From an uncultured bacterium (GTDB taxonomy: Bacteria; Krumholzibacteriota; Krumholzibacteriia; Krumholzibacteriales; Krumholzibacteriaceae), in the NCBI GenBank assembly GCA_963786935.1, contig CAWBAN010000004.1, positions 256,001 through 320,000 of the forward strand: a stretch of DNA of 64,000 nucleotides. Direction: 5' to 3'. Position 1 is the stretch's first letter, and the number at the start of each line of letters is the position of its first letter. The translations under genes and the position numbers were made by a program. Of this stretch, positions 1-64,000 are shown one piece after another. The notes under the pieces were generated by a model, which saw only the letters and a list, made by a program, of their open reading frames with translations, had not been told where the DNA came from and did not search any database.

Positions 1-237
1 ATCGGGCTCGGAAAGTTCGTCGTCGCGTGGTTCGGCGTCACGTGCCCCCAGGAGATCGATCTCTACGACAACGGCGTCAAGATCGTCCCCGCGGGGCTCG
101 AGTGCTCGCCGTGTTGGAAGCGCGAGTGTCCGTTCGGCCTCGAGTGCATCGCCTCGGTCGATCTCGGCGCGATCGCGGGACATCTCGAGCGGTTCGCGGC
201 GGGCCGCCGCGGCGCATCCGGGCGCGGCCGTCTCTGA
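1..237 (+). CDS. Glycosyltransferase family 9 (heptosyltransferase-like), C-terminal fragment truncated by the window edge
   Basis: Frame 1 reads IGLGKFVVAWFGVTCPQEIDLY...LECSPCWKRECPFGLECIASVD to TGA at 235-237. The CxPCxxxxCP...C motif is typical of GT9 C-termini, and another GT9 gene follows. Confidence 0.75.
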   Translation: MGLGKFVVAWFGVTCPQEIDLYDNGVKIVPAGLECSPCWKRECPFGLECIASVDLGAIAGHLERFAAGRRGASGRGRL

Positions 238-258
238 AACGGAACGGGAAGGGGGCTC

Positions 259-1290
259 ATGCCGATGGAGAACATTCTAATCGTCCGCACCGACCGGCTC
301 GGGGACGTGCTTCTCACGACGCCCGTCTCGACGGCCCTGCGCGCGCGGTTTCCCCGGGCGCAGCTGTCGTGGCTCGTGAGCCCCTATACGGCGCCGCTTC
401 TCGAACACAATCCCGACGTCGACCGGGTTTTCCTCGACCAGGGGCAGCCGCCGCGCGTCCTCGCCGAAGCGTTTCGCGGCGAGCGCTTCGACGCGGCGAT
501 CGTCGCGTTCCCGCGGTGGCGGACGATCGCGGCGCTGTGGCTCGCGCGGGTTCCCGCGCGCGTCGGCCCGGCGAACAAAGCGTACTGCGTTCTCCTGAAC
601 AGGCGCGTCCGGCAGCGCCGCTCGCGCGGGGGGAAGCACGAGGCGGACTGCAACCTCGAGCTCCTCGAGCCGCTCGGCGTCCCGTTCAAGCGATATCCGA
701 CGAGGTATGTCGCGACCGCCGCGGAGCGGGAAACGGCCCGCCTCGTTCTCGAGGCGAAGGGGATCTCCGGCGGCGCGCCGCTCGCCGTTCTCCATCCGGG
801 CTCCGGCGGCTCCTCGACGCGATGGCCGCTCGGGCATTTCACGGAGCTGGCGGACCGGCTCATGGCGGACGGGTGCGGCGTCGTCGTGACCGCGGGGCCG
901 GGGGAGGATCACGCGGGCGCGATGGCCCCGGGGCTCCGCCGTTCCCCCGTGTTCATCGCCGGCGGCAGCCTCGGCATCCGGGAGACGGCCGCGATCCTTT
1001 CCCGCGCCGATCTCGTCGTGACCAATTCCACGGGCCCGCTGCACCTCGCCGTCGCGCTCGGCGTGCGCACGGTGTCGATCTACTCTCCGCTCCCGACGCG
1101 CCACCCGTCGCGCTGGGGACCCTATCCGGCGTACGTCGAGAATGACGATACGCATCGCGTCCTCCTCGCGCCGCTTCGCGGCTCGGGCCGCGCCGCGGGC
1201 GAGGACATGGGAGCGGTCGTCGTGGACGAGGTGTGGCGCCAGTGCAGGGCGCAGCTCGCGGCCGCAGCCGCCCGTCCCGGTTCCGCGTGA
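259..1290 (+). CDS. Glycosyltransferase family 9, LPS heptosyltransferase (RfaF/RfaQ-like)
   Basis: Motifs ILIVRTDRLGDVLLTTP, LHPGSGGSSTRWP and NSTGPLHLAVALG. Confidence 0.9.
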   Translation: MPMENILIVRTDRLGDVLLTTPVSTALRARFPRAQLSWLVSPYTAPLLEHNPDVDRVFLDQGQPPRVLAEAFRGERFDAAIVAFPRWRTIAALWLARVPARVGPANKAYCVLLNRRVRQRRSRGGKHEADCNLELLEPLGVPFKRYPTRYVATAAERETARLVLEAKGISGGAPLAVLHPGSGGSSTRWPLGHFTELADRLMADGCGVVVTAGPGEDHAGAMAPGLRRSPVFIAGGSLGIRETAAILSRADLVVTNSTGPLHLAVALGVRTVSIYSPLPTRHPSRWGPYPAYVENDDTHRVLLAPLRGSGRAAGEDMGAVVVDEVWRQCRAQLAAAAARPGSA

Positions 1291-1328
1291 AGAGCCGCTC
1301 GTCCCGCGGCGTCATACGCATGAATTGA

Positions 1329-2792
1329 TTATTCGCTCCGCAGGGCTTCGACCGGATCGACGGCCGCCGCCCTCGACGCCGGATAGTACCCCGCCGCGAC
1401 GCTCACCCCGATCCCGATGCCGAGCGCGATGAGAACGAGCCACGGCGGCATGGCGAAGAGCTCGATCGCCTCGGCCCCCTGGCGCGCCATGATCGTCCGG
1501 GCGACGAGCGACGCCGCGCGGCTGATGATCCAACCGAAGAGGATGCCGAGCGCCGATCCGGCGGCCCCGATGACTCCCGACTCGACGAGGAAGAGGAGCT
1601 TGATGTCCCGCTCGTCGGCGCCGAGCGATTTGAGAATGCCGATCTCCCTCCGGCGCTCGAGAATCGACATGACCATCGTGTTGACGATGCCGAGCGAGGC
1701 GGTGGCGAGCGCGATGAGGCCCACGATTCCGAGAATCAGCTTGAAATAGAAGAAGAACCGCTGCATCTCCTCGAACTGCTCGGCGAAGCTGAAGCTCCTG
1801 AAGCCGAGCGCTTTTACCGAGTCGCTCACGCTCTTGAACGTGACGGCGGGGTCCAGATCGAGCGTCACCCGGGGATAGGATCGCGACGACGCCGCGCCGG
1901 TGAGCGTGAATACGCCGCCGGAGCCGAGCGCGGCGAAGAGATCCGTGGGGTTGTCGCTCAGCCCCGACGATCGCAGGCGGGACGCCGTCGCGACGGGGAC
2001 GACGATCGGCTCGAGCCGCGCCCTTCCGTCGCCCTCGGGCAATACGCCGGCGATGACGAGGGTGTCCAGCACGGTGACGCGGTGATTGAAGAACCCGTCG
2101 ATGAATCGCGAAATCCCCTCGTCGGCGAGCTCCCGCATGCGGGCGTACGCGTAGCGCTTGACGAGAATCGAATCGCGATCGAGCGAGCGGAGCTTGTCCC
2201 GGACGTACCGCTGCGGATCGCGCGGGACGAGCCACGCGAGCCCGCTGTCGATCGTCGCGGCCCGCACCGACAGCACGAACGATTTCCCCACCGCCGAGTC
2301 GGGCCCGGCGATGCCGAACGGCTCGAGGAACGCCGTCGTGACGACGGCCTGCTTCGCGCTGTCCGATTCGAACGCGCGCCCGGCGAGGAAACGGGAGAAG
2401 AGCTTCGTCGAGATCGCCGAGGAGGGGAGCGCCTGCGCCTTGAGGAAGGAGGACGAATCCCCCATGGCGACCGACACCGGGATCGCGTCGAAGGGATAGG
2501 CGAGCCGCACGCCGGGAATCCGCGAGAGCTCGGCGAGGGCCTCCGCGTCGAGCGTCCGGATCGCGGTCGTATCCGACGGAGCGGTGCGGGTCAGCGGATA
2601 GACCTGCATCGTGGTGAAGAGCCCGAGCCGCTCGTACTGCTCGGACATATACTTCTGGTTGCCCGCGCCGAAGGAGACCATCGACACGAACGCGGCGATC
2701 GCGATGACGACGCCCGAGACGGTGAGGGAGGTGCGGAGCCTCATGCGCCGCAGGTTACCCGCCGAGATCGAGATGAAGTCGCGGAGGATCAT
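1329..2792 (-). CDS. ABC transporter permease, MacB/FtsX family
   Basis: Start moved to MILRDFISISAGNLRRMRLRTSLT (ATG overlaps the ATPase stop). C-terminal motifs GIVNTMVMSILERRREIGILKSLGA and YYPASRAAAVDPVEALRSE. Confidence 0.92.
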   Translation of the reverse strand: MILRDFISISAGNLRRMRLRTSLTVSGVVIAIAAFVSMVSFGAGNQKYMSEQYERLGLFTTMQVYPLTRTAPSDTTAIRTLDAEALAELSRIPGVRLAYPFDAIPVSVAMGDSSSFLKAQALPSSAISTKLFSRFLAGRAFESDSAKQAVVTTAFLEPFGIAGPDSAVGKSFVLSVRAATIDSGLAWLVPRDPQRYVRDKLRSLDRDSILVKRYAYARMRELADEGISRFIDGFFNHRVTVLDTLVIAGVLPEGDGRARLEPIVVPVATASRLRSSGLSDNPTDLFAALGSGGVFTLTGAASSRSYPRVTLDLDPAVTFKSVSDSVKALGFRSFSFAEQFEEMQRFFFYFKLILGIVGLIALATASLGIVNTMVMSILERRREIGILKSLGADERDIKLLFLVESGVIGAAGSALGILFGWIISRAASLVARTIMARQGAEAIELFAMPPWLVLIALGIGIGVSVAAGYYPASRAAAVDPVEALRSE

Positions 2793-3496
2793 CGCCGCGC
2801 CTCCCCCGGGGGGCCGGCCTCCGCCTCGATGCGCCCGTAATGCATCCGCACGATCCGCCCGGCGCTGCGCCTCGCGATTTCGACGTCGTGCGTGACCATG
2901 ACGATCGTGAGGCCTCCGGCGTTGAGACCGGCGAGGAGCGCCACGATCTGGTCGGCGTTCCCGTGGTCGAGATTCCCCGTCGGCTCGTCGGCGAGGAGCA
3001 GCTCGGGGCCCTTGACGAGCGCGCGGGCGAGCGCGACCCGCTGCTGCTCGCCGCCGGAGAGATCGGCGGGCCGGTGATCCATCCGGTCGGCGAGCCCGAG
3101 CCGCTCGAGCATCGCGGCCGCCCGCGCCCGGCGCTCGCGCACCGGGCAACCGTTGAAGTAGAGGGCCAGCTCGACGTTCTCGAGCGCGCTCCGATGATTG
3201 ACGAGGTTGAAAGACTGGAACATCATGCCGATCCGCTGCGCGCGGTACGCGGAGAGCGCCCGGCGCGAAAGGGAATCGAGCCGGACGCCCCTGAACTCGA
3301 TGCCGCCCGACGTGGGCGTATCGAGCCCGGCGATCAGGTTGAGCAGGGTCGACTTGCCCGAGCCGGACGCTCCGATGATCGCGAGGGACTCGCCGGCCCC
3401 CACGCGGATGTCGACGCCGTCGACGGCGCGCACCTCCTGCGGTCCGCGGCGGTACCAGCGGCAGAGCCGTTCGGTTCGGACGATCGTGTCGCTCAT
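2789..3496 (-). CDS. ABC transporter ATP-binding protein (LolD/MacB-like)
   Basis: Walker A GASGSGKST, signature LSGGEQQRV, Walker B LLLADEPTGNLD, H-loop VTHD. Confidence 0.95.
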   Translation of the reverse strand: MSDTIVRTERLCRWYRRGPQEVRAVDGVDIRVGAGESLAIIGASGSGKSTLLNLIAGLDTPTSGGIEFRGVRLDSLSRRALSAYRAQRIGMMFQSFNLVNHRSALENVELALYFNGCPVRERRARAAAMLERLGLADRMDHRPADLSGGEQQRVALARALVKGPELLLADEPTGNLDHGNADQIVALLAGLNAGGLTIVMVTHDVEIARRSAGRIVRMHYGRIEAEAGPPGEARR

Positions 3497-3520
3497 CGGG
3501 CGCCGGTCCTTCCCGGGCAG

Positions 3521-3558
3521 AAAAAGGGCCGGGCGCCGTTCATCGCGAGCGCCCGGCC
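3521..3558 (-). terminator. Rho-independent terminator after ompA
   Basis: Stem GGCCGGGCGC/GCGCCCGGCC followed on the minus strand by a T run (AAAAA at 3521-3525 on plus). Confidence 0.65.
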
Positions 3559-3581
3559 TCGTCGATTCACTTCGGATGGAA

Positions 3582-4250
3582 TCAGCCGGCGGTCTTATCC
3601 TCGGCCGCCTTCTTGAGCTTGTCGTTCGCCATGATGGCGATCTCGACCCGCCGGTTCATCTGCTTTCCTTCGGCCGTATCGTTGCCCGCGACGGGCTGCG
3701 ATTCGCCGTACCCCATCGTCGTGAAGCGCGCCGGAGCGACCGCGAGCCCGGCGAGATAGTTCGACACGGAGGACGCGCGGTTCCGCGAGAGCTCGAGGTT
3801 GTGCTCCTCGGTGCCGTCCGAGTCGGTGTGTCCCTCGATGAGGATGTTCGTGTCGGCGTATTTGTTGAGGATGGTGGCCAGCTTCGTGAGGTTCGCCTGC
3901 GCCTCGGGACGCAGCGCGGCCTTGTTGACGTCGAAGAGAATGCCCGAATCGAACGTGATTTTGATGCCCTCGCCGACACGCTCGATCTTCGCTCCCTCGA
4001 GGTCTTTCTGCATCTCCTCGGCCTGCTTGTCCATGTAGTTGCCGATGTACGCGCCGGCCGCGCCGCCGACCGCGCCGCCGATGATCGCGCCCGCCGCCGT
4101 GTTGCCGGTTTGGTGGCCGATGATCCCGCCGACGGCGGCTCCCGCCATGGTGCCGATGGCCGCGCCCTCGGCGGTCTTGCTCATACCGCAGGATTCATGG
4201 ACCCCCGCGATCATGACGGTCAACAGGAGGAAAACAACGATGTTTCTCAT
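3582..4250 (-). CDS. OmpA-family protein with glycine zipper (YiaD-like, probable lipoprotein)
   Basis: GAAIG...GAAVGG zipper; ILFDVNKA, IEGHTDSDG, LSRNRA, GYGESQP and NRRVEI. Start chosen at MRNIVVFLLL. Confidence 0.92.
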   Translation of the reverse strand: MRNIVVFLLLTVMIAGVHESCGMSKTAEGAAIGTMAGAAVGGIIGHQTGNTAAGAIIGGAVGGAAGAYIGNYMDKQAEEMQKDLEGAKIERVGEGIKITFDSGILFDVNKAALRPEAQANLTKLATILNKYADTNILIEGHTDSDGTEEHNLELSRNRASSVSNYLAGLAVAPARFTTMGYGESQPVAGNDTAEGKQMNRRVEIAIMANDKLKKAAEDKTAG

Positions 4251-4313
4251 TTCGCGCCTCCCTTGTTCAATGAATCGACTCGAAGCCATAATTAAACGAC
4301 GCGGCGTTTCTCG

Positions 4314-5504
4314 TCAAGGCGAATCCGCCCGCAGCCGTGCGACGTTCCGCCAAACGGCGACGACGGCGTAGCTCGCGACAATGATCATGAACGGCTCGAG
4401 CGGCAGGCGGTATCGCAACGAGGATACGAACGCCAGATTGGCCGCGGTCGTGTGGAGAACGAGCAGATAGATGTAGATCAGCTCCCGCCGCAGGGGCCAC
4501 GAGAGGACGAGCCCGAGGAGGAAGAGCGCGAGCACCGGCGCGAAGCTGATCACGCTCGCGAGCACCGTGAGCCTCGAGGCGTAGGCGGGATTGTCCGTGT
4601 TCAGCCGCACGTTCCAGAGGCGCTTGAACTTGCTCCACCAGAGTGCGGGCATCCTCCCGGGATTCGCCCGGATCGCGGCGATCGCCTCATGCCGCAGGAA
4701 GCGGTCCTTCTCCGTTTCTCCCATGCCCCTCGTATCGGGGAAGGGGAGTGCGCCGCCGGGGCCGCCCGTCGGGTTGTGCGGGTTGTTCCCTTCGTAGAAG
4801 GTGTATCCGCTCATCGTCGTGAGCGGGACGAATTCGCCGAAGACGCGATAATTTCGAATCATCCAGGGGGCGAGCACGGCGAGGGCGATCGCCGCCGTGA
4901 CGAGCGAGCGCCTGATCGCGTCTTTCGCCGGCATGACGATGAACATCCCCGCGAGCGAGACAATGAGGAAGACGATGAGCTCGGACCGGCAGAGAATCCC
5001 GAGGCCGAAAACGAATCCCGCCCACGCGAACCGTTTGCCGGACAGCGAGAGCATGATGAGCGACAGCAGGAAGATGAAGAGCGTCTCGGTCAAAACGGCG
5101 CCGCTGTAATAGATGAAGAACGGGTATATCGCGCAGGCGGCGAGCGCGATTTTCGCCGCGGCGGTCCCGAACAGCCGCTTCCCGAGCAGATAGACGATCA
5201 GGCAGGTGGCGGCGGAGAGGAAGGCCTGGACGATCCGCACCGCGAGCAGGTTCTCCCTGCCGAAAACGGCGTAGACGAGCGAGAGGAACAGGCTGTAGGC
5301 GGGAGGCCGCAGCGCCTTCGCTCCCTCGTCGAGTATCATGCCGTTTCCCTCGAGAATATTCAGCGCGATGCCGTTCCATTGCCGGGAGTCCGGGAAATAG
5401 AGCTCGTGCCGGTCGAGGGATATTCCCCAGGCGATGCGCAGGGCGAAGGCGGCGATCACCGCCGCGAGAACGAACTTTTCCTTGCCTATGCTCCGGATGT
5501 TCAT
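4314..5504 (-). CDS. GT-C fold membrane glycosyltransferase (ArnT/PMT_2, family 39-like)
   Basis: Multi-TM protein with FPDS, RPPAYSLFL, LTETLF, PWMIRNY and RYRLPLEP motifs. Confidence 0.82.
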   Translation of the reverse strand: MNIRSIGKEKFVLAAVIAAFALRIAWGISLDRHELYFPDSRQWNGIALNILEGNGMILDEGAKALRPPAYSLFLSLVYAVFGRENLLAVRIVQAFLSAATCLIVYLLGKRLFGTAAAKIALAACAIYPFFIYYSGAVLTETLFIFLLSLIMLSLSGKRFAWAGFVFGLGILCRSELIVFLIVSLAGMFIVMPAKDAIRRSLVTAAIALAVLAPWMIRNYRVFGEFVPLTTMSGYTFYEGNNPHNPTGGPGGALPFPDTRGMGETEKDRFLRHEAIAAIRANPGRMPALWWSKFKRLWNVRLNTDNPAYASRLTVLASVISFAPVLALFLLGLVLSWPLRRELIYIYLLVLHTTAANLAFVSSLRYRLPLEPFMIIVASYAVVAVWRNVARLRADSP

Positions 5505-5511
5505 TATCACG

Positions 5512-5540
5512 GTAGTATGCGAATTCCGATTCACTGTCAA
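5512..5540 (-). promoter_or_regulatory. Sigma70-type promoter, probably leaderless
   Basis: TTGACA-N17-TACTAC on the minus strand; the -10 box ends 7 nt before the ATG at 5504. Confidence 0.5.
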
Positions 5541-5581
5541 GATGTTCGCGTGAAACGATTCCGTGGACGGGGAAACGCCGG

Positions 5582-6676
5582 ATGAAGCTCGCGTTGGTCG
5601 GCATATCGGGCTCGGGGCGCACGACGCTCTTCAACAGCCTCACGGGGCATAGCGCCGCGACGGCGGGCTACGGGGCGTCCGAGGCGAAGCCGAACGTGGC
5701 GATCATCAAGGTTCCCGACCGCCGCGTCGACGAGCTCGTGCGGATTTTCAAGCCGAAGAAGAACACGCACGCGAAGATCCAGTACATGGATTACGTGGGG
5801 CTCACCCGCGGGGACGCCGCGCAGAACGCGAAGGTGATCAAGTTCATCAAGGATTCCGACGCGCTCGTGTACGTCCTGCGCGGCTTCGACGACGACGGCG
5901 TGGCGCACCCGCTCGGCGGCGTCGATCCGGTCCGCGACTTCGACACGCTCGAAGCGGAGCTCGTGCTCTTCGATCTCGACCTCGCCGAGAAGCGCCTGAT
6001 CAACATGGACGAGTCCGCGCGGAAGGGGCACCCGCCGAAAAAAGAGGAGCGCGCCGCCGTCCTCAAGTGCAAAGAAGCTCTCGAGCGCGAGATGCCGCTG
6101 CGCCATCTCGAGTTCGACGAGACGGAGACGAGGGCGCTCAAGCATCTCGAGCTCATCTCGAGATTGCCCGTGATGACGGTGATCAACGCCGGCGAATCGG
6201 ATCTCGAGAGCGCGAGGAGCGCCGCGTGGCGCGACGCGATTCGGAGCAAGATGGCGCGCTTCGATGCGAATCCCCGGGCGCCGATCGTGCTTTCGGGCAA
6301 GATCGAGATGGAGATCGCGCGGCTGCCCGCCGAGGACGCGGCGGACTTCCTCGCCGATCTCGGCGTCGAGATCCCGGCGCGCGAGCGCATGATCAGGGAA
6401 TCCTACGATCTCCTCGGGCTCATCTCGTTCCTGACCGTCGGAGAGGACGAGGTGCGCGCCTGGACCGTCCCGAGGGGGATCGAGGCGCAGGCGGCCGCCG
6501 GCAAGATCCACAGCGACCTCGAACGCGGCTTCATCCGCGCCGAGGTGATCTCATTCGACGATTTCCTGGAGGCGGGAAGCCTCGCCGCCGCGCGCGCGAA
6601 GGGGCTGCTGCGCCTCGAGGGCAAGACGTACGTCGTCCAGGACGGCGACATCATCGATTTCAGGTTCAGCGTATGA
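5582..6676 (+). CDS. ychF: YchF/Obg-family ATPase (DUF933 C-terminus), divergent P-loop
   Basis: VPDRRVDEL, ISFLTVGEDEVRAWT, AAGKIHSDLERGFIRAEV and LRLEGKTYVVQDGDII. Confidence 0.88.
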   Translation: MKLALVGISGSGRTTLFNSLTGHSAATAGYGASEAKPNVAIIKVPDRRVDELVRIFKPKKNTHAKIQYMDYVGLTRGDAAQNAKVIKFIKDSDALVYVLRGFDDDGVAHPLGGVDPVRDFDTLEAELVLFDLDLAEKRLINMDESARKGHPPKKEERAAVLKCKEALEREMPLRHLEFDETETRALKHLELISRLPVMTVINAGESDLESARSAAWRDAIRSKMARFDANPRAPIVLSGKIEMEIARLPAEDAADFLADLGVEIPARERMIRESYDLLGLISFLTVGEDEVRAWTVPRGIEAQAAAGKIHSDLERGFIRAEVISFDDFLEAGSLAAARAKGLLRLEGKTYVVQDGDIIDFRFSV

Positions 6677-8277
6677 AGGCGATCACGCCAGTACGAATTC
6701 TCTTCGCCGGCCTCGCCCTGTTTCTGATCGCCGCCCTCTTCGTCATCGACGATTACGGGATGAACAAGGACAGCCAGAAGAACTTCGGCGAAGGGAGGAT
6801 GCATCTCAACTACCTCCTGACGGGGAGCGTGGATCGCGGCCTTTTGCAGTGGCAGATGCACGGCGCGTACGTCTTCATCGCCGCCGACGCCGCGAAGCGC
6901 CTGCTGCACGACCGTCTCGGCCTCCTCGACGCCACGGCTGCCCGCCACGTGATCCTGCCCGTGATGACCGCCGTGTTCCTCGCGTGCCTGTTCTTCTTCG
7001 CCAAGCGGCAGTGGAGCCCGCTCCACGGGCTCGCGGCGGCGGGGGTTCTCCTGAGCTTCCCGTACTACTGGGGGCACACGTTCAACAACCTGAAGGATGT
7101 GCCGCTCCTCATCTTCTTCTCGCTCTCGATCATGTGCTTCGTCGAGTGGACCCGCGCGCGGAGGGCGAAGTTCTTCTGGGGCTTCTTCGTCCTGCTGGGG
7201 CTCGCGTTCGCCGTCAAGACGTACGCGCTTTTCGCCGTGCTGATCCTCCTGCTCTGGGGGCTCGTCCGGCCGCGCCCGCGGGGGCGGCGCGCCGATGTCC
7301 CGCGCCCCCCCGCGCGGAGCGCGCGTCTTCCCCGGGCGCGTTCGATACTCAAGGCGCTCGGCGGCGCCGGCGTCACGGCTGCGGTCGTGCTCGTTCTCTA
7401 CGCGCCGGCGTTCTGGGGCGTCGACGACAAGATGTCATTCCTCGAGGCGTGGCGCGCGCACGTGAAGGAGATCACGTTCGGGGCGAAAAGCTCCTTCAGC
7501 CTGAATCCGTTCGTGCAGGCCCTGTTCAGAACGCCGCTGCTCGTCCTCATATTCGCGCTCGCCGGTCTGGCCGCGGCAGTGAGGAGATGGCGCGAAGATT
7601 CCCTGAACAGCCTCCTCGTCCTGTGGCTGCTCGTGCCCCTCGCCATCTCGTGCCTTCCCCGGACGCTCGTCTATCACGACGGCATGCGGCATTTCATGGT
7701 GTTTCTCGTGCCGCTCTGCCTCTTGGCCGCGATCGGCATCGGAGAATGCGCCGGCTTCGTCGCGCGGAGAACGCGGAGGCGCGCGGAGCCGCTTTTCGCG
7801 GCAGCCGCCGCGGCGACGATCGGCGTGAGCCTCTGGGGCGTCGTGAGCACGCACCCGTATCAGGTGACGTTTTTCAACGCGCTCGCCGGCGGGCTGAAGG
7901 GAGCGCAGGAAAAGGGGATCCCGGACGCGTGCGATTACTGGTTGAACTCCTACCGCGAGGCCGGGCGGTGGATCGAACGCAACGGAGCGCCCCACGCCCG
8001 CGTCATCGGGATGTACGTATCCGGGACGCTGCCGTATTTCCACACGGACCTCGTGAAGGACGCCGTGCGGAGGCCGGACCTCACGGCGCTCCGCTATCCC
8101 GCCGTCCCCGTCCGCGCGGGACGCATCGCGATTCCCCCCAACACGTACGTCATCGTCGTTCCGTTCGAATATCTGGGCCCGAGCCGCCGCGCGATGGAGC
8201 AATCGGGAGAGTTTCGCGCGGTGCACACGATCGCGCGGCAGGGCGGGGAGATCTGCACGATCTACTACAAGCCATAG
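6673..8277 (+). CDS. GT-C fold membrane glycosyltransferase (family 39/ArnT-like)
   Basis: Start MKAITPVRIL overlaps the ychF stop (ATGA). Multi-TM, with FNNLKDVP, YHDGMRHF, HPYQVTFFN and DYWLNSYRE motifs. Confidence 0.78.
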   Translation: MKAITPVRILFAGLALFLIAALFVIDDYGMNKDSQKNFGEGRMHLNYLLTGSVDRGLLQWQMHGAYVFIAADAAKRLLHDRLGLLDATAARHVILPVMTAVFLACLFFFAKRQWSPLHGLAAAGVLLSFPYYWGHTFNNLKDVPLLIFFSLSIMCFVEWTRARRAKFFWGFFVLLGLAFAVKTYALFAVLILLLWGLVRPRPRGRRADVPRPPARSARLPRARSILKALGGAGVTAAVVLVLYAPAFWGVDDKMSFLEAWRAHVKEITFGAKSSFSLNPFVQALFRTPLLVLIFALAGLAAAVRRWREDSLNSLLVLWLLVPLAISCLPRTLVYHDGMRHFMVFLVPLCLLAAIGIGECAGFVARRTRRRAEPLFAAAAAATIGVSLWGVVSTHPYQVTFFNALAGGLKGAQEKGIPDACDYWLNSYREAGRWIERNGAPHARVIGMYVSGTLPYFHTDLVKDAVRRPDLTALRYPAVPVRAGRIAIPPNTYVIVVPFEYLGPSRRAMEQSGEFRAVHTIARQGGEICTIYYKP

Positions 8278-8419
8278 CGCGGCCGCCCGCAGGATGCGCT
8301 TGTCTCGGCGGCGAACGCCGTGATACAGTATCCCCGGGCCTCGAGCGGCGAGGTCCGCGGTTCGACGCAGCAGTAATATCTATCTCGCGCGCGGCGATCT
8401 CGGGATCGGGGGTGAAGCG

Positions 8420-9232
8420 TTGAACGTCCGGTTTGCCGGGAAATCGATTCAGGGGAAACGGGACTACAACCAGGACCGGATCTTCTACCGGGCCGAGAAC
8501 GGCTGCTTCATGGCCGCCGTGGCCGACGGCATGGGGGGGTATTCGGGAGGGGAGATCGCGAGCCAGATCGTCGTAGATCTCTGCGAGCGGAAGTTCGATG
8601 AGTTCGCGGCTTCGCCGAAGCCAGAGGCCATCGAGGGCGTTCTGCTCGACATCGTCAACGCGTCGCGCGAGGGGATCCGTGCGAAAGCGGCGGAGAGCGC
8701 GGAGCTCGCGGGCATGGGAACCACGCTGACGATCGCGGCGGGCTGTTCCGGCGAATACGTCATCGGCAACATCGGCGACAGCAGGACCTACCTGATATCG
8801 GGCTCCGGCATCGAGCAGTTGACGCGGGACAACTCCTTCGTGCAGGAGTACCGGAGCAAGTATCCGGCGGGCGAGATCGACGAGTCCGTGCTGCGGAACA
8901 TGAGCAACGCGCTCACGCGCTCGCTCTCGAGCACCGACTACGAGGCGGATATCTATCCCGGCGGGAACCGGAGGTTCACCCTCGAGAAGGGGACCGTCCT
9001 CCTCCTGTGCTCCGACGGGCTCATCATCGACAAGGTGGGGGACGTGAGCGCGCAGCTGCTGCGGCTCGTGCGGGGGGCGGGATCGCCGGCCAAGGCCGCG
9101 AACGCCTTGATCGACTGGGCGTACGTGAACGGATCCACGGACAACATCTCCGTGATTCTCGCGTTCGAGGGGGAATGGCCGATGCGGAAGGGGTGGCCCC
9201 TCCTCGGCGCGCTGCGCAGGATCACCGGATGA
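8420..9232 (+). CDS. PP2C-family Ser/Thr phosphatase (PppA/Stp-like)
   Basis: GKRDYNQD, VADGMGG, GMGTTL, NIGDSRTY, LLCSDGL and GSTDNISV. TTG start. Confidence 0.93.
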   Translation: MNVRFAGKSIQGKRDYNQDRIFYRAENGCFMAAVADGMGGYSGGEIASQIVVDLCERKFDEFAASPKPEAIEGVLLDIVNASREGIRAKAAESAELAGMGTTLTIAAGCSGEYVIGNIGDSRTYLISGSGIEQLTRDNSFVQEYRSKYPAGEIDESVLRNMSNALTRSLSSTDYEADIYPGGNRRFTLEKGTVLLLCSDGLIIDKVGDVSAQLLRLVRGAGSPAKAANALIDWAYVNGSTDNISVILAFEGEWPMRKGWPLLGALRRITG

Positions 9233-9239
9233 CGGCGCG

Positions 9240-11177
9240 CTACTTCGCGCCCGCTTCGAGCTCCTGAAGGAGCGGCTGGAATTCCCCGGTATCGGGAAAG
9301 TTCGATTCGGCGGTTCTCACGAGCGCGCGCCGTTCGTCGCGGCTCGTCATGCCGGCGAGGCGGTTCTTGATCTCGGCGGCAATGACGATCAGCTGCTGTT
9401 TCGCGTGCGCGTCGGCCGAATCCGACGCGAGGGCCCGCGTGTACATCGCCGCGGCGCTGTACCCGTCCCGCGAGAGCAGCACGTTGTTCGCGTAGTAGAT
9501 GTCGCCGGCGATGCCGAGAATGCCGGGAGCCTTCTCGGGCAGCGCGGCGGCCAGTCGCAGCGCCCGATCGGCGGACTCCCGGGACCTGCTTTCCGCGAAG
9601 CTCTTCCGCATCGCCTCGTCGACGGTCTTCAGCAGATAATCCTCCGCGGGCTTGTCGTCGGGGAAGGCTTTGATGATCGTCGCATAGACCGCGGCGGCGT
9701 TGTCTTCGCCGTCACCGAGTAGGCGAGCGCCGTCGGAGTATTTCTTACCGCGCTGGTAGAGGTTGTCCCGCTTCATCTCGGGGAAGTACGAGACGGCGTT
9801 GTCCATGAAGCGGCGATATCCCCGGTAGTCCCCCTTCTTGAACATCGCGTCGGCGTTCTTGATGTGCCAGTTGTATATCTTCTGCATGCCGCGCTGCGCG
9901 AGCCGGTTCCCCGGATCGATGTCGCGGATCGTCTCGAGCTTCGCGAGGGCGCCGTCGATGTTTCCCGCGTCGGTCATCGCGGCGGCCTCCCCGTAGAGCT
10001 TTTTCACCCGCTCGACGGCGATGGCGTCGAGCTTCGCCGGGCCGGCGGACGGCTCGGGCAGGGTGCCGGTGTAATGCCCCCCGCGGGAGAACAGCGAAAC
10101 GACGTTGAAATCGCGCCGTTCGAGCCCGTGCCACAGGCTCATGATTCCGAGATATGCCGCGCCGAGCACGACGATCACGACGGCGGCCTTGATGAGGAGC
10201 CGCTTCGCGCGGCCGGAGAGCGCCGGCGGTTTCGGCGCGGCATCAGCCTCCGCGGCGGGGGGCTGCCCGGCGCCGGACGGTGCCGCCTGCTTGGCGTCGA
10301 CGGGCTTGCCGGCCTGCTTCGCAGCGGCCGGCTTGTCGGCGGGAGACGTGCCGGCGGGAGGCGCCGCGGTCTCTTCCGCCCGAGGCTCTCCCGAGAAAAT
10401 CGCGCCCGCGCATTCCGGCCGGTCCTCGGGGGATTTCTCCATGCACCAGAGGATGAGCTCCTGGAGCTCCGGACTGACGGCCGCGTTGATCTCGCAGGGG
10501 GGCCGGGGGTCGTCCATCGCGATCTGCCGCAGGACGGAGAGCGTGTTCTCCCCCTTGAACGGCAGCTCCCCCGTCGCCATCTCGTACATGATGACGCCGA
10601 GGGAATAGATGTCGCTCTTCGAGGACGCGGGCTCGCCGCGCGCCTGCTCGGGGCTCATGTAGGCCGGCGTGCCGAGCACCGAGCCGTCGAGCGTGAGGTT
10701 CTGTTTCAGGTCGGTGGCCTTGGCGATGTCGAAATCCATCAGAACGGGCGTGCCGTCTTCCTTGACGATGACGTTCGGGCTCTTGATGTCCCGGTGAATG
10801 ATGCCGGCGCCGTGGGCGTAATCGAGCGCGGCGGCCAGCGGCCTGATGATCTCCTCGATCTCCCGCGCGGCGTAGGGACCGTGCTTCTTGATCCGGTCGT
10901 CGAGCGTCTCGCCGCGGAGGAACTCCATCACGATATAATGGCTGCCCTGCTCCTCGCCGACGTCGAACACGGGGATGATGTTGGGATGCTTGAGGCGCGC
11001 GGCGCTCCGGGCCCCGTTGACGAACCGCTTCACGAACTCTTCGTCGTGCGTGAACTCCTGATGGAGCACCTTGACGGCGACGTCGTTGTGGAGGAGCTTG
11101 TGCCGCCCCCGATAAACGACGGCCACGCCCCCCCGTCCGACCTCCTCGATGATCTCGTATTTGTCGAGCTGGATCAC
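9240..11177 (-). CDS. Membrane Hanks-type Ser/Thr kinase with periplasmic TPR-like helical domain
   Basis: GRGGVAVVY, VAVK, HRDIKSPN, DFDIAK and GTPAYMSPEQ; TM AAVVIVVLGAAYLGIM; helical repeats after it. GTG start behind a GGAAGGA RBS. Confidence 0.92.
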   Translation of the reverse strand: MIQLDKYEIIEEVGRGGVAVVYRGRHKLLHNDVAVKVLHQEFTHDEEFVKRFVNGARSAARLKHPNIIPVFDVGEEQGSHYIVMEFLRGETLDDRIKKHGPYAAREIEEIIRPLAAALDYAHGAGIIHRDIKSPNVIVKEDGTPVLMDFDIAKATDLKQNLTLDGSVLGTPAYMSPEQARGEPASSKSDIYSLGVIMYEMATGELPFKGENTLSVLRQIAMDDPRPPCEINAAVSPELQELILWCMEKSPEDRPECAGAIFSGEPRAEETAAPPAGTSPADKPAAAKQAGKPVDAKQAAPSGAGQPPAAEADAAPKPPALSGRAKRLLIKAAVVIVVLGAAYLGIMSLWHGLERRDFNVVSLFSRGGHYTGTLPEPSAGPAKLDAIAVERVKKLYGEAAAMTDAGNIDGALAKLETIRDIDPGNRLAQRGMQKIYNWHIKNADAMFKKGDYRGYRRFMDNAVSYFPEMKRDNLYQRGKKYSDGARLLGDGEDNAAAVYATIIKAFPDDKPAEDYLLKTVDEAMRKSFAESRSRESADRALRLAAALPEKAPGILGIAGDIYYANNVLLSRDGYSAAAMYTRALASDSADAHAKQQLIVIAAEIKNRLAGMTSRDERRALVRTAESNFPDTGEFQPLLQELEAGAK

Positions 11178-11230
11178 GTTCGTTCCTTCCGGCGCCGTCG
11201 TCGTCGCGGTCGAGACTCCTTCGGGGCGCG

Positions 11231-11295
11231 ATTTTACTACGCCGGTTCCCGCCGCACAAGGGTATCTTGACCGCATTTCGGAATTGCTCTACAAT
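11231..11295. promoter_or_regulatory. Back-to-back sigma70-type promoters of the two kinases
   Basis: Plus strand: TTGACC(11267)-N17-TACAAT(11290). Minus strand: TTGTGC(11259)-N17-TAAAAT(11236). Confidence 0.6.
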
Positions 11296-11327
11296 GGGCC
11301 GTCATCGTCGAAGGGAACCTGTTCTCA

Positions 11328-13187
11328 ATGAAATGCACGAACTGCAATTTCCGAAACACTCCCCGGGCCCGCTACTGCGTTCAGTGCGGGACGGAGCTCA
11401 CCCCGACGGGGCCCTCCCCCGAGACCGTCCGGTCGTCCTTCCGGGAGATCGAGCGCGGCGCCACGCTGTTCGGGCGCTACGAGGTCATCGAGGAGATCGG
11501 ATCGGGCGGGATGGGCAGCGTCTATCGCGTCGTCGACCAGCAGATCAACGAGGTCATGGCCCTGAAGATCATCAGGCCCGACATCGCGATGGACAGCGAA
11601 GTTATCGAGCGGTTCACCCAGGAGCTCAAGACGGCGCGGAAGATCGCCCACCGGAACGTCTGCAGGATGTTCGACATCGGCGAGGACGACGGGACGCACT
11701 ACATCACGATGGAGTACGTCACGGGGGAGGACCTGCGGAGCCTCGTCAAGCGGATCGGCCAGATGACCGTCTCCAAGACGATCGACATCGCGAAGCAAAT
11801 ATGCGCGGGTCTCGCGGAAGCGCACGCCGTGGGCGTGATCCATCGCGATTTGAAGCCCCAGAACATCATGATCGACCGCAACGGCAACGTCAAAATCATG
11901 GATTTCGGTATCGCCCGGTTCGTCAGGACGAAGGGTATCACGACAACCGGAACCATCATCGGCACGCCCGAGTACATGTCGCCGGAGCAGGCGGAGGGAA
12001 AAGGCGTGGATCAGCGGTCCGACATCTATTCTCTCGGGATCGTGCTCTTCGAGGCCGCCACCGGGGCGGTGCCGTTCGAGGGAGAAACGCCCCTCGGCGT
12101 CGCGATGAAGCACAAGCTGGAAGCGGCGCCCGATCCGCGGCAGTTCAACGCGCAGATACCGGCCGACCTCAGCGGGCTGATCCTGAAGTGCCTCGAGAAA
12201 GAGAAGGAGGACCGGTATCAGACGGTCGCCGAGATCATCGCGGAGCTCGACGCGATCGAGACGGGGACCGCGAGCCGGCAGAAGACCGGAAAGGCCGGCA
12301 CGGAGAAGCGGCGAAGCACGACGCGCAAGCTCGCACGGAAGAAATCCGGCCTCGAGAAGGCTCTGATCCCCGGCGCCGCCCTTCTGCTCGTGGCCGCCCT
12401 CGCGTTCGGCGGGTGGAAGATCTGGCTGCACGGGAAGCCGTCGGGCGAGGGAGTAACCGAGCCCGGGACGGTCGCGCTCGAAACGGGGGCCGCGGAGAAG
12501 AGGACGGATGCGGCGGCCGAGACGCCGGCGGGACAGGCTCAGGTTCCCGCCGCGGCCAAAGAGGAGCCCCGCGCGGGCGCGGAGGCGGCGAAGTCCGAAG
12601 AAGGAACGCCGGGCGGCGTCGTCGCTTCGGAGCAGAAAGTGCCTTCCGGGGCCGCGGCAGGAGACGAGGCGAGCCGGCAGAGCGAGATCGCGGAGAGCGT
12701 CGCGCGCGGCCTGACGGCGGCCCAGCGGGCGTTCGACCGGGGAAGCTATCAGGAATGCCTGAATCAGGCGCAGGCCGTTCTGAAGATCGATCCGCAGAAC
12801 TCGCAGGCCCGGAACTACGCGGTTCTCGCCGGGGAGAAGCTGGCCGAGGCGGAGATCGGCTCTCTCGTCGATCAGTACGCCCAGGCCCTCAACACGAACG
12901 GGCTGATTCAATTCTACCGGATGCGCTGCACGCCCAAGCTCTTCGCGGAGATCGGGCAGGAAACCGAGCTGTTCACCAGCCTGTACGAGAATTTCAAATG
13001 CACGGTCTCGAGCAAAAGCATCCGGGTGACGGCGCGGGATCGGGCGGAGGCGACGTTCACCCAGCGGCTCCTCGGGACGCGGAAAGGGACGGGGAGCGAG
13101 CAGGAGCTGTCGAAGGGAACGGTGCTGTGGAACCTCGAAAAGCAAGGGCAGAGCTGGAAGATATCGAAAACAGAGTTCAAGCAATGA
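11328..13187 (+). CDS. Membrane Ser/Thr kinase with N-terminal zinc ribbon, TM and periplasmic TPR plus probable NTF2-like domain
   Basis: CTNC...CVQC; GSGGMGSVY, HRDLKPQN, DFGIA and GTPEYMSPEQ; TM ALLLVAALAFGGWKIW; TPR-like AQRAFDRGSYQECLNQAQAVLKIDPQN. Confidence 0.92.
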   Translation: MKCTNCNFRNTPRARYCVQCGTELTPTGPSPETVRSSFREIERGATLFGRYEVIEEIGSGGMGSVYRVVDQQINEVMALKIIRPDIAMDSEVIERFTQELKTARKIAHRNVCRMFDIGEDDGTHYITMEYVTGEDLRSLVKRIGQMTVSKTIDIAKQICAGLAEAHAVGVIHRDLKPQNIMIDRNGNVKIMDFGIARFVRTKGITTTGTIIGTPEYMSPEQAEGKGVDQRSDIYSLGIVLFEAATGAVPFEGETPLGVAMKHKLEAAPDPRQFNAQIPADLSGLILKCLEKEKEDRYQTVAEIIAELDAIETGTASRQKTGKAGTEKRRSTTRKLARKKSGLEKALIPGAALLLVAALAFGGWKIWLHGKPSGEGVTEPGTVALETGAAEKRTDAAAETPAGQAQVPAAAKEEPRAGAEAAKSEEGTPGGVVASEQKVPSGAAAGDEASRQSEIAESVARGLTAAQRAFDRGSYQECLNQAQAVLKIDPQNSQARNYAVLAGEKLAEAEIGSLVDQYAQALNTNGLIQFYRMRCTPKLFAEIGQETELFTSLYENFKCTVSSKSIRVTARDRAEATFTQRLLGTRKGTGSEQELSKGTVLWNLEKQGQSWKISKTEFKQ

Positions 13188-13219
13188 AGAAGGAAGCATA
13201 AACGGACCTGACGCGGGAG

Positions 13220-14245
13220 ATGGATATGAAGACACGTCTCTGGATAGGATGCCTGCTCGGATTCGCGATCCTGTGCCTCGGCGCGGCGGCGGTTTCGGCG
13301 CAGGGGGAGCCCGTGAAGATCACGGTCGCTGTCGCGGACGCGACGATCCATGCGGGGCCGAGCCTCGAAACGCAGGTCATCGAGCGGCCGACCGTCGGAA
13401 GCGTTTACGAGGTGGTTCAGAAGACCGGTGAATGGTACGAGGTCAAGCTTCCCTCCCGTCTCGGCATGACCATGACGGGCTTCATTCACGTGAAGTTCCT
13501 CGGGCAGGCCGCAGGAGAGGCGAAAGAGGAAGAGGCTCCGGCCGCCGCCGGAGCGGCGCAGACCGCCGCGGCGAAGCGGTTCAATATCAGCGTCGGTTTT
13601 CTCTATCAGGCCCAGAAGGGGTATGACTACGTGTTCAGCTATCCTTTCTACCGTACGACGCTCGGGATATACGACGCCGTGGACGGTCACAGCGCGTTCG
13701 GCTTTCAGGCGGGCGCCGGATACTTCATCACGAACAGCATCCAGCTGGAGCTCGGATTCGGCTATTCGTCGGCGTCCCCGGAAGGCATCTACGGAGCGGA
13801 TCTTCCCGTCGATACCCTCCACAACGAGCACGGGGAGGCTCCGGTCGATCACAAGTTCAGCGAGATGGTCATCAGCTTCGGTCTGAATTATCACTTCCTG
13901 CACGAAGGCCAGGCGCGTCCCTATATCGGGGCCGGCGGGAGCTACATCAGCAGCAAGATGGAATTCATAGAAGACTTTGAACTCGATTACACGACCCAGG
14001 TCGATGTCTCCGAGCCCGTCCTCTCCGAAGAGACCGTCAGCACCTTCGGATTCTACGGCAAAGCCGGCCTGGACTACCTCGTCTCGGAGTCCATCGCCAT
14101 ATTCGGCGAGGCGCGATATACGCTCGCCGGGGAAGAGGAAGTGTCCCAGCCCTTCCTGAGCGAGATCGAAATGTTCGAGGACGAGGTCGTGGACGTCGAC
14201 CTCGGCGGGTTCTCGGCGACGTTCGGGGTCAAGTTCCGCTTCTGA
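13220..14245 (+). CDS. Exported protein: SH3b domain plus outer-membrane beta-barrel (OmpW/OMP_b-brl-like)
   Basis: Signal peptide; SH3b-like IHAGPS...YEVVQKTGEWYEV...TGFIH; alternating beta strands, RPYIGAGGSY, and terminal GVKFRF. Confidence 0.75.
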   Translation: MDMKTRLWIGCLLGFAILCLGAAAVSAQGEPVKITVAVADATIHAGPSLETQVIERPTVGSVYEVVQKTGEWYEVKLPSRLGMTMTGFIHVKFLGQAAGEAKEEEAPAAAGAAQTAAAKRFNISVGFLYQAQKGYDYVFSYPFYRTTLGIYDAVDGHSAFGFQAGAGYFITNSIQLELGFGYSSASPEGIYGADLPVDTLHNEHGEAPVDHKFSEMVISFGLNYHFLHEGQARPYIGAGGSYISSKMEFIEDFELDYTTQVDVSEPVLSEETVSTFGFYGKAGLDYLVSESIAIFGEARYTLAGEEEVSQPFLSEIEMFEDEVVDVDLGGFSATFGVKFRF

Positions 14246-14260
14246 TCGGAGTGGTTCGCC

Positions 14261-15319
14261 ATGCCCGGAAAGCCGGCTGCGCGTGTAGGTGATCTGACGG
14301 CGCACGGCGGGTCGATCGTCGGCCCCGGCGCCCCGACGGTCATGATCGGGGGCAAGCCCGCCTCGGTCGTGGGGGACATGCACGTCTGCCCCATGGTGAC
14401 CCCGGCGGTTCCTCCGGTTCCGCACGTCGGCGGGCCGGTTCTTCCTCCGGGCGTTCCGACGGTGCTCATGATGGGGAAGCCCGCCGTCTGCGTGGGGGAT
14501 ATGGCCACGTGCACCGGGCCTCCCGATACTATTCTGCCCCCCGGTTGCCCGACCGTGCTGATCGGGAGCGGCGGCGGAGGCGGCGGCGCGGGGAGCCCGG
14601 GGAGCGGCGGTGGGGGCGCCAAGGCGAAGGCGGCCGAATCGAAGGTCGAGGAAGGCCACTTCCTCGACGTCAAGTTCACCGACAAAGCCGGCAAGCCCAT
14701 CGCCGGCGTGGGCTATACCGTCAAGGGGCCGGGAGGCGCGGCGGGGGAAGGGGTCGTCACGGGGCAGGTCAAGAAATCGGGCGTCGAGCAGGGGAGCTAC
14801 GAGATCGCCCTGCGGGCGATAACCAAGGCGGAATGGTCGACTGAAAAAGCGATGGTCGGCGACAAGGTGAAATTGATCGCCGAGACGGCGGGCATTCCGG
14901 CGGGGGAGAAGGCCGAGCTCGAGATCTTCGTCAAGGACTTGAACGCAGCCGATCATCTTCTGGAGAAGCTCGACGCGCAGGTCAAGAGCGACAAGATCGA
15001 AGGAGAATGGGAGCTCGCCGTCGAAGGCCCGTTCCTTGCTGATCAGGACGGGAAGCGCGAGAAGGGCGCCTACGTCTCGCCGAAGTTCTACTTCGTCGTC
15101 AAGGCGGGGGGCCTGACCGCGCGCTCCAAGATCCTGAGCATCAAGGATTACTTCGAGATGGAGTTGATCGGCGACGACGGGAATCCCGTCGGCGGAGCGA
15201 AATATCGCGCCATCCTTCCGGATGGAACCATCAAAGAGGGAACGCTCGATTCCAAAGGGTACGCGAAGTTGGAGAAGGTGCCGCCCGGCAGGGTCGAGGT
15301 GACTTTCACGGTCGAGTAG
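14261..15319 (+). CDS. paar: PAAR spike-tip protein with C-terminal extension containing two transthyretin-like (TTR) domains
   Basis: KPAARVGDLTAHGG, KPASVVGD..VC, KPAVCVGD..TC; Gly linker; two D..GxPxxGxxY beta domains. Confidence 0.92.
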   Translation: MPGKPAARVGDLTAHGGSIVGPGAPTVMIGGKPASVVGDMHVCPMVTPAVPPVPHVGGPVLPPGVPTVLMMGKPAVCVGDMATCTGPPDTILPPGCPTVLIGSGGGGGGAGSPGSGGGGAKAKAAESKVEEGHFLDVKFTDKAGKPIAGVGYTVKGPGGAAGEGVVTGQVKKSGVEQGSYEIALRAITKAEWSTEKAMVGDKVKLIAETAGIPAGEKAELEIFVKDLNAADHLLEKLDAQVKSDKIEGEWELAVEGPFLADQDGKREKGAYVSPKFYFVVKAGGLTARSKILSIKDYFEMELIGDDGNPVGGAKYRAILPDGTIKEGTLDSKGYAKLEKVPPGRVEVTFTVE

Positions 15320-15350
15320 CGTTTCCCTGGAGCGATCACAAAGCTGAAAT

Positions 15351-18300
15351 ATGGCCCCTCCGGTAACACATACCAAGAACTCCTTCTCCCTCCACCGGAA
15401 AACGGTCAACATCATCGAGCTCGGCAAGGGACTCTTCAACAAGGAGAGCCCGATTCTCATGCCGGGGAGGCTGAAGAACGACGACGGACCCTCGGACGAG
15501 CTGTCCGACATGAACGCCGTTTCGGCGCACGCCGGCATCACGGCGCTCGCCGCCGCGTACAAACAGTTCGAATTCGATGCGAGAAAGCAGATCGTCATCG
15601 CGGGGCACGCCGCCGGGGAGAGCGGCGACGTCAAGAAGCACTTCGATCTCGCCGCGCTGCGGGCGCGGAACGTCTATCTGCTCCTGACGGGCCAGCGGGA
15701 GCAGTGGGCCGCCGGCTGCTATGCCGGCCAGAAGCTCGAGGACGTGAAGCGGATCCTCATGTATTTCGCCCTGAGGCGGCTCGGGTGGGACTGCCGCGAC
15801 AAGGGGGGAATCAACGCGAACTGGACCGACGACACGACCAAGGCCACGGAGAAATTCATCGCCGGCTACAACAAGGACGCGAAGCACGCGGTGAAGCTCG
15901 CCGCGGGGCTCGCCGCCGGCGCCGCGAAAGACAAGAAATGGTCGCCCGACCTCTGGAAGGCCGTCTTTACGCTGTACCAGGAGGATATCTGCACTTCGCT
16001 GAAGATCGCGCCCCCCGATCCCGCGAAGCTCCCGCTCCGGAAGCTCCGGTTCGCGATGCGCGGGAGGGAGTGCGTGGCGTGCGGGGAATCGTTCCCGCTC
16101 AAGGTCGACAAGAGCGGCTATCAGAAGGATAAGTACCGCCGCGTGGACATCATGTTCTGGAATCCGAAGGAAGTGCCGGGGGTGCGGAAGGGGTCGCGAC
16201 GCTTCGTCTGCCCGGCCGCGGGCGCGGCCGCCCACCAGTCGAAGGAATGCCCCATCTGGTATCAGAAGCACATCAAGGCCGTCTACCTCGATCCCGATAA
16301 AGAGCTCAAATTGATCGCATATCACCTCACGTTCACCTACTACGACAAGATCGCCGGCAAGGTCGACAAGGTGCCGGGCGGGCTCACGATCGAGGCCTAT
16401 CATTACGTGGGAGTCGGCGCGGCGAAGACGCTGACCCCGATCGACGCGATGCTCGACTACAGCGACGGGGTGTACACCCTCAAGGTCGAAGACGATTCGA
16501 CGCGCAAGAACATCTTCTTCCAGTTCAATACGCAGGACCCGGCGAAGCCCACCACGCTCATGTGGGTGTTCCGGAAGGACCAGAACGCCGAACCCGTCAT
16601 CGTCGAGAAGCAGACGGGGCCGGTCAAGTCGATGGGGACCGCGGAGCGGTTCAAGTACTACGATCTGCCGAAGCTCTGGTCGTCGGAGAACTACTGGACG
16701 CGCTATAAATCGGGAAACGACTACGAAGCGTTCCGGTACGATACCGTCATGAAGACCAAGAAGACGCTCAAGCCGTACGGGGGAAAGACCACGGCCGCGA
16801 CCGATCCGCTCTTTTTCTCGCTCAACGACATCGTGCTGATCAAGGCCGACGGATCGCAGATCGTCAAGGATAAGGACGCCGCGGACGTCGAAAAGGCGCT
16901 CTCGGCCGATTCGCGCGTCACGCTCCTCTATCTGGACAAGGACGACAAGTTCAAGGTCAAGATCTATGCGCCGCGGGCGGAAGCCCCCTACTTCAGCAAG
17001 CCCGATTTCACCGAGAACCTGATTTACAACTACCATCCCTCGACCCGCGCCATCATATTCTGCGGCGATTTCTACCACGCCTACGACAAGCGGACGGAAA
17101 AGACCGGCACGTTCGATTTCGCCAAGAAGCACGTGCTCGGGGCGCGGGCAGCGTTGATCAACGACGCGGACATAAGCGCCAAGGAGTCGTTCATCCTCAC
17201 CACGGACGCCAATCGCACGAACGCCTACTCGGGGGCCGGCTGCGGCAACTACGATCTGCATTTCATTTACCGCTGCGGTCTGTCGAAGGGAAAGAACGTG
17301 AGCGCCCTGATTCTCTACTGGTCCGGGAGCTTCAAGAAGGACGCCGCGAACGGCGGGACCGACGCCGACGCGCAGCTGTTCCTCGAGAAGGGCCTCCTGA
17401 ACGCGATGAACCGGAACAACGCCAAGGACTACACGCTCGCGAAGCACACCGGCACGCGCGACATGCTCATCAAGATGTTCATCTTCTACGAGGGGAAGCA
17501 CAAGGACCGCGGGGGCAAGCCGAAGTGCGTCTTGAAGGTCCGCGACAACAACGGGGGGAGCTCGATCGGGGCAGCCGCCGCGACCTATCGCAAGGGGGCT
17601 GCCGAGGTCGAGGCGAAGCACTTCCAGGCGGGGCCCACCGCGCCGGCGGATCCCCTGAACAGCGTGGCCGACTACGACGGATCGAAGACCAAGCGACTCG
17701 TCGGGGCCCACGAGTCGGGGCACGCCTCGGGTTGGGATGACGAATATCTCAAGTTCCTTGACGACAAGGACGCGCTGCCGAGCTTGCAGGAAATGCAGGG
17801 CTACTACAAGCATGCCGGGGGCGCCTATTACCACGGGGCGCCCTACAGCCTCGACAAGCTGACGATCATGAGCAGCAACCACGCGGTGCGGATGCGCCAT
17901 TTCTGGTACTACGTGAACTGGCTGAACGACATGGGCCAGGCGACCAAGCCGCTCCACAAGTTTCTCGACGGGACGAAATTCAAGATAACCTTCAAGGATC
18001 TGAACTACGAATTGATCACGAATCGGAAGCTGCACGAGTCGGCGCACCAGAAGGATTACTACAGCTTCACGGCCGATTCGAAGGCCGACATGATTCTCTA
18101 CAAGCTGGGCGAGGACGAGTTCGCCAAGACGATCACGAGCGGCCAGACATACACGGGGATTCTGATCGTCCGCACCAACCTCTCGGCCCGGTTCACGCCG
18201 GGCGCGTCGTGGACGGACGAGAACCAAGTCAACTGGCTCGGGGATCTGCACAAGCGTATCAACGTGATGCTGAACAAGAAGTACCGGCTCGCGTGCACCG

Positions 18301-18611
18301 GCGACGCCGACCATGCGTTCAAAAACGTGGCGCTGCACTTCATGCCGCACTACGAGATCCGGGGAGGCGCTGCCTCCATGGCCGGCATGCATTTCAAGCT
18401 GGAAGTGAAGGACGATACCGCCGGAACGTTTACGCCGGCGGGGACGACCATTACGGTGAGCAAGAACGTCGCCATGAAGAAGGTCATCAGGTACTTTTTC
18501 GGAAAGACGACCGGCGCCGACGATCTGGGGAAGGCCGACCTGACCAAGATAACGGATTGGATGGCCGACGCGTCGGTGACCGGCAAGGCATTCGCGTTCA
18601 GGGAGCTCTGA
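15351..18611 (+). CDS. Putative T6SS effector: degenerate OmpA_C-like plus PG-binding-like N-terminus and a C-terminal zinc metallopeptidase
   Basis: No signal peptide; directly after PAAR. IVIAGH..LAALRARNV...CGESFP...YRRVDIMF resembles OmpA_C. HESGHASGWDDEY near 17709, followed by a TIMS Met-turn. Confidence 0.65.
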   Translation: MAPPVTHTKNSFSLHRKTVNIIELGKGLFNKESPILMPGRLKNDDGPSDELSDMNAVSAHAGITALAAAYKQFEFDARKQIVIAGHAAGESGDVKKHFDLAALRARNVYLLLTGQREQWAAGCYAGQKLEDVKRILMYFALRRLGWDCRDKGGINANWTDDTTKATEKFIAGYNKDAKHAVKLAAGLAAGAAKDKKWSPDLWKAVFTLYQEDICTSLKIAPPDPAKLPLRKLRFAMRGRECVACGESFPLKVDKSGYQKDKYRRVDIMFWNPKEVPGVRKGSRRFVCPAAGAAAHQSKECPIWYQKHIKAVYLDPDKELKLIAYHLTFTYYDKIAGKVDKVPGGLTIEAYHYVGVGAAKTLTPIDAMLDYSDGVYTLKVEDDSTRKNIFFQFNTQDPAKPTTLMWVFRKDQNAEPVIVEKQTGPVKSMGTAERFKYYDLPKLWSSENYWTRYKSGNDYEAFRYDTVMKTKKTLKPYGGKTTAATDPLFFSLNDIVLIKADGSQIVKDKDAADVEKALSADSRVTLLYLDKDDKFKVKIYAPRAEAPYFSKPDFTENLIYNYHPSTRAIIFCGDFYHAYDKRTEKTGTFDFAKKHVLGARAALINDADISAKESFILTTDANRTNAYSGAGCGNYDLHFIYRCGLSKGKNVSALILYWSGSFKKDAANGGTDADAQLFLEKGLLNAMNRNNAKDYTLAKHTGTRDMLIKMFIFYEGKHKDRGGKPKCVLKVRDNNGGSSIGAAAATYRKGAAEVEAKHFQAGPTAPADPLNSVADYDGSKTKRLVGAHESGHASGWDDEYLKFLDDKDALPSLQEMQGYYKHAGGAYYHGAPYSLDKLTIMSSNHAVRMRHFWYYVNWLNDMGQATKPLHKFLDGTKFKITFKDLNYELITNRKLHESAHQKDYYSFTADSKADMILYKLGEDEFAKTITSGQTYTGILIVRTNLSARFTPGASWTDENQVNWLGDLHKRINVMLNKKYRLACTGDADHAFKNVALHFMPHYEIRGGAASMAGMHFKLEVKDDTAGTFTPAGTTITVSKNVAMKKVIRYFFGKTTGADDLGKADLTKITDWMADASVTGKAFAFREL

Positions 18612-18616
18612 GAACG

Positions 18617-19828
18617 ATGAATCGAATCGCCGCTCTCTTCGGACGCCGCCGCGCGGCGGCGCTGCTCTTCGTCATCTGTTTCGTTTGGGGGTGCGGCTCG
18701 AAGTCCGCCCCGGGAGGGAATGAACGCATGAACAACACTGCCGCCGGCGCGCTGTGCTCGACCTATTTCTCCGACTACGGGAGGAGCTCCTTCATTCCTG
18801 CGACGGCCTCCGTACAGGGAGAGCTCCTCTTTTCGGCGCCGCTCGCCTTCCCCGGGGGCGCGCCGCCCCAATTCGTGCTGCTGTGGGACGGCCGCGTCGT
18901 GGTCGAGTCCGAATCGATGTTCGCGGTGTTCGATTCGTCGGGGCGGAAGCAGTGGGAGCGGTCGAAGTACGTGAACTCGCCGATCGGCGTCGCGGACAGC
19001 GTGATCTACTGCGAGAACGCGAATTTCTTCCTCGACGGCGTCGACGCGACGAACCGGCGCGTCCTCGAGGACGGATCGCTCCCGCAGGTCATCGACGAGC
19101 ATTACCCCGTCTTCATGATCGCTCCGCAGAAGGACGATTTTCTGGCGGTCGTGCAGTTCGTCGGCGGGGAGGACGGCTCGCCCCCCTCGGCGAGATTCTA
19201 CCGGGCGAGATACGGGAGTCCGACCGATACGTGGGGACACACGCTCGACGGCGGCCAGATCCTGCCGCCGCTCTTCTCCACCGGGACAAACCGGCTCTAC
19301 GTCTTTATGAAGCGGGCGTTTGTCTTCGACGCCGTGACGGGGGCGGAGACCGCTCAGTTCGATTTCCCGATGGATGCGCCCGTCGCGGCGAGCGCGGATC
19401 AAAAGGGGAACGTCTTTTTCGCGGGAAGCGACAAGGGAAAAGGCACGCTCGCGGCGGCGGCGCAGGACGGCGCGGAGATCTGGCGCTTCGAAGATATGCT
19501 TCTCCGGGGAATCTCCCCGGGAGCGCAACCGCCGATTTTGGGGGCCGACGGCTCCGTGTATGTGATCGCGGGCGGCGCGATTCTCGCCGTGCGGGAGGGT
19601 AAGCTGGCGTGGAAACAGACGCCGCCGAAGGGAGGCTTCTCCTACGGCGCCGCGCTCGAAGGCGGCTCGTTCCTCGCGACGGCGGGGAGCGTCGTGTATC
19701 TCTTCGACGCGAAAGGGGAGCAGATGTCCGCGATCGATCTGGATGAAACTCTGGTGACCCCGCCGGTGGCGGACCGGGTGGGGATCGTGTATGTGGCGTC
19801 GTCCAAGACCCTCTTCGGGCTGAAATAG
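18617..19828 (+). CDS. Lipoprotein with PQQ-like beta-propeller; putative immunity protein
   Basis: Start MNRIAALF 5 nt after the effector stop; lipobox VWGC; repeated GxxxW propeller blades (DSSGRKQW, QDGAEIW, EGKLAW). Confidence 0.7.
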   Translation: MNRIAALFGRRRAAALLFVICFVWGCGSKSAPGGNERMNNTAAGALCSTYFSDYGRSSFIPATASVQGELLFSAPLAFPGGAPPQFVLLWDGRVVVESESMFAVFDSSGRKQWERSKYVNSPIGVADSVIYCENANFFLDGVDATNRRVLEDGSLPQVIDEHYPVFMIAPQKDDFLAVVQFVGGEDGSPPSARFYRARYGSPTDTWGHTLDGGQILPPLFSTGTNRLYVFMKRAFVFDAVTGAETAQFDFPMDAPVAASADQKGNVFFAGSDKGKGTLAAAAQDGAEIWRFEDMLLRGISPGAQPPILGADGSVYVIAGGAILAVREGKLAWKQTPPKGGFSYGAALEGGSFLATAGSVVYLFDAKGEQMSAIDLDETLVTPPVADRVGIVYVASSKTLFGLK

Positions 19829-19886
19829 AGGCCCGCGAATTCGGGGATGAAACATCGGCCGGCCGGGATCGGAGGAAGGTAATCGC

Positions 19887-20312
19887 ATGGCCAAAGCGGG
19901 ATTTCCATTCGAATTGAATCTTCCCGAAAGGTGGAAGGAGACGACCGTCTACACGTATCAGGGGCCCGACGACAGCGGCGTCCAGCACAACATCTCGCTC
20001 GTCGTCGACCGGGAAACGACGGCCCCCGATCTCAGGACGTACGCCGCCGAGCGCCGCGCCAATCTGCTCGCGACGCTGCAGGGGATCGATATTCTCAAAG
20101 AAGAAGAACGGACCATGGAGAGCGGGTATCCGGCTTACGAGCTCGTGTACAAATGGATTCCCGTCGAAGGCACCGTCGTGTATCAGAAGGTGGTGTTCAT
20201 GCTCGTCGGCCGTGTCGTCTGCACGTTCTCGGGCAACTTCTCCAAAAAGACGATCAAGACCATCGGCGTGGAGTTTGACCGGATAGCGTCTTCGTTCGCC
20301 CTTATCGATTAA
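19887..20312 (+). CDS. DcrB/DUF1795 (EagR-like) T6SS effector adaptor
   Basis: FELNLPERWKETTVYTY...NISLVVDRE...YELVYKW...VVYQKVV fits the DUF1795/PsbP-like pattern; T6SS context. Confidence 0.75.
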   Translation: MAKAGFPFELNLPERWKETTVYTYQGPDDSGVQHNISLVVDRETTAPDLRTYAAERRANLLATLQGIDILKEEERTMESGYPAYELVYKWIPVEGTVVYQKVVFMLVGRVVCTFSGNFSKKTIKTIGVEFDRIASSFALID

Positions 20313-20345
20313 TGACTTGACTTAATCGATAGGCGAATCTAGAGT
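20295..20345 (+). promoter_or_regulatory. Sigma70 promoter of the T6SS core operon overlapped by an inverted repeat
   Basis: TTGACT(20317)-N17-TAGAGT(20340). Inverted repeat TATCGATTAA(20303-20312)-N9-TTAATCGATA(20322-20331), extended by TTCGCC/GGCGAA. Confidence 0.6.
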
Positions 20346-20420
20346 TTTTCGCAGGGGAGCGGCGGAAAACGCTGCCGTGGCATCGCCGGATTCTCATTCT
20401 CAAAGGAGCGGTATTCTCGC

Positions 20421-22940
20421 ATGGATATCTCCAGCTATTCTCATGATTCCCGGACGGTCATCAAAGCCGCCCAGGAGATCGCGGCCGCCTTCAAGCATGC
20501 CGAGATCGAGGTCGAACACCTCCTCATGGCGGTCGTGCGCCACGAGGCCCCCGAGGTCGAGTCGATCCTCAACCAGCTCGGCAAGCCCGCCTCCTTCGTC
20601 GAGTCGATTCTCGAGATCTACCTGAAGGATCAGCCCGCGAAATCGACCGGGCGGGAGAAGGCCCCCGTTTCTCCTTCGGTGCAGACCGTGCTGAACAACG
20701 CCCTCGACGAAAAGGAGAAGCTCTACGCCCCCCTCGTCGAGCCCGAGCATATCCTCATCGCGATCTTCGATCCGCGCTCGGCGCTGGCCGGCTACGTCCG
20801 CGACAAGGTCGAGTTCAAGAAGGAAGATATTTATCGCGCCATCGCCGAGATCAAGGCGGTCGAGGAGATCGCCGCCCCCTCGAAAGGGGGAAAACGCGCC
20901 GAAGGTGCCGCGGAGGCCTCGGCCGAGGTCGCGGGGACGCTCAAGTACACCAGCGACATGACGAACCGGGCGGCGGCGGGAGAGTTCGATCCGATGATCG
21001 GGCGCGCCGACGAGCTCCAGCAGACCATCCAGATCCTCCTCAGGCGCCGGAAGAACTCGCCCATCCTCGTCGGGGGCGCCGGCGTCGGAAAATCGGCGAT
21101 CGTCGAGGGATTCGCGCAGGCCGTGATCGGCAAACGGGTGCCCAAGACGCTCCAGGACGTGAAGGTCCTCGAGGTCGATATGGGCTCGCTCGTCGCGGGC
21201 GCGAAATACAAAGGGGAGTTCGAGGAGCGTTTCAAGGCGCTCATCGGGGAGGTCGTGCGGAGCGCGGGGAAGGTCATCCTCTTCATCGACGAGATACACA
21301 CGATCTGCGGCTCGGGCTCGGGCGGCGGGATGGACGCGGCGAATCTCCTCAAGCCGGCCCTCGCCCGCGGGCAGCTCAGGCTCATCGGGGCGACCACCGA
21401 GGAGGAGTACACCAAGTATCTCGAGAAGGACAAGGCGCTCGTCCGGCGCTTCGAGAAGGTCAGGGTGGATCAGCCCCACTTCGACGAGGCCGTCCGGATC
21501 GTGAAAGGCGTGGAAAGCAAATACGCGGGGCATCACAAGGTCACGTTCACTCCCGAGGCGCTCGTGGCCTCCGTGAAGCTCGCGCAGCGGTATCTTTCCG
21601 AGCGGAACCTGCCCGATATCGCGCTCGATATCATCGACGAGGCCGCCTCGGAGTTCGCCGTGAAGAAGGAGCTCGCCGGCGAAAAGGTCGGCTCTCTCGG
21701 GCCGCTTTTCGCGAAGGTCGAGGAGCTCGCCGCCGGCAAAAAGGCGGAAGGCCTCGCCGAGGCCTACGACGCGCTCATCAAGGACGTGGACGCGCTGCAG
21801 AAATACTGGGGGCACCGGCTCGACCGCGAGCGGGAGACGAGCCTCCCCTTCGATCGGATCAAGACGGAGAATCTCCCCGGCATCGTGGCGGAAAAGCGGA
21901 AGCTCTTCGCCGATCTCAAGAAGGTCGTCGAGGCGCTCGAGCCGAAGATATTCGAAAGCGATATCGGCGCGGTTATCGCCCGCCGGACCGGCATTCCCGT
22001 GTCGAAGATGATGACGGCGGAAAAGGACAGGCTCATCAACATGGAGGACTACCTGTCGAAAAAGATCATCGGCCAGCCGAACGCCATCAAAGCCGTCTGC
22101 AACGCCATCAGAAAGTCGCGTGCCGGCTTGAAATTGCCGTATCGCCCGGTCGGCTCGTTCCTGTTCCTCGGGCCCACGGGCACGGGCAAGACGTATCTTC
22201 CGAAGCTGCTCGCGGAGTTCCTCTTCGACGACAAGAACGCCATGGTCCGGATGGATATGTCCGAGTTCATGGAGCCCCATTCGGTGGCGAAGATGATCGG
22301 GGCGCCCCCCGGCTACGTGGGATACGAGGCGGGTGGGCTCCTCACCGAGGCGGTGCGCAAGAAGCCGTTCTCCATCGTCCTCCTCGACGAGGTGGAGAAG
22401 GCGCATCCGGACGTTTTCAACATTCTCCTCCAGCTCCTCGACGACGGCCGGCTCACCGACGGGCAGGGGCGCACGGTGGATTTTTCGAACACAATTGTTG
22501 TATTGACATCGAATTATGCCGCTGATAAGATACTCGCCGCGGACCGTGAGGGCAGGGAACCGGACATGGACGAGATCCGGGGATTCCTGTTCGGCAAGTT
22601 CAGACCCGAGCTTCTCAACCGGCTGAGCGAGATCATCGTGTTCCGGCCGTTCTCGCAGGAGCAGGTGGAGAATATCGCGGGGTTGGAGTTCAAGGGGCTC
22701 TGCGCTCTTCTGGAGGACCAGAACATCAAGGCGACGCTGTCGGACGAGGCGCGCAAGAAGCTGGCGAGGGAAGGGTACACGGTCGAGCTGGGGGCGCGGC
22801 CCATTCAGAGGATTATCGAGAAACAGATCATCAACAAGCTCTCGGTGGAAATCATCACCGGCGGCGTCAAACCGGGGGATGAGGTCCGGATCGACGTCAA
22901 GGACGACGATTATTCCTTTATCGTCGTCGAACGTAAATAG
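20421..22940 (+). CDS. tssH: ClpV/TssH AAA+ sheath-recycling ATPase (ClpB-like)
   Basis: Clp_N repeats (EHLL/EHIL); two AAA modules (GGAGVGKS, LFIDEIH; GPTGTGKT, LLDEVEKAHPDV); directly upstream of tssB. Confidence 0.9.
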   Translation: MDISSYSHDSRTVIKAAQEIAAAFKHAEIEVEHLLMAVVRHEAPEVESILNQLGKPASFVESILEIYLKDQPAKSTGREKAPVSPSVQTVLNNALDEKEKLYAPLVEPEHILIAIFDPRSALAGYVRDKVEFKKEDIYRAIAEIKAVEEIAAPSKGGKRAEGAAEASAEVAGTLKYTSDMTNRAAAGEFDPMIGRADELQQTIQILLRRRKNSPILVGGAGVGKSAIVEGFAQAVIGKRVPKTLQDVKVLEVDMGSLVAGAKYKGEFEERFKALIGEVVRSAGKVILFIDEIHTICGSGSGGGMDAANLLKPALARGQLRLIGATTEEEYTKYLEKDKALVRRFEKVRVDQPHFDEAVRIVKGVESKYAGHHKVTFTPEALVASVKLAQRYLSERNLPDIALDIIDEAASEFAVKKELAGEKVGSLGPLFAKVEELAAGKKAEGLAEAYDALIKDVDALQKYWGHRLDRERETSLPFDRIKTENLPGIVAEKRKLFADLKKVVEALEPKIFESDIGAVIARRTGIPVSKMMTAEKDRLINMEDYLSKKIIGQPNAIKAVCNAIRKSRAGLKLPYRPVGSFLFLGPTGTGKTYLPKLLAEFLFDDKNAMVRMDMSEFMEPHSVAKMIGAPPGYVGYEAGGLLTEAVRKKPFSIVLLDEVEKAHPDVFNILLQLLDDGRLTDGQGRTVDFSNTIVVLTSNYAADKILAADREGREPDMDEIRGFLFGKFRPELLNRLSEIIVFRPFSQEQVENIAGLEFKGLCALLEDQNIKATLSDEARKKLAREGYTVELGARPIQRIIEKQIINKLSVEIITGGVKPGDEVRIDVKDDDYSFIVVERK

Positions 22941-22966
22941 AGGCATCATTTAACAAGGAGGCTTTG

Positions 22967-23407
22967 ATGGCAAAATTCATACTCGGGGCGACCGAGCGGG
23001 TCAAGAAAGACGACTCGATTCCGGTGGAGCTCCTGCCGTCGAACAAGCTGCTCTACGTCGCCAAGCTCAATAACGATGAGGACGCCGATCCGGAGCCGGT
23101 ACGCTGCAACAACGTGAAGGAAGTGTTCGAAAAGTTCCGTCCGTCGTTCCACGCCGAGCTCGAATCGCCCGACGGGCAGTCGGTGGACGCCGAGTTCACG
23201 ATCAAGGCGATGAAGGATTTCACGCCGAAGGAGCTGATCGAGAACAACGACCAGCTTTCGACGACCTACTACAGCAAGGAGATCCTCGCCGATCTCGACA
23301 AGCAGCTCAAGAAGAACAATCCGCTCAAGAAGACCATTTCGGACAAGGAGAAGAAGGAAGCTCTTCTCAAAGCGGCGAAGTACTACATCGACCTCCTGTC
23401 GGAGTAA
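22967..23407 (+). CDS. tssB: T6SS sheath small subunit TssB, Bacteroidota (T6SS-iii) type
   Basis: Resembles Bacteroidota TssB (NKLLYVAKL...VKEVFEKFRP..ELESPDG..DF...KQLKKN); strong AAGGAGG RBS; precedes tssC. Confidence 0.82.
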   Translation: MAKFILGATERVKKDDSIPVELLPSNKLLYVAKLNNDEDADPEPVRCNNVKEVFEKFRPSFHAELESPDGQSVDAEFTIKAMKDFTPKELIENNDQLSTTYYSKEILADLDKQLKKNNPLKKTISDKEKKEALLKAAKYYIDLLSE

Positions 23408-23424
23408 GGAAACGAGGTGAGACG

Positions 23425-24843
23425 ATGAGCGACGAGATGGAAATGAAGCCCCAGGAAAGCAAGCCGGCGGAGGCCAAGATGGCGGAGGGGGAGCGGATCT
23501 CCGACAAGGAGTTCGCCGAGCTCCTCACCGAGAAGTTCGGGAAGTTCGAGGAGCTCGCCAAGATGCTCCCGTCCTTCAAGACGGCCGACGGCGATCTCGT
23601 CCGGGGCGTCGAATGGCTCGATCCGAAGAAGGATTTCCAGCGGAAGGAATTCCTGACGAAACCGGACTTCGCCAAACAGCGGAAGCTCCTCGCCGAGCGG
23701 CTCAAGCTCTGGGTCGAGGCGCTCGCGAGCTCGGACGATCCCGACGCGATGCGGAAGACGATCAACGACAAGATGACGAAGCTGGAGACGAATCTCGAGA
23801 AGAACATGCGTCGGGCCCTCGAAGCCGGCCGGGAGATCGAGACGACCTACCGCGCGGTCGACAAGTTCTTCGCGAACGCGCAGCTGGAGCCCGACGAGAA
23901 GATCAACGCGTGGTTCGCCAATATCAGCGCCGACGAGCTGATGAATCCCGACGACAAGGAGAAGTTCGAGAAGCTGTCCAAGGCGATCGCCGATCTCTAT
24001 CGCGAATGGTCGATCAAGGAGTGCTTCTCGATCGCGGTCATACCGGGCTGGCTCGGCTCGGTCGAAAACATCGACACGGTCGCGCGCCAGATCGGCCTCG
24101 CGAACAAGATGCAGGTCATCACCGACCTGCCGAATTTCGAGAAGTTCGAGGAGGTCGTGGATATGCTCGAGGATCCCGCGTACGCGGGGCTGGCCGGGAT
24201 CGACAATTACAAGCAGTACGCGACGCTTTTCGCGAATTGGGTCATGGCGCGCGAAGCCACCTCGTACGAGGACGAAGCGATGTGGATTCCGCCGTCGTCG
24301 GTCGTGGCGGGGAAGATCTACCAGGGCGATTCCACGATCGGCATGCAGCAGCCGTCCGCGGGATTCAAGTACGGGAAGATCGCCGAATCGAAGTATCTCC
24401 GGTTCCGGGCGAACCAGCCCGACGCGAGCAAGATCAACGAGAAGGGCGTCAATTCGATGGTCAACTTCGAGGGGGCCGTCGTCGCGATGGGATCCTCGAC
24501 GCTCTCGACGAAGGAGACGTTCAACGTCTACTCGATCAGGCGGACGTACGACTACGTGTACAAGACGCTCCGCAACTATCTCAACAAGCAGACCTTCTCG
24601 GTGATCGACCAGAAGTTCATCGACGCCCTGCGGCGCGACATCGACAAGTTCATGAAGGCGATCTCGGGCGGCGACAACATCCTCGAGGATTACAAGGTGG
24701 AGATCTTCGCAGACGAGGAGATGCGCAAGCGGCAGGAGGTCGATATCAAAGTTTCGCTCAATCCCAAGTATCCTGCACGGACGTTCAATATAGAGTTCAC
24801 CGCGTGGAACGAAGACAACAAGGTGAGTGTGAAGGATAAGTAG
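23425..24843 (+). CDS. tssC: T6SS sheath large subunit TssC (DUF5458 type)
   Basis: IETTYRAVDKFFAN, IPGWLGS, ITDLP, ANWVMAR, WIPPS..VAGKIY, QPSAGFKYG, YSIRRTYDYV and PKYPARTF fit the T6SS-iii sheath pattern. Confidence 0.88.
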   Translation: MSDEMEMKPQESKPAEAKMAEGERISDKEFAELLTEKFGKFEELAKMLPSFKTADGDLVRGVEWLDPKKDFQRKEFLTKPDFAKQRKLLAERLKLWVEALASSDDPDAMRKTINDKMTKLETNLEKNMRRALEAGREIETTYRAVDKFFANAQLEPDEKINAWFANISADELMNPDDKEKFEKLSKAIADLYREWSIKECFSIAVIPGWLGSVENIDTVARQIGLANKMQVITDLPNFEKFEEVVDMLEDPAYAGLAGIDNYKQYATLFANWVMAREATSYEDEAMWIPPSSVVAGKIYQGDSTIGMQQPSAGFKYGKIAESKYLRFRANQPDASKINEKGVNSMVNFEGAVVAMGSSTLSTKETFNVYSIRRTYDYVYKTLRNYLNKQTFSVIDQKFIDALRRDIDKFMKAISGGDNILEDYKVEIFADEEMRKRQEVDIKVSLNPKYPARTFNIEFTAWNEDNKVSVKDK

Positions 24844-24890
24844 ACGGACGTTTGGCGGCGCCCCGGGGCGCCCGAAAGGAGAAGCGGAAT

Positions 24891-25295
24891 ATGGCACGGA
24901 GACCTACCCTGGAGATCGATGGGGTCGTGTACAAGAACGTGTATTCGGTGTCCTATTCGCTCTATACGGCGAAGGACGAGACGGGCCGTCCCGCCGACCG
25001 CGCCCACGCGGGCACCATCAGGGTCGTGCGGGAATCGGATCAGACCTGCGACATCGCCCGCTGGGCCATGGATTCCTCGAAGCCGAACTGGAAGAGCGGG
25101 AAGGTGATGCTCAAGAGCCCGGACGACGCGACGATGAAGGAGCTGACCTGGGAGAACGGGTTCATCACGTTCTATTCGGAGAGCGTTCCGCATATCAAGA
25201 AAGTCCCGGACGATCAGGTGTACGAGGAGTTCGAGATATCCTGCCAGATTCTCAAGATCGCCGACGCGGAGATCGACAATCGCTGGCAGGAGTAG
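24891..25295 (+). CDS. tssD: T6SS tube protein TssD/Hcp, T6SS-iii type
   Basis: SYSLY..KDETGRP....AGTI...ES...IARWAM....KSGKV...MKELTWENGF...Y.E; located between tssC and vgrG. Confidence 0.88.
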   Translation: MARRPTLEIDGVVYKNVYSVSYSLYTAKDETGRPADRAHAGTIRVVRESDQTCDIARWAMDSSKPNWKSGKVMLKSPDDATMKELTWENGFITFYSESVPHIKKVPDDQVYEEFEISCQILKIADAEIDNRWQE

Positions 25296-25351
25296 CTTCC
25301 GGGAAATCCGCCGCTTGAAAACGAGCGGACCGTTCGTCGCGTGCGGTTCGA

Positions 25352-25383
25352 GGTCCCGGTCCGGCATCGGCCGGATCGGGACC
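25352..25383 (+). terminator. GC-rich hairpin after hcp (mRNA stabiliser or attenuator)
   Basis: GGTCCCGGTCCGGC-ATCG-GCCGGATCGGGACC; no U tail. Confidence 0.45.
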
Positions 25384-25409
25384 GGCCTGCCTCCGCACGG
25401 AGGTGAAAC

Positions 25410-27203
25410 ATGACTGATCGCGAAACAACGCTTCTCGAGACGCCCGCGGAATGCCTGATCCGCGTGAACAACAAGGAAATCAAGTTCAACATATCGCTCG
25501 TGCGGCTGGACCAGTTCGTCGACGCGCATCATCAGCTCGTGGTCCGCATCCAGCAGGTGGGGAAGAAGGAATCGGGGAAGGATTTCGACGATCCCGCCGA
25601 GTACGCGCAGTTTCTCGGAAACGGCATCAGCGTCAACATCAATCCCAAGGGGGGCGTGGTCGACCCGGCGCGCGCGCTCGAGTTCATCGGCGTGATCACC
25701 GACGTGCAGATCGACAACAGCATCGACGGGCTCAACACCGTGCTGATCGACGCCGCCTCGCCCACCATCGCCATGGACGGCGCCGTTCGCAACGCGCATT
25801 TCTACGACAAGACCGCGAGCGAGATCGTCGGCTCCATCCTCGGCAAGTACCCGATCACGGTGGGCGCGATCGAATCGACGAAGGGGACGTACAAGTTCGA
25901 CACGCAGTACCGCGAAACCGATTACGACTACGTCATGCGCCTCGCCGCCGGCGCCGGCGTGTTCGCGTGGTATTCCGGGAGGGACTTCAACCTCGGGCCG
26001 GCCAAGGGGGACAAGACCGTCGAGCTGAAATGGCGCGAGGATCTCGGGGCCTTCAGGCTGGGGCTCGGCACCGCTCCGGTCGAGTTCAAGGCCGACGTAT
26101 ACAACTACGAGCAGAAGAAAACCTACTCGCAGGACAGCAAATCCATCTCCCAGGATGCCGCGCTCTCGAACCTCTCGAAGACCTCGCCGGACGCCTCGCG
26201 GAAGATCTACAAGGATTCGGGATTCTCGCCGGCGCCGAAAACCGTGCAGGACGCGCAGACGCTCGACGCGACGCTCAAGAACGAGCGGCGCAAGGCGATG
26301 GGATCGATGATCAGGTGCACGGGGCAATCGATCGTCCCCGAGGTCCGCGTGGGGAACTGCGTCCGGATCACGGGGATGGACAAGCTCGACGGGCAGTATT
26401 GGGTGATCGCCGTCCGGCACGTCTTCGACGAGAGCGGGAAATACCACAACACGTTCGTGTGCACGCCGCTCGATATCGCGTATCCGGGGGTGAAGGAGGC
26501 GCGCGCCGATCTCGCCTCCGGCGAGGTTCGGCAGGAGCAAATGGCCCCCGTCGCTCCGCCGAAGCGGGAGCCCCCGATCGGGCTTCACGTCGCGCGCGTC
26601 ATCGACCTGAAGGATCCCGAGAAGCTCGGCCGGATCAAGATCAGCTATCCGTGGCTCGACGCCGAGCAGACCGCGTGGGTGCGGATGGCGGTGCCGCACG
26701 CGGGAAAGGACCGCGGATGGTACTCGCTGCCCGAGGTCGACGACGAGGTGCTCGTCGGGTTCGAGCACGGGAACACCGATCATCCGGTCGTCCTCGGATG
26801 CCTCTACAACAAGGAGAACGCCCCGATGCAGGAGGCGATCTCCGCCGATAACGACGTCAAGATGTTCATGACGCGGAGCGGCAACAAGATCGTCCTGAAC
26901 GACAAGAGCGGCGCCGAGCAGATCGTCATCTCGCAGAAGGACGGAAAGAATCAGATCGTGTTGGATATATCGGGGCCGTCGATCGCGATCACGACGGACG
27001 GGGACGTCTCCATCAAGGGGAAGAAGAACGTCACCATCGAAGCCGATCAGGGGATCAGCCTGAAGGCGACGTCCGACGTGAAGATCGAGGGCGCCAACGT
27101 CACGATCAAGGCGAACGCGAATCTCACGGTCGAAGGGACCAACGCCGACGTCAAGGGAAACGCCATGGTCAACGTCAAGGGCGGCGTGATTAACCTCAAC
27201 TAG
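25410..27203 (+). CDS. vgrG: VgrG/TssI spike protein
   Basis: QYRETDYDYVMRLA; OB fold DPEKLGRIKISYPW...WVRMAVPHAGKDRGWYSLPEVDDEVLVGFEHG; beta-helix ending GGVINLN. Confidence 0.95.
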   Translation: MTDRETTLLETPAECLIRVNNKEIKFNISLVRLDQFVDAHHQLVVRIQQVGKKESGKDFDDPAEYAQFLGNGISVNINPKGGVVDPARALEFIGVITDVQIDNSIDGLNTVLIDAASPTIAMDGAVRNAHFYDKTASEIVGSILGKYPITVGAIESTKGTYKFDTQYRETDYDYVMRLAAGAGVFAWYSGRDFNLGPAKGDKTVELKWREDLGAFRLGLGTAPVEFKADVYNYEQKKTYSQDSKSISQDAALSNLSKTSPDASRKIYKDSGFSPAPKTVQDAQTLDATLKNERRKAMGSMIRCTGQSIVPEVRVGNCVRITGMDKLDGQYWVIAVRHVFDESGKYHNTFVCTPLDIAYPGVKEARADLASGEVRQEQMAPVAPPKREPPIGLHVARVIDLKDPEKLGRIKISYPWLDAEQTAWVRMAVPHAGKDRGWYSLPEVDDEVLVGFEHGNTDHPVVLGCLYNKENAPMQEAISADNDVKMFMTRSGNKIVLNDKSGAEQIVISQKDGKNQIVLDISGPSIAITTDGDVSIKGKKNVTIEADQGISLKATSDVKIEGANVTIKANANLTVEGTNADVKGNAMVNVKGGVINLN

Positions 27204-27211
27204 GGATAACG

Positions 27212-27586
27212 ATGGAATACCTGTCGCTTCCGTTCGCGCTGCGCAAAGGATATCTCAAGAAAACGGGCATTCAGAATTCGATTTCCACTTCGATCGCGCT
27301 CATTCTGAGCACGCGGCGGGGCTCCCTGCCGTTCGATCCCGAATACGGATGCGACCTCTGGGAGCGGGAATATTCGGATCTCTTCATGGTCAACAAATCC
27401 GACGTGCAGGGCGCGGTCCGCACGGCGATCACGAAGAACGAGCCCCGGCTGTACAACGTTTCGGTGTCGCTCGTGAATATCGAGACCGGTCCGAACCATC
27501 CCCTCGGCCTCGCGATCAAGGTGATCGGCAATTTCAAGGAAGACAGGGAAGAGAAACGGTTCGAGGAAACGTTCAACGTAGGTTGA
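27212..27586 (+). CDS. tssE: TssE baseplate protein (gp25/GPW-like)
   Basis: YLSLPF...SIALILSTRRGSLPFDPEYGCDLWE...ITKNEPRL. Confidence 0.88.
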   Translation: MEYLSLPFALRKGYLKKTGIQNSISTSIALILSTRRGSLPFDPEYGCDLWEREYSDLFMVNKSDVQGAVRTAITKNEPRLYNVSVSLVNIETGPNHPLGLAIKVIGNFKEDREEKRFEETFNVG

Positions 27587-27587
27587 T

Positions 27588-29255
27588 ATGGACGGCGAAA
27601 AGTTCAAGACGGCCGAGGAAATCTTCCGGGACATGCACCGCGAGCTGCGCTCCTGGAACGCCGAGATTCCCGAATCCGCCGAGCGGCTGGATCCGATTCT
27701 GCGGATCATGCTGCAGCTGTACGCGGGCCAGCTCGCCTCGATCGACCGGAAGATAACGGACACCTGGACGCACGCGTCCAACGCCCTGATCCGGTCGCTT
27801 TATCCCGAGAGCATGCGCTGGCCGGTACCCGCGTTTACGGTGATTCAGGCGGAGCCCTCCGATCCGGTCATTCACGTGGACCCCCAGTGCCGATTCTTCT
27901 ACAAGGAAGAGCGGGAAGGGGGACGGACCTTTTTCTTCTCGACGCTTCGAACCGAGAAGCTCCTGAGCGCGAAGCTGCGCAATCTCTACTACGTCGCGGG
28001 CGACGAAATCCGCGACATTTCCCCCGCTTCCGGGGAAGGGACGCGGGTGGCCGACCGGATAAGATCCGCCGTGCCCGCCGGCGGCGCGGCCGCCGTCTAC
28101 CTGGCGATCGAGCACGGCGGCCCGGCGGAGGATTTCGAGAACGCGCTGCTCTTCCTGCGGGGGAGCGCCGAGGCGCTCAAGCAGCTGCGGTGGTCGCGGT
28201 GGCTCCCGTGCGTCGACGGCCGGTTCTCCGAGGAAAGCGGATTCTGCCCGGGGCTCGCCGGCGCCATCGACGAGATGCTCGCGACCGGCGGCGCGGCCCT
28301 CGACTGGGGAGGCCTCAGGAGGAGCAGCGACATATTCAGGCCCCTCGAGAACAACCTCGTGATGATGCCGCGCGGATTCGTCACGCCGTGGCGGCGCGGG
28401 ACGCCCGACGCCGCGTTCATGAAGGCCCTCGGCGAGGCGGGCGCGGCGCTCCCCGAGTCGCCGGAAACGCTGTTCTGGATCCGCGCGCAGCTGCCGTCGC
28501 GCGGGGACCGGGCCGCGTTCCAGGCGCCGTTCCGGGCGGATTTCGACTGCTTCATCGCCGTCAACCGGCACGAGCAGACGCTGTTCAAGCACACGGGAGG
28601 CAACCGGCTCATCGAGATCGAGATCCCCGAGAATCCGGACAACGTTCTCGAGATCATCTCGGTCATGGATTCGAGCGGAAAAACCTACATTCCGCAGCAC
28701 GAAGCGCTCACGTCGGACGAGAGCAGGTTCTACAACATGATCGAGCAGGGGGGGCGCCTCTCGCTCTGGTTCGATTTCTCGTCGACCATCGAGCTCCCGC
28801 CCGACGCGATCACGGTCAACTACTCGGTGACGGCGGGGACGCTCGCCAACGGCATCTCCGCCGGCAAGATCACCGAGCTGTACCAGAGTCATCCCGGCGT
28901 CGCCTCGCTGCGGAACATCGTCCCCGTCGCCGGCGCCGTGCCGGCGAAGAACGAGCGGCAGATCGTCGCCGAGGTCTCGGCGCGCCTGCGCGGGCGCGAT
29001 CGCGCGATGTCGTTCGACCAGCTGATCGGCTGGGTGCGGACGTTCGACGGGCGGATCGCCGAGGCGAGCTGCGAAAAGGGCGTCATGAAGACGGACGGCG
29101 GCGTCAGGAAATGCGTGGTGGTGCGGGCGTTTGTCAAGGCGAAGGAATTCTATTCGGACGACGAGATCGAGCTCCTGCGCGTCCGTCTCGAATCGTTTCT
29201 CAAGGCGCGCGCGTCGATCAACAGCCAGTTCAAGGTGGAGATACTGAAATCGTGA
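27588..29255 (+). CDS. tssF: TssF baseplate wedge subunit
   Basis: N-terminal LDPILRIMLQ...LYPE...PVPAFTVIQAEP; C-terminal LRGRDRA; synteny E-F-G-K. Confidence 0.8.
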   Translation: MDGEKFKTAEEIFRDMHRELRSWNAEIPESAERLDPILRIMLQLYAGQLASIDRKITDTWTHASNALIRSLYPESMRWPVPAFTVIQAEPSDPVIHVDPQCRFFYKEEREGGRTFFFSTLRTEKLLSAKLRNLYYVAGDEIRDISPASGEGTRVADRIRSAVPAGGAAAVYLAIEHGGPAEDFENALLFLRGSAEALKQLRWSRWLPCVDGRFSEESGFCPGLAGAIDEMLATGGAALDWGGLRRSSDIFRPLENNLVMMPRGFVTPWRRGTPDAAFMKALGEAGAALPESPETLFWIRAQLPSRGDRAAFQAPFRADFDCFIAVNRHEQTLFKHTGGNRLIEIEIPENPDNVLEIISVMDSSGKTYIPQHEALTSDESRFYNMIEQGGRLSLWFDFSSTIELPPDAITVNYSVTAGTLANGISAGKITELYQSHPGVASLRNIVPVAGAVPAKNERQIVAEVSARLRGRDRAMSFDQLIGWVRTFDGRIAEASCEKGVMKTDGGVRKCVVVRAFVKAKEFYSDDEIELLRVRLESFLKARASINSQFKVEILKS

Positions 29256-30156
29256 TGAGCGGCGCGGAACGGATAATGCCCGATTTCACCGGCCGTCGGT
29301 ACCGGTTCCACTACCTGACGGCCATCAACCTCCTCGACGGAATGGGCGTGCCCCTCGTCGATATCCGCCTGCGGGCGGAAGGGGAGTACGAGAATTACCG
29401 CGGGGAGATCCGCTCGCAGGATCCCCGCCCGGAACGCCGATCCCGCCGGGAACGATCGTCACGCTCCACGTGGGATGCTTCAGCGCGGTCGATTTCTTCC
29501 CGTACCAGTTCTTTTACGGGCTCCAGGGGATCCGCGAGGGGGGCGACGCGTGGGAGACGGACGCGCGGTCGATCCTGGCGCCGTTCGACGCCGCGACGAT
29601 CCGCTACGCCGCCGCCATGCGGATGCAGGCGCTCCGCTACGATTTCGGCGTCGCGGACGCCGGCCACCGCGGGCGCTTCATGGAGCTGTTCGAATACCGG
29701 CCGGGGGAGGGGATCCGGGACGCCCGGCAGACGGCGTATCTCGCGGCGATCCTGCCGTCGCTCCACCTGTGGGGCGGGAATCCCGAGGCGGTGACGGTTG
29801 TATTGAAGAGGCTCTTCGGATATGATGTGCGGCTGAAGGAAAACGCGAAGACCGAGACGCCGATCCCCGACGAGCTCCGGTACCGGCTCGGATCGAAGGG
29901 GGCGCGGCTCGGATTCGATACGGTGATCGGCGCCTCGTTCGAGGAGCGCGACAGCGGATATGTCGTGGAGTTCGTCGGCGTGCCTCCCGGGAAGATCCGC
30001 GATCTGCTGCCCGGGGGACGCACGCGACGCGGCGCGGAGGCGTTCCTCGATTACTGCATGCCGGGCGATCTGGACCGCTCGATCGCCGTCACGGTCGGGA
30101 AGCGGGAGGCGCGGGAGAGCGCGCAACGGTATCTCGGGCTTTCGACGTACCTGTGA
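29255..30156 (+). pseudogene. tssG: TssG baseplate subunit with an N-terminal PASTA-like domain, split by a 1-nt frameshift near 29423-29430 (real or sequencing error)
   Basis: The frame from ATG 29255 reads ...GEIRSQDP, and the sequence continues in the 29470 frame as PGTPIPPGTIVTLHVG...DFFPYQFF...ILPSLHLWGGN...RLGFDTVIG...FLDYCMP. One extra base in GATCCCCGCCC joins the two frames. Confidence 0.75.
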
Positions 30157-30199
30157 AGCGGGCGTGCCGCGGGACGCATTGACACGGTGAGGTAAGACG

Positions 30200-31651
30200 A
30201 TGGATGGATTCAAGCTGCAATCGGTGAACTGGCGCGACGGAATGCTCCTGAGCATGGGGCACCTGCGCGCCCAGGAAAGCTACCTCGAAGAGCTCGTCCG
30301 CTGGCATGCCTTCGACGAAGGGGACCGGTACGGCCTCGTGCGGAAGGATCCGGCGCAGCCGCCGCTGCGGCTGAGCGCGACGGTGAGCGGGAACAGACTC
30401 CGGGTCGAGGTGAGCCGCTGCCAGGCGCTCCTCCCCTGCGGGATGGCGGTGGAGTTCGGCGGATCGACAAGCGAGGGTGGGGTGCTCAAGGCCGAAATGG
30501 ATGCTCCGGCGACCCGCGTCCCCGTGTTCCTCGGCGTCAATCCCGGGGAGAAGCGGCAGGTGGGGAACCCCGATCCGTCGGAAGAGGTGCCCCGGATTCC
30601 GTACGAGATACCGGCGTTCCGGATCGCCCTCGGCGAGCCGCCGAACCTTCCCGAGTCGATGTATCTCCCGATCGCCGTGCTCGCCGTGAGCGGTTCCGAT
30701 GTGGCCCCGGCGGCCGACTACTTCCCCCCCTGCATGAGCGTCAACGCCGACGAGCGGCTCTCCTCGATGGCGATCGATCACCGGAACCGCCTCGAGAACC
30801 TCCTCAAGCTCTCCATCAACGCCTATATCGCCGCCTCCTCGGACAAGGGGATCGAAGGCGCGTCGACGAAGCTCCAGAGCGCCTTCCGTGAGACGTCGCA
30901 CGATCTCGTGTATCATATGGCCGCGCATCTCGACGATTTCGTCGTCGGACGCGGCGCACCGCACCCGGCCGTGTACATGCTGCAGTTCAAGAAGCTGTTC
31001 CGCGTCGTCTCGGCGCTCCTTCACCTGCATCCGGGGCTCAAGGATTTCCTGAACGAGAAATTCTTCACGAAGGAGGGGGGCGCCGATATCGGCTCCTGGC
31101 TCTCGGCGATCGATTCCTTCCTCCTCTCCGCGTACGATCACCGGGACATCGCCGCTCAGATGCGCGCCGTCGATCGTATCCTCGGAACGATGCGCTCGCT
31201 CATGGCCTTCCTCTCGAAGACGAGTTCCGATCAGCTCGGCGAGCAGGCGGTGGCCACCGAGACGATCATGTACCGCGGGAAGACCTACCGGAACAGCGCG
31301 CTCGGCGCGAGCAAGCTCGAGGAGGTGGGCGAGCTGAACTTCCTCGTCATGAAGCTCGCCGAGCCGGGAGCGGTGAAGGACGCGGTGACCCTGATCAACA
31401 AAGATCTCTTCTCGGACGGCCAGTGGCGGAACATGCAGGTCCGCCTCGGCGTGAACGAGGCGCGCGGGCTCGGCGAGACCGACCCCGTCGAGGTCGACGT
31501 CACGAGCTACAGCAACAAGGTCGTGCTCCATCCGATGGACATGATGTCGTCGTCGTCGGTCAAGCAGGTGACCCTCATCTTCCGCGGCCTCCCCGATTCG
31601 AAGAAGCTGGCCGCGCTCGGCAAGACGGATCTCATTCTTTATATTTCGTGA
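30200..31651 (+). CDS. tssK: TssK baseplate-to-membrane-complex connector
   Basis: VNWRDGMLLSMGHL, RYGL, CQALLPCG, GNPDPSEEVPRIPY and YFPPCMSV. Confidence 0.85.
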   Translation: MDGFKLQSVNWRDGMLLSMGHLRAQESYLEELVRWHAFDEGDRYGLVRKDPAQPPLRLSATVSGNRLRVEVSRCQALLPCGMAVEFGGSTSEGGVLKAEMDAPATRVPVFLGVNPGEKRQVGNPDPSEEVPRIPYEIPAFRIALGEPPNLPESMYLPIAVLAVSGSDVAPAADYFPPCMSVNADERLSSMAIDHRNRLENLLKLSINAYIAASSDKGIEGASTKLQSAFRETSHDLVYHMAAHLDDFVVGRGAPHPAVYMLQFKKLFRVVSALLHLHPGLKDFLNEKFFTKEGGADIGSWLSAIDSFLLSAYDHRDIAAQMRAVDRILGTMRSLMAFLSKTSSDQLGEQAVATETIMYRGKTYRNSALGASKLEEVGELNFLVMKLAEPGAVKDAVTLINKDLFSDGQWRNMQVRLGVNEARGLGETDPVEVDVTSYSNKVVLHPMDMMSSSSVKQVTLIFRGLPDSKKLAALGKTDLILYIS

Positions 31652-31666
31652 TGGAGGGTGTGATCA

Positions 31667-32596
31667 ATGGGTGAGAGCATAACGTCATATATCGAGGATC
31701 TGTTCAGGTACCTCAATGCCTACGAGAGCGATTACGGATCCTTCCAGGCCGATGGATTCTTCCAGACGTACAACGGCATCGGCGCCGTGTTCCAGGCGCT
31801 CCGGGAGCAGCGCGACAAGGCGGTCGAGGTCGACCGCGTCTTCCTCGAGAAGATCAAGCAGCGGCCGCTCACGAGCTCCGATCTGCGGCAGCTGACCATC
31901 CAGGTCATCGTCTCGTTCTTCGAATCGGTCGCCGACACGGACGGCCGCTCGGGCAGCTCCTATATCTACTGCCGCGAGCTCAGGACCGTTCGGCAGGACG
32001 TCCCGTACTTCGAGACGGTTCTCGTGCCGCTCCTCGCCCGCGAGGGGAGCCTGAACGGCAATTTCGAGCTGAATCGTTTCTTCCTGCAGGAGATCGGGCG
32101 CTACATCAGGAAGTTCAGCAGGAGCTTCAGCGCCGACGTCAATTTCGAGGACTTCAAGGGAATGCCGGTGCATCAGAAGCTGCTGACGCTCTCGCTCCGG
32201 CGCTCCGAGCTCGGCGAAGACATCATCAACGACCGGGATTCGCTCGAGTTTCATATGCGCAACGTGGGCGTTTTCGAGAAGCTGCGGCAGGAGAGCCCGC
32301 TCGCGGAGCGCTATATCAAGGAGTGGAAGTACCTTGCCCGCGGGCCCGGTTTCTGGGACCGCGTGGGGCAGTTTTTCGGCCTCGTCGGAAGCAAACTCAA
32401 GGGCTCGTCGAGCTCCAACTACGTGAGCCTGTCGCTCCGGCAGCGTTATTCCGCGTATCTGTTCTACGGGCTGCTGATCGTCGTGTTCGTGTTTCTCGCC
32501 GTGTTCATCCCGCTGCAATGGAACAAGTACACGGAGCGGAGACTCGAGCGGTTCAAGGCCCATGTCGAAGAGACCGAACGGGCCATGGGCTCATAG
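31667..32596 (+). CDS. Hypothetical inner-membrane protein with TssL-like topology (helical cytoplasmic domain, single C-terminal TM)
   Basis: TM YLFYGLLIVVFVFLAVFIPLQW about 25 aa from the C-terminus; sits right after tssK, where tssL lies in T6SS-i. Confidence 0.6.
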   Translation: MGESITSYIEDLFRYLNAYESDYGSFQADGFFQTYNGIGAVFQALREQRDKAVEVDRVFLEKIKQRPLTSSDLRQLTIQVIVSFFESVADTDGRSGSSYIYCRELRTVRQDVPYFETVLVPLLAREGSLNGNFELNRFFLQEIGRYIRKFSRSFSADVNFEDFKGMPVHQKLLTLSLRRSELGEDIINDRDSLEFHMRNVGVFEKLRQESPLAERYIKEWKYLARGPGFWDRVGQFFGLVGSKLKGSSSSNYVSLSLRQRYSAYLFYGLLIVVFVFLAVFIPLQWNKYTERRLERFKAHVEETERAMGS

Positions 32597-32611
32597 GGGG
32601 ACGGGAGGGTC

Positions 32612-34822
32612 ATGAAGATAGCCAAGATATTCAAGCTCGGGCAGAAGGGCGCCAAGCGGGCCAAGAAGATGAAGGGAGGCGCCGCCCCGGCCGCCGCCTG
32701 GCCGGAGGGGACGAGGGTCGGCGTCTTCGGGCACGAGAACTCGGGGAAGACGGTGTTCTTCACCGCGCTCTACACGCAGAGCAAGACCACCGCGAATTTC
32801 CACGTGTCGGTGCGCGACAACGCGACGGCCAACGAGTTCTTCAGGAACGACATGGCCATCAAGGGGGTCGACGTCGACAGCGGCGGCACGGGAACGATCG
32901 CGGCCAAATCCGTTCCGAAGCGGTTCCCCGACCGGACCGTGAAGGATCTCGTGGTCCAGTTCACGGCCATTCTCGACGGGAGCGTCAAGATCCCGGTGGT
33001 CACCTACGATTACAACGGCCGGGCCGCTTCGATCTCCGATCGCTCGGACGAGGCGGAGAAGATCCGGTCCTTCATGGCGGACGCCGACGGGCTGCTCTTC
33101 TTCTTCGATCCGAAGGTCCTCGGCGCGGATCCCGAGGTCCAGGCGCGGGTCTCGTCGTTCGTCAACGTGCTCGAGCTTATCGTGTCGCTCAAATCGCGTC
33201 TCCCCATCCCCGTGGGGCTCGTGATCACCAAGGCCGATTCGCTTCCCGGCTTCACCGGCGAGGACAAGACGATCCTGATCCGGTCGAAGGACGAGCAGGT
33301 GATCGCCGACGACTACGAGACGTTCCTCGAGAAGGTGCTCGGCTTCGACAGCCTCGCCGACGACCGGGAGTGGGCCGCGTCGGTTCGGACCATCCTCGTG
33401 AAGCTCAGGGAGTTCATCCGCGTCGTCGTGGGGCGGACGCTCGACTTCCAGATCTTCTTCGTGTCGAGCACGGGGAACAAGCCGGAGAAAATCGGCGCCG
33501 AGGTCGGCCGGTCGCTCTACGCGCCGCCCGACAAGGTCAATCCGTGCGGCGTCACGGAGCCGTTCTACTGGATGCTCAAGTCGATCGTCCGGAGCCGGCG
33601 CCTGACCGCGTTCCGGAGGGTCGCGGGATTCGTCGTCGCGATCGCGGCGATCTGGATCGCGCTGTACTCGCTCCCGTTCATGATTCACTTCGGCGGCCTC
33701 CTGCGGTCCCCGGCGCGGGTGGAGAGCAAGGCGCTGAAGGAGGCCGGCGGCAATCACCGGCTCCTGTCGCCGGCGCAGAACGACGACATCTTCAACGCGT
33801 ACCGGCGGTACGGCGGCGCCTGGCTCGTCAAGCGGATGTTCCCCGAGTACCAGGTGCAGGCCCAGCACATGAAGGATATCTACGGCGGCATCGGCACGCC
33901 GACGGCCGGCGGGAGGCTGGACGCCATTCTCATCCAGCTCGCGGGTGTGATCGCCGACGAGAAATCGCGCCCCGTCTGGGACCGCGGCGACAAGAAGGTG
34001 AAGCTCGACGACGCCACCAAGCGGCTGCTCGACGAGCTCAAGGAGATGCACTCCGGCGACGAGAACGAGCCGTCGTTCAAGCGCTCCGAGCGGGCGCTGT
34101 TCCTGTGGGGTCTTTTCGAGCAGCACCTGCAGAGCTCGCAGGATCCGGCGATCCTGAACTCGATCTGGGAGCAGGTCGCCGCGAACGCGAAGAATCCGGA
34201 TTACAACGACGCGGAAGCGCGGTACGGGGAGGCGCTCCAGCGGCTCGCCAACAAGGCGGCTTCGGAGGAAGCTCCTTCCCTGCAGGAAACCAATACGATC
34301 CTCGATGCGTACGCGGAGCTCAAGGGGCGGGTCAACGCGAAGGACGCCGATCCCGCCTTCGTTCTCGGCGAGGCGGCGGACGAGCTTCGGAATATCGCGT
34401 CCAAGCTGACGAGGGGCGTCCACGCCGAGCAGCTCTCCGCGATCTCGCAGTTCGTCGCCGCCGTGGAGGCGCTGAAGAAGGAACAGCAGTACGTCTGCAT
34501 CGTGAAGAACATCGCCGGGCTCGATCACGTTCACATCGAAGTGACGAAACCGGGCGGAAGCCCCTCCTGGTCGGAGCAGACGCAGTGCTTCAAGGGGGAC
34601 GAAGTCGATCTGCGGTGGAAGCCGGGGGACGAAATCTACATCGCGTACGACGAGGAAAAGCACACGTGCAAATGGGGAAATCAGCCGAGCGACATGCAGG
34701 TGTTCGACGACGAATACGCGCTGTACCAGCTCGACGGAAAGGTGAGCTTCTCCAATATCGGAAAGACGGTGACGCTGGGCTTCAAGGGCGGTCTGCGGGA
34801 GAAGCTGCCGAAGCTGAAATGA
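32612..34822 (+). CDS. Membrane-anchored P-loop GTPase-like protein with TssM/IcmF-like architecture
   Basis: G1 GHENSGKT, G3 DYNG, G4 TKAD, G5-like VSSTG; single TM VAGFVVAIAAIWIALYSLPFMI; periplasmic helical region, then a beta-rich C-terminus. Confidence 0.68.
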   Translation: MKIAKIFKLGQKGAKRAKKMKGGAAPAAAWPEGTRVGVFGHENSGKTVFFTALYTQSKTTANFHVSVRDNATANEFFRNDMAIKGVDVDSGGTGTIAAKSVPKRFPDRTVKDLVVQFTAILDGSVKIPVVTYDYNGRAASISDRSDEAEKIRSFMADADGLLFFFDPKVLGADPEVQARVSSFVNVLELIVSLKSRLPIPVGLVITKADSLPGFTGEDKTILIRSKDEQVIADDYETFLEKVLGFDSLADDREWAASVRTILVKLREFIRVVVGRTLDFQIFFVSSTGNKPEKIGAEVGRSLYAPPDKVNPCGVTEPFYWMLKSIVRSRRLTAFRRVAGFVVAIAAIWIALYSLPFMIHFGGLLRSPARVESKALKEAGGNHRLLSPAQNDDIFNAYRRYGGAWLVKRMFPEYQVQAQHMKDIYGGIGTPTAGGRLDAILIQLAGVIADEKSRPVWDRGDKKVKLDDATKRLLDELKEMHSGDENEPSFKRSERALFLWGLFEQHLQSSQDPAILNSIWEQVAANAKNPDYNDAEARYGEALQRLANKAASEEAPSLQETNTILDAYAELKGRVNAKDADPAFVLGEAADELRNIASKLTRGVHAEQLSAISQFVAAVEALKKEQQYVCIVKNIAGLDHVHIEVTKPGGSPSWSEQTQCFKGDEVDLRWKPGDEIYIAYDEEKHTCKWGNQPSDMQVFDDEYALYQLDGKVSFSNIGKTVTLGFKGGLREKLPKLK

Positions 34823-34851
34823 ACGAACGGATCGGAGAAAGGAACGATGGT

Positions 34852-35361
34852 ATGAAAAGAGCGACGCTGTCCGTGCTCGCCGTCCTCGTCCTGGCCGCGC
34901 TGCCCGCGATCGCCTTCGCGGCGAAGGTGGCCGTGCCCGAGGGCACGCCGGTCAAGGTCATGTTCGACGCCGGGAAGAAGATCTCCTCGGGCGAGCGCAA
35001 GGCGGGAGACACGCTGTCGATTCGTCTGGTTGAAGACGTCAAGATCGGCGGAAAGACGATCGTCGGGGCCGGCGCGAAGGGAATCGCGAGGGTCAAGGAA
35101 GTGACGCCCTCTACGAAGCCCGGGAAGCCGGGCACCATAGAAGTCTCGTTCATTTCGCTGACGGCGGGCGGCGAGTTCCGGTCGAAGGACGGAAGCGACA
35201 TCAAGCTCGCCGGAGCGGCGAAGGACGTAGGCGGCTCGCACAAGATCCTTTCCTGGCTCTTCATCTTCGGATTGTTCATCAAGGGGGGGCAGGGGGATAT
35301 CGATGCGGCGCGGATCTACCAGGCTACGGTCGGAGAAACGATCGTTCTCGAGAGCAGATAG
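34852..35361 (+). CDS. Exported protein with VirB10/TrbI-like beta domain and hydrophobic insert
   Basis: Signal peptide MKRATLSVLAVLVLAALPAIAFA; VPEGTPVKV..ISS...KAGD...LVEDVKIGGKTIVGAGA...G.IEVSFISL..DGSDIKL; hydrophobic ILSWLFIFGLFI. Confidence 0.6.
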   Translation: MKRATLSVLAVLVLAALPAIAFAAKVAVPEGTPVKVMFDAGKKISSGERKAGDTLSIRLVEDVKIGGKTIVGAGAKGIARVKEVTPSTKPGKPGTIEVSFISLTAGGEFRSKDGSDIKLAGAAKDVGGSHKILSWLFIFGLFIKGGQGDIDAARIYQATVGETIVLESR

Positions 35362-35409
35362 CCGGGAGCCGGAGCCCGGGAGGATTCGCCCGCGGCATCC
35401 GCGCCGGTA

Positions 35410-36951
35410 TCACCGGCAGCCGGTGAAGAGATAGTGGTAGGCCGCTCCCCAGGTCCACGCGATATCGTACAGCTCGACCTCGTCGAGGCCGCCCGCCAAA
35501 TACGCGTGGGCCAAGGCGTTATCCTTTCCCATGTACAGCGCGCCGATCGTGTTCGGGGCCGCCTCGCGGCCGTCCCCGGCGATCCACGATCCCGTCATCT
35601 GGTAGATGTAGCATCCGGCCCCGACGACCGTCACCGGTGATGAAGGCTCGCCGAAGCGGTACGAGAAGAGCACGTGGAACCAGCCCGTCGACCGGGCGTC
35701 CGGAATGTCGACTCGATACGTGTGATATTTCGAGCTTCCATATCTGAAGAGCAGCGACTTGAAGCCGTCGGTGCCCGAGGCGTCCTGGAGGAGCAGCTGG
35801 TAGTTGATGGCCCCGTTCGCGTTTCGCTTGCAGATCAGCGACGAGAGCGGATTCGGGGCGGTGGCGGCAGGCACATAGATCCACATCGACATCGTGATCT
35901 CGTTCGAAAGATCGAGGAGCGCGTCGTCGGGAACCTCGACGAAATCGCTGGTCCCGTTGAAGAGGCGCGCCTGGCCGGCGGGCCCGTAGGGCTCGTTCGT
36001 CGTTCCCGTCGCCGTGCCGTCGAGGCCGTTGCCCGACTGGTCGTAGATGGTCGCGAAGCTGGCGCCGGTGCTCATGTTCCAGTAGGCGACGGAGCGGGCC
36101 CAGGGATCGTAGAGCAGCACGACGGAATTCTCGGCGCGGATCCCCGCCGTGGGCAGGGCGGCGCCGACCTTGTTGGTCATCGAGAGCACCGCCGGGGTGA
36201 ACGTGGCGGTTTCGAACGGCGAGATTTCGTATATGTACGTCTGGTAAGACACGGTCGCGATCTCCACGTAGCCGTCCGCGTCGACGATCCGGTCGGTGAC
36301 GTTCCGGAGCGACACGTCGATGGACACGGTGTAGGACGCATCCACCGAGATCGCGGCTCCCGCCACCTTGGCGAGCTGGGGATCGATGACGACGTTGCCC
36401 ACGCTGACGTCGAGGTAGGTCCCGCCCACCAAGCGATGGCTCGCGAGGCTGACGCGAATGCCGGCGATATCGGGGAGCTTGTAGACGCGGATCTTCATCG
36501 CGAGAACGTCCCCCTGGAGCGTCTCGAGATACGCCGGCGAAACCTTGATCATCGGGACCTGCGGGATGAGCGCGATGTCGAGCGCGAGCTCCGTCCCTCC
36601 CGCGACGTCGGCCGTTGTTTCTCCGGAGAAGAGCAGCACATCCGCCCCGTCGAAGGCGTCGATATGGAACAGCCGGTCCGGACCGGCGGGCACGACGACG
36701 CTCGCGACGAGCGTGCCGCCCGAGAGCGCGAGGTCGGCGACGATCGGCGCGATGATGCCCGGCCCCGTCACGGTGAGCGTGAAGGAGGACGCCTGCGCGT
36801 TTCCCCAGGACGTTCCGGGGGCCGCGTGTATCCGCACATCGATGCTCAGCTCATCGGCCGAGGTTATCTTGTCCGAGCACGATGAGACGGTCAGGATCGC
36901 GCACAGGAGCGCGAGCGCCGCGAAGCCGCGAAAGGTACCGGATGCGAACAT
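35410..36951 (-). CDS. Lipoprotein with C-terminal LamG/concanavalin-like domain
   Basis: Lipobox VSSC; VAYWNM...DQSGNGLDG...FNGTSDFVEV...ITMSMWI...GGLDEVELY. Confidence 0.82.
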   Translation of the reverse strand: MFASGTFRGFAALALLCAILTVSSCSDKITSADELSIDVRIHAAPGTSWGNAQASSFTLTVTGPGIIAPIVADLALSGGTLVASVVVPAGPDRLFHIDAFDGADVLLFSGETTADVAGGTELALDIALIPQVPMIKVSPAYLETLQGDVLAMKIRVYKLPDIAGIRVSLASHRLVGGTYLDVSVGNVVIDPQLAKVAGAAISVDASYTVSIDVSLRNVTDRIVDADGYVEIATVSYQTYIYEISPFETATFTPAVLSMTNKVGAALPTAGIRAENSVVLLYDPWARSVAYWNMSTGASFATIYDQSGNGLDGTATGTTNEPYGPAGQARLFNGTSDFVEVPDDALLDLSNEITMSMWIYVPAATAPNPLSSLICKRNANGAINYQLLLQDASGTDGFKSLLFRYGSSKYHTYRVDIPDARSTGWFHVLFSYRFGEPSSPVTVVGAGCYIYQMTGSWIAGDGREAAPNTIGALYMGKDNALAHAYLAGGLDEVELYDIAWTWGAAYHYLFTGCR

Positions 36952-36963
36952 CGTTCACTCCCC

Positions 36964-38085
36964 TCAATACGAAACGCGCAATCCGCCCGACGCCTGGAGA
37001 CCGCCGATGCCGGTGTCCCCGCCGTCGGTCGAACCGGTATAGTACATAACACCGAGATCGAGGCCGAGATTCCGGGAAAGCGTTCTCCCGAGATCGACGC
37101 CGAGATTCAGCAGCGACGATCTCCCGAGCGCTTCCTCGCTCTCCATGATCTGCCGCGTGCCGATCAGAGCGCCGATCGTCCAGTCGCTCCCGAGCGGGCG
37201 CGCGACGCGCAGGAACACGTCGAACTCGTCGCCGTACTGCTTCAGCTCGCTCTCGATCGCGCCCGTCGCCGTGCTGTAGCGCTCGTTGCGGCCGCGCAGT
37301 ATCATCCGAAGCCCCAGCTCGGCGCCGTACGTCTTTCCGGTCAGCGCGGCCCCGAGCCGCGCGCTGAACTGCGGCGACTGCCGGTAGATGTCCGCGCCGT
37401 CGAGCGCGTCCGTTCCGAAGACGGCGAAGCCGAAATCGCCGGTGTACCTGATCCTGCCGGAGGACGCGGCGGCCGTGGCGTTCACCGAAAGCGCGTCGCC
37501 GGGATCGTATTCGCCGACGCCGTCGTACGGCTTGTAGGCGCCGAGGAAATCGTATACCGCGCTCAGGCCGCACGTGAAGGGCCCGAGCTCGGTTGCGCCC
37601 CCCGCCTGCAGGTTGAATCCGAAACCCGCCCCGTAGCTCCGGAGCGGCAGCGACAGGTAATCGCGCGAGAGATACTCGACGATGCGCCGCTCGCCGTCGG
37701 GATCGAGCTCTCGTTTCCCGGTCGGCAGGTTGAGCCCGGCGGAGAGCAGCACGCGGTCCTTCGCGAAGGAGCGCGCGAGCTGGAGCCGCAGGTCGCCGAG
37801 CCCCGACATGCTTTCGTCGACGCTCCCGGCCTCGAGCGCGTTGGAGGCGGTCAGGATCTGGTATCTGGCTTCGAAGTTGTCGCGGATGGGGACGAATCCC
37901 GAGATGCCGAGGCTCGTCTGCGCGAGATCTTCGTCCGGGCCGGACGCGGGATCGAGGGACCATGCGCCGTAGTTGAGCTTCACGGCGAACGAGCCCGGCT
38001 GATTGAAGACGATCTGGCCGTTCGCCGGAGCGGCGAGGAGCGACGCGAGGGCCAGTATCGTCGCGGCGATCGTCCTAATTCGCAT
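36964..38085 (-). CDS. Outer-membrane beta-barrel protein
   Basis: Signal peptide; GLGDLRL...GLNLPTG motif; amphipathic strands; terminal LRVSY. Confidence 0.75.
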   Translation of the reverse strand: MRIRTIAATILALASLLAAPANGQIVFNQPGSFAVKLNYGAWSLDPASGPDEDLAQTSLGISGFVPIRDNFEARYQILTASNALEAGSVDESMSGLGDLRLQLARSFAKDRVLLSAGLNLPTGKRELDPDGERRIVEYLSRDYLSLPLRSYGAGFGFNLQAGGATELGPFTCGLSAVYDFLGAYKPYDGVGEYDPGDALSVNATAAASSGRIRYTGDFGFAVFGTDALDGADIYRQSPQFSARLGAALTGKTYGAELGLRMILRGRNERYSTATGAIESELKQYGDEFDVFLRVARPLGSDWTIGALIGTRQIMESEEALGRSSLLNLGVDLGRTLSRNLGLDLGVMYYTGSTDGGDTGIGGLQASGGLRVSY

Positions 38086-39421
38086 CGAGGTGCCCCCTGA
38101 CGATGATGGTCCCGTAGCCGTTCCCGATGGGACCGCCCCCCGGCGGGGCCATCGGATACGAGCCGTAATACCAGTACAGATCCGTGTTCATGATGAAGCC
38201 GCCGTTCACGAGGTTCGCGGCCTGCGCCGCGTCCATGTCCGTTCCGGCGCCCTCGGGGCTGATCGACGAGGCGACTTCCCGCTCGAACGATTTGGCGCGT
38301 CCGGACGGCGCCCCCTTCAGCTCGCCGCGGTAGGAGGAGGTGAGCTCCATCTTGTCGGCGAGCCGCGAGGCCTCGACGAAGGCGGGATCGAGCGCGCCCG
38401 CCTTCCGGAACGAGCCCGCCGCGTCGTCGAACAGCCCGCGTTTCTCCTGCGAGAGCCCCTCGCTGAAGGCCATGAACGCGAGGAACGATTCGGTGGGAAC
38501 CTCCTCGATCGCGTCCCGCTCGGCCTTGTCGATCGCGATCCCGAGGGTGTCGAGGAGCGCGAACACGAACTTCTTCTCGACGTCGAAGAATCGGTCGAGG
38601 TTCCCCTCGTTCGACTGCGTGCCGCTCGCCGCGCCGTCGACCGTGTTGACGAGCCGCCCGTCGATCCTGAATCCCGATTCGCCGGCCCCGGTCACCGTGC
38701 CGAGGACGATGGTGCGGGTGCCGAGCAGCTTCCCCATGCGCGGGGCGATGCGGCGGTCGGCGTAGCTCGACTCGCCGAGCTTGAGCTCGTCGAGGATCAC
38801 GTTGATCTTGATCCGCTCGAGGACCCGGAGCTCCTTGACCTTGGAGAGATCGATGGCGACGAGCTCGGCGAGTCCGAGCGCTATCGGCTGATAGTCCGGC
38901 GGGAGGTAGGAGCCGTTGAAGTTGACGACTGCGATGCTGTTCTCCGGCGCCGACGCGACGGAGAGCGTGTCCTCGCCGCGCACCGCTTCGCGGGCGTTCG
39001 CGGCGAGCTGCGCGTCGATCAGCACGCCCAGCCGGTCCCGGATCAGCTTCCGCGTCCGGTCGTCCCCCTCCAAATTGGCCGCCGCGGCGTACACGCGTAT
39101 CGCCTTGTCGGTCTCGCCGGTCCTCTCGAATATGAGACCGAGGTAGAAATTCGAGAGCGCGTTGGGGCTGATCCTGTTGGACGCGGCGAATGCTTCCTCG
39201 GCTTTCCCGAGCGAATCGCTCCGGTACCACGCCATGCCGAGCTCCCGCCACGCCCGGTAGTCGTCCGGTTTCTCCTGCACGGCCCGGTACAGGCGGTCGC
39301 GCGCCTCCTCGTAGTTCCCCTGATCCGAAGCGGCCACGCCCTCCCGATAGTAGCTCCCCCCGCAGCCCGCGAGGAGCAGCAGGGGAACGAGAATCGCTGC
39401 CGCACTATATCTCCTCGACAT
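38075..39421 (-). CDS. TPR plus CsgG/TolB_N-like lipoprotein
   Basis: Lipobox LAGC; TPRs; SIAVVNF...GLAELVAIDLS...LRVLER...GKLLGTRTIVLG...RLVNTVDG. Confidence 0.82.
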   Translation of the reverse strand: MSRRYSAAAILVPLLLLAGCGGSYYREGVAASDQGNYEEARDRLYRAVQEKPDDYRAWRELGMAWYRSDSLGKAEEAFAASNRISPNALSNFYLGLIFERTGETDKAIRVYAAAANLEGDDRTRKLIRDRLGVLIDAQLAANAREAVRGEDTLSVASAPENSIAVVNFNGSYLPPDYQPIALGLAELVAIDLSKVKELRVLERIKINVILDELKLGESSYADRRIAPRMGKLLGTRTIVLGTVTGAGESGFRIDGRLVNTVDGAASGTQSNEGNLDRFFDVEKKFVFALLDTLGIAIDKAERDAIEEVPTESFLAFMAFSEGLSQEKRGLFDDAAGSFRKAGALDPAFVEASRLADKMELTSSYRGELKGAPSGRAKSFEREVASSISPEGAGTDMDAAQAANLVNGGFIMNTDLYWYYGSYPMAPPGGGPIGNGYGTIIVRGHLDAN

Positions 39422-39448
39422 CGCACGCTCCTTGTCTTCGAGGCGCTC

Positions 39449-40498
39449 TCAGCTCACGAGCGGCTTGTAGATTTCCATTTTCTTCTTCGCTTCGGTGAAG
39501 GAGTTGTCCTTCTCGTACGCCTTCCGGAAATAGTCGTACGCCTTCTCGTACTCGTATTCGTCCATGTACTTGAGCCCGAGGGAATAGAGCCGCGCGGCGT
39601 CCATGTCCTCGGTCGCCGATTCCTCGATCGCCGCGCCCGCCTCTTTCGAAATCGTGAGGTTGAGCTTGCCGGCGACGTCCTTCACGAGCGCCTTCTCCAT
39701 CTCGACGAAGTTCGGTTTGCCCTCGCGGTCGGCCGTCGTCACGATCTCCGAGGTCTCGACGTCGACGACGCGGACGACCATCCGGGCGCTCTTGCCGTCG
39801 AGCTGCGTGATGCTGCCGAACACCATCAGCTGCGCGCCGAGCATCTTGCCCACCTTCACCGCCGTGGCGGGATCGATCTTCTTGTCCTCGGCCAGCTTGA
39901 TCTCCCGGAGCAGGTAGTCGAGCTTGTCCCGCTCGACGATCCTCACGCCGCCGAACGCGGAGAAATCGTATTCGAAGAAATCGGCGAGCCCCTTGCTGAG
40001 GTCGCCGAGGCTCTCCTTATATTCGCCCACGGAGAAGTTGTCGAACTCCATGACGGCGATCGTCCGCGCGGCCGGCGCGGCGTCGTTCCGGCAGACGAGC
40101 ATGTCCTTGCTCTTCGATATCTCGTACCACTTGTCCCGCAGCTCGCTCGGCCACAGCTCGCGCGGGAAGTTCATGAGACAGTGCCCGATGCTCGAGATCT
40201 CCTGCAGATAGCCGAAGGCCTCGCGTTTGTATTTCTGCCCCTTCGCGTACGTGATGACGCTCTTGACTTCGAGGATGGCGACGCTGTCGCCGGCGGCCAG
40301 ATCCTTCCGCGAGAGCAGCTCGTCGGTGATGGCGAGCCCCGCGTCGAACTCGCCGTCGAGGTAGACGTTGACGGCCTCCGCGAGCCGCTCGGTGAGCGTG
40401 CCCTCGGGCGCCGCCGCGGCGGGGGCCGCCGTCAGCGACCGCAGGGGCGCGAGGAGCAGCAGCGCGAGCATGGCGAAAAACAGAACGATTCGCTTCAT
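39449..40498 (-). CDS. CsgG/HfaB-family exported protein with TPR
   Basis: Signal peptide; TIAVMEFDN...GLADFF...IVERDKLD.LL.EIKL....IDPATAVKVGKMLGAQLMVFGS...RVVDVETSEI. Confidence 0.85.
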   Translation of the reverse strand: MKRIVLFFAMLALLLLAPLRSLTAAPAAAAPEGTLTERLAEAVNVYLDGEFDAGLAITDELLSRKDLAAGDSVAILEVKSVITYAKGQKYKREAFGYLQEISSIGHCLMNFPRELWPSELRDKWYEISKSKDMLVCRNDAAPAARTIAVMEFDNFSVGEYKESLGDLSKGLADFFEYDFSAFGGVRIVERDKLDYLLREIKLAEDKKIDPATAVKVGKMLGAQLMVFGSITQLDGKSARMVVRVVDVETSEIVTTADREGKPNFVEMEKALVKDVAGKLNLTISKEAGAAIEESATEDMDAARLYSLGLKYMDEYEYEKAYDYFRKAYEKDNSFTEAKKKMEIYKPLVS

Positions 40499-40546
40499 GG
40501 CACATTCCTCCCGCTGGTGAATGAGATCGCTCTTCGGAACTCTATC

Positions 40547-41995
40547 CTATTCCTCGAACGCGTGCGAAACGATCTGCGTCCCGCCGCTCTCGAGGGTGAC
40601 GGACGTCGAATAGGAGCGCTCCGTCCCGTCCACGACGGCGACGATCCGCACGTCGTACCGGCCGGGCGGCCGCTCGAAGGTGAACGGCGTCGTCTCGTAC
40701 TGCCGCTCGCCGTTGATGTAGATCGCCGCGTTTCGAGGCCGCGACAGCACCTTGAGGAATCCGGGCGCGACCGCCGGCGGTTTGGACGTACGCGCGCCCC
40801 CGGTTGTTCCTGCGCCGGCGGCGGTTCCGGCGCCGGCGCCGGTCTTTTGGTCGCCGGCCGCGGCCGGTTTCCGCTCCTCGGTCGTGCCGGCCGGGGCGCC
40901 GGTTTCCCCCGTGCGCTCCTGTCGCGTCGTCGAATCGGCGCGGGAGGGAAGGGCGCTCTCGATCGACCGCTGCGTGTCCGTGACGGCCGTCCGGCTCGTC
41001 CCGGCGCCGCCGAGCGCCGGATCGGTCCCTTCGCCTCCTCCTCCCGACATCATCCTGATCCCGGCGATCGCGGCCGCCGCCACGACGACGACCCCCACGA
41101 CGGCGCCGGCGATCTTTCCCCGCGCGCCGCGTTTCGCGGGGCGCCTGGCGGCCGGCGCCGCGGGCGCGTTCGCGGGGGGAACATGCGTTCCGGAGAGCCG
41201 CGAGAGCTCCGATTTCATATCGGCGACGGAGGCGTATCGCTTCGGCGGATCCTTGTCCATCGCCTTCAGGATGATCCGGTCGAGCTCGCCGGGGATATCC
41301 TCGTTGAAACGCGATGGAGGCTCGGGATTCTCGAGGAGCTTCATGTCCCGCAGGATGAACTCGTTCTCCCCCGTGAACGGCGCCCGCCCCGCGAGCATCT
41401 TGTACATCATGGTGCCCACGGCGTAGATGTCGCATTTGGCGTAATCGATCCCTTCGCCCCCCGCGAACTGCTCGGGCGCCATGTACTCGGGCGTGCCGGC
41501 GGCGGTGCCGACGATCGTCATCTGGGGATCGGTCTTTCCCTTGGCGATGCCGAAGTCGATGATCTTGAGCTGCCCGTCCCGGTCGAACATGACGTTCCCG
41601 GGCTTGATGTCGCGATGATAGATCCCCTTGTCGTGCGCGAAGGCGAGCGCGGCGAGGAGACCGTCGACGATAGCGAGGGTCTCGTTCACCGCGAATTTTC
41701 CCTTCTCGGCGATCATCTCCTCGAGCGATTTCCCGTCGATGTACTCCATCGCGATGACGAGCTCGTCCTCGTGATTGAAGAAATGCCGGATGTGGCAGAT
41801 GTTCGGATTCCGCTCGAGAAGGGCGAGCTTGTCGGCCTCCTGCATGAAGCGCGCGGCGTGCCGCGGGTCGGAGAGAATCTTGAGAACGACCTTCAGATTC
41901 GGGACGTCCTTGTGCACCGCGAGGTAGACCTTGGCCATGCCTCCGGCGCCGATCTGCTTGAGGACCCGGTAATTCCCAATCTCGCGCTCTGCCAT
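40547..41995 (-). CDS. Membrane Ser/Thr kinase with C-terminal PEGA domain
   Basis: GAGGMAKVY, HRDIKPGN, DFGIAK and GTPEYMAPEQ; TM; PEGA-like GFLKVLSRPRNAAIYING...TTP...PGRYDVRI. Confidence 0.92.
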   Translation of the reverse strand: MAEREIGNYRVLKQIGAGGMAKVYLAVHKDVPNLKVVLKILSDPRHAARFMQEADKLALLERNPNICHIRHFFNHEDELVIAMEYIDGKSLEEMIAEKGKFAVNETLAIVDGLLAALAFAHDKGIYHRDIKPGNVMFDRDGQLKIIDFGIAKGKTDPQMTIVGTAAGTPEYMAPEQFAGGEGIDYAKCDIYAVGTMMYKMLAGRAPFTGENEFILRDMKLLENPEPPSRFNEDIPGELDRIILKAMDKDPPKRYASVADMKSELSRLSGTHVPPANAPAAPAARRPAKRGARGKIAGAVVGVVVVAAAAIAGIRMMSGGGGEGTDPALGGAGTSRTAVTDTQRSIESALPSRADSTTRQERTGETGAPAGTTEERKPAAAGDQKTGAGAGTAAGAGTTGGARTSKPPAVAPGFLKVLSRPRNAAIYINGERQYETTPFTFERPPGRYDVRIVAVVDGTERSYSTSVTLESGGTQIVSHAFEE

Positions 41996-42391
41996 GCGAA
42001 ACCGCTCCAATCCCGTATCTCGTGTAGCAAAATTCATTTAACCCGGGAGTGTCAACACAAAACTGCATGGCCGCCGCGCAGGCCCATGGTTCCCGAAGAG
42101 GTGCGTGCCCGGCGAACTTCGCTCCTTGATTCGCTTCGGGCGCGGGCTTCCCGGCGGAATGGACGGGGACGCTGACCGGCACGAATCCCGGCTTCATCGA
42201 CCGGGCGAACGGTCTCCTGCGCCCCGCCGCCGGAGCGATCGATATCGGCGCGTTCGAACGAGAGTATCGGCAGCCGGAGCTTCCATCGCATTCTCTCCCG
42301 AATGTCCGTAACTTTTCCGCTCAAAACGTCCAATATCTGCGGAGGAGGTGAATGCTGCATTTTCAAGAGCTTTAAGGAAAAGGAGGATGCC

Positions 42392-42502
42392 ATGGAAACC
42401 TATCGGGAAGCGAAGCGTCTCATGTTCCGGCGCACCGTGCTGATCGCGTCGTTGATCGCGGCCGGGCTTTCTTGGCTTCTGGAATCTGCGCGCTCATTGT
42501 GA
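42392..42502 (+). CDS. Putative 36-aa single-TM small protein
   Basis: AAGGAGG RBS before ATG; METYREAKRLMFRRTVLIASLIAAGLSWLLESARSL. Confidence 0.45.
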   Translation: METYREAKRLMFRRTVLIASLIAAGLSWLLESARSL

Positions 42503-42583
42503 TATAATATCGCCCAGCGGGGACTCGCGGTAAGTGGGGGAAGGCCGCATAATCGCACAATCAGAGTCAGAGGAGGTCGATCC

Positions 42584-44857
42584 ATGGGCCATCGCGGAAG
42601 GATTTCCTTTCTCGTGCTCGCCGTATCCATGGGGATGCTGCTCGTTCATGGTTTCGCCGCGCCGGTCGCGGCGCAGCCGAACGAAGAGAAGTCCGACTGG
42701 CGGGTGAACATCCGGATCGATTACCCGGAGCTCGGTGTCCAAGACACCACCCGGTTGATTGGCCACAGCAAGCTGAAATGGTTCGATCCATATGCCTCGC
42801 CGCTCTTCCCGCCGCATCTCGAGGTCGATTCGCAAATCGACACGGTGAGATTGTTCAATCCAACGGGGAGTTGGGCGTGGAATCCGCCCGGGATGATTTG
42901 GCCGGGGAAGGGCTTCCTGCTCGATCCGGAGCCGGTCATCGAGAGCTTCTTCGATGTCACATTCGAAATAGGTCCGCCCAAGTACGATCCGCTGGACACG
43001 CTGAGGTTGATGGCTCCCGTGCGCACCTTCGGCAAGGCGCACGACTGGCCGCCCCTGTTCGACAAGTTCGAAACGCCGCCGGGCATGCCGCCGGTCCCGA
43101 TGGAAGGGCGCGACGGGCTGGTGCACGCTTTCCTGATATCGATTGAATACGAGATGACTCCGCACTACGAGCCGGAGGTCCACTTGAGCGTCGCGACGGC
43201 ATACGGCTCCGGCGTCGCCCTCGTCGGCGAAGACGGGATGATTCATATGTCGGCCGGCCTGGCAGGCGATTACGAAGCGGTCGAGGCGATATTCAGCCGG
43301 CGGCTCGCGGGCGATCCGGGCCCCTTCGTGCCCTTCCACGTCGACATGGACGGCTCGGCGCCGGTTATCTCGACGGTCGATCCCAAGGGATCGGGAGACG
43401 GATGGTCGGCGAATTTCGATCCGGGCTCCGATCCTTTCGACGGATGCTGGGTCGAGTTCGAGGGCGCGCTCCTCGTGCCGCCCTACGGCATGTTCAGGGA
43501 CACCGTGCTCGTATTCGTCGATCCGACGCCGCCGATCCCTTCCTTCTTCGATATTCATCGAGATTCGATCCCCGTTTTCCACATCGATTCGTTCTTCGAT
43601 ATCACCTATCGTCTGGATGACGAGCTGCCGGCCCCGACGCCGAGCGAGGTCTGGGTGTTTCCGCTGAAGAAGGACTTCCAGCGGGAGCTCACCCCGGTGG
43701 ATCAGCTCGGTCTCGGCACGCCGATGGACACGATGTCGTGCGGGCCGGCGGGGGCCGCGTCGTGCTTGAAGTATTTCGCCGATCACGGTTATCCGGGGCT
43801 GGACAATCCCGGGGGAGACGAGACGAAGCCCGCGATGAGCGGCGAGGACATCGCGCGGGAACTGCAGGGCGCGATGGGGACGAGCGCGACCGAGGGAACG
43901 ACGCCCGACGGCGCGGTGGCCGGCATCGACAGCTACCTCAAGAAGCACGGGCAGAGCGGTTGGACGGTGGAGCACCATCCGGTGGACGACGCCACCGATC
44001 TCGCCGAGATGATCCGCGAGTTCGAGTCGGACGGCGAGGACGTGCTCGTCATTCTCGAGGACGTGACGGCCGAGGGGGACACGATGGGGCACCTCGTGAC
44101 GCTCGGCTCGACGCATTCGAGCTGCCCGGGAACGGCGGGGTCGGGAGGCGCGTCCGGCACGCCGACGGCGAGGATCGATTTCATGGATCCCTACGGGGGC
44201 GGGCTCCCCGCCGACAACGATTACCCGCTCGATACGAGCGAAGGGGGCCGGCCGACGACGGAAGGATACGATCTGGACGGCGAGGGAGCGGACGCCGAGG
44301 TCGCGGGGTACATCAAGGTGTCCCCGCCCGAAGGCGGGCCGGCGCCGGTTCCGCTCGCGCGAGCGGCGGCGCGCGAGCCGTGGATCCTCGCCGCGACGGG
44401 GCTCGTCCGCGGAAACGGCCTCGTGGACACGCTTCGTTTCGGCACGGCGCCGTTCCCCGGCGGCCTGTATCTCATGGAAGTCGTCACGATTGACGATCAA
44501 GGATTCCGGTGCCGCGACATCAGGCTCGCGGGGATTCCCGAGCATACGACCGGCGGCGATCTGCCCGATCCAGGTGGCCGGACGATGCTCCGCGGCTCCT
44601 ATCCGAATCCATTCAATCCGACGACCACGATTGACTTCTACATCGCGAGCGGCACGAAGGTCACGCTCGCCATCTATGACGTCGCCGGACGCAGGGTGCG
44701 GACGCTGATTTCGGACGCATTCACCGAAGCCGGCGTTCACAAGGTCGACTGGAACGGGAAGGATGACGGCGGGAGAAAGCTCGCGAGCGGAGTTTATTTC
44801 GCGAGCTTCAGGGCGGAAGGGCAGGTCGAGGCGCGGAAGCTTATTCTCCTGCGGTAG
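42584..44857 (+). CDS. Secreted protein with papain/C39-like cysteine peptidase domain and C-terminal FlgD-Ig/T9SS-type sorting domain
   Basis: Signal peptide; SCGPAGAASCLKYF, GHLVTL and FMDP; YPNPFNPTTTIDF...IYDVAGRRVRTL...WNGKDDGGRKLASGVYF...KLILLR. Confidence 0.72.
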   Translation: MGHRGRISFLVLAVSMGMLLVHGFAAPVAAQPNEEKSDWRVNIRIDYPELGVQDTTRLIGHSKLKWFDPYASPLFPPHLEVDSQIDTVRLFNPTGSWAWNPPGMIWPGKGFLLDPEPVIESFFDVTFEIGPPKYDPLDTLRLMAPVRTFGKAHDWPPLFDKFETPPGMPPVPMEGRDGLVHAFLISIEYEMTPHYEPEVHLSVATAYGSGVALVGEDGMIHMSAGLAGDYEAVEAIFSRRLAGDPGPFVPFHVDMDGSAPVISTVDPKGSGDGWSANFDPGSDPFDGCWVEFEGALLVPPYGMFRDTVLVFVDPTPPIPSFFDIHRDSIPVFHIDSFFDITYRLDDELPAPTPSEVWVFPLKKDFQRELTPVDQLGLGTPMDTMSCGPAGAASCLKYFADHGYPGLDNPGGDETKPAMSGEDIARELQGAMGTSATEGTTPDGAVAGIDSYLKKHGQSGWTVEHHPVDDATDLAEMIREFESDGEDVLVILEDVTAEGDTMGHLVTLGSTHSSCPGTAGSGGASGTPTARIDFMDPYGGGLPADNDYPLDTSEGGRPTTEGYDLDGEGADAEVAGYIKVSPPEGGPAPVPLARAAAREPWILAATGLVRGNGLVDTLRFGTAPFPGGLYLMEVVTIDDQGFRCRDIRLAGIPEHTTGGDLPDPGGRTMLRGSYPNPFNPTTTIDFYIASGTKVTLAIYDVAGRRVRTLISDAFTEAGVHKVDWNGKDDGGRKLASGVYFASFRAEGQVEARKLILLR

Positions 44858-44905
44858 TGACGGCTCGATTCGACGGCCTTATTTATCGCGCCACGACGTT
44901 CATCG

Positions 44906-44940
44906 AAGCGGGAGGGATCGAGAAACCCCTCCCGCTTTTT
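44906..44940 (+). terminator. Rho-independent terminator
   Basis: AAGCGGGAGGG...CCCTCCCGCTTTTT between convergent genes. Confidence 0.75.
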
Positions 44941-44944
44941 CCGT

Positions 44945-46915
44945 TCAGTCCTCAACGGGATTCGGGCGGACGTCTCGGGTCGAGGCGATCTGCCATTCAT
45001 TGAAGATGACGTAAATGATCTGGTTCACCTGCGGCCGGTCGAAGAACCACAGCTCGAATCCGAAATGCGCGCTCGGCGCCGCGACGGCGACTCCGGCCGT
45101 CACGTTCGGAACGACGTCCGCGTACTTCGTCACCCAGAGCGCCGCGGCCTGAAAATTGAGCGGCGAAGCCATGTTCTTCGATCTCATGCGGTACATCGGG
45201 TGGAAGCACGACTGGCTTCTTACGGCGTTCCGGTTCATCCAGTACGCGGGATCGTAAACCTCGACGGGGGTGAATCCGCCGGGATACGGCGAGGGCATGT
45301 TGGGAGAGTAGTACCGAGGCGACACCAGAATCTCCGACCAGAGGTTGAGCTCGCTCGGCATGCCGGGAACCCTGTTATGCCACGCGTCGGTCGACTTTAC
45401 CGCCCCGGGATACATGCAATCGTAGTTACGAACTCTCCGCATCGGCATATCCGAATCGGTACGGAACGTCCCGACGATCTTGTCGAGCATGGTGACGCAG
45501 TAATCCTTGTATGCGTATGAATTCACGCTGCTCGTATCCCCCTCGCAGACGTCGGAGTTGCCGAGAAACTCGCACTTGATATTGAGCGGGAAGCCCCTCG
45601 AACCCAACGCGGGGGGAAAGATCGCGGCGAGCCCATTCATTCTATCCGACATGCCTTCCGTCAGCAGGTGCCCGCCCTTCGCGAGGAAGAACGACAAGTA
45701 ATTCATTTGGAGTACGCCTCCCGAGCTGATCATGCTCTCGGGGGTGAACCGGATGACGTCGTCCCAGGCGCCATGAGACGCATCCGTTGAGAAGGTCCAG
45801 ATAATGTTCTTGTACCGCGTGATGAGCGAGAGCTCGGGCGGCTTCCCGTTGTACGAGTAATAGGCGTCGTACACGTCCCGCGATGCGTCAAAATCCGCCG
45901 CCTGAGCGCAGTGACCGAGCCAGAAGGCGTCATGCTCGTCCTCCCGCGGCATCACGTAGTCATACTGGGGAAAATTGTACGACGGAAAATCGTCCACCCA
46001 GAGGAGATTCCGCTCCATGGTGAACGGTATGACCGATACCTCGATCCTGCCGAGGGTAATGGCGCCCGAGTTGTCGATCGCCTCGATGTAGAGCGTATGC
46101 ACTCCCGATTGGAACGCGATGGGCGCTGCGGAAGTGTTCTCGGGCGAGAATTCCTTGGTCTCCCAATCGTGCTTATCGTTGATATCGGATACGTCCCAGC
46201 CGTATCGATAACCGACGATCGTGCCTCCATAGGAGCTCGCGTCGGCATGCCACGAGAAGTTCATCTCGAGCCCCGCGGGAAAAGCGACGGCCTCCGGTCG
46301 AAGATTCGTGCCGATAAAGGCGCTGCCTCCGAGGAACGGTTCCCAGGTGCTCAGGAGAGGCGCCGCGGTGTTCGATACGATGAACTGCCGAATGTTCACC
46401 CCCCGAGTGAATACCGTCGTGACTTTGTCCGAGCGGTCCTGCGCCTGCACGGCGAAGATGTGGGCTCTTCTCAATGCGAGGGGCTCGTCCTCCCCGAGCG
46501 TCGTGGTCCGGCCGTGCGGATTATCGTACGGAATCCAATGCGACCATCTGCTCTCGTATCGCGCGGGGTGCAGGTTCAAATCCCGGACGATGTCGAATTG
46601 AGGGTTGTAATTGCCATTCGTATCGACGACCTGCATGCAGAGCCACCGGACGAAGAGCGGCTCGATCTCGAGCCCGCTGTGCCATCCGAATTGGATCACC
46701 GGCCCGAGCATGACGACGGCCGAAAGATCCGGGGGCGGAGTCGGGGTGTCGATGATGACGAACGGTTCCCCGCCGCTCGGAGGTCGAATCGGCAGCTCGC
46801 TGAGGTTGGCGTCCATATTTGGAACGGGCTCCGGCGGGAGCGTTTCCCGGCAGCCGAAGAACGCCGGGACGAGGAGAACGGCAAAGGCAGCGACGAGAAG
46901 CACCATCCTTCGCAT
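44945..46915 (-). CDS. Lipoprotein of unknown function, paralog A (Ig/Fn3-like domains plus Rossmann/GATase-like C-terminus)
   Basis: Lipobox FFGC; GYRYGWD...HTLYIEAIDNSG; LLWVDDF...YKNIIW...FLAKGGHLL. Confidence 0.72.
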   Translation of the reverse strand: MRRMVLLVAAFAVLLVPAFFGCRETLPPEPVPNMDANLSELPIRPPSGGEPFVIIDTPTPPPDLSAVVMLGPVIQFGWHSGLEIEPLFVRWLCMQVVDTNGNYNPQFDIVRDLNLHPARYESRWSHWIPYDNPHGRTTTLGEDEPLALRRAHIFAVQAQDRSDKVTTVFTRGVNIRQFIVSNTAAPLLSTWEPFLGGSAFIGTNLRPEAVAFPAGLEMNFSWHADASSYGGTIVGYRYGWDVSDINDKHDWETKEFSPENTSAAPIAFQSGVHTLYIEAIDNSGAITLGRIEVSVIPFTMERNLLWVDDFPSYNFPQYDYVMPREDEHDAFWLGHCAQAADFDASRDVYDAYYSYNGKPPELSLITRYKNIIWTFSTDASHGAWDDVIRFTPESMISSGGVLQMNYLSFFLAKGGHLLTEGMSDRMNGLAAIFPPALGSRGFPLNIKCEFLGNSDVCEGDTSSVNSYAYKDYCVTMLDKIVGTFRTDSDMPMRRVRNYDCMYPGAVKSTDAWHNRVPGMPSELNLWSEILVSPRYYSPNMPSPYPGGFTPVEVYDPAYWMNRNAVRSQSCFHPMYRMRSKNMASPLNFQAAALWVTKYADVVPNVTAGVAVAAPSAHFGFELWFFDRPQVNQIIYVIFNEWQIASTRDVRPNPVED

Positions 46916-47001
46916 GGCTTTCCCCCTTCTTGCTATCGTGAACGTTCGGCGAAGAACGATTCGGTCGGTTGGCTCGGGACGGTACTCGCTTATCTACTCT
47001 A

Positions 47002-47030
47002 ATAATACAATGCGCGCGCGGTCGCGTCAA
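47002..47030 (-). promoter_or_regulatory. Sigma70 promoter of lipoprotein paralog A
   Basis: TTGACG-N17-TATTAT on the minus strand. Confidence 0.6.
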
Positions 47031-47075
47031 GGCGGGACGAAGGCGGGCGGAATATCCACGAGATACGAGCCCGTT

Positions 47076-49034
47076 TCAATCTTCCGCAGGCTCCGGACTG
47101 ACCTGTCGGGTCGCGGCGATTCCCCACTCGCCGAAGATGACGTCAATGATCTGGCTCACCTGCGTCCGGTCGAAGAACCAGAGCTCGAATCCGAAGTGCG
47201 CGCTCGGCGCGGCGACGGCGACGCCGGAGGCCACATCCGGGATGACATCCGCGTACTTGGTCACCCAGAGCGCCACGGCTTGATTGTTGAGAACCGAAAC
47301 CATGTTCTTCGATTTCATCCGGTACATCGGATGGAAGCACTCCTGGCTCCTCACGAGATTCCGGCTCATCCAGTACGCGGGATCATAAACCTCGACGGGG
47401 GTGAATCCGCCGGGACGGGGCGAGGGCTCGTTGGGGGCATAGTAGCGCCCCGCTTCGATGATCTTGGACCAGAGATTTAGATTGTCCGGCATGCCGGGAA
47501 TCCATGTATGCCACTCGTCGGTCGATTTGACCGCGCCGGGATACATGCAATCAAAATTGCGGATTCTCCGAAACGGCATATCCGGATCGGTGCGGAACGC
47601 CCCGTCGATCTTGTCGAGCAGGGTGATGCAGTAATCCTTGTACGGATACGAATTGACGCTGCTCGTGTCTCCGTCGCACGTATTGGAGTTGCCGAGAAAC
47701 TCGCACTTGAGATTGAGTGGGAAGCCTCTGTCCGCCTGCACCACGGGAAGGACCGCGGCGAGCCCCGCCGCCTTTTCTGACATCCCCTCGGTGATCAGGT
47801 GTCCCCCCTTCGCCAGGAAGACCAACAGAGAGTTTCTCATGAGCGTGCTTCCACAGCAGGGGATCATGCACTCGGGGGTGAAGGCGATGATGTTGTCATA
47901 GCAGCTCGTCGTGAGGTCCGAGTTGAACGTCCAGACGATATTCTTGTATTTCAAAATGATCGGAAGCCCGGGCGGCTTTCCGCCATACGAGTAATAGACA
48001 TCGTACACGTCCCGCGACGGGTCGAAACCCGTCGCCCTGGCGCAGTGACCGAGCCAGAAGGCGTCGTGTTCGTCCTCCCGCGGGAAGTTGTAGTCGATCT
48101 GCGTGAAATCGTTCGTCGAACGGAAATCGTCCACCCAGAGGAGATTTCTCTCCATGGTGAACGGGACGAGCGAAAGCTCGATCATGCCGAGGGTTATCGC
48201 GCCCGAGTTGTCGATCGCCTCGACGAAAAGAGTGTGAACGCCCGTCTGAAACGCGACCGGAATCGCGCGGGTGCAACGGAGGGAGAATTCAGTCGCCCAT
48301 TCTTGATCGTCGTTGATGTCGGACACATCCCAGCCGTACCGATAACCGGTGATGCGCCCCCCATAGGAGCCCGCATCGGCCTTCCACGAGAAGTTCATCT
48401 CGAGCCCCGCGGGAAATGAGGTGGTCGCCGGCCGGGGATTCATCCCGAGGAACATCTGGCTTCCGATGAACGGCTCCGTGATCATCAGGCGGGGCACGGC
48501 GTTGGCCGATGCGATGAACTGCCGGATGTTCATCCCCCGACGGAAGACCGTCGTGACCTTGCCGGCGCGGCTCTTCGCCTGCACGGCGAAGACATGGGAT
48601 CTGCCGAATGCGAGGGGCTCGTTCTTCCCGACCGTCGTCGTCCGGGCGTCGGGATCCTCATACGAGATCCAGGCTGACCATTTGCTTTCATATCGTTCGG
48701 GGTGCAGGTTCAAATCCCCGACGATGTCGAATCCCGGCTCGTAGGTGCCCAAGGGATCGACGACCTGCATGCAGAGCCACCGCACGAACTGCGTTTCGAC
48801 TTGCGGCTCGGTGTGCCATCCGAATTCGATCACCGTGCCGAGCATGACCGTGGCCGAGAGATTCGCGGGGGGAGCCGGAGTATCGATGATGACGAACGGT
48901 TCGCCTCTCCAGGGGAGAAGCGTTCCGCCGCCGCTGTCGGGCGGCGGCGCCGTCGGGACCGTATCGTTGCAGCCGAGGATGGCGAGAGCGAGGAGAACGG
49001 CCGGAACGGCGATGAGAAGCGCCTTCCTTCGCAT
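47076..49034 (-). CDS. Lipoprotein of unknown function, paralog B
   Basis: Lipobox ILGC; colinear with paralog A with long identical blocks (PREDEHDAFWLGHCA, PGGFTPVEVYDPAYWM, GVAVAAPSAHFGFELWFFDR). Confidence 0.75.
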   Translation of the reverse strand: MRRKALLIAVPAVLLALAILGCNDTVPTAPPPDSGGGTLLPWRGEPFVIIDTPAPPANLSATVMLGTVIEFGWHTEPQVETQFVRWLCMQVVDPLGTYEPGFDIVGDLNLHPERYESKWSAWISYEDPDARTTTVGKNEPLAFGRSHVFAVQAKSRAGKVTTVFRRGMNIRQFIASANAVPRLMITEPFIGSQMFLGMNPRPATTSFPAGLEMNFSWKADAGSYGGRITGYRYGWDVSDINDDQEWATEFSLRCTRAIPVAFQTGVHTLFVEAIDNSGAITLGMIELSLVPFTMERNLLWVDDFRSTNDFTQIDYNFPREDEHDAFWLGHCARATGFDPSRDVYDVYYSYGGKPPGLPIILKYKNIVWTFNSDLTTSCYDNIIAFTPECMIPCCGSTLMRNSLLVFLAKGGHLITEGMSEKAAGLAAVLPVVQADRGFPLNLKCEFLGNSNTCDGDTSSVNSYPYKDYCITLLDKIDGAFRTDPDMPFRRIRNFDCMYPGAVKSTDEWHTWIPGMPDNLNLWSKIIEAGRYYAPNEPSPRPGGFTPVEVYDPAYWMSRNLVRSQECFHPMYRMKSKNMVSVLNNQAVALWVTKYADVIPDVASGVAVAAPSAHFGFELWFFDRTQVSQIIDVIFGEWGIAATRQVSPEPAED

Positions 49035-49291
49035 AGCCCACTCCCTTCGTGCGCGCAACACGCGTCGCCCGATCGGCGAGAGTCGTCTTTTCGGTCGGTT
49101 GGGGGCGACAACGCTTATCTATAGTAATCATAGCTTGCCGGGGAGGGAGCCGCAAATGAAAAGGGGAACGATCCCTGCGGTGCCAAAGGGGCGCTCGAGG
49201 CGCTCGCGTAAATACGGCACGGAGTTTGCTAAATTTAGCGTCTGATAGCGGTTCTTAGGGGGATTCTTGGGCTCGGAAAAGGTGCCAGCTA

Positions 49292-49849
49292 ATGGAAATT
49301 AAAGGACTTGTGATTCAGAATCGCAAGGAGTTCGCGGAAGAGTGCTTCGGCAAGGATGCCTGGCAGAAGGTGCTCGATTCCTTGCCGCAGGCCGATCGGG
49401 AGGTCATCGGCGAGCTGATTCTCGCGGCCAAATGGTATCCCTTCGACCTCGGCGAGCGCGTCGACAGAGCCATCGTCAACGTGCTCGGGGGAGGCAAGGA
49501 CAGGGTCTTCGAGGACATCGGCGCGAAGTCGGCCCAGCGGAGCCTGATGAAAGTGCACCGGTCGTTTCTCACGCGCGGCGATCCGCAGGCGTTCATGAAG
49601 AAAACCGAGATCATGTACAAGTTCTACTACGATAAAGGGCGCCGCGAATACCAGGCGACGGGTCCGAACTCGGGCGTCATGACGACGTACGACGCCGAGA
49701 CCACCTCCGTCGCCGATTGTCTCACCGTCATCGGATTCCACAAGGAAGCGCTCCGGCTGTGCGGCGCGAAGAACGTCGAGGCGGTCGAGGAGGAATGCCG
49801 TGCCAAGGGCGGCTCCTGCTGCCGCTACCGCTTCTCGTGGAGCATATGA
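49292..49849 (+). CDS. TIGR02265/DUF2378-like protein (H-NOX/V4R-like ligand-binding fold)
   Basis: IKG.......F....FG..AWQKVL.SL...WYP...IG..SA; C-terminal ECRAKGGSCCRYRFSW (V4R-like). Confidence 0.6.
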   Translation: MEIKGLVIQNRKEFAEECFGKDAWQKVLDSLPQADREVIGELILAAKWYPFDLGERVDRAIVNVLGGGKDRVFEDIGAKSAQRSLMKVHRSFLTRGDPQAFMKKTEIMYKFYYDKGRREYQATGPNSGVMTTYDAETTSVADCLTVIGFHKEALRLCGAKNVEAVEEECRAKGGSCCRYRFSWSI

Positions 49850-49905
49850 TCCGGCGCTCCGGGCGATAGCGCTCATGCGCCCCTCCGCAAAACATCCATT
49901 ATATC

Positions 49906-49936
49906 TTGACCCGCAATCGATCTTCCTGTATATAAT
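49906..49936 (+). promoter_or_regulatory. Sigma70 promoter of the TonB receptor, probably leaderless
   Basis: TTGACC at 49906 and TATAAT at 49931-49936, 7 nt before ATG 49944; no SD sequence. Confidence 0.5.
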
Positions 49937-49943
49937 CCGGGCT

Positions 49944-52016
49944 ATGAAAAAACCGGCAAGGGCTCTATTCGTAATGATGGTCCTCGGATTGTCCGTTCAT
50001 CCTGGCGCGCTGCGGGCCGAAGAAGACTACAAGACATACACCCTGGGCGAGATTCTGGTGCTGGCCGAGAGGGCCGGCGTCAAGAATATCGCGATCAACA
50101 CGGAGATAACGCCGGAGGATCTTTCCGCGACGAACAGCCGCACCGTCGCGGAGGCCCTCCAGTATATTCCCGGCGTCCAGGTGACGATGGGAAGAAAGAT
50201 GGAAGCCAGCATTTCGATACACGGCTTCTCTCAGGATAAGGCGCTCATCCTCATCGACGGCGTGCCCTACTACGAGACGAAGTACGGCAAGTTCGACATG
50301 AATCAGCTCTCGATAGAGAACGTGGCGCGGATCGACGTGATCAAGGGCGCGGCGTCGGTGCTGTACGGCGCGAACGCCGAAGCCGGCGTCATCAACATCA
50401 TCACGAAGAAGGCCGCCGATCGGGCGTCATTTTCCGGAAAGGTCGAGGCCGGGGAGGACGGCGCCGCATCGGCGTACCTGTCGCATGGGATGAAGCGGGG
50501 GAGTCTGAGCTACTGGATTTCCTACATGCACCGGGAATGGGACGGATGGAAGGTCTCGGATGATTTCACGCCGAGGGACGGCATCGTGCAAACGGGCTCC
50601 GGCAGAAGGGCGAAGAGGGACACCACGGACATCGAGGACGGCGGCGTGCGCAACAACTCCGATTTCAGGGCCGACAATTTCTATGTGAAGCTCGGTCTCG
50701 AGCCCTCGGAAGACGCCGAGTATTTCTTGAACCTGCACTATTCCGCCACGGAAAAGGGGGACCCGCCCAACATCGATCTGGTGAAGATCTTTCCCGACCC
50801 GCCCGCTTTTTCGCAGTTCGACCGGATAACGACGTACGACAACTGGGGCGCCGATCTCAGCGGACGGAAGAAGCTGACCCCGGCATTCGGCTTGATGGGC
50901 AAGCTTTTCTATCACAACCATACGGACGACTATGTTTCCTACTCAGATGCTACCTACGATACCGCGATAGCCACGAGCCGGTATCAAGATTTCATCGCGG
51001 GCGGCATGGCGGTCGGCGATTACACGCTCGCCGGCTGGAACGTGCTGCGGGGAGCCGTCAACTACCGGCTGGACAACCATGAGCAGCGCGACGACGAATA
51101 CCTGCCATTCGAACGGAGCGCGTCCTATACGGGTTCGCTCGGCCTCGAGGATGAGTTGATACTTCTCGATTCGAAGCTCTCCGTCGTGGCGGGCATCGGG
51201 TACGACTGGTTCGACGTCAAGGAGGCGGAGGCCAACGAGATCGACGACGACGGAAATTTCGTGCGGCAGGTAGCTGCCGAGACCCCTGAGACTATGGCCG
51301 AGATCAATCCGATGATAGGGGCGAGCTTCCTCCTGAGCGACAAGACGAGGCTTTTCGCGTCCGCGGCCAGAAAGACCCGTTTCCCCACGCTCAGCGAATT
51401 ATACGGGTCGTCGGGCAATATAGATCTCGGGTCGGAAGTAAGCATGAACTACACGGCCGGCATATCGATGGCCGTGAGTAGAATGCTGAGCTTCGAAGTG
51501 GCCCCCTTCTATCATGACATATCCGATCGCATCAGCCGCGATTTCCCGTCCCCCGACGAGCTCTACTACAACGTCGCCGCGATCGAGATGCTCGGGATCG
51601 AAATCAACGCCGACATAGATCCCGTGAAGAGCCTGTCCTTCAACGTCGGTTACACCTACATCGACGCCGAGGACGTCAGCCCCGGCCGGGCGACGGAGAA
51701 TGTCACCGACGTGCCGGAATACAAGCTGGACGCGAGGCTCGAATACACGGCGCCGACGCTCGGCTCGCGCATCGCCCTGACCATGGCGATGTACGGAGAC
51801 TCCTACAGCCAGCTGCCGACCGCGACCGATCCGGAGACGGAAGTCGTGGAGAACGAGGGATTCACCGTTTTCGGCGCCACGTTCTTCCAGCCCTTCATGA
51901 CGCGATGGGAAGCGTATCTCACCGTGAGCAATCTGTCCGACGAAGACTACGAACCCGAAAGCGGATATCCGGCGCAGGGAAGAATCTTCTGGCTGGGCGT
52001 CTCCTACAAATACTAG
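49944..52016 (+). CDS. TonB-dependent receptor (BtuB/CirA-like)
   Basis: Plug TVAEALQYIPGV...LILIDGVP...RIDVIKGAASVLYGANAEAGVINIITK; RFPTLSELY; C-terminal NLSDEDY...GRIFWLGVSYKY. Confidence 0.93.
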   Translation: MKKPARALFVMMVLGLSVHPGALRAEEDYKTYTLGEILVLAERAGVKNIAINTEITPEDLSATNSRTVAEALQYIPGVQVTMGRKMEASISIHGFSQDKALILIDGVPYYETKYGKFDMNQLSIENVARIDVIKGAASVLYGANAEAGVINIITKKAADRASFSGKVEAGEDGAASAYLSHGMKRGSLSYWISYMHREWDGWKVSDDFTPRDGIVQTGSGRRAKRDTTDIEDGGVRNNSDFRADNFYVKLGLEPSEDAEYFLNLHYSATEKGDPPNIDLVKIFPDPPAFSQFDRITTYDNWGADLSGRKKLTPAFGLMGKLFYHNHTDDYVSYSDATYDTAIATSRYQDFIAGGMAVGDYTLAGWNVLRGAVNYRLDNHEQRDDEYLPFERSASYTGSLGLEDELILLDSKLSVVAGIGYDWFDVKEAEANEIDDDGNFVRQVAAETPETMAEINPMIGASFLLSDKTRLFASAARKTRFPTLSELYGSSGNIDLGSEVSMNYTAGISMAVSRMLSFEVAPFYHDISDRISRDFPSPDELYYNVAAIEMLGIEINADIDPVKSLSFNVGYTYIDAEDVSPGRATENVTDVPEYKLDARLEYTAPTLGSRIALTMAMYGDSYSQLPTATDPETEVVENEGFTVFGATFFQPFMTRWEAYLTVSNLSDEDYEPESGYPAQGRIFWLGVSYKY

Positions 52017-52161
52017 AAAAGCCTCGAGCGGAAAAGTGTCGGAAAGAGCGGAATCGCCCATTTCGGAATATGGGCGAACGTGCTATAATTATGACCTCTT
52101 ATAACAATGTTGGGACCCCGGCGCAGAGCCGGCAAGGCTCCAACGGAGGGGGAATTCCGCC

Positions 52162-53862
52162 ATGAATAAATCACTATTCGTTCTTCTGCTTGCCGCGGTG
52201 GCTCTCGCCCTGGTCGGATGCTCCGACGATCACGGCGTCAATCCGCAGCCCAAAACCGATGGGACGTACGGAAAGCTGGGCGTGTCCTCCGCGACAATCG
52301 GTCCCAGCGAAATCGTTCTCTGCATGGATGTGTCGGACAGCATATCCGCCGGCGAGCTGGAAGCCATGGTCAACGGCCTCGGCGGGTGCCTGTCGGATCA
52401 GTCGCTGATCCCGACGGACGGCACGGTTTCGTTCGCCCTCGTTGTATACGGGGACACGATCGCCACGGTGTTGGACCGGACGACGGTCACGCCCGACAAT
52501 CTCACGAACGTCATTCTGCCTGCGCTGCAGGGGCTCCTCGCCGATCGCGTGGTCGCCGGAGGGGGATTCGATCTCTCGGGAGCTCTCGACGAGGCTCTCG
52601 CGATCCTCGGCGCGGCGTCGGTTCTCGACAAGCACGTCCTCATCGTGGGGAGTGGCGCCGCCGACGATCCCGCCGCGGTCGAGACCTCGTGCGCGGCTCT
52701 CGCGAACGCGGGCGTGATGGTGTCCGCTCTCGCCGTGGGCGCCACCGATGCGGGCGCGGCGCTCCTGAACGGCTGCGCGGTTGCAACGGGCGGCTTCTTC
52801 GGCACGGGAGTGGCCTGCGGAGACGCCCTGGCGTACATGCTTCAGGTGGATATCGATCTCGAGCCGGAGAGCGCGGAGCTCTCCCGCGGTCAAGAGCATA
52901 CCGTTACGGCGACCGTTTTCCGCGGCGCCGTTCCCGGCGTATATCCGGAAGCGGGCCTCGACGTCATCATCGAGATCGTGGCGGGGCCCAACGCGCCGGC
53001 CGCCGACACGATGGCGACCGACACCGCGGGCGTCGCCGCGTTCACGTATACGGGTGACGGCGGTCCGGGTATCGACGTAATCGTGGCCACGGTGCTGCAC
53101 CCGGGCACGGGCCTGGCGCTCGCCGACACCGTCACCGCGACCTGGCTCAACGCGCCGCCCGTGTGCGACGCCGGCGGCCCGTACGAGGCGGTTGTGACCG
53201 GTGACACGGTTCGCGTGACGCTCGATGCGAGCGCCTCCTCCGACGCCGACGGCGATCCGCTCAGCTTCCTCTGGACGGCGCTCTGCGAAGGAGCCTCGTT
53301 CGACGACGTACATGCCGTGTCCCCCGTCCTGACGCTCACGGGGGATTGCCTGTGCGCCGATTCGGTCATCGCGCTGGTGATGGTGAGCGACGGCATCGAT
53401 ACGACGATGTGCGAAGCCGCGGTCCGGATCGACGATCGCCGCCCGCCGATCATCGTGATGCGCGAGGAGCCGCTTGGTCAGTGGCCGCCGAACCACAAGT
53501 ATCACACGGTGACGCCCCAGATGTTGGTCGTGTCGGTCACGGACGCATGCGGTCATCCGATCGACATGGCGTCGGGGCTGGTCGTGGAGGTCCGGAGCGA
53601 CGAACCGGATGACGCCAATGGCGACGGGAAGACGATCAACGATATCCGGGTGACGTGCCCGAACGGCGTCGATCTCCGCTCGGAGCGGATGGGGGGCGGG
53701 AACGGCCGCGTCTACACGATCGTGTACCGGTATTTCACCGAGAACGGCGTGAGCGCCGACGCGGAGGGTTATGTCGTCGTGCCGCACGACGCGTCCGACA
53801 AGACCGCCGTCGACGACGGCGCGCTGTATACGATAACTCCGGCGTGCGGGGGAAGCCGGTGA
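52162..53862 (+). CDS. Lipoprotein with vWA, Big_1/Ig-like and PKD-like domains
   Basis: Lipobox LVGC; MIDAS DVSDS; TDTAGVAAFTYTG; NAPPVCDAGGPY...LDASASSDADGDPLSFLW; WPPNHKY domain. Confidence 0.78.
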   Translation: MNKSLFVLLLAAVALALVGCSDDHGVNPQPKTDGTYGKLGVSSATIGPSEIVLCMDVSDSISAGELEAMVNGLGGCLSDQSLIPTDGTVSFALVVYGDTIATVLDRTTVTPDNLTNVILPALQGLLADRVVAGGGFDLSGALDEALAILGAASVLDKHVLIVGSGAADDPAAVETSCAALANAGVMVSALAVGATDAGAALLNGCAVATGGFFGTGVACGDALAYMLQVDIDLEPESAELSRGQEHTVTATVFRGAVPGVYPEAGLDVIIEIVAGPNAPAADTMATDTAGVAAFTYTGDGGPGIDVIVATVLHPGTGLALADTVTATWLNAPPVCDAGGPYEAVVTGDTVRVTLDASASSDADGDPLSFLWTALCEGASFDDVHAVSPVLTLTGDCLCADSVIALVMVSDGIDTTMCEAAVRIDDRRPPIIVMREEPLGQWPPNHKYHTVTPQMLVVSVTDACGHPIDMASGLVVEVRSDEPDDANGDGKTINDIRVTCPNGVDLRSERMGGGNGRVYTIVYRYFTENGVSADAEGYVVVPHDASDKTAVDDGALYTITPACGGSR

Positions 53863-53936
53863 GCGCGGCGCATCGGTTGGACTGAACCGGAATTCGATTG
53901 AACCGAAGAGTGCCGGATGCCATGTCCGGCGGCGTT

Positions 53937-53971
53937 AAAAGGGGGCGACGGGTGAACCGCCGCCCCCTTTT
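53937..53971. terminator. Bidirectional Rho-independent terminator
   Basis: AAAAGGGGGCG...CGCCCCCTTTT between convergent genes. Confidence 0.8.
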
Positions 53972-53982
53972 CGTATCGCGGG

Positions 53983-55773
53983 CTACCTCGCCGTCTTGAA
54001 CTTCCAGGCGGCGGACCAGGCGCTCGTGCCGTACACATTGGTCGCGGCGACGCGCCAGTAATACAACGTGTTCCTGTTGAGCCCCACGATCATCCACGTT
54101 TGCTGGAGGTTCTTCTCGTTGACCACCAGCGTCTTGAACGTGGATGCGGTGGACACCTGAAGCTTCCACGATGTCGCGTTCCCCGAAGCGCTCCAGATCA
54201 GACCGGGCGTCGGCGACACGTTCGTGGCGCCGTTCGCGGGGGAGGCGAGCAGCGGCACCGGCGGCGGCACCGCCGGCTCGGTGGTGAAGCTCCGGACCGC
54301 CGACCACGCGCTCGTGCCGGCGGAGCTCGTCGCGTTCACGCGCCAGTAGTACGTCGTGTTTCCCACGAGACCGGAGGCGGTCGCCGACGTTGTGGTGAGA
54401 CCGGCCTGGTCGTATCTGATCGTCGTGAACGCGGAGCTCGTGGCGATCTGCACGCGATAGGTTTCCGCGCCGGAAGATACGTTCCACCCGACGGGAGCCG
54501 CGACCGGCACGCCCGTGCCGTTGTTCGCCGGGTAGCTCAGCGTGGGCGTCGCCGGGAAGCTCGGGGGCATCGTGCCGAAGACGACATAGAGGAGCCTGTT
54601 CGGCGTATCGGCCGGCACGTAGCTCACGACGTCCGGCGTCGCCTGATTGACGATCGCCGCGTGCACCGTCGCCGGCGCCGCCGTCGGATTCGCCTGGAGA
54701 TACAGCGCGACGGCCCCCGCGACATGGGGAGATGCCATCGAGGTGCCCGACATGAGGGCCGTTCCGTAGTCCGATGTCGGGAACGCCGACATGATGTCGA
54801 CACCCGGCGCCTCGAGATCCACGACGCTCCCGTAGTTCGAGAAATAGGCGAACTCGTCGACGTTGCTGGTGGCCCCGATGGTGAGCGCCTCGGTGACGGC
54901 GGCGGGGGAGACGTTCACCGCTTCGTCGGTCTCGTTCCCGGCCGCGACGCAGTACGTCACGCCGGCCGCGATGGAATTTCTGACCGCCTGATCGACCGCC
55001 ATGTCCCGGGGGCCGCCGAGGGACATGTTGGCGACCGCGGGATCGATGTGGTTGGCGGTGACCCAGTCGACGCCGGCGAGGATCTGGAAGTAGGTGCCGT
55101 CGCCGTTGTTGTCGAGCACGCGGACGGCGTACAGATTGACGCCCTTGGCGACGCCGTAGGTCGTGCCGCCGATGGTCCCCGCCACGTGCGTCCCGTGGCC
55201 GTGGCCGTCGTTGCCCGTGCCCCCCTCGTCGATCGCGTCGAAACCGAAGAGAGCCCGGCCGCCGAATTCGTTGTGGGTCAGGCGAATGCCGGTGTCGATG
55301 ACGTACACGTTCACGCCGGCGCCCGTATAGGAGTAGGTGTACGAGCCGCTCAGCGGGAGCGCCCGCTGATCGACGCGATCCAGCCCCCACGTGACGGGGG
55401 ATTGCGTCGCGTCGACGTGCACGATCTGATTCTGCTCGATGTACGCCACCCGCGAATCGTAGCGCAGCGCTTCGACCATGGCCGGATTCAGCTTGCCGGC
55501 GAATCCCTTGATGGCGTGCCTATAGGTGAAGTCGGTCTTGAATCCGTGCTTCCTGCTCAGCTCGCCGACGCTCGCGGGAACGTCCGGCACGTTATCCTTG
55601 AATACGACGATGTACTCCCCGGCGACGTAGTCCGCCTTCGGGGTGCTGTTGAAGAGGGGCGCCTGTACGTTCAAGCTCTGTCCCGGCGGCGCCACCGGTT
55701 CCTGCGAACATCCCATGAACACGGCGGCGAGCGCCAGGGCGATGATGATCGGCCAACGAAGAGAGCGATTCAC
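53983..55773 (-). CDS. Subtilisin (S8A, aqualysin/proteinase K-like) lipoprotein with I9 propeptide and two Fn3-like domains
   Basis: GTG start behind AAGGAGG; lipobox FMGC; catalytic VIDTGI, HGTHVAG and SGTSMASPHVAG; TWGLDRVDQR; two YYWRV repeats. Confidence 0.93.
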   Translation of the reverse strand: MNRSLRWPIIIALALAAVFMGCSQEPVAPPGQSLNVQAPLFNSTPKADYVAGEYIVVFKDNVPDVPASVGELSRKHGFKTDFTYRHAIKGFAGKLNPAMVEALRYDSRVAYIEQNQIVHVDATQSPVTWGLDRVDQRALPLSGSYTYSYTGAGVNVYVIDTGIRLTHNEFGGRALFGFDAIDEGGTGNDGHGHGTHVAGTIGGTTYGVAKGVNLYAVRVLDNNGDGTYFQILAGVDWVTANHIDPAVANMSLGGPRDMAVDQAVRNSIAAGVTYCVAAGNETDEAVNVSPAAVTEALTIGATSNVDEFAYFSNYGSVVDLEAPGVDIMSAFPTSDYGTALMSGTSMASPHVAGAVALYLQANPTAAPATVHAAIVNQATPDVVSYVPADTPNRLLYVVFGTMPPSFPATPTLSYPANNGTGVPVAAPVGWNVSSGAETYRVQIATSSAFTTIRYDQAGLTTTSATASGLVGNTTYYWRVNATSSAGTSAWSAVRSFTTEPAVPPPVPLLASPANGATNVSPTPGLIWSASGNATSWKLQVSTASTFKTLVVNEKNLQQTWMIVGLNRNTLYYWRVAATNVYGTSAWSAAWKFKTAR

Positions 55774-56029
55774 GTCGACCTCCTTGCGCGAGTGTTCCTG
55801 ATGGCTCTGCGCCTCGAGACGGCGCAGATAACGATGGCGGATGTCCCCTTGCTGGAAGGTGCGCACCTCCTTTGCGGATGTCTCGGCGAGAGGAAATTAA
55901 GAAAGAGCGGCGCGGGGCCGTTCGGTGTAATCCGGCAGCCGCGACCCGACCTGAAGGGTCGGGTCGCATTATGCCACAATACTCATGACTGCATCGCCGG
56001 CATGTTTATCGCGCGGCAACCGGGCGTTC

Positions 56030-56797
56030 TCAGCGCCCGAACGGAATCGCGACTCCCGCCTGGATGCCGATCCCGCTGTTGTAGCTGTCGTGCCCCGTCG
56101 TCGTGTTGTCGATCGTCGTGAAGCCGCGGCCCCAGCGCGCGTCGAGCAGCAGATCGACCTTGCCGAGCGCATACGAGAGCGAGAACCCGAGGACCCCGCC
56201 GATCTGGATATCCTCGATTATCGTGTCGGCGTCCCGAGTCTCGTCGACGGCTACTATCTCATGCGTCGTATCGGGCTCATCGAATTTTGCCTCGCCCTTC
56301 AGCTGCACCTCGGCCGATGCGCAGTACGCGAACGTGGGGCCGAAGAAGGCGTGAAGCCGGAGACGGCCTTGCTCGTCGGCTTTGAAAGAGAATACCGCCA
56401 GCACGGGCATCTCGACGTAGTCGAGGTTCAGCAGCAGGGTGCCGTCGAACTCGGCCAGCTGCGGGTTCTGGTTCGGCCGCTCCATGATCGCGGTTCCGGA
56501 GACAGGGCCTTCTCCGCCCTGTTGCACGTACTGGACTTCGGCCTGGACCCCGAAGAAATCGCTGAAATTAACCTTCAAATACGCACCGCCGACGAACCCG
56601 AGACGGTCATCGCCGACCGAGCCGGCGAGATCGCCGTTATCCCCGGCGACAAAGGCGCTGACCGGATCTCCAATCAGTTTCGCCGAGTTCATGCCCAGCT
56701 TGAGCCCTGTCTCCCAGGTGACGCCGTATGCAGCGCCGCACGCGAGCGCGATAACGAGCAGGCCGGCGGCGGCCACTTTGACGGGGTGCAGTTTCAT
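56030..56797 (-). CDS. Outer-membrane beta-barrel (PorT/OMP_b-brl_2-like), paralog A
   Basis: GLKLGMN, IQ/VQAEV.Y..GG, LDYVEMPVL and LLLDARWGRG; signal peptide. Confidence 0.82.
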   Translation of the reverse strand: MKLHPVKVAAAGLLVIALACGAAYGVTWETGLKLGMNSAKLIGDPVSAFVAGDNGDLAGSVGDDRLGFVGGAYLKVNFSDFFGVQAEVQYVQQGGEGPVSGTAIMERPNQNPQLAEFDGTLLLNLDYVEMPVLAVFSFKADEQGRLRLHAFFGPTFAYCASAEVQLKGEAKFDEPDTTHEIVAVDETRDADTIIEDIQIGGVLGFSLSYALGKVDLLLDARWGRGFTTIDNTTTGHDSYNSGIGIQAGVAIPFGR

Positions 56798-56947
56798 GCG
56801 AATTCCCTCCTTGTTCCTTCCGTGAATCGACAACTCCGGAGATCCGTATAAGCGCACGCTATTATGAGGCTTCGCCCGTCGATCCTCAAGGGCTTTTTCT
56901 GTCTCCGCGGGCCGGGATCGCCTGAGGCGATGACCGCCGCCCGGCCG

Positions 56948-57721
56948 TCATCGGCTCCCGAGCGGAAAGGCGAATCCCGCCATGAGGTCGACGCCGCTGG
57001 TGAAGCTGCTGCGTTCGTTCACCGTGTTGTCGATCGTGGTGAGGCCGCGGCCCCATCGCGCATCGAGCAGCATTTCCATGCCGGCGTACGCGTACGATAT
57101 GGAAATGCCGATAAGGGCGCCGACCTCGAAATCCTCGACCCACGGCCCGGCGTCCTTGGCCTCGTCGACGAGGAAGCTCTGCTCGTCGAGCGGCAGTGTC
57201 GGATTATAGGCTTGCCCCTCGAGCCGCATCTCGGCAGCCGCGTTATAGGAAAACGTGGGGCCGACGAGCCCGCGCAGCGACAACCGTCCGCTCTCCGTGG
57301 GCTTGAGCGTGAATACCGCCAGGACGGGCATCTCGACGCAGTCGAGCACGAGCGTCAGGGTGCCGTCGAACGTGGACTCCAGCGGCACTTGGTTCGGCGG
57401 AGTGACGACCGCGGTCCCCTCTGCGGGGCCTTCTCCGCCCTTCTGCTTGTAGAGTATCTCGGCCTGGATCCCGAAGAAGCGATTGAAGTCGGCCCGCGCA
57501 TATCCGCCGCCCATGAATCCGATCCTGGAGTCGTCGATCGCGCCCGCAAGCTGCGCGTCGCCCTCGCCGAGCCAGGCGGAAACCGGATCCCCCGCCAGCA
57601 TCGAATTGGTAATGCCCGCCTTCAGCCCCGCCTCCCACGTGATTCCGTATGCAACGCCGCTTCCGAGCGCAGCGAGAACCGCCGTCGTGAGAACGGTCAG
57701 CTTGATGGAATGCAGATTCAT
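56948..57721 (-). CDS. Outer-membrane beta-barrel (PorT/OMP_b-brl_2-like), paralog B
   Basis: Start MNLHSIKL behind AAGGAGG; colinear with paralog A (GDPVSA, EMPVLAVF, LLDARWGRG.TTIDNT). Confidence 0.82.
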   Translation of the reverse strand: MNLHSIKLTVLTTAVLAALGSGVAYGITWEAGLKAGITNSMLAGDPVSAWLGEGDAQLAGAIDDSRIGFMGGGYARADFNRFFGIQAEILYKQKGGEGPAEGTAVVTPPNQVPLESTFDGTLTLVLDCVEMPVLAVFTLKPTESGRLSLRGLVGPTFSYNAAAEMRLEGQAYNPTLPLDEQSFLVDEAKDAGPWVEDFEVGALIGISISYAYAGMEMLLDARWGRGLTTIDNTVNERSSFTSGVDLMAGFAFPLGSR

Positions 57722-58255
57722 CGGAGGCCCCTCCTTGGTCTTGTGTGGTGATCGATAGATCCGCGCGCGCAGCCGCGATTGTACTTCATTCTCCGGCGAT
57801 ATACAAGTCGAGCATCGACCCAACGGCCCGGCCGCATCTTGCAGCATAAAATCCAACCCGAAGACCCATAGACTCCCTGACGGCGTGAGCGGCCGGTTGC
57901 CCCCTCGCCATCCGTTTCGAGGAACAGCAGCGCGTCGGGGCGCAGCTCGATGACGCTGTCGGACCAGTGGTAGAGGGGAATCGTGAGCCCGCCCCCGCAG
58001 GCGAGCGACAGGTCGTGATCGTACTGCACCCACTCGTAGATATCGAGTTTCGGGAACAGCAAGAGTTCGGCGCGCCAGTCGGCGTCGACCAGTCTTCCGT
58101 TTCCCGACCTCGACCATCATCGGCCAAGCCGGATCTTGACACGGAATGGAATTTCCCATAGAAACAGAATCACGGCGCCTTCGACACAGGGGACGGGAAA
58201 AAGAGTTCCTCATCTGCGACCGCAGCAACACCGTGAAGAATATCTTCCCGAAAAA

Positions 58256-58285
58256 GTGTAACCCGTCCCCTCAAGCGCCGTCTCA
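58256..58285 (+). promoter_or_regulatory. ECF-sigma-type promoter (autoregulatory)
   Basis: GTGTAAC-N16-CGTCTCA upstream of the ECF gene; the same boxes recur at 60895-60924. Confidence 0.7.
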
Positions 58286-58323
58286 TCGAATGGAACCGAT
58301 CCGCCCGGGAGGGCCCCGAGAGA

Positions 58324-58923
58324 ATGATTGACCAGGACGAACAGATAGTCCGTGCGGTCCAGGCGGGCCGGACCGAGGCGTTCGCCGGGCTCGTAAGCCG
58401 CCACAAGGACAGGGTGTACGCGATCCTGCTCCGTCTCGTCCGGGATCCGGACACGGCCGAAGAGCTCGCGCAGGAGGCCTTTGTCCGCGCGTGGCGCGGG
58501 ATCGACGGTTTCCGGGGGCGGGCGCTCTTTGCGACCTGGCTTGTCCAGATCGCGATCCATCTGGCCCGCGACCGGATGCGCGAGCGTCGTCGGAGCCGGA
58601 CGGTGTCGCTCGACGAGCTTCTCGAGAAAAGCGCCGACGACTCGGCGCTCGTGGACACGAGGTCGCGACACGATCCGTCGTCGGAGGTGAGCGACAACGA
58701 CATGATGAAACGTCTCGAGGCGGCGCTCGGCGATCTCCCGCCCGCCTATCGCGAAGTCTTCGTGCTTCACCATATCGAAGACGTACCGTATGAGGAGATC
58801 GCATCGCTGACGGGAGACTCGGTGGGGTCTCTGAAAGTGAGGGCGCACCGCGCGCGAAAACTTCTCAGAGAGGCGATCTCTCCCGACGCGGAATTCGTCG
58901 CGCCGGAGGACAAGGCGGATTGA
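58324..58923 (+). CDS. ECF RNA polymerase sigma factor (sigma-24/RpoE family)
   Basis: AEELAQEAFVRAW..F....FATWL.QIA; LPPAYREVFVL....VPYEEIA...SVGSLKVRAHRARKLLRE. Confidence 0.93.
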   Translation: MIDQDEQIVRAVQAGRTEAFAGLVSRHKDRVYAILLRLVRDPDTAEELAQEAFVRAWRGIDGFRGRALFATWLVQIAIHLARDRMRERRRSRTVSLDELLEKSADDSALVDTRSRHDPSSEVSDNDMMKRLEAALGDLPPAYREVFVLHHIEDVPYEEIASLTGDSVGSLKVRAHRARKLLREAISPDAEFVAPEDKAD

Positions 58924-58950
58924 GCCAAACGAAAAGAAGGTGAGACTGCC

Positions 58951-59625
58951 ATGGACGCCCTTTTTGCACGCTATTTCGACGGAGAACTGAACGATCGCGA
59001 GGCGCGGGAGTTTCTCGAAGCGATCGCGGCGGATCCACGTCTTGAAAAAGAGCTCCGCGATTTCGAGCGTGTGCTCGCGCTCGGCAAGGCGCTTCCCGTG
59101 CCGAAAGCCCCGGCGGGGTTTGCGGAGCGAGTCATGGCGCGGATTTCTCTCGAGGAAAAGAGGGAGACCGGGCCCGAAAGAAAACCGTTCCGGCTTCCCG
59201 TAATCGGGATCCGCTGGACGGGTGTCGCGGTCGCCGCGGCGGCGATCGCGCTCGCCTACATCGGCGGCATGTATACCGCGCGCAACCGTCCCGTCACGCC
59301 GGCGACAACTTTGGGAACCGGCCCCGGCTTCGTCAACCAGGCCGCCGCGGAATCCGGACTGCGGTATGTCCGTCTCGCATACGTCCCCAGCAATCCGTCG
59401 GTTGAAAAGGTGACCGTTGTGGGGAGTTTCAACAACTGGGACCCGGAAGCGACCCCGCTGCAGCGCCAGGATGGCGTGTGGAGCACGATTCTCGTTCTCG
59501 CGCCGGGGAACTACGAGTACATGTTCTTCGAAAACAGCGCTCGCTGGGTGATCGATCCGCTCGCCGCGCAGACAAGGGACGACGGCTTTGGAGGCTCGAA
59601 TGCAGTCCTCGAAGTGGGGACGTAA
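58951..59625 (+). CDS. Anti-sigma factor with TM and periplasmic CBM48 (AMPK glycogen-binding-like) domain
   Basis: YFDGEL...APAGFAERVM anti-sigma N-terminus; TM; KVTVVGSFNNW...GVWS..L.LAPGNYEYMF...WVIDP...DDGFGGSNAVL. Confidence 0.8.
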   Translation: MDALFARYFDGELNDREAREFLEAIAADPRLEKELRDFERVLALGKALPVPKAPAGFAERVMARISLEEKRETGPERKPFRLPVIGIRWTGVAVAAAAIALAYIGGMYTARNRPVTPATTLGTGPGFVNQAAAESGLRYVRLAYVPSNPSVEKVTVVGSFNNWDPEATPLQRQDGVWSTILVLAPGNYEYMFFENSARWVIDPLAAQTRDDGFGGSNAVLEVGT

Positions 59626-60886
59626 TTCGTTCGCCTGCCTCGTCGCCGCGATCGTGATGATCATGGCATCGCGTTCGGCGGCCCAATGGCGGGTGATCCC
59701 CGAGGTCCGCCTGTCGGGAGGCGAGGAGTCCGATCTCGTGATCGACCCGAGCGTCAACCGCGTGGTCGTTCCCGGGGGCGCGTTCGCGGAGCTCTCGCCA
59801 CGGCTCGCCGCGAGAGGCTGGATCGGAAGGGACGCGATTCTCGATCTCGGAACGTTTGCGTCGTTTCAACAATTCTTCAACGACGAATCGCGTCTTCTGT
59901 ACGCGCAGACGATCTGGGGCGATCTCTACCAGAACTTCGGCCGATCGTTTCGCGGCCGCCTCTCGACGGCGTTCGACTATTTCAACGATTCGGAGCAAGC
60001 CGAAGTCCGCCGTTTCGGGTATGGCGCGGAGGCGGGGTTCGGTTTCGTTCGTCCGCGGTGGAACGTGGAGCTCTGGGGCGCCGCCTACGGCCGGAGCTAT
60101 CCGAATCTCGCCGTGAAGAACATACACGAACAGTCGTCGACATACACGGAAACCACCTGGAGCGGCGCGGGGACCGTTCGCGTCGCGCCCGCGGGACGCG
60201 TCAGCGTGAGAACGGACGCGATCTATCAAGCGACCGACGCGCTCGATGCATACTACGACTCCGAGTCGCTGACGGCGTCCGGGAGTATCGACGCGCGCGT
60301 GGCCTCTTCGCTCTTTATAACGTTTTCCGGAACATATCAGAAAAGGGAGTTCATCGACCGCGCGGCTCTCGAGGACGAGGACGAATATCTCCAGGCGGGC
60401 GTGGGGATGCGCTACACGGTGGCGCCGGGATGGATGATACTCGCGCGCGCGGCGTTTTCGAATTACACGTGGCCCGACGGGAGCGATGAGGACTCGCACC
60501 GTTTTTCCGTTGGCGTGAACTACGCGTGGGGCAGGCGCGATGCGCCGCCGCCGCCGCGTGTCGACATCGATATGATCGTCCGCGAAAGCCGGGGCGCGAT
60601 CCAGACACCCGACGCGCGCGGGAGCGTGGTGCTCCGGATCAAGGCGCCGGACGCCGCGAGCGTATCCGTCGTCGGAACGTTCAACGGGTGGGAGAGCGGC
60701 GCGACTCCGCTTGCGAAAGCGGCTGACGGATGGTGGGAAGCGCGCGTGACGCTCGGGCCGGGGACCTACGAGTACGCCTATATGGTTGACGGAGCGTACC
60801 TGACGCCGCCGGAATCCCTTGTCACGCTGGAAGACGGCTTCGGAAGGTTCAATGGCATCCTGGAAGTGATGCCGCTCGAAAAATAG
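59600..60886 (+). CDS. Outer-membrane beta-barrel protein with C-terminal CBM48 domain
   Basis: Signal peptide; amphipathic strands to FSVGVNYAW; then APDAASVSVVGTFNGW...GWWEA...LGPGTYEYAYMVDG...DGFGRFNGIL. Confidence 0.75.
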   Translation: MQSSKWGRNSFACLVAAIVMIMASRSAAQWRVIPEVRLSGGEESDLVIDPSVNRVVVPGGAFAELSPRLAARGWIGRDAILDLGTFASFQQFFNDESRLLYAQTIWGDLYQNFGRSFRGRLSTAFDYFNDSEQAEVRRFGYGAEAGFGFVRPRWNVELWGAAYGRSYPNLAVKNIHEQSSTYTETTWSGAGTVRVAPAGRVSVRTDAIYQATDALDAYYDSESLTASGSIDARVASSLFITFSGTYQKREFIDRAALEDEDEYLQAGVGMRYTVAPGWMILARAAFSNYTWPDGSDEDSHRFSVGVNYAWGRRDAPPPPRVDIDMIVRESRGAIQTPDARGSVVLRIKAPDAASVSVVGTFNGWESGATPLAKAADGWWEARVTLGPGTYEYAYMVDGAYLTPPESLVTLEDGFGRFNGILEVMPLEK

Positions 60887-60894
60887 CCGCGCGG

Positions 60895-60924
60895 GTGTAA
60901 CGCGCGAGGGATTCAGTCGTCTCA
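60895..60924 (+). promoter_or_regulatory. Second ECF-type promoter
   Basis: GTGTAAC-N16-CGTCTCA, matching the ECF gene's own promoter boxes. Confidence 0.7.
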
Positions 60925-60988
60925 ATAGATGCGACGGAGGAAAGACTCTCTGGAACCCGTCGGGAGATCAGGATAGGAGGCACGCCGT

Positions 60989-62017
60989 ATGAAAAAGCAA
61001 CTCACACGTACGACGATAGTGAACGGTTCTTTGATCGTTCTCTTCGCTCTTCTTCTCATGGGGCCGCTCGCCCGCGCCGCTTCGGCGCAGGATAACGAGC
61101 GCCAGCGGATCCGCGATCGGATCGAGAGCGAACAGGGACTTCAAACGCAGGAACGCGAACAGCTCCGCCGGCATCTCAGCGAGTGCGAGAAGCTCGGTCT
61201 CGACGACGCGGCGGTCGGCACGATCTTCAGCGAGAGCGAACCGCTCCAGCGACAGATCCGGGCGCAGGAACGCGTCCTCGCCATGGCGCGCGAGGGTCTT
61301 CCCATCGATCCGGTGACGCAAAAGCTCCAGGAGGGCCGGCGGAAAGGCGTGAGCGAAGAGGTGCTGGAGAAGGTGTGCGCGCGCATGGAGGAGGATGTCC
61401 GCGCGGCGAATCGCCACATGCAGAAAGCGCGGGAAGCGGGCGTGACGCCGGGGGACCGCGACGCCGAACGCCGCCGCACGGCCGATATGGCGAAGCAGAT
61501 GTTCAACGGTTTTGGAGAGGGCGACATGGATCGACTCCACGAGAGCGCGCGTCTTCGGCTTCGCGACGGCTCGTGCGCGACCGAAGATCTTACCGCGGCC
61601 GCCGAAACGACCGTCAAGCTGCGCGCGATGGGGATCGAGCGCGAGAGGGCTGCTCGCCTGGCGGGGGAGGCGCTGCAGTTCGGCTACACGGCCCGTGAGA
61701 TGCGCCAGTTCAGCTGGATGATTATGACGGCGAAGACGCACGGCGGCCCGCAGAACGCCGTGCTCGAGACAATCGAGCGCGGCATCCGGAATCAGTATCA
61801 GATCAACGAGATGGTCCGTGAAATGTACCAGTACGGCTGGATGGGCCCCGCTGACGAACGCGGCGGACATGGCGGACAGGATCCGACGGGCGGCGCGGGC
61901 GGCCGTCGCGGCGGAGGCGGAACGGACGGCAAGGGCGAAATGGGCGGGCCCGGCGGTTCCGGTGAGCAGACGGGCCAGGGCGGAACGGGTGGCGGCGGAG
62001 GTAACGGGAACGGCTGA
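60989..62017 (+). CDS. Exported alpha-helical protein with Gly-rich tail (unknown function)
   Basis: AGGAGG RBS; signal peptide; charged helices (GLPIDPVTQKLQEGRRKGV); poly-Gly C-terminus. Confidence 0.7.
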   Translation: MKKQLTRTTIVNGSLIVLFALLLMGPLARAASAQDNERQRIRDRIESEQGLQTQEREQLRRHLSECEKLGLDDAAVGTIFSESEPLQRQIRAQERVLAMAREGLPIDPVTQKLQEGRRKGVSEEVLEKVCARMEEDVRAANRHMQKAREAGVTPGDRDAERRRTADMAKQMFNGFGEGDMDRLHESARLRLRDGSCATEDLTAAAETTVKLRAMGIERERAARLAGEALQFGYTAREMRQFSWMIMTAKTHGGPQNAVLETIERGIRNQYQINEMVREMYQYGWMGPADERGGHGGQDPTGGAGGRRGGGGTDGKGEMGGPGGSGEQTGQGGTGGGGGNGNG

Positions 62018-62161
62018 CGGCGAACGCGACATATTCCGGTCGCGGAGGCCGCCGCACCGCGCGTCAACTGTGTGAAGGACGCAACTTCAGAGCGACGCAG
62101 CAGGCAGGCAGCAGGCAGGGCAGCAAGCGGGCAGCACACTTGAACCTGAGGAGGACACGCT

Positions 62162-62533
62162 ATGCGTAAGATGATCACTATCGCAGCAGTCATGCTCGCG
62201 ATTTTCGTCCTTGCTTCCCCGTCCGTGATGGCGGGCAGCGGCAAAGGCACGGGCGAAGGGAATCACTTCAAGAAATTCTACCAGTGGCTCAGGGATGACG
62301 ACGGGGACGGCATTCCGAATTGCCTCGATCCCGACTACGTGAGGCCCGAAGACGGCGCCGGTTACGGCAAGCTCGGTCCGAGCTTGAGCGCCGTTCAGGG
62401 CGGAGACAGGGATCAGATCAGAGACAGGGATCAGATTCGGGATCGCGATCAGCTCAAGGACGGATCCTGCAATGAAACGTGCACCGGCAACGTGTATAAG
62501 CTGAGCTATAAGTGGGCGGGATCCAAGAAGTAG
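62162..62533 (+). CDS. Small exported protein with DxDGDG Ca-binding motif and DRDQ(I/L) repeats
   Basis: GAGGAGG RBS; signal peptide; DDDGDGIPNCLDPDY; 18-bp repeat x3. Confidence 0.7.
   Translation: MRKMITIAAVMLAIFVLASPSVMAGSGKGTGEGNHFKKFYQWLRDDDGDGIPNCLDPDYVRPEDGAGYGKLGPSLSAVQGGDRDQIRDRDQIRDRDQLKDGSCNETCTGNVYKLSYKWAGSKK
62405..62458 (+). repeat. Three imperfect 18-bp coding tandem repeats
   Basis: GACAGGGATCAGATCAGA / GACAGGGATCAGATTCGG / GATCGCGATCAGCTCAAG. Confidence 0.75.
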
Positions 62534-62574
62534 CTGCTCTCCGCTTCGTTACTCGCCTTGCTGCGCATTGTCGA

Positions 62575-62606
62575 GACGCCCCCAGGCTCGCGAGCCCGGG
62601 GGCGTC
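62575..62606 (+). terminator. Hairpin after the ECF-linked genes
   Basis: GACGCCCCC.GGCTCG/CGAGCC.GGGGGCGTC, with ATATTTT shortly after. Confidence 0.5.
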
Positions 62607-62872
62607 CGCATATTTTCCGAAAGAACAACCCAGGAATCGGCCTTGACACAAAGACCGAATTGCTCCAGTATTGTCCTGGCGGCTTTTAATAATTTTACAT
62701 TCGAGTTGAAATGGGTTGAGGCAGGGGCAACGACCGCCGGATCGGCGTCTCGCGGCCCCGGCCATGAGACCGTCCATTGGAAGAAAGGAGGCAGGCAACG
62801 CTCGTTGTGCAGGCCTGATCTCCAGCGAGACCAGGCAGCGTAGGATTCGCTGAACCGGAGGGAGGTCGGAAT

Positions 62873-64000
62873 ATGTGGAAACGCACGTTATTCGTCATAC
62901 TCGGTCTCGCGTTCCTCGCGTTCGGCTGCTCGGAGGAGGCGTCGACGCCGCTCGCGCCCGCGGGAGAACAGGGACTCGACATCTCGGCGGACGTCCATGC
63001 GACGGCATGGGCGATGGTGAATCAGGCCAAATGGCCGGTGGAAGCAACCGAGAGCGAGCTGGCCGAGGCCGGCCTGAAGGCCGGCGCCCAATCCGTTGTT
63101 CCGCTGTGTAATTTCAACCGTGCCGTGATCGCGGGAGACATCGTGCACTACAGCGCCACGATTATCACGGGGCCCGGGAAATACGACAAGATCGGCATTC
63201 ACCGCGTGGTTCAGGAGAAGAGTCCTTATCGTCCGATCCGGACGAAGAAGGCGTTCTTCCTGCTGCACGGGGATCTCAAGCGTTTCGAGACCATGTGGAT
63301 GCCGGGGCTGTTCTCCTCCAGTCTGCCCGACGACTTCGGTCTCGCCGTATACCTTGCGCGGAACGGCGTCGATGTGTGGGGTATGGACCAGGCCTGGAAC
63401 TTCGTGCCGAGAAGTGAGACCGATTTTTCCTTCTTCGCCGACTGGGGCATCCAGAGGGAGGTCGATCATCTCGAGATCGGGTTGAGCGTCGCGCGTGCCG
63501 CGCGGCTCATCACCGGAAACGGCTACGACAAAATGCTGCTTCTCGGCTACAGCAGCGGCTCCGCCACCGGGTACGCTCTCCTGAATCAGGAGTCGCAATG
63601 GCCCGACTGCAAGCGACAGGTGAAGGGATTCGTCGCGGCGGATCTGGGCGTGCGGTCCGACGATCCGGACTGGATCGCGTCATGGGAAGGCTGGCTGGCC
63701 TACTATCAGGGAACCTACGACGCCGGGCAGTATCAGGATCCCATCTGGATATTCCAGGACGTCGCCATGCTGGCGCGGACCGAGCCTGACGCCGATTCGC
63801 CCTACATCCCAGGATTTACGAACTGGCAATGCGCGCTCTACTACGGGGGCGGACAAATCTTCGGCAATGTCGCCGGTCACTATCACGCCCCGGTCCTGCA
63901 AGATGGGCTGCCCGTCGATTTCCAGTTCATCACGATCGATCAGTGGCTCGATTTCATCACGGCCACCGGCGCGTACGAGCCCATTCTCTTCGAGCGGGAT
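62873..64000 (+). CDS. Alpha/beta-hydrolase lipoprotein, truncated by the window edge (not in the ORF track)
   Basis: GGAGG RBS; MWKRTLFVILGLAFLAFGC lipobox; FLLHG, YLARNGVDVWGMD and nucleophile elbow LLGYSSG; frame open to the end. Confidence 0.8.
   Translation, partial: MWKRTLFVILGLAFLAFGCSEEASTPLAPAGEQGLDISADVHATAWAMVNQAKWPVEATESELAEAGLKAGAQSVVPLCNFNRAVIAGDIVHYSATIITGPGKYDKIGIHRVVQEKSPYRPIRTKKAFFLLHGDLKRFETMWMPGLFSSSLPDDFGLAVYLARNGVDVWGMDQAWNFVPRSETDFSFFADWGIQREVDHLEIGLSVARAARLITGNGYDKMLLLGYSSGSATGYALLNQESQWPDCKRQVKGFVAADLGVRSDDPDWIASWEGWLAYYQGTYDAGQYQDPIWIFQDVAMLARTEPDADSPYIPGFTNWQCALYYGGGQIFGNVAGHYHAPVLQDGLPVDFQFITIDQWLDFITATGAYEPILFERD

Follow-up and report, generated by a model that had tools for sequence, protein, structure and literature searches.

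The window, a stretch of 64,000 nucleotides from a genome that is 96.5% complete in 5 contigs, contains a co-oriented run of type VI secretion system (T6SS) genes on the plus strand (14261-35361), which is followed by a convergent operon of five genes on the minus strand (35410-42037; Table 1). The run reads PAAR, a 1086-aa HExxH protein, a lipoprotein, DUF1795/DcrB, clpV, tssB-C-D, vgrG, tssE-F-G-K and three further genes, here called g1, g2 and g3. All genes named in the original prediction are present, the core genes being identified with Pfam and NCBIfam, and the claimed run is real, with the amendments that the gene taken for an immunity gene lies at 18617-19828, that tssG is split and that the system extends past 35361. 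Of the 56 loci with enough flanking sequence, 55 share the order tssC-D-vgrG-E-F-G-K-g1-g2, and the run is no chance arrangement.

Table 1. Genes of the T6SS locus and the convergent operon.
Feature	Position	Strand	Evidence
PAAR spike-tip protein, C-terminal extension, 352 aa	14261..15319	+	PF05488, 3.1e-20
Putative effector, 1086 aa	15351..18611	+	HESGH (HExxH) motif in translation
Lipoprotein, 403 aa, PQQ-like beta-propeller	18617..19828	+	GC3 frame analysis, lipobox VWGC, PQQ_2 9.8e-9
DcrB/DUF1795 protein, putative effector adaptor	19887..20312	+	PF08786, 1.4e-9
clpV/tssH, AAA+ sheath recycler	20421..22940	+	AAA_2 8.6e-64 plus Clp_N
tssB, small sheath subunit	22964..23407	+	PF05591, 35 bits
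tssC, large sheath subunit, Bacteroidota-type family	23425..24843	+	PF17541, 233 bits
tssD/hcp, tube	24852..25295	+	PF17642, 2.2e-20
vgrG, spike	25410..27203	+	Phage_base_V 1.5e-25, Phage_GPD 9.3e-17
tssE (gp25-like)	27212..27586	+	PF04965, 2e-14
tssF	27588..29255	+	TIGR03359 2.7e-4, weak; position conserved
tssG	29255..30156	+	PF06996 2.7e-14 on C-terminal part
tssK, baseplate-to-membrane adaptor	30200..31651	+	TIGR03353, 1.8e-10
g1, 309 aa, all-helical cytoplasmic, one C-terminal TM (260-288)	31667..32596	+	AF2 pLDDT 87.8, hydropathy
g2, 736-aa membrane GTPase	32612..34822	+	Ras-like G domain, TM, periplasmic helical and beta-sandwich domains
g3, 169-aa secreted beta-rich protein	34852..35361	+	signal peptide, no lipobox; alternative start 34819
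d1, lipoprotein with Laminin_G_3 domain	35410..36951	-	PF13385, 1.6e-9
d2, 373-aa secreted protein, beta-barrel-like	36964..38085	-	signal peptide, C-terminal ...RVSY
d3, lipoprotein (LAGC), TPR repeats, CsgG-like domain	38075..39421	-	TPR families; PF03783 9.7e-5
d4, secreted, CsgG-like domain and TPR	39449..40498	-	PF03783, 1.2e-15
d5, Ser/Thr kinase, TM, PEGA domain	40547..42037	-	Pkinase 8.2e-50, PEGA 3.6e-4

Effector candidates, tail and baseplate

Homologues of the PAAR protein with 40-54% identity were located near clpV in three of four stretches from relatives, the fourth being only 5.7 kb long. The 1086-aa protein matched no Pfam or NCBIfam family and diverges fast, with 30-39% identity in relatives as compared to 76-91% for ClpV and TssB; it is a putative effector, and the adjacent lipoprotein (28-36% identity in relatives) may serve as its immunity protein. 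An arginine-rich open reading frame at 18754-19602 was rejected as the immunity gene on the basis of the GC3 frame analysis and the lipobox of the lipoprotein gene.

To place the system among known T6SSs, we compared its proteins with orthologues from Bacteroidota. ClpV, TssB, TssC, TssD, TssE, TssF, TssK and VgrG were 23-39% identical to their T6SS-iii orthologues in Bacteroides, Hymenobacter or Tenacibaculum, while the core genes gave no match to T6SS-i stretches of the same phylum that contain tssK, tssL, tssM and tssC. ClpV scored 684 bits against TIGR03345, which is under the cutoff of that model, and was 38.6% identical to the Hymenobacter T6SS-iii ClpV; TssB was 32% identical to a Bacteroidota orthologue, and TssF 31% identical to Hymenobacter TssF across 113 aa. 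TssK was 23.5% identical (E 2e-13) to a Hymenobacter T6SS-iii protein (L082, 12013-13188) and did not match T6SS-i TssK from its own phylum. TssC showed 27-30% identity to Bacteroidota TssC and no match to PF05943, and in a quick tree it grouped with T6SS-iii in a split from T6SS-i (SH-aLRT 100), the sequences of this system forming a tight clade of their own on a very long branch. The original suggestion of an evolutionary intermediate gained no support from this placement. Judging from the sequences, ClpV and the components of the tail (TssB/C, Hcp, VgrG, PAAR) and the baseplate (TssE/F/G/K) are distantly related to their Bacteroidota T6SS-iii counterparts; the predicted T6SS-iii character of tail and baseplate is borne out by the PF17541 and PF17642 matches, the orthologue identities and the TssC tree.

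A 1-base frameshift near 29422-29434 interrupts tssG, whose N-terminus is read from 29255 in another frame. Homologues are intact and about 300 aa long, and four bridging contigs from 3 public runs have one extra base at 29422-29425. The frameshift is peculiar to this assembly, and it leaves some doubt as to whether the system works in this particular strain.

The three genes downstream of tssK

We searched the whole genome for components of known membrane complexes. No matches were obtained to PF06761, PF09850, PF12790 and PF06812, for which an E. coli control was positive, nor to PF17555, PF17561 and PF17643, with a control on two Bacteroidota records in which TssN was detected in both and TssO in one. 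Likewise, tblastn searches of the genome with Bacteroides TssN/O/P/Q/R and same-phylum TssL/TssM returned nothing. By Pfam and tblastn, the 96.5%-complete genome thus contains none of TssJ/L/M/A or TssN/O/P/Q/R, and the profiles of TssN/O/R and TssJ/L/M gave no hits to g1, g2 or g3.

In almost all testable loci, the three genes are retained beside a homologous core. Relatives of g2 were present in 119 species genomes from Krumholzibacteriota, Zixibacteria, Latescibacterota and MAGs labelled as Ignavibacteria; g1 adjoined g2 in 74 of 75 testable loci, tssK preceded the module in 67 of 68, and g3 followed g2 in 68 of 68. No membrane-bound proteins besides g1-g3 were conserved in the core operon. 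The observations named at the outset as contrary to the original prediction, which were profile matches, a tssNOPQR or tssJLM set elsewhere in the genome and lack of conservation, were all sought, and none was made. Because the sheath belongs to a wider phage-tail-sheath superfamily, with a match to Phage_sheath_1C (1.3e-4) and weak matches to sheaths from Streptomyces and Deinococcus, the cluster could also be read as an extracellular (eCIS) or cytoplasmic (T6SS-iv-like) contractile injection system that works without a membrane complex and merely neighbours three unrelated genes. This is highly improbable given the presence of ClpV, TssK, TssE/F/G, VgrG, PAAR and the DUF1795 adaptor, and given that the three genes keep their place across phyla. 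The eCIS are not known to carry ClpV or TssK.

T6SS-i loci of the same phylum read tssK-tssL-tssM, whereas the slot here is filled by tssK-g1-g2-g3, and the same convergent d1-d5 operon follows tssL-tssM in two of eight T6SS-i stretches (L092 and L095). Among 208 genomes of the phylum, the g2 family was found in 22 and canonical TssM in 21, never both in one genome. In position, g1-g2-g3 is equivalent to tssL-tssM, between tssK and the d1-d5 operon.

The C-terminal transmembrane segment of g1 resembles the topology of TssL, and g2 shares with TssM the order of a cytoplasmic NTPase, a membrane segment and periplasmic helical and beta domains, a comparison that draws on the general topology of TssM and on the Pfam domain order of same-phylum TssM. 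The predicted domains of g2 are a G domain (31-332) in which the G motifs are all invariant, a membrane segment (about 337-359), a helical domain (365-621) and a beta-sandwich (625-724). Together with the shared gene order and flanking operon, these topologies are consistent with g1 and g2 being extremely diverged TssL and TssM, in which case the locus would be a hybrid of a T6SS-iii-like tail with a slimmed T6SS-i-type inner-membrane complex, minus its N-terminal membrane hairpin and one half of its periplasmic portion, and no new anchor. An hhalign comparison to five TssM proteins aligned g2 172-290 with TssM 236-384 (E 0.0011, probability 20.8%), centred on the common "..TK.D..GF" (G4) motif, and g2 matched IcmF-related_N at 0.0078. 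However, neither g1 nor g2 matched the DotU or IcmF families in Pfam, NCBIfam or PDB profiles; TssM has three membrane segments and is about 1130-1230 aa long in this phylum, as compared to one segment and 736 aa in g2. Fold searches with g2 were filled entirely by the GTPase domain. For g1, which belongs to no Pfam or NCBIfam family, a profile search of 1.84 billion representatives retrieved no more than 42 relatives, and a scan of 17 of these for DotU gave no hit with E values as high as 1. Its hhalign alignment with TssL covered the membrane region alone (probability 0.5%), and that with TssN had a probability of 0.2%. We therefore consider extreme divergence from TssL and TssM unlikely, and treat g1 and g2 as candidate counterparts of the two. 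The description of g2 as TssM-like is tentative, drawing on its architecture and on the one weak GTPase-motif alignment.

The third gene had been described as VirB10-like, and this was not upheld: g3 did not match PF03743, hhalign against TrbI proteins gave a probability of 0.2%, and the sole hint was an Atlas lead of 0.79. The predicted trans-envelope nature of the complex was likewise not supported, as no outer-membrane component of the system was identified; g3 has no lipobox. Modelling of the periplasmic part of g2 with g3 yielded an ipSAE of 0.54 (0.53, 0.63 and 0.54 in separate runs) as compared to 0.00 for the best control, with partner pLDDT values of at least 78 and a contact agreement of at least 97%. 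In the benchmark, 116 of 157 solved complexes attained the ipSAE mark, as did 2 of 215 mismatches; both of these mismatches, but only 18 of the 157 solved complexes, did so with a score of 0.60 or under. The models thus lend weak support to binding of g3 by the periplasmic part of g2.

The convergent operon and the GTPase

The d2-d4 genes were convergent downstream of the core in 36 of 46 testable loci, and d5, a putative PpkA-like regulator, was present in 34 of these 36. The variable member is d1 (41 of 80 loci); d2 matched no Pfam family and looks like a beta-barrel, while d4 orthologues also occur beside canonical tssM in the phylum. Since the operon accompanies canonical TssL/TssM and is missing in 10 of the 46 loci, it cannot be a replacement anchor.

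This bears on the possibility that g1-g3 form a GTPase switch, akin to DO-GTPase/GAP1 conflict systems, that times T6SS assembly or firing, with the anchor elsewhere, for example in the envelope proteins d2-d4 with their CsgG-like domains. The G domain of g2 scored 27.4 bits against DO-GTPase2 (PF19993; cutoff 27), and two divergent relatives (L114, L115) matched DO-GTPase1 and DO-GTPase2 above cutoff and were followed by a GAP1-N2 protein of about 1010 aa; this evidence agrees equally well with g2 being a regulatory switch or a structural subunit. The available text of Kaur et al. 2020 (PMC7159879) describes DO-GTPases as membrane-proximal switches and makes no link to T6SS or IcmF. For the module as a whole we find a switch improbable, considering that the window contains no GAP1 protein, that g1-g3 fill the exact tssL-tssM slot with no other conserved membrane-bound protein in the core operon, and that the d operon shows the distribution described above.

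Proposed anchor and comparison with known systems

Taken together, the locus is probably a complete contractile T6SS of a distinct lineage, anchored by g1-g2-g3 and by neither TssJLM nor TssNQOPR, and the original reading is partly supported as a whole. Most likely, the module represents a third type of T6SS membrane complex, an undescribed anchor with a membrane-bound GTPase at its centre that is distributed over several uncultured and little-studied phyla; no published account of such a system was found in the literature. We suggest that the C-terminal helix of g1 fixes the protein in the inner membrane, with its helical cytoplasmic domain beside the g2 G domain, and that the two would form the hub where TssK docks the baseplate. 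With a single crossing of the inner membrane, g2 would expose its helical and beta-sandwich domains to the periplasm, where g3 may bind them to build the periplasmic part of a channel that would also have to cross the outer membrane. GTP binding or hydrolysis by g2 might gate assembly or firing, and the d1-d5 operon would be an accessory sensing and regulation module rather than the anchor.

The T6SS-iii of Bacteroidota comprises tssB-K, clpV and vgrG plus a TssNQOPR membrane complex, and in the available text its tssN, like the anchor genes here, comes after tssG-tssK (Bongiovanni et al. 2024, PMC10781749). The system also resembles T6SS-iii in its TssC (PF17541) and TssD (PF17642) families and in lacking TssA and TssJLM. 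It differs in lacking TssN/O/P/Q/R, in the low identity and long branch of TssC, in its hosts, and in a proposed hub of a tail-anchored helical protein and a GTPase in place of a 5-TM TssN. With the T6SS-i of Pseudomonadota (TssJ-TssL-TssM), which also occurs in this phylum, it shares tssK followed by a tail-anchored protein and an NTPase-TM-periplasmic protein, the d1-d5 operon in loci of the same phylum, the IcmF_helical, IcmF_C order of the periplasmic domains and the weak match around G4. Unlike T6SS-i, it has no DotU, IcmF-related, IcmF_C or SciN match, its g3 is no lipoprotein, its tail is of a type other than VipA/VipB (PF05943), and the shorter, single-TM g2 starts with a Ras/Rag-like G domain. 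The resemblance to DO-GTPase/GAP1 conflict systems lies in the threshold PF19993 match and in the L114 and L115 relatives, but the window has no GAP1, FNIII component or second GTPase, and g2 sits inside a T6SS operon, close to tssK.

Gene content and affiliation of the tail and baseplate

The host genome is 3.26 Mb in size, assembled into 5 contigs and 96.5% complete, and a tblastn search of it recovered one T6SS locus with single-copy core genes, located in the window on contig C4, where the GC content ranges from 0.59 to 0.70. Annotation with Pfam and NCBIfam confirmed the gene list of the original prediction, with two corrections. An Arg-rich ORF of 282 aa at 18754-19602 had been taken for a gene; it is a wrong-frame artefact of the high GC content, and the real gene is the overlapping lipoprotein gene in another frame. 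Of the generic components of a T6SS, the TssB/TssC sheath, the Hcp tube, the VgrG spike with PAAR, the baseplate proteins TssE, TssF, TssG and TssK, and ClpV are present.

Coordinates of the T6SS locus and the adjacent operon within the window
Feature	Position	Strand	Remarks
PAAR	14261-15319	+	PF05488
1086-aa protein	15351-18611	+	no family; HESGH motif
403-aa lipoprotein	18617-19828		PQQ-like propeller; between the genes for the 1086-aa protein and DcrB
DcrB/DUF1795	19887-20312	+	
clpV	20421-22940	+	
tssB	22964-23407	+	PF05591
tssC	23425-24843	+	PF17541, 233 bits
tssD	24852-25295	+	PF17642, 73 bits
vgrG	25410-27203	+	Phage_base_V/Phage_GPD
tssE	27212-27586	+	
tssF	27588-29255	+	weak profile match
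tssG	from 29255	+	first ~58 codons, in another frame
tssK	30200-31651	+	TIGR03353, 1.8e-10
g1	31667-32596	+	309 aa, no assigned family
g2	32612-34822	+	736 aa, no assigned family
g3	34852-35361	+	169 aa, no assigned family
d1-d5 operon	35410-42037	-	convergent, 3' of g3

The tssG gene is interrupted by a one-base frameshift near 29422-29434, in a C/G-rich run, and its homologues are unbroken and about 300 aa long. An extra base at 29422-29425 was present in all four contigs that bridge the site in three public sequencing runs: two contigs in run X1 (depth 10.1 and 3.6 of 21.5), one in X2 (2.3 of 2.3) and one in X5 (4.43 of 4.43), with no coverage of the site in X3. Because all four have one more base, the break is specific to the present assembly or strain. 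Run X1 may come from the sample that yielded the assembly. One metatranscriptome run contained 0.05 of the sampled words.

To place the tail and baseplate, we compared the core proteins with annotated loci from Bacteroides finegoldii, Hymenobacter, Tenacibaculum, Bernardetia, Runella and Capnocytophaga. The identities were 38.6% for ClpV, 32% for TssB, 30% for TssC, 31% for TssD, 26.5% for VgrG, 36% for TssE, 31% for TssF (partial) and 23.5% for TssK, the values for TssF and TssK confirming the weak profile-based calls for these two genes. No core protein matched the T6SS-i stretches from the same phylum at E <= 0.001, these stretches being parts of clusters that span tssK, tssL, tssM and tssC. 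TssC and TssD belong to Pfam families built on Bacteroidota proteins (PF17541 and PF17642), and the VipB family PF05943 had no match in TssC. A tblastn search of TssC against 72,556 plasmids matched 22 records, with no T6SS-i TssC among them. The best 10 all came from Bacteroidota, at 27-30% identity across 71-97% of the query length, and the remaining ones were weak matches to phage or eCIS sheaths.

We also inferred a quick IQ-TREE phylogeny of TssC with 64 rows, consisting of the protein from the window, 52 of 57 ORFs from related loci (455-500 aa; 5 dropped), 6 from Bacteroidota and 5 from T6SS-i. The T6SS-i sequences were separated from the rest with an SH-aLRT of 100, and the Bacteroidota formed a clade (100) whose branch, 5.7 changes per site long, joins the variant group (the loci with the g2 family) at its base. 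The variant sequences are close to each other (64-91% identity) and may form a single clade. The Pfam families, plasmid matches, identities and tree topology thus point to a tail and baseplate that are T6SS-iii-like yet a lineage of their own. The Bacteroidota-type tail that had been proposed from the sequence is upheld by both the family assignments and the grouping of TssC with T6SS-iii against T6SS-i.

For clpV, the ClpB model scored higher (861 bits) than the TssH model (684 bits), both under cutoff, and tblastn of ClpV against the plasmids led to ClpB genes at about 41% identity. The cargo module near clpV, consisting of the genes for PAAR, the 1086-aa protein, the lipoprotein and DcrB, was whole in two and partial in one of four stretches from relatives, and in two of these its strand is opposite to that of clpV. 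Its identity was 28-54%, as compared to 76-91% for ClpV and TssB; this low identity and the variable strand fit a putative set of effector, immunity and adaptor genes. Directly upstream of PAAR, 11328-14245 encodes a 619-aa Ser/Thr kinase with a zinc ribbon at its N-terminus, followed by a 341-aa protein with SH3 and OMP beta-barrel domains, and this pair is also found beside the locus in a genome of the same genus (55-58% identity).

The genes between tssK and the convergent operon

Three genes, g1, g2 and g3, follow tssK. Scanning one genome per species, we found relatives of g2 in 119 species genomes and kept 80 loci, the record titles of which name Krumholzibacteriota (closest, 57-89% identity), Zixibacteria, Latescibacterota, Ignavibacteriales/Ignavibacteriaceae, Calditrichota and GN15. 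Among the loci with enough flanking sequence, g1 immediately precedes g2 in 74 of 75, tssK is upstream of g1 in 67 of 68 and g3 is downstream of g2 in all 68, so that the three genes are kept beside homologous T6SS cores in related MAGs. The order tssC-tssD-vgrG-tssE-tssF-tssG-tssK-g1-g2 was retained in 55 of 56 loci. In the sole exception, L017 from Zixibacteria (CP070766.1), the stretch includes 400 N, the upstream genes are unrelated and g2-g3 do not follow g1 and tssK; d4, a gene of the convergent operon, is located elsewhere in the same genome.

The phylum of the window also contains canonical T6SS-i loci. Among its 208 species genomes, the g2 family was present in 22 (families f1, f2, f3, f5 and f6) and canonical TssM in 21 (families f7 and f5), with no genome containing both. 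From a search of this phylum we drew 8 T6SS-i reference stretches, in which the TssK, DotU and TssM domains were confirmed by Pfam. The canonical layout is tssK, tssL, tssM and then the d operon, whereas the variant has tssK, g1, g2, g3 and then the d operon. Since tssK and the d operon surround the slot in both layouts, g1-g3 occupy the slot of the inner-membrane anchor, and no other observation speaks as strongly for their putative role.

The d operon encodes a lipoprotein with Laminin_G_3 (d1), a 373-aa secreted, barrel-looking protein (d2), a lipoprotein with TPR and a CsgG-like domain (d3), a CsgG-like protein (1.2e-15) with TPR (d4) and a Ser/Thr kinase with a TM segment and PEGA (d5). 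The genes d2-d4 have the same arrangement in 36 of the 46 loci whose downstream sequence reaches 8 kb or more, and 34 of these 36 also contain the kinase. When five of the ten genomes lacking the operon beside the core were checked, a d4 orthologue was located elsewhere in four. Orthologues of d4 are also present in genomes with canonical TssM, and in two T6SS-i loci (L092 and L095) the whole d5-d1 set is convergent to tssM. The operon is therefore an accessory module common to both kinds of T6SS in the phylum, and its candidacy as the outer-membrane half of a new anchor was ruled out, as it flanks a canonical tssM. Its most likely role is in sensing and regulation, similar to that of the PpkA/TagQRST pathway. 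A third T6SS-i locus (L097) also contains a PEGA Ser/Thr kinase, a PP2C phosphatase and an FHA protein. Beyond the operon, the segment 42584-49061 contains a gene for a 757-aa protein with a T9SS C-terminal sorting domain (Por_Secre_tail, 4.9e-6) and, on the minus strand, two for paralogous lipoproteins of about 660 aa without a family (44945-46915 and 47076-49061).

The known anchor components were searched for in the whole genome. The T6SS-i families for TssM, TssL, TssJ and TssA (PF06761, PF09850, PF12790 and PF06812) had no match, with the E. coli control positive each time, and neither had the T6SS-iii families PF17555, PF17561 and PF17643. Because the built-in controls contain no Bacteroidota system, the TssN and TssO profiles were run on two Bacteroidota records as positive controls, which recovered TssN in both and TssO in one. 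Genome-wide tblastn at E <= 1e-3 gave no match for the Bacteroides queries (TssN, TssO, a second TssO-like protein, a PKD protein, TssR and DUF5457, with the five proteins of Bacteroides finegoldii among them), nor for TssN of Hymenobacter or for TssL and TssM from the same phylum. Likewise, g1, g2 and g3 matched none of the TssN, TssO, TssR, DotU, IcmF and SciN profiles, even at E values up to 10. With neither set found genome-wide by Pfam or tblastn, the proposal that the locus does without TssNOPQR and TssJLM was sustained.

Properties of the g1, g2 and g3 proteins

The model of g1 predicted by AF2 is all-helical (pLDDT 87.8), and hydropathy places a C-terminal TM segment at 260-288. The predicted cytoplasmic helical domain with a single anchor has the topology of TssL/DotU, a resemblance that bears on an alternative that we consider less likely, in which g1 and g2 would be strongly diverged forms of TssL and TssM. 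The DotU family profile had no match to g1 in Pfam, NCBIfam or a PDB profile search, and no DotU was detected in 17 scanned relatives at E values up to 1. Foldseek returned no match to the g1 model at E <= 0.001, and the VIA second look ranked TFIID and proteasome helical repeats at the top, with TssL not among the matches listed. A profile built from g1 of the window and 39 of 77 g1 ORFs matched only 42 proteins among 1.84 billion representatives (36 at 1e-10), all of about 300-340 aa or fragments. With hhalign, the alignment of g1 to two TssL proteins covered the TM segment only (probability 0.5%), and that to three TssN proteins had a probability of 0.2%. None of the alignment profiles of g1, g2 and g3 matched PDB sequences below E 0.03.

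The g2 protein had 252 relatives at E <= 0.001 among 7,999 candidates scored, nearly all of 721-752 aa and labelled only "GTPase domain-containing" or "hypothetical" in the source. An alignment of the protein with 35 of the 120 relatives listed contained an invariant P-loop (G40, N43, K46), D133/G136 and K207/D209 (TKAD). The AF2 model (pLDDT 81.6) consists of a G domain (31-332), a long helix, a helical domain (365-621) and a beta-sandwich (625-724). Hydropathy identified a sole hydrophobic segment at 331-364, within the long helix and with basic residues on its N-side.

At the sequence level, the similarity detected between g2 and TssM lies in the G domain. Of the IcmF domains in Pfam only IcmF-related_N appeared, at 16 bits for a cutoff of 25, and IcmF-related, IcmF_helical and IcmF_C were not found. 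Alignment by hhalign to five TssM proteins yielded one match (probability 20.8%, E 0.0011), between residues 172-290 of g2 and 236-384 of TssM, centred on the common TK.D..GF motif of the G4 region; the periplasmic halves had no match. Searches with the whole g2 fold (Foldseek against PDB, VIA wide and the VIA second look) returned small GTPases only, and since the GTPase domain took all places in these lists, the missing TssM is uninformative either way. Atlas gave no usable match to residues 365-736.

The g2 protein scored 27.4 bits against DO-GTPase2, just at the cutoff of 27, and the window contains no GAP1. In two f6 genomes (L114 and L115), a more divergent version of the locus encodes a TssK-like protein, a g1-like protein of 340 aa, a g2-like protein of about 815 aa and a GAP1-N2 protein of about 1010 aa, and here the g2-like proteins exceeded the cutoffs for both DO-GTPase1 and DO-GTPase2. 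This version appears to tie the G domain of g2 to the DO-GTPases described by Kaur et al. 2020 (PMC7159879), in the consulted passages of which neither T6SS nor IcmF is mentioned. In L114, genes resembling d3 and d2 are located nearby, as is a TssG-like gene that includes a PASTA domain.

The g3 protein has a signal peptide, is beta-rich and contains a conserved short hydrophobic stretch, as seen in the protein of the window and 37 of 69 ORFs. No lipobox or Cys follows the signal peptide in these 38 aligned sequences, and the TssJ family SciN (PF12790) had no match. The protein had been described as VirB10-like, and a motif does look alike by eye. The closest named cluster in Atlas was indeed TrbI (0.79), treated as a lead only. 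The 38 members had no match to TrbI (PF03743) at E values up to 10 and hhalign against four TrbI/VirB10 proteins gave a probability of 0.2%, so that a VirB10 identity of g3 is not supported at the sequence level. Given the hhalign and profile results, g1-g3 are therefore not placed in the TssL, TssM, TssJ, TssN or VirB10 families at the sequence level.

A complex predicted for residues 365-736 of g2 and mature g3 scored 0.54 (0.53, 0.63 and 0.54 in separate runs; best control 0.00), with a partner pLDDT of at least 78 and a contact agreement of at least 97%, for which the verdict of the tool was "weak support". Among 157 solved complexes 116 attained the mark, as did 2 of 215 mismatches; only 18 of the 157 did so with scores of at most 0.60, and so did both mismatches. 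An outer-membrane part was not found, and the span across the envelope that had been suggested for the three proteins is conjectural; by position, topology and conservation, g1-g3 are candidates for an envelope-spanning membrane complex.

Comparison with known T6SS anchors

We suggest that the variant is probably a T6SS lineage of its own, with an anchor that has not been described before and is based on a membrane GTPase. Tentatively, and with considerable doubt, the variant could have a third T6SS membrane complex, in which a small periplasmic partner joins a tail-anchored protein and a Ras-like membrane GTPase, and which combines a T6SS-iii-sister tail with the tssK/L-like/M-like layout of T6SS-i. 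If so, the common ancestor of T6SS-iii and the variant would have had an L/M-type anchor that Bacteroidota later swapped to TssNQOPR, and firing would be gated by a true GTP switch, a hint of GTP-dependent control of a contractile weapon. The status of the lineage as a possible evolutionary intermediate, as first proposed, is likewise conjectural. We found no description of such a T6SS in a literature search conducted mostly at the abstract level and outside subscription journals.

The available parts of a review of August 2026 (PMC13584744) recognize four clades, namely T6SS-i of Pseudomonadota, T6SS-ii of Francisella, T6SS-iii of Bacteroidota and T6SS-iv of Amoebophilus, and confine them to Pseudomonadota and Bacteroidota. 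With the loci described here, the range of T6SS would come to include Krumholzibacteriota, Zixibacteria, Latescibacterota and related uncultured phyla from sediments and wetlands. In the portion consulted, Bongiovanni et al. 2024 (PMC10781749) define TssNQOPR and present three scenarios for the origin of the anchor, making no choice among them because only two anchors are known. A third anchor, with a tail near T6SS-iii and located in the tssL-tssM slot, would make these scenarios testable by structure comparison and phylogeny, and genomes of the same phylum that have the canonical version can be compared with it directly.

Follow-up and report, generated by a model that had tools for sequence, protein, structure and literature searches.

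Gene content of the locus

The window is the whole stretch of DNA analysed here, 64,000 nt from a member of the Krumholzibacteriota, and all coordinates are positions within it with the strand in brackets. It contains a T6SS locus, the nearest named relatives of which are loci of Ca. Krumholzibacteria (identity 83-89% across the N-terminal part). The following features were assigned.

14261-20312 (+): PAAR protein, 1086-aa candidate effector, beta-propeller protein and DcrB-like protein
20421-22940 (+): ClpV/TssH-like AAA+ ATPase (profile match)
22964-23407 (+): TssB (profile match)
23425-24843 (+): TssC of T6SS-iii type (PF17541, 233 bits)
24852-25295 (+): Hcp of T6SS-iii type (Pfam TssD PF17642, 73 bits)
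25410-27203 (+): VgrG (profile match)
27212-27586 (+): TssE (gp25; profile match)
27588-29255 (+): TssF-like protein (weak Pfam and NCBIfam TssF matches; synteny)
29252-30156 (+): tssG in two frames (Pfam TssG on the 3' part)
30200-31651 (+): TssK-like baseplate adaptor, 483 aa (TIGR03353, E 1.8e-10, under the cut-off)
31667-32596 (+): X309, tail-anchored protein of 309 aa in the tssL slot
32612-34822 (+): membrane GTPase of 736 aa in the tssM slot (domains, motifs and fold model)
34852-35361 (+): X169, exported protein of 169 aa, 3' of the GTPase gene
35410-42037 (-): convergent cluster of a LamG lipoprotein, a 373-aa putative outer-membrane barrel, two CsgG-like/TPR proteins and a TM Ser/Thr kinase

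All T6SS genes from the PAAR gene through the TssK-like gene lie on the strand of the GTPase gene. The frameshift in tssG falls at about 29420-29460. Alignment with each of three intact relatives runs in two frames, and the gene is either affected by an assembly error or a pseudogene.

Architecture of the membrane GTPase

The GTPase starts with a basic helix, which is followed by a TRAFAC domain (residues about 31-332) and a single TM (about 336-360), while the periplasmic part is made of a helical stalk (365-621) and a beta domain (625-724). Motifs G1 to G5 are near-invariant across 112 homologues, and the claim of the sequence-only reading that 736 aa hold TRAFAC motifs, one TM, a helical stalk and a beta-rich end is confirmed. 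The cytoplasmic domain adopts a Ras-like fold in the predicted model and is the most conserved part of the protein (0.72 compared to 0.46 for the stalk). Foldseek and VIA searches with the whole model returned only GTPases; such searches are filled by the GTPase domain and are therefore uninformative on the periplasmic half. The gene is present in one copy in its own genome. One query of viral contigs returned no relatives, and plasmids gave weak matches only.

Occurrence and gene order

The GTPase is a constant component of a T6SS-iii-type system in the two uncultured phyla sampled. In counts that ignore kinship, so that related genomes are not independent, the GTPase is present in 16 of 151 genomes of its own phylum and TssC in all 16 of these (17 genomes have TssC, the additional one being a weak TssC without GTPase), and in the phylum sample of a Zixibacteria genome the GTPase and TssC are found in the same 62 of 121 genomes. 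The neighbourhoods compared came from 80 of the 116 loci in genomes, 80 of the 110 in metagenomes and parts of two distant genomes; the GTPase is present in 162 loci, 142 of core type and 20 distant. Among core loci with sufficient flank, X309 is located 5' of the GTPase in 122/123, TssK upstream in 107/108, TssC upstream in 76/77 and X169 3' of the GTPase in 109/112; in two of the three X169-negative loci, X169 is present behind a split ORF. The usual order is tssK, X309, GTPase, X169. The sole upstream exception is L067 (genome G155), where the GTPase, X169 and LamG genes are situated about 420 kb from those of TssC and X309 on one chromosome; an 'orphan' GTPase copy was ruled out in this case, the locus being split. 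Homologues thus lie inside T6SS loci and not, as the sequence-only reading had allowed for, mostly outside them, and its placing of a TRAFAC-fold GTPase in a T6SS-iii-like locus is borne out, the protein filling the tssM slot.

A clade with GTPases of 690 aa (distant loci L142, L162 and L166; genomes G218, G234 and G240) has no GAP1 gene and neither tssK nor X309 upstream. Lipoprotein genes are present 5' of its GTPase, with X169 on the opposite strand and PAAR 3' of it, and in G240 TssC is located 660 kb from the GTPase. L114 (G131:C28) is a different contractile locus with PAAR, ClpV-like, TssB, weak TssC, VgrG, TssE and TssF, and the genome carrying it has no match to this GTPase family. 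Loci L018 and L033 come from records titled Ignavibacterium and Deferrimicrobium that fall in the phylum sample of the Zixibacteria genome; such titles may be mislabels.

X309 and X169

X309 consists of an all-helical cytoplasmic domain and a C-terminal TM (residues 265-283), a topology like that of TssL. It has no sequence match to TssL/DotU, and its structural match to DotU (135/155 residues) is weak and at noise level.

The X169 ORF is hidden inside a longer frame and was absent from the earlier annotation. The protein has a signal peptide, no lipobox and a hydrophobic hairpin of 12-14 residues, and is a candidate outer-membrane component. None of 68 members matches TrbI directly, and direct HHalign against VirB10 with a three-sequence profile gave no match. 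The X169 profile does match proteins bearing weak TrbI matches (99.6% in HHalign to those), and these intermediates align with VirB10 of R388 and R46 at E 2e-4 over 87 columns. This two-step profile link to VirB10/TrbI (PF03743) covers the first 87 barrel columns and suggests that X169 is related, indirectly, to the VirB10/TrbI beta-barrel; the nearest named Atlas cluster is also TrbI (score 0.78), which we treat as a lead only. The hydrophobic hairpin sits at the position where the membrane-spanning helices of VirB10 start. In contrast to VirB10, X169 is a stand-alone exported protein without the inner-membrane anchor and linker, and its hairpin is much shorter.

Search for known membrane complexes

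A profile search of the window's own genome (96.5% complete) found no IcmF-related_N. DotU and TssJ profiles found none in five of five genomes, with positive E. coli controls, and a TssN search run without a positive control likewise found none in five of five. The absence of known membrane-complex genes from the genomes searched (for TssN, with that limit) would fit a tail without envelope anchoring, that is, a contractile system which is extracellular or loosely tethered and in which the three proteins serve release or localisation. We consider this very improbable, because ClpV-like and TssK-like genes are present together with T6SS-iii-type TssC and Hcp genes. Loci of eCIS are not known to carry ClpV or TssK.

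According to the sections of Bongiovanni et al. 2024 (PMC10781749) drawn on here, T6SS-iii of Bacteroidota uses a TssNQOPR membrane complex. The system in the window shares with it TssC and Hcp that match T6SS-iii profiles and the lack of TssJLM. However, a GTPase-centred trio follows tssK here, and TssN/O/P/Q/R profiles have no match among the locus ORFs scanned. A non-canonical anchor without TssJ, which co-opts new envelope proteins, has been reported for the Acinetobacter T6SS (Kandolo et al. 2023, PMC10564176). That complex keeps a recognisable TssM, whereas the Krumholzibacteriota system has none that is recognisable.

Comparison with TssM

The GTPase resembles TssM of T6SS-i in its slot after tssK and a tail-anchored gene, and in its succession of a cytoplasmic P-loop domain (DxxG, TKxD), TM, periplasmic helices and terminal beta domain. 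A (N/T)KxD motif and GTP hydrolysis have been described for TssM in the portions of Ma et al. 2012 (PMC3346141) cited here, and the P-loop domain that they describe, with Walker A, hhhhDxxG and (N/T)KxD before the TM, is present in the GTPase. The intact G4 motif had been proposed to set the protein apart from TssM. This is not supported: all of 120 canonical TssM (mostly from Rhizobiales) have TKxD, and 112 of them have TKAD; G4 cannot separate the two because TKxD is ordinary in TssM. The differences are found elsewhere. TssM is about 1160 aa long, with a periplasmic part of about 700 aa compared to about 375 aa in the GTPase, which also lacks the N-terminal TM pair and detectable periplasmic homology and belongs to a system without TssJ.

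Comparison with TssM/IcmF reference profiles (PF14331, PF06761, PF21070, PF06744 and TIGR03348) gave little. PF14331 (IcmF-related_N) scores 16 bits over 24 residues of the GTPase against a cut-off of 25, and the query has no NCBIfam match. Among 26 distant members, IcmF-related_N matches five and TIGR03348 only two (E 0.021 or worse). In the periplasmic part, IcmF_C matches none of 65 C-terminal domains of the family, and HHalign against a narrow TssM set gave E 0.49 and 0.21; a resemblance of the C-terminal domain to IcmF_C, seen by eye, is supported by neither HHalign nor Pfam. No TssM turned up when the PDB was searched by sequence with the protein itself, with the family profile or with the C-terminal profile. 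HHalign of the core family to TssM covers 47-56 columns round G4, while the distant members align at 93% (E 2.7e-7) over 130 columns from G4 to G5, with a reversed control at 0.2%. The GTPase therefore fails membership of the TssM family as judged by sequence, and its description as a 'minimal or ancestral TssM' is unsupported, the alignment being confined to G4-G5 with none in the periplasmic part.

The distant-member alignment is one argument that the GTPase might be a true but very divergent TssM orthologue, its periplasmic part shortened and altered so far as to be unrecognisable, X309 being TssL and the DO-GTPases (see below) being cousins or offshoots of TssM. The shared tssK-L-M slot, the same G1/G3/G4 grammar, including TKAD-L-x-G-F plus a long helical insert that separates G4 from G5, and the weak DotU match of X309 all point the same way. 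Against it stand the missing NCBIfam match, the two poor TIGR03348 matches, the complete lack of IcmF_C and of TssM chains in the PDB searches, the poor periplasmic alignments and the absence of the N-terminal TM pair. With the tree and gene context described next, we consider such an orthologue rather unlikely.

Comparison with DO-GTPases

DO-GTPases are defined, in the sections of Kaur et al. 2020 (PMC7159879) on which we rely, by a glutamate in Walker B and by GAP1 being encoded downstream. The same sections predict that DO-GTPase/GAP1 pairs act as sensing switches in GTPase-centric conflict systems, and record DO-GTPases with C-terminal TM and beta-sandwich fusions. The reference profiles for DO-GTPases and GAP1-N2 were PF19993 (DO-GTPase2), PF19975 and PF20013. 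The GTPase scores marginally on DO-GTPase2 (27.4 bits, cut-off 27), higher than on IcmF-related_N in contrast to TssM, and 25 of 26 distant members match this profile (E up to 0.01); four canonical TssM have no match to the DO-GTPase profiles. HHalign against seven DO-like proteins covers G1-G4 at 99%, a score biased because the set was chosen from weak matches to either the query or DO-GTPase2. TssM aligns to the same proteins at 96.7%, which leaves some room for true TssM orthology. So, on the basis of the HHalign and profile comparisons, the GTPase family, TssM and DO-GTPases share one GTPase subfamily, with the family nearer to the DO side.

Gene context is the strongest independent evidence for the link to DO-GTPases. 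Distant T6SS loci have the order tssK, X309, GTPase, GAP1-N2, X169; GAP1 is present in 9 of the 20, and all nine proteins encoded 3' of the GTPase there match GAP1-N2. In the Zixibacteria sample, a GAP1-like gene adjoins the GTPase gene in exactly 11 genomes, all of a 630-aa clade, and in none of 51 others (48 core and three 690-aa genomes). No GAP1 was found in genome G000, nor 3' of the GTPase in the 142 core loci. The Walker-B glutamate, which we read as the residue after DxxG, is replaced by R137 in the GTPase of the window, and in the core this position is E in 10/112 and K/R in 79/112. DYxGE occurs in 15/20 distant loci, including eight of the nine with GAP1 (one is unmatched), while three loci with X169 directly 3' of the GTPase have Q, K and Q at this position. 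An R or K after DxxG also resembles the DTAGR of TssM, in favour of the divergent orthologue.

In a quick tree of 72 rows, unrooted and with weak deep forks, the core forms one group (100) among the distant clades, and TssM is situated on a separate branch 2.56 long. This separation and the GAP1-N2 partners of distant clades both speak against a divergent TssM. Because the deep forks are weak and the tree is unrooted, we infer rather than observe that GAP1 was lost in the core.

Common to the GTPase and DO-GTPase systems is a TRAFAC domain that scores on DO-GTPase2; in distant T6SS clades, the Walker-B glutamate and a downstream GAP1-N2 gene are retained as well. However, it is embedded in a T6SS as a single copy without a zinc ribbon, and the core clade is without GAP1 and has mostly K/R for the glutamate. 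The GTPase therefore fails membership of the DO-GTPase systems on GAP1 and on the glutamate. The second suggestion of the sequence-only reading, a GTPase recruited independently, fits better than the first, given the DO-GTPase2 match and the GAP1-N2 partner in distant T6SS clades.

Two parallels involving GAP1 were rejected. Homology of GAP1-N to TagF, as in tssM-tagF, found no PDB match and E 0.65 in HHalign against one TagF, and paralogy of the long GAP1 C-terminus with the beta domain of the GTPase is unsupported (HHalign E 0.078). The T6SS loci L081 (3108-6134, -) and L083 (386-3430, -) encode GAP1-N2 proteins of about 1000 aa that have a TM and a long periplasmic part; in other clades GAP1-N2 proteins are soluble and 270-310 aa long. 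L113 (2918-5350, +; G140:C93) encodes a second DO-GTPase-like protein of 810 aa on a 9.9 kb contig in which no T6SS gene was found. L106 (103-4320), on a plasmid of the cyanobacterium Calothrix (NC_019728), has three consecutive DO-GTPase-like genes with no GAP1 match.

A possible envelope module

We lean, if only slightly, towards the explanation that the GTPase does the job of TssM, forming the scaffold in the inner membrane for an envelope module not described before, and that its GTPase domain probably derives from the DO-GTPase/GAP1 lineage. Its gene is flanked by tssK-X309 on one side and X169 on the other, and occurs together with the sheath gene. Gene order and topology suggest that the TssK baseplate is docked by the cytoplasmic domain together with tail-anchored X309, much as it is by TssM and TssL; this is proposed because the gene adjoining tssK encodes the membrane dock of TssK in both known systems, as covered in the sections of PMC10781749 used here. 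The helical stalk and beta domain would span the periplasm as far as X169. The VirB10-like barrel of X169 might oligomerise, its hydrophobic hairpin entering the outer membrane in place of TssJ, and so form or seed an outer-membrane opening. The invariance of G1-G5 hints that the complex changes from one assembly state to another as GTP is bound and hydrolysed. Older versions may use a GAP1-N2 partner, which the core clade would have lost together with most of the Walker-B glutamates. That the GTPase works like TssM is quite probable, since the scaffold and the divergent orthologue agree on its job.

The convergent cluster at 35410-42037 accompanies the T6SS in 43-49 of the 64 core loci that extend 7 kb or more downstream, and in L081 and L131 a barrel gene and a CsgG-like gene are located inside the T6SS cluster, between baseplate genes. 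It is conceivable that the channel is built from such genes and that the GTPase is a captured DO-GTPase/GAP1 sensor that licenses firing, in line with the sensing role predicted in the cited part of PMC7159879 and with the cytoplasmic domain being the best conserved. However, roughly one in four of those loci showed no such cluster within the flank retrieved, whereas GTPase, X309 and X169 are near-invariant. In addition, TssK requires a cytoplasmic dock, only the GTPase and X309 out of ten proteins scanned qualify as inner-membrane candidates other than kinases, and the core clade has no GAP1. A purely regulatory switch is improbable for these reasons.

The scaffold explanation can be extended to a third T6SS envelope complex, in which a domesticated DO-GTPase/GAP1 switch core, a free VirB10-type barrel pore and a Bacteroidota-type tail are combined, common in Zixibacteria and Krumholzibacteriota and representing a living link between DO-GTPases and TssM with GTP-gated firing. 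This fuller version is possible, though doubtful; if true, it makes T6SS firing GTP-gated.

Novelty and implications

The system is a real variant of T6SS architecture and is unpublished as far as the literature searched on T6SS, DO-GTPase, Zixibacteria and Krumholzibacteriota extends. The T6SS anchors described in the literature consulted are TssJLM and TssNQOPR, and a third, compact gene set is found here with a T6SS-iii-type tail, a combination present in roughly half of the Zixibacteria genomes sampled. The system bears on the question of how different envelope complexes came to serve as docks for a phage-like tail, and it connects the uncharacterised DO-GTPase/GAP1 pair with a concrete machine. 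It also offers a natural test of what nucleotide binding is for in TssM-like proteins, the motifs being near-invariant here and degenerate in some TssM (PMC9972734, in the passages cited). The genes for the GTPase, X309 and X169 are small enough for expression in E. coli and structure solution.

Other genes of the region

Upstream of the PAAR gene, at 8420-14245 (+), lie genes for a PP2C phosphatase, a TM Ser/Thr kinase and an SH3-plus-barrel protein, which may represent PpkA/PppA-like control. The genes 3' of PAAR, at 15351-19828 (+), encode the 1086-aa protein, with an HExxH motif and a weak OmpA match, followed by the beta-propeller protein, the two being a candidate effector and immunity pair. 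A relative of the 1086-aa protein is located 3' of X169 in locus L182.
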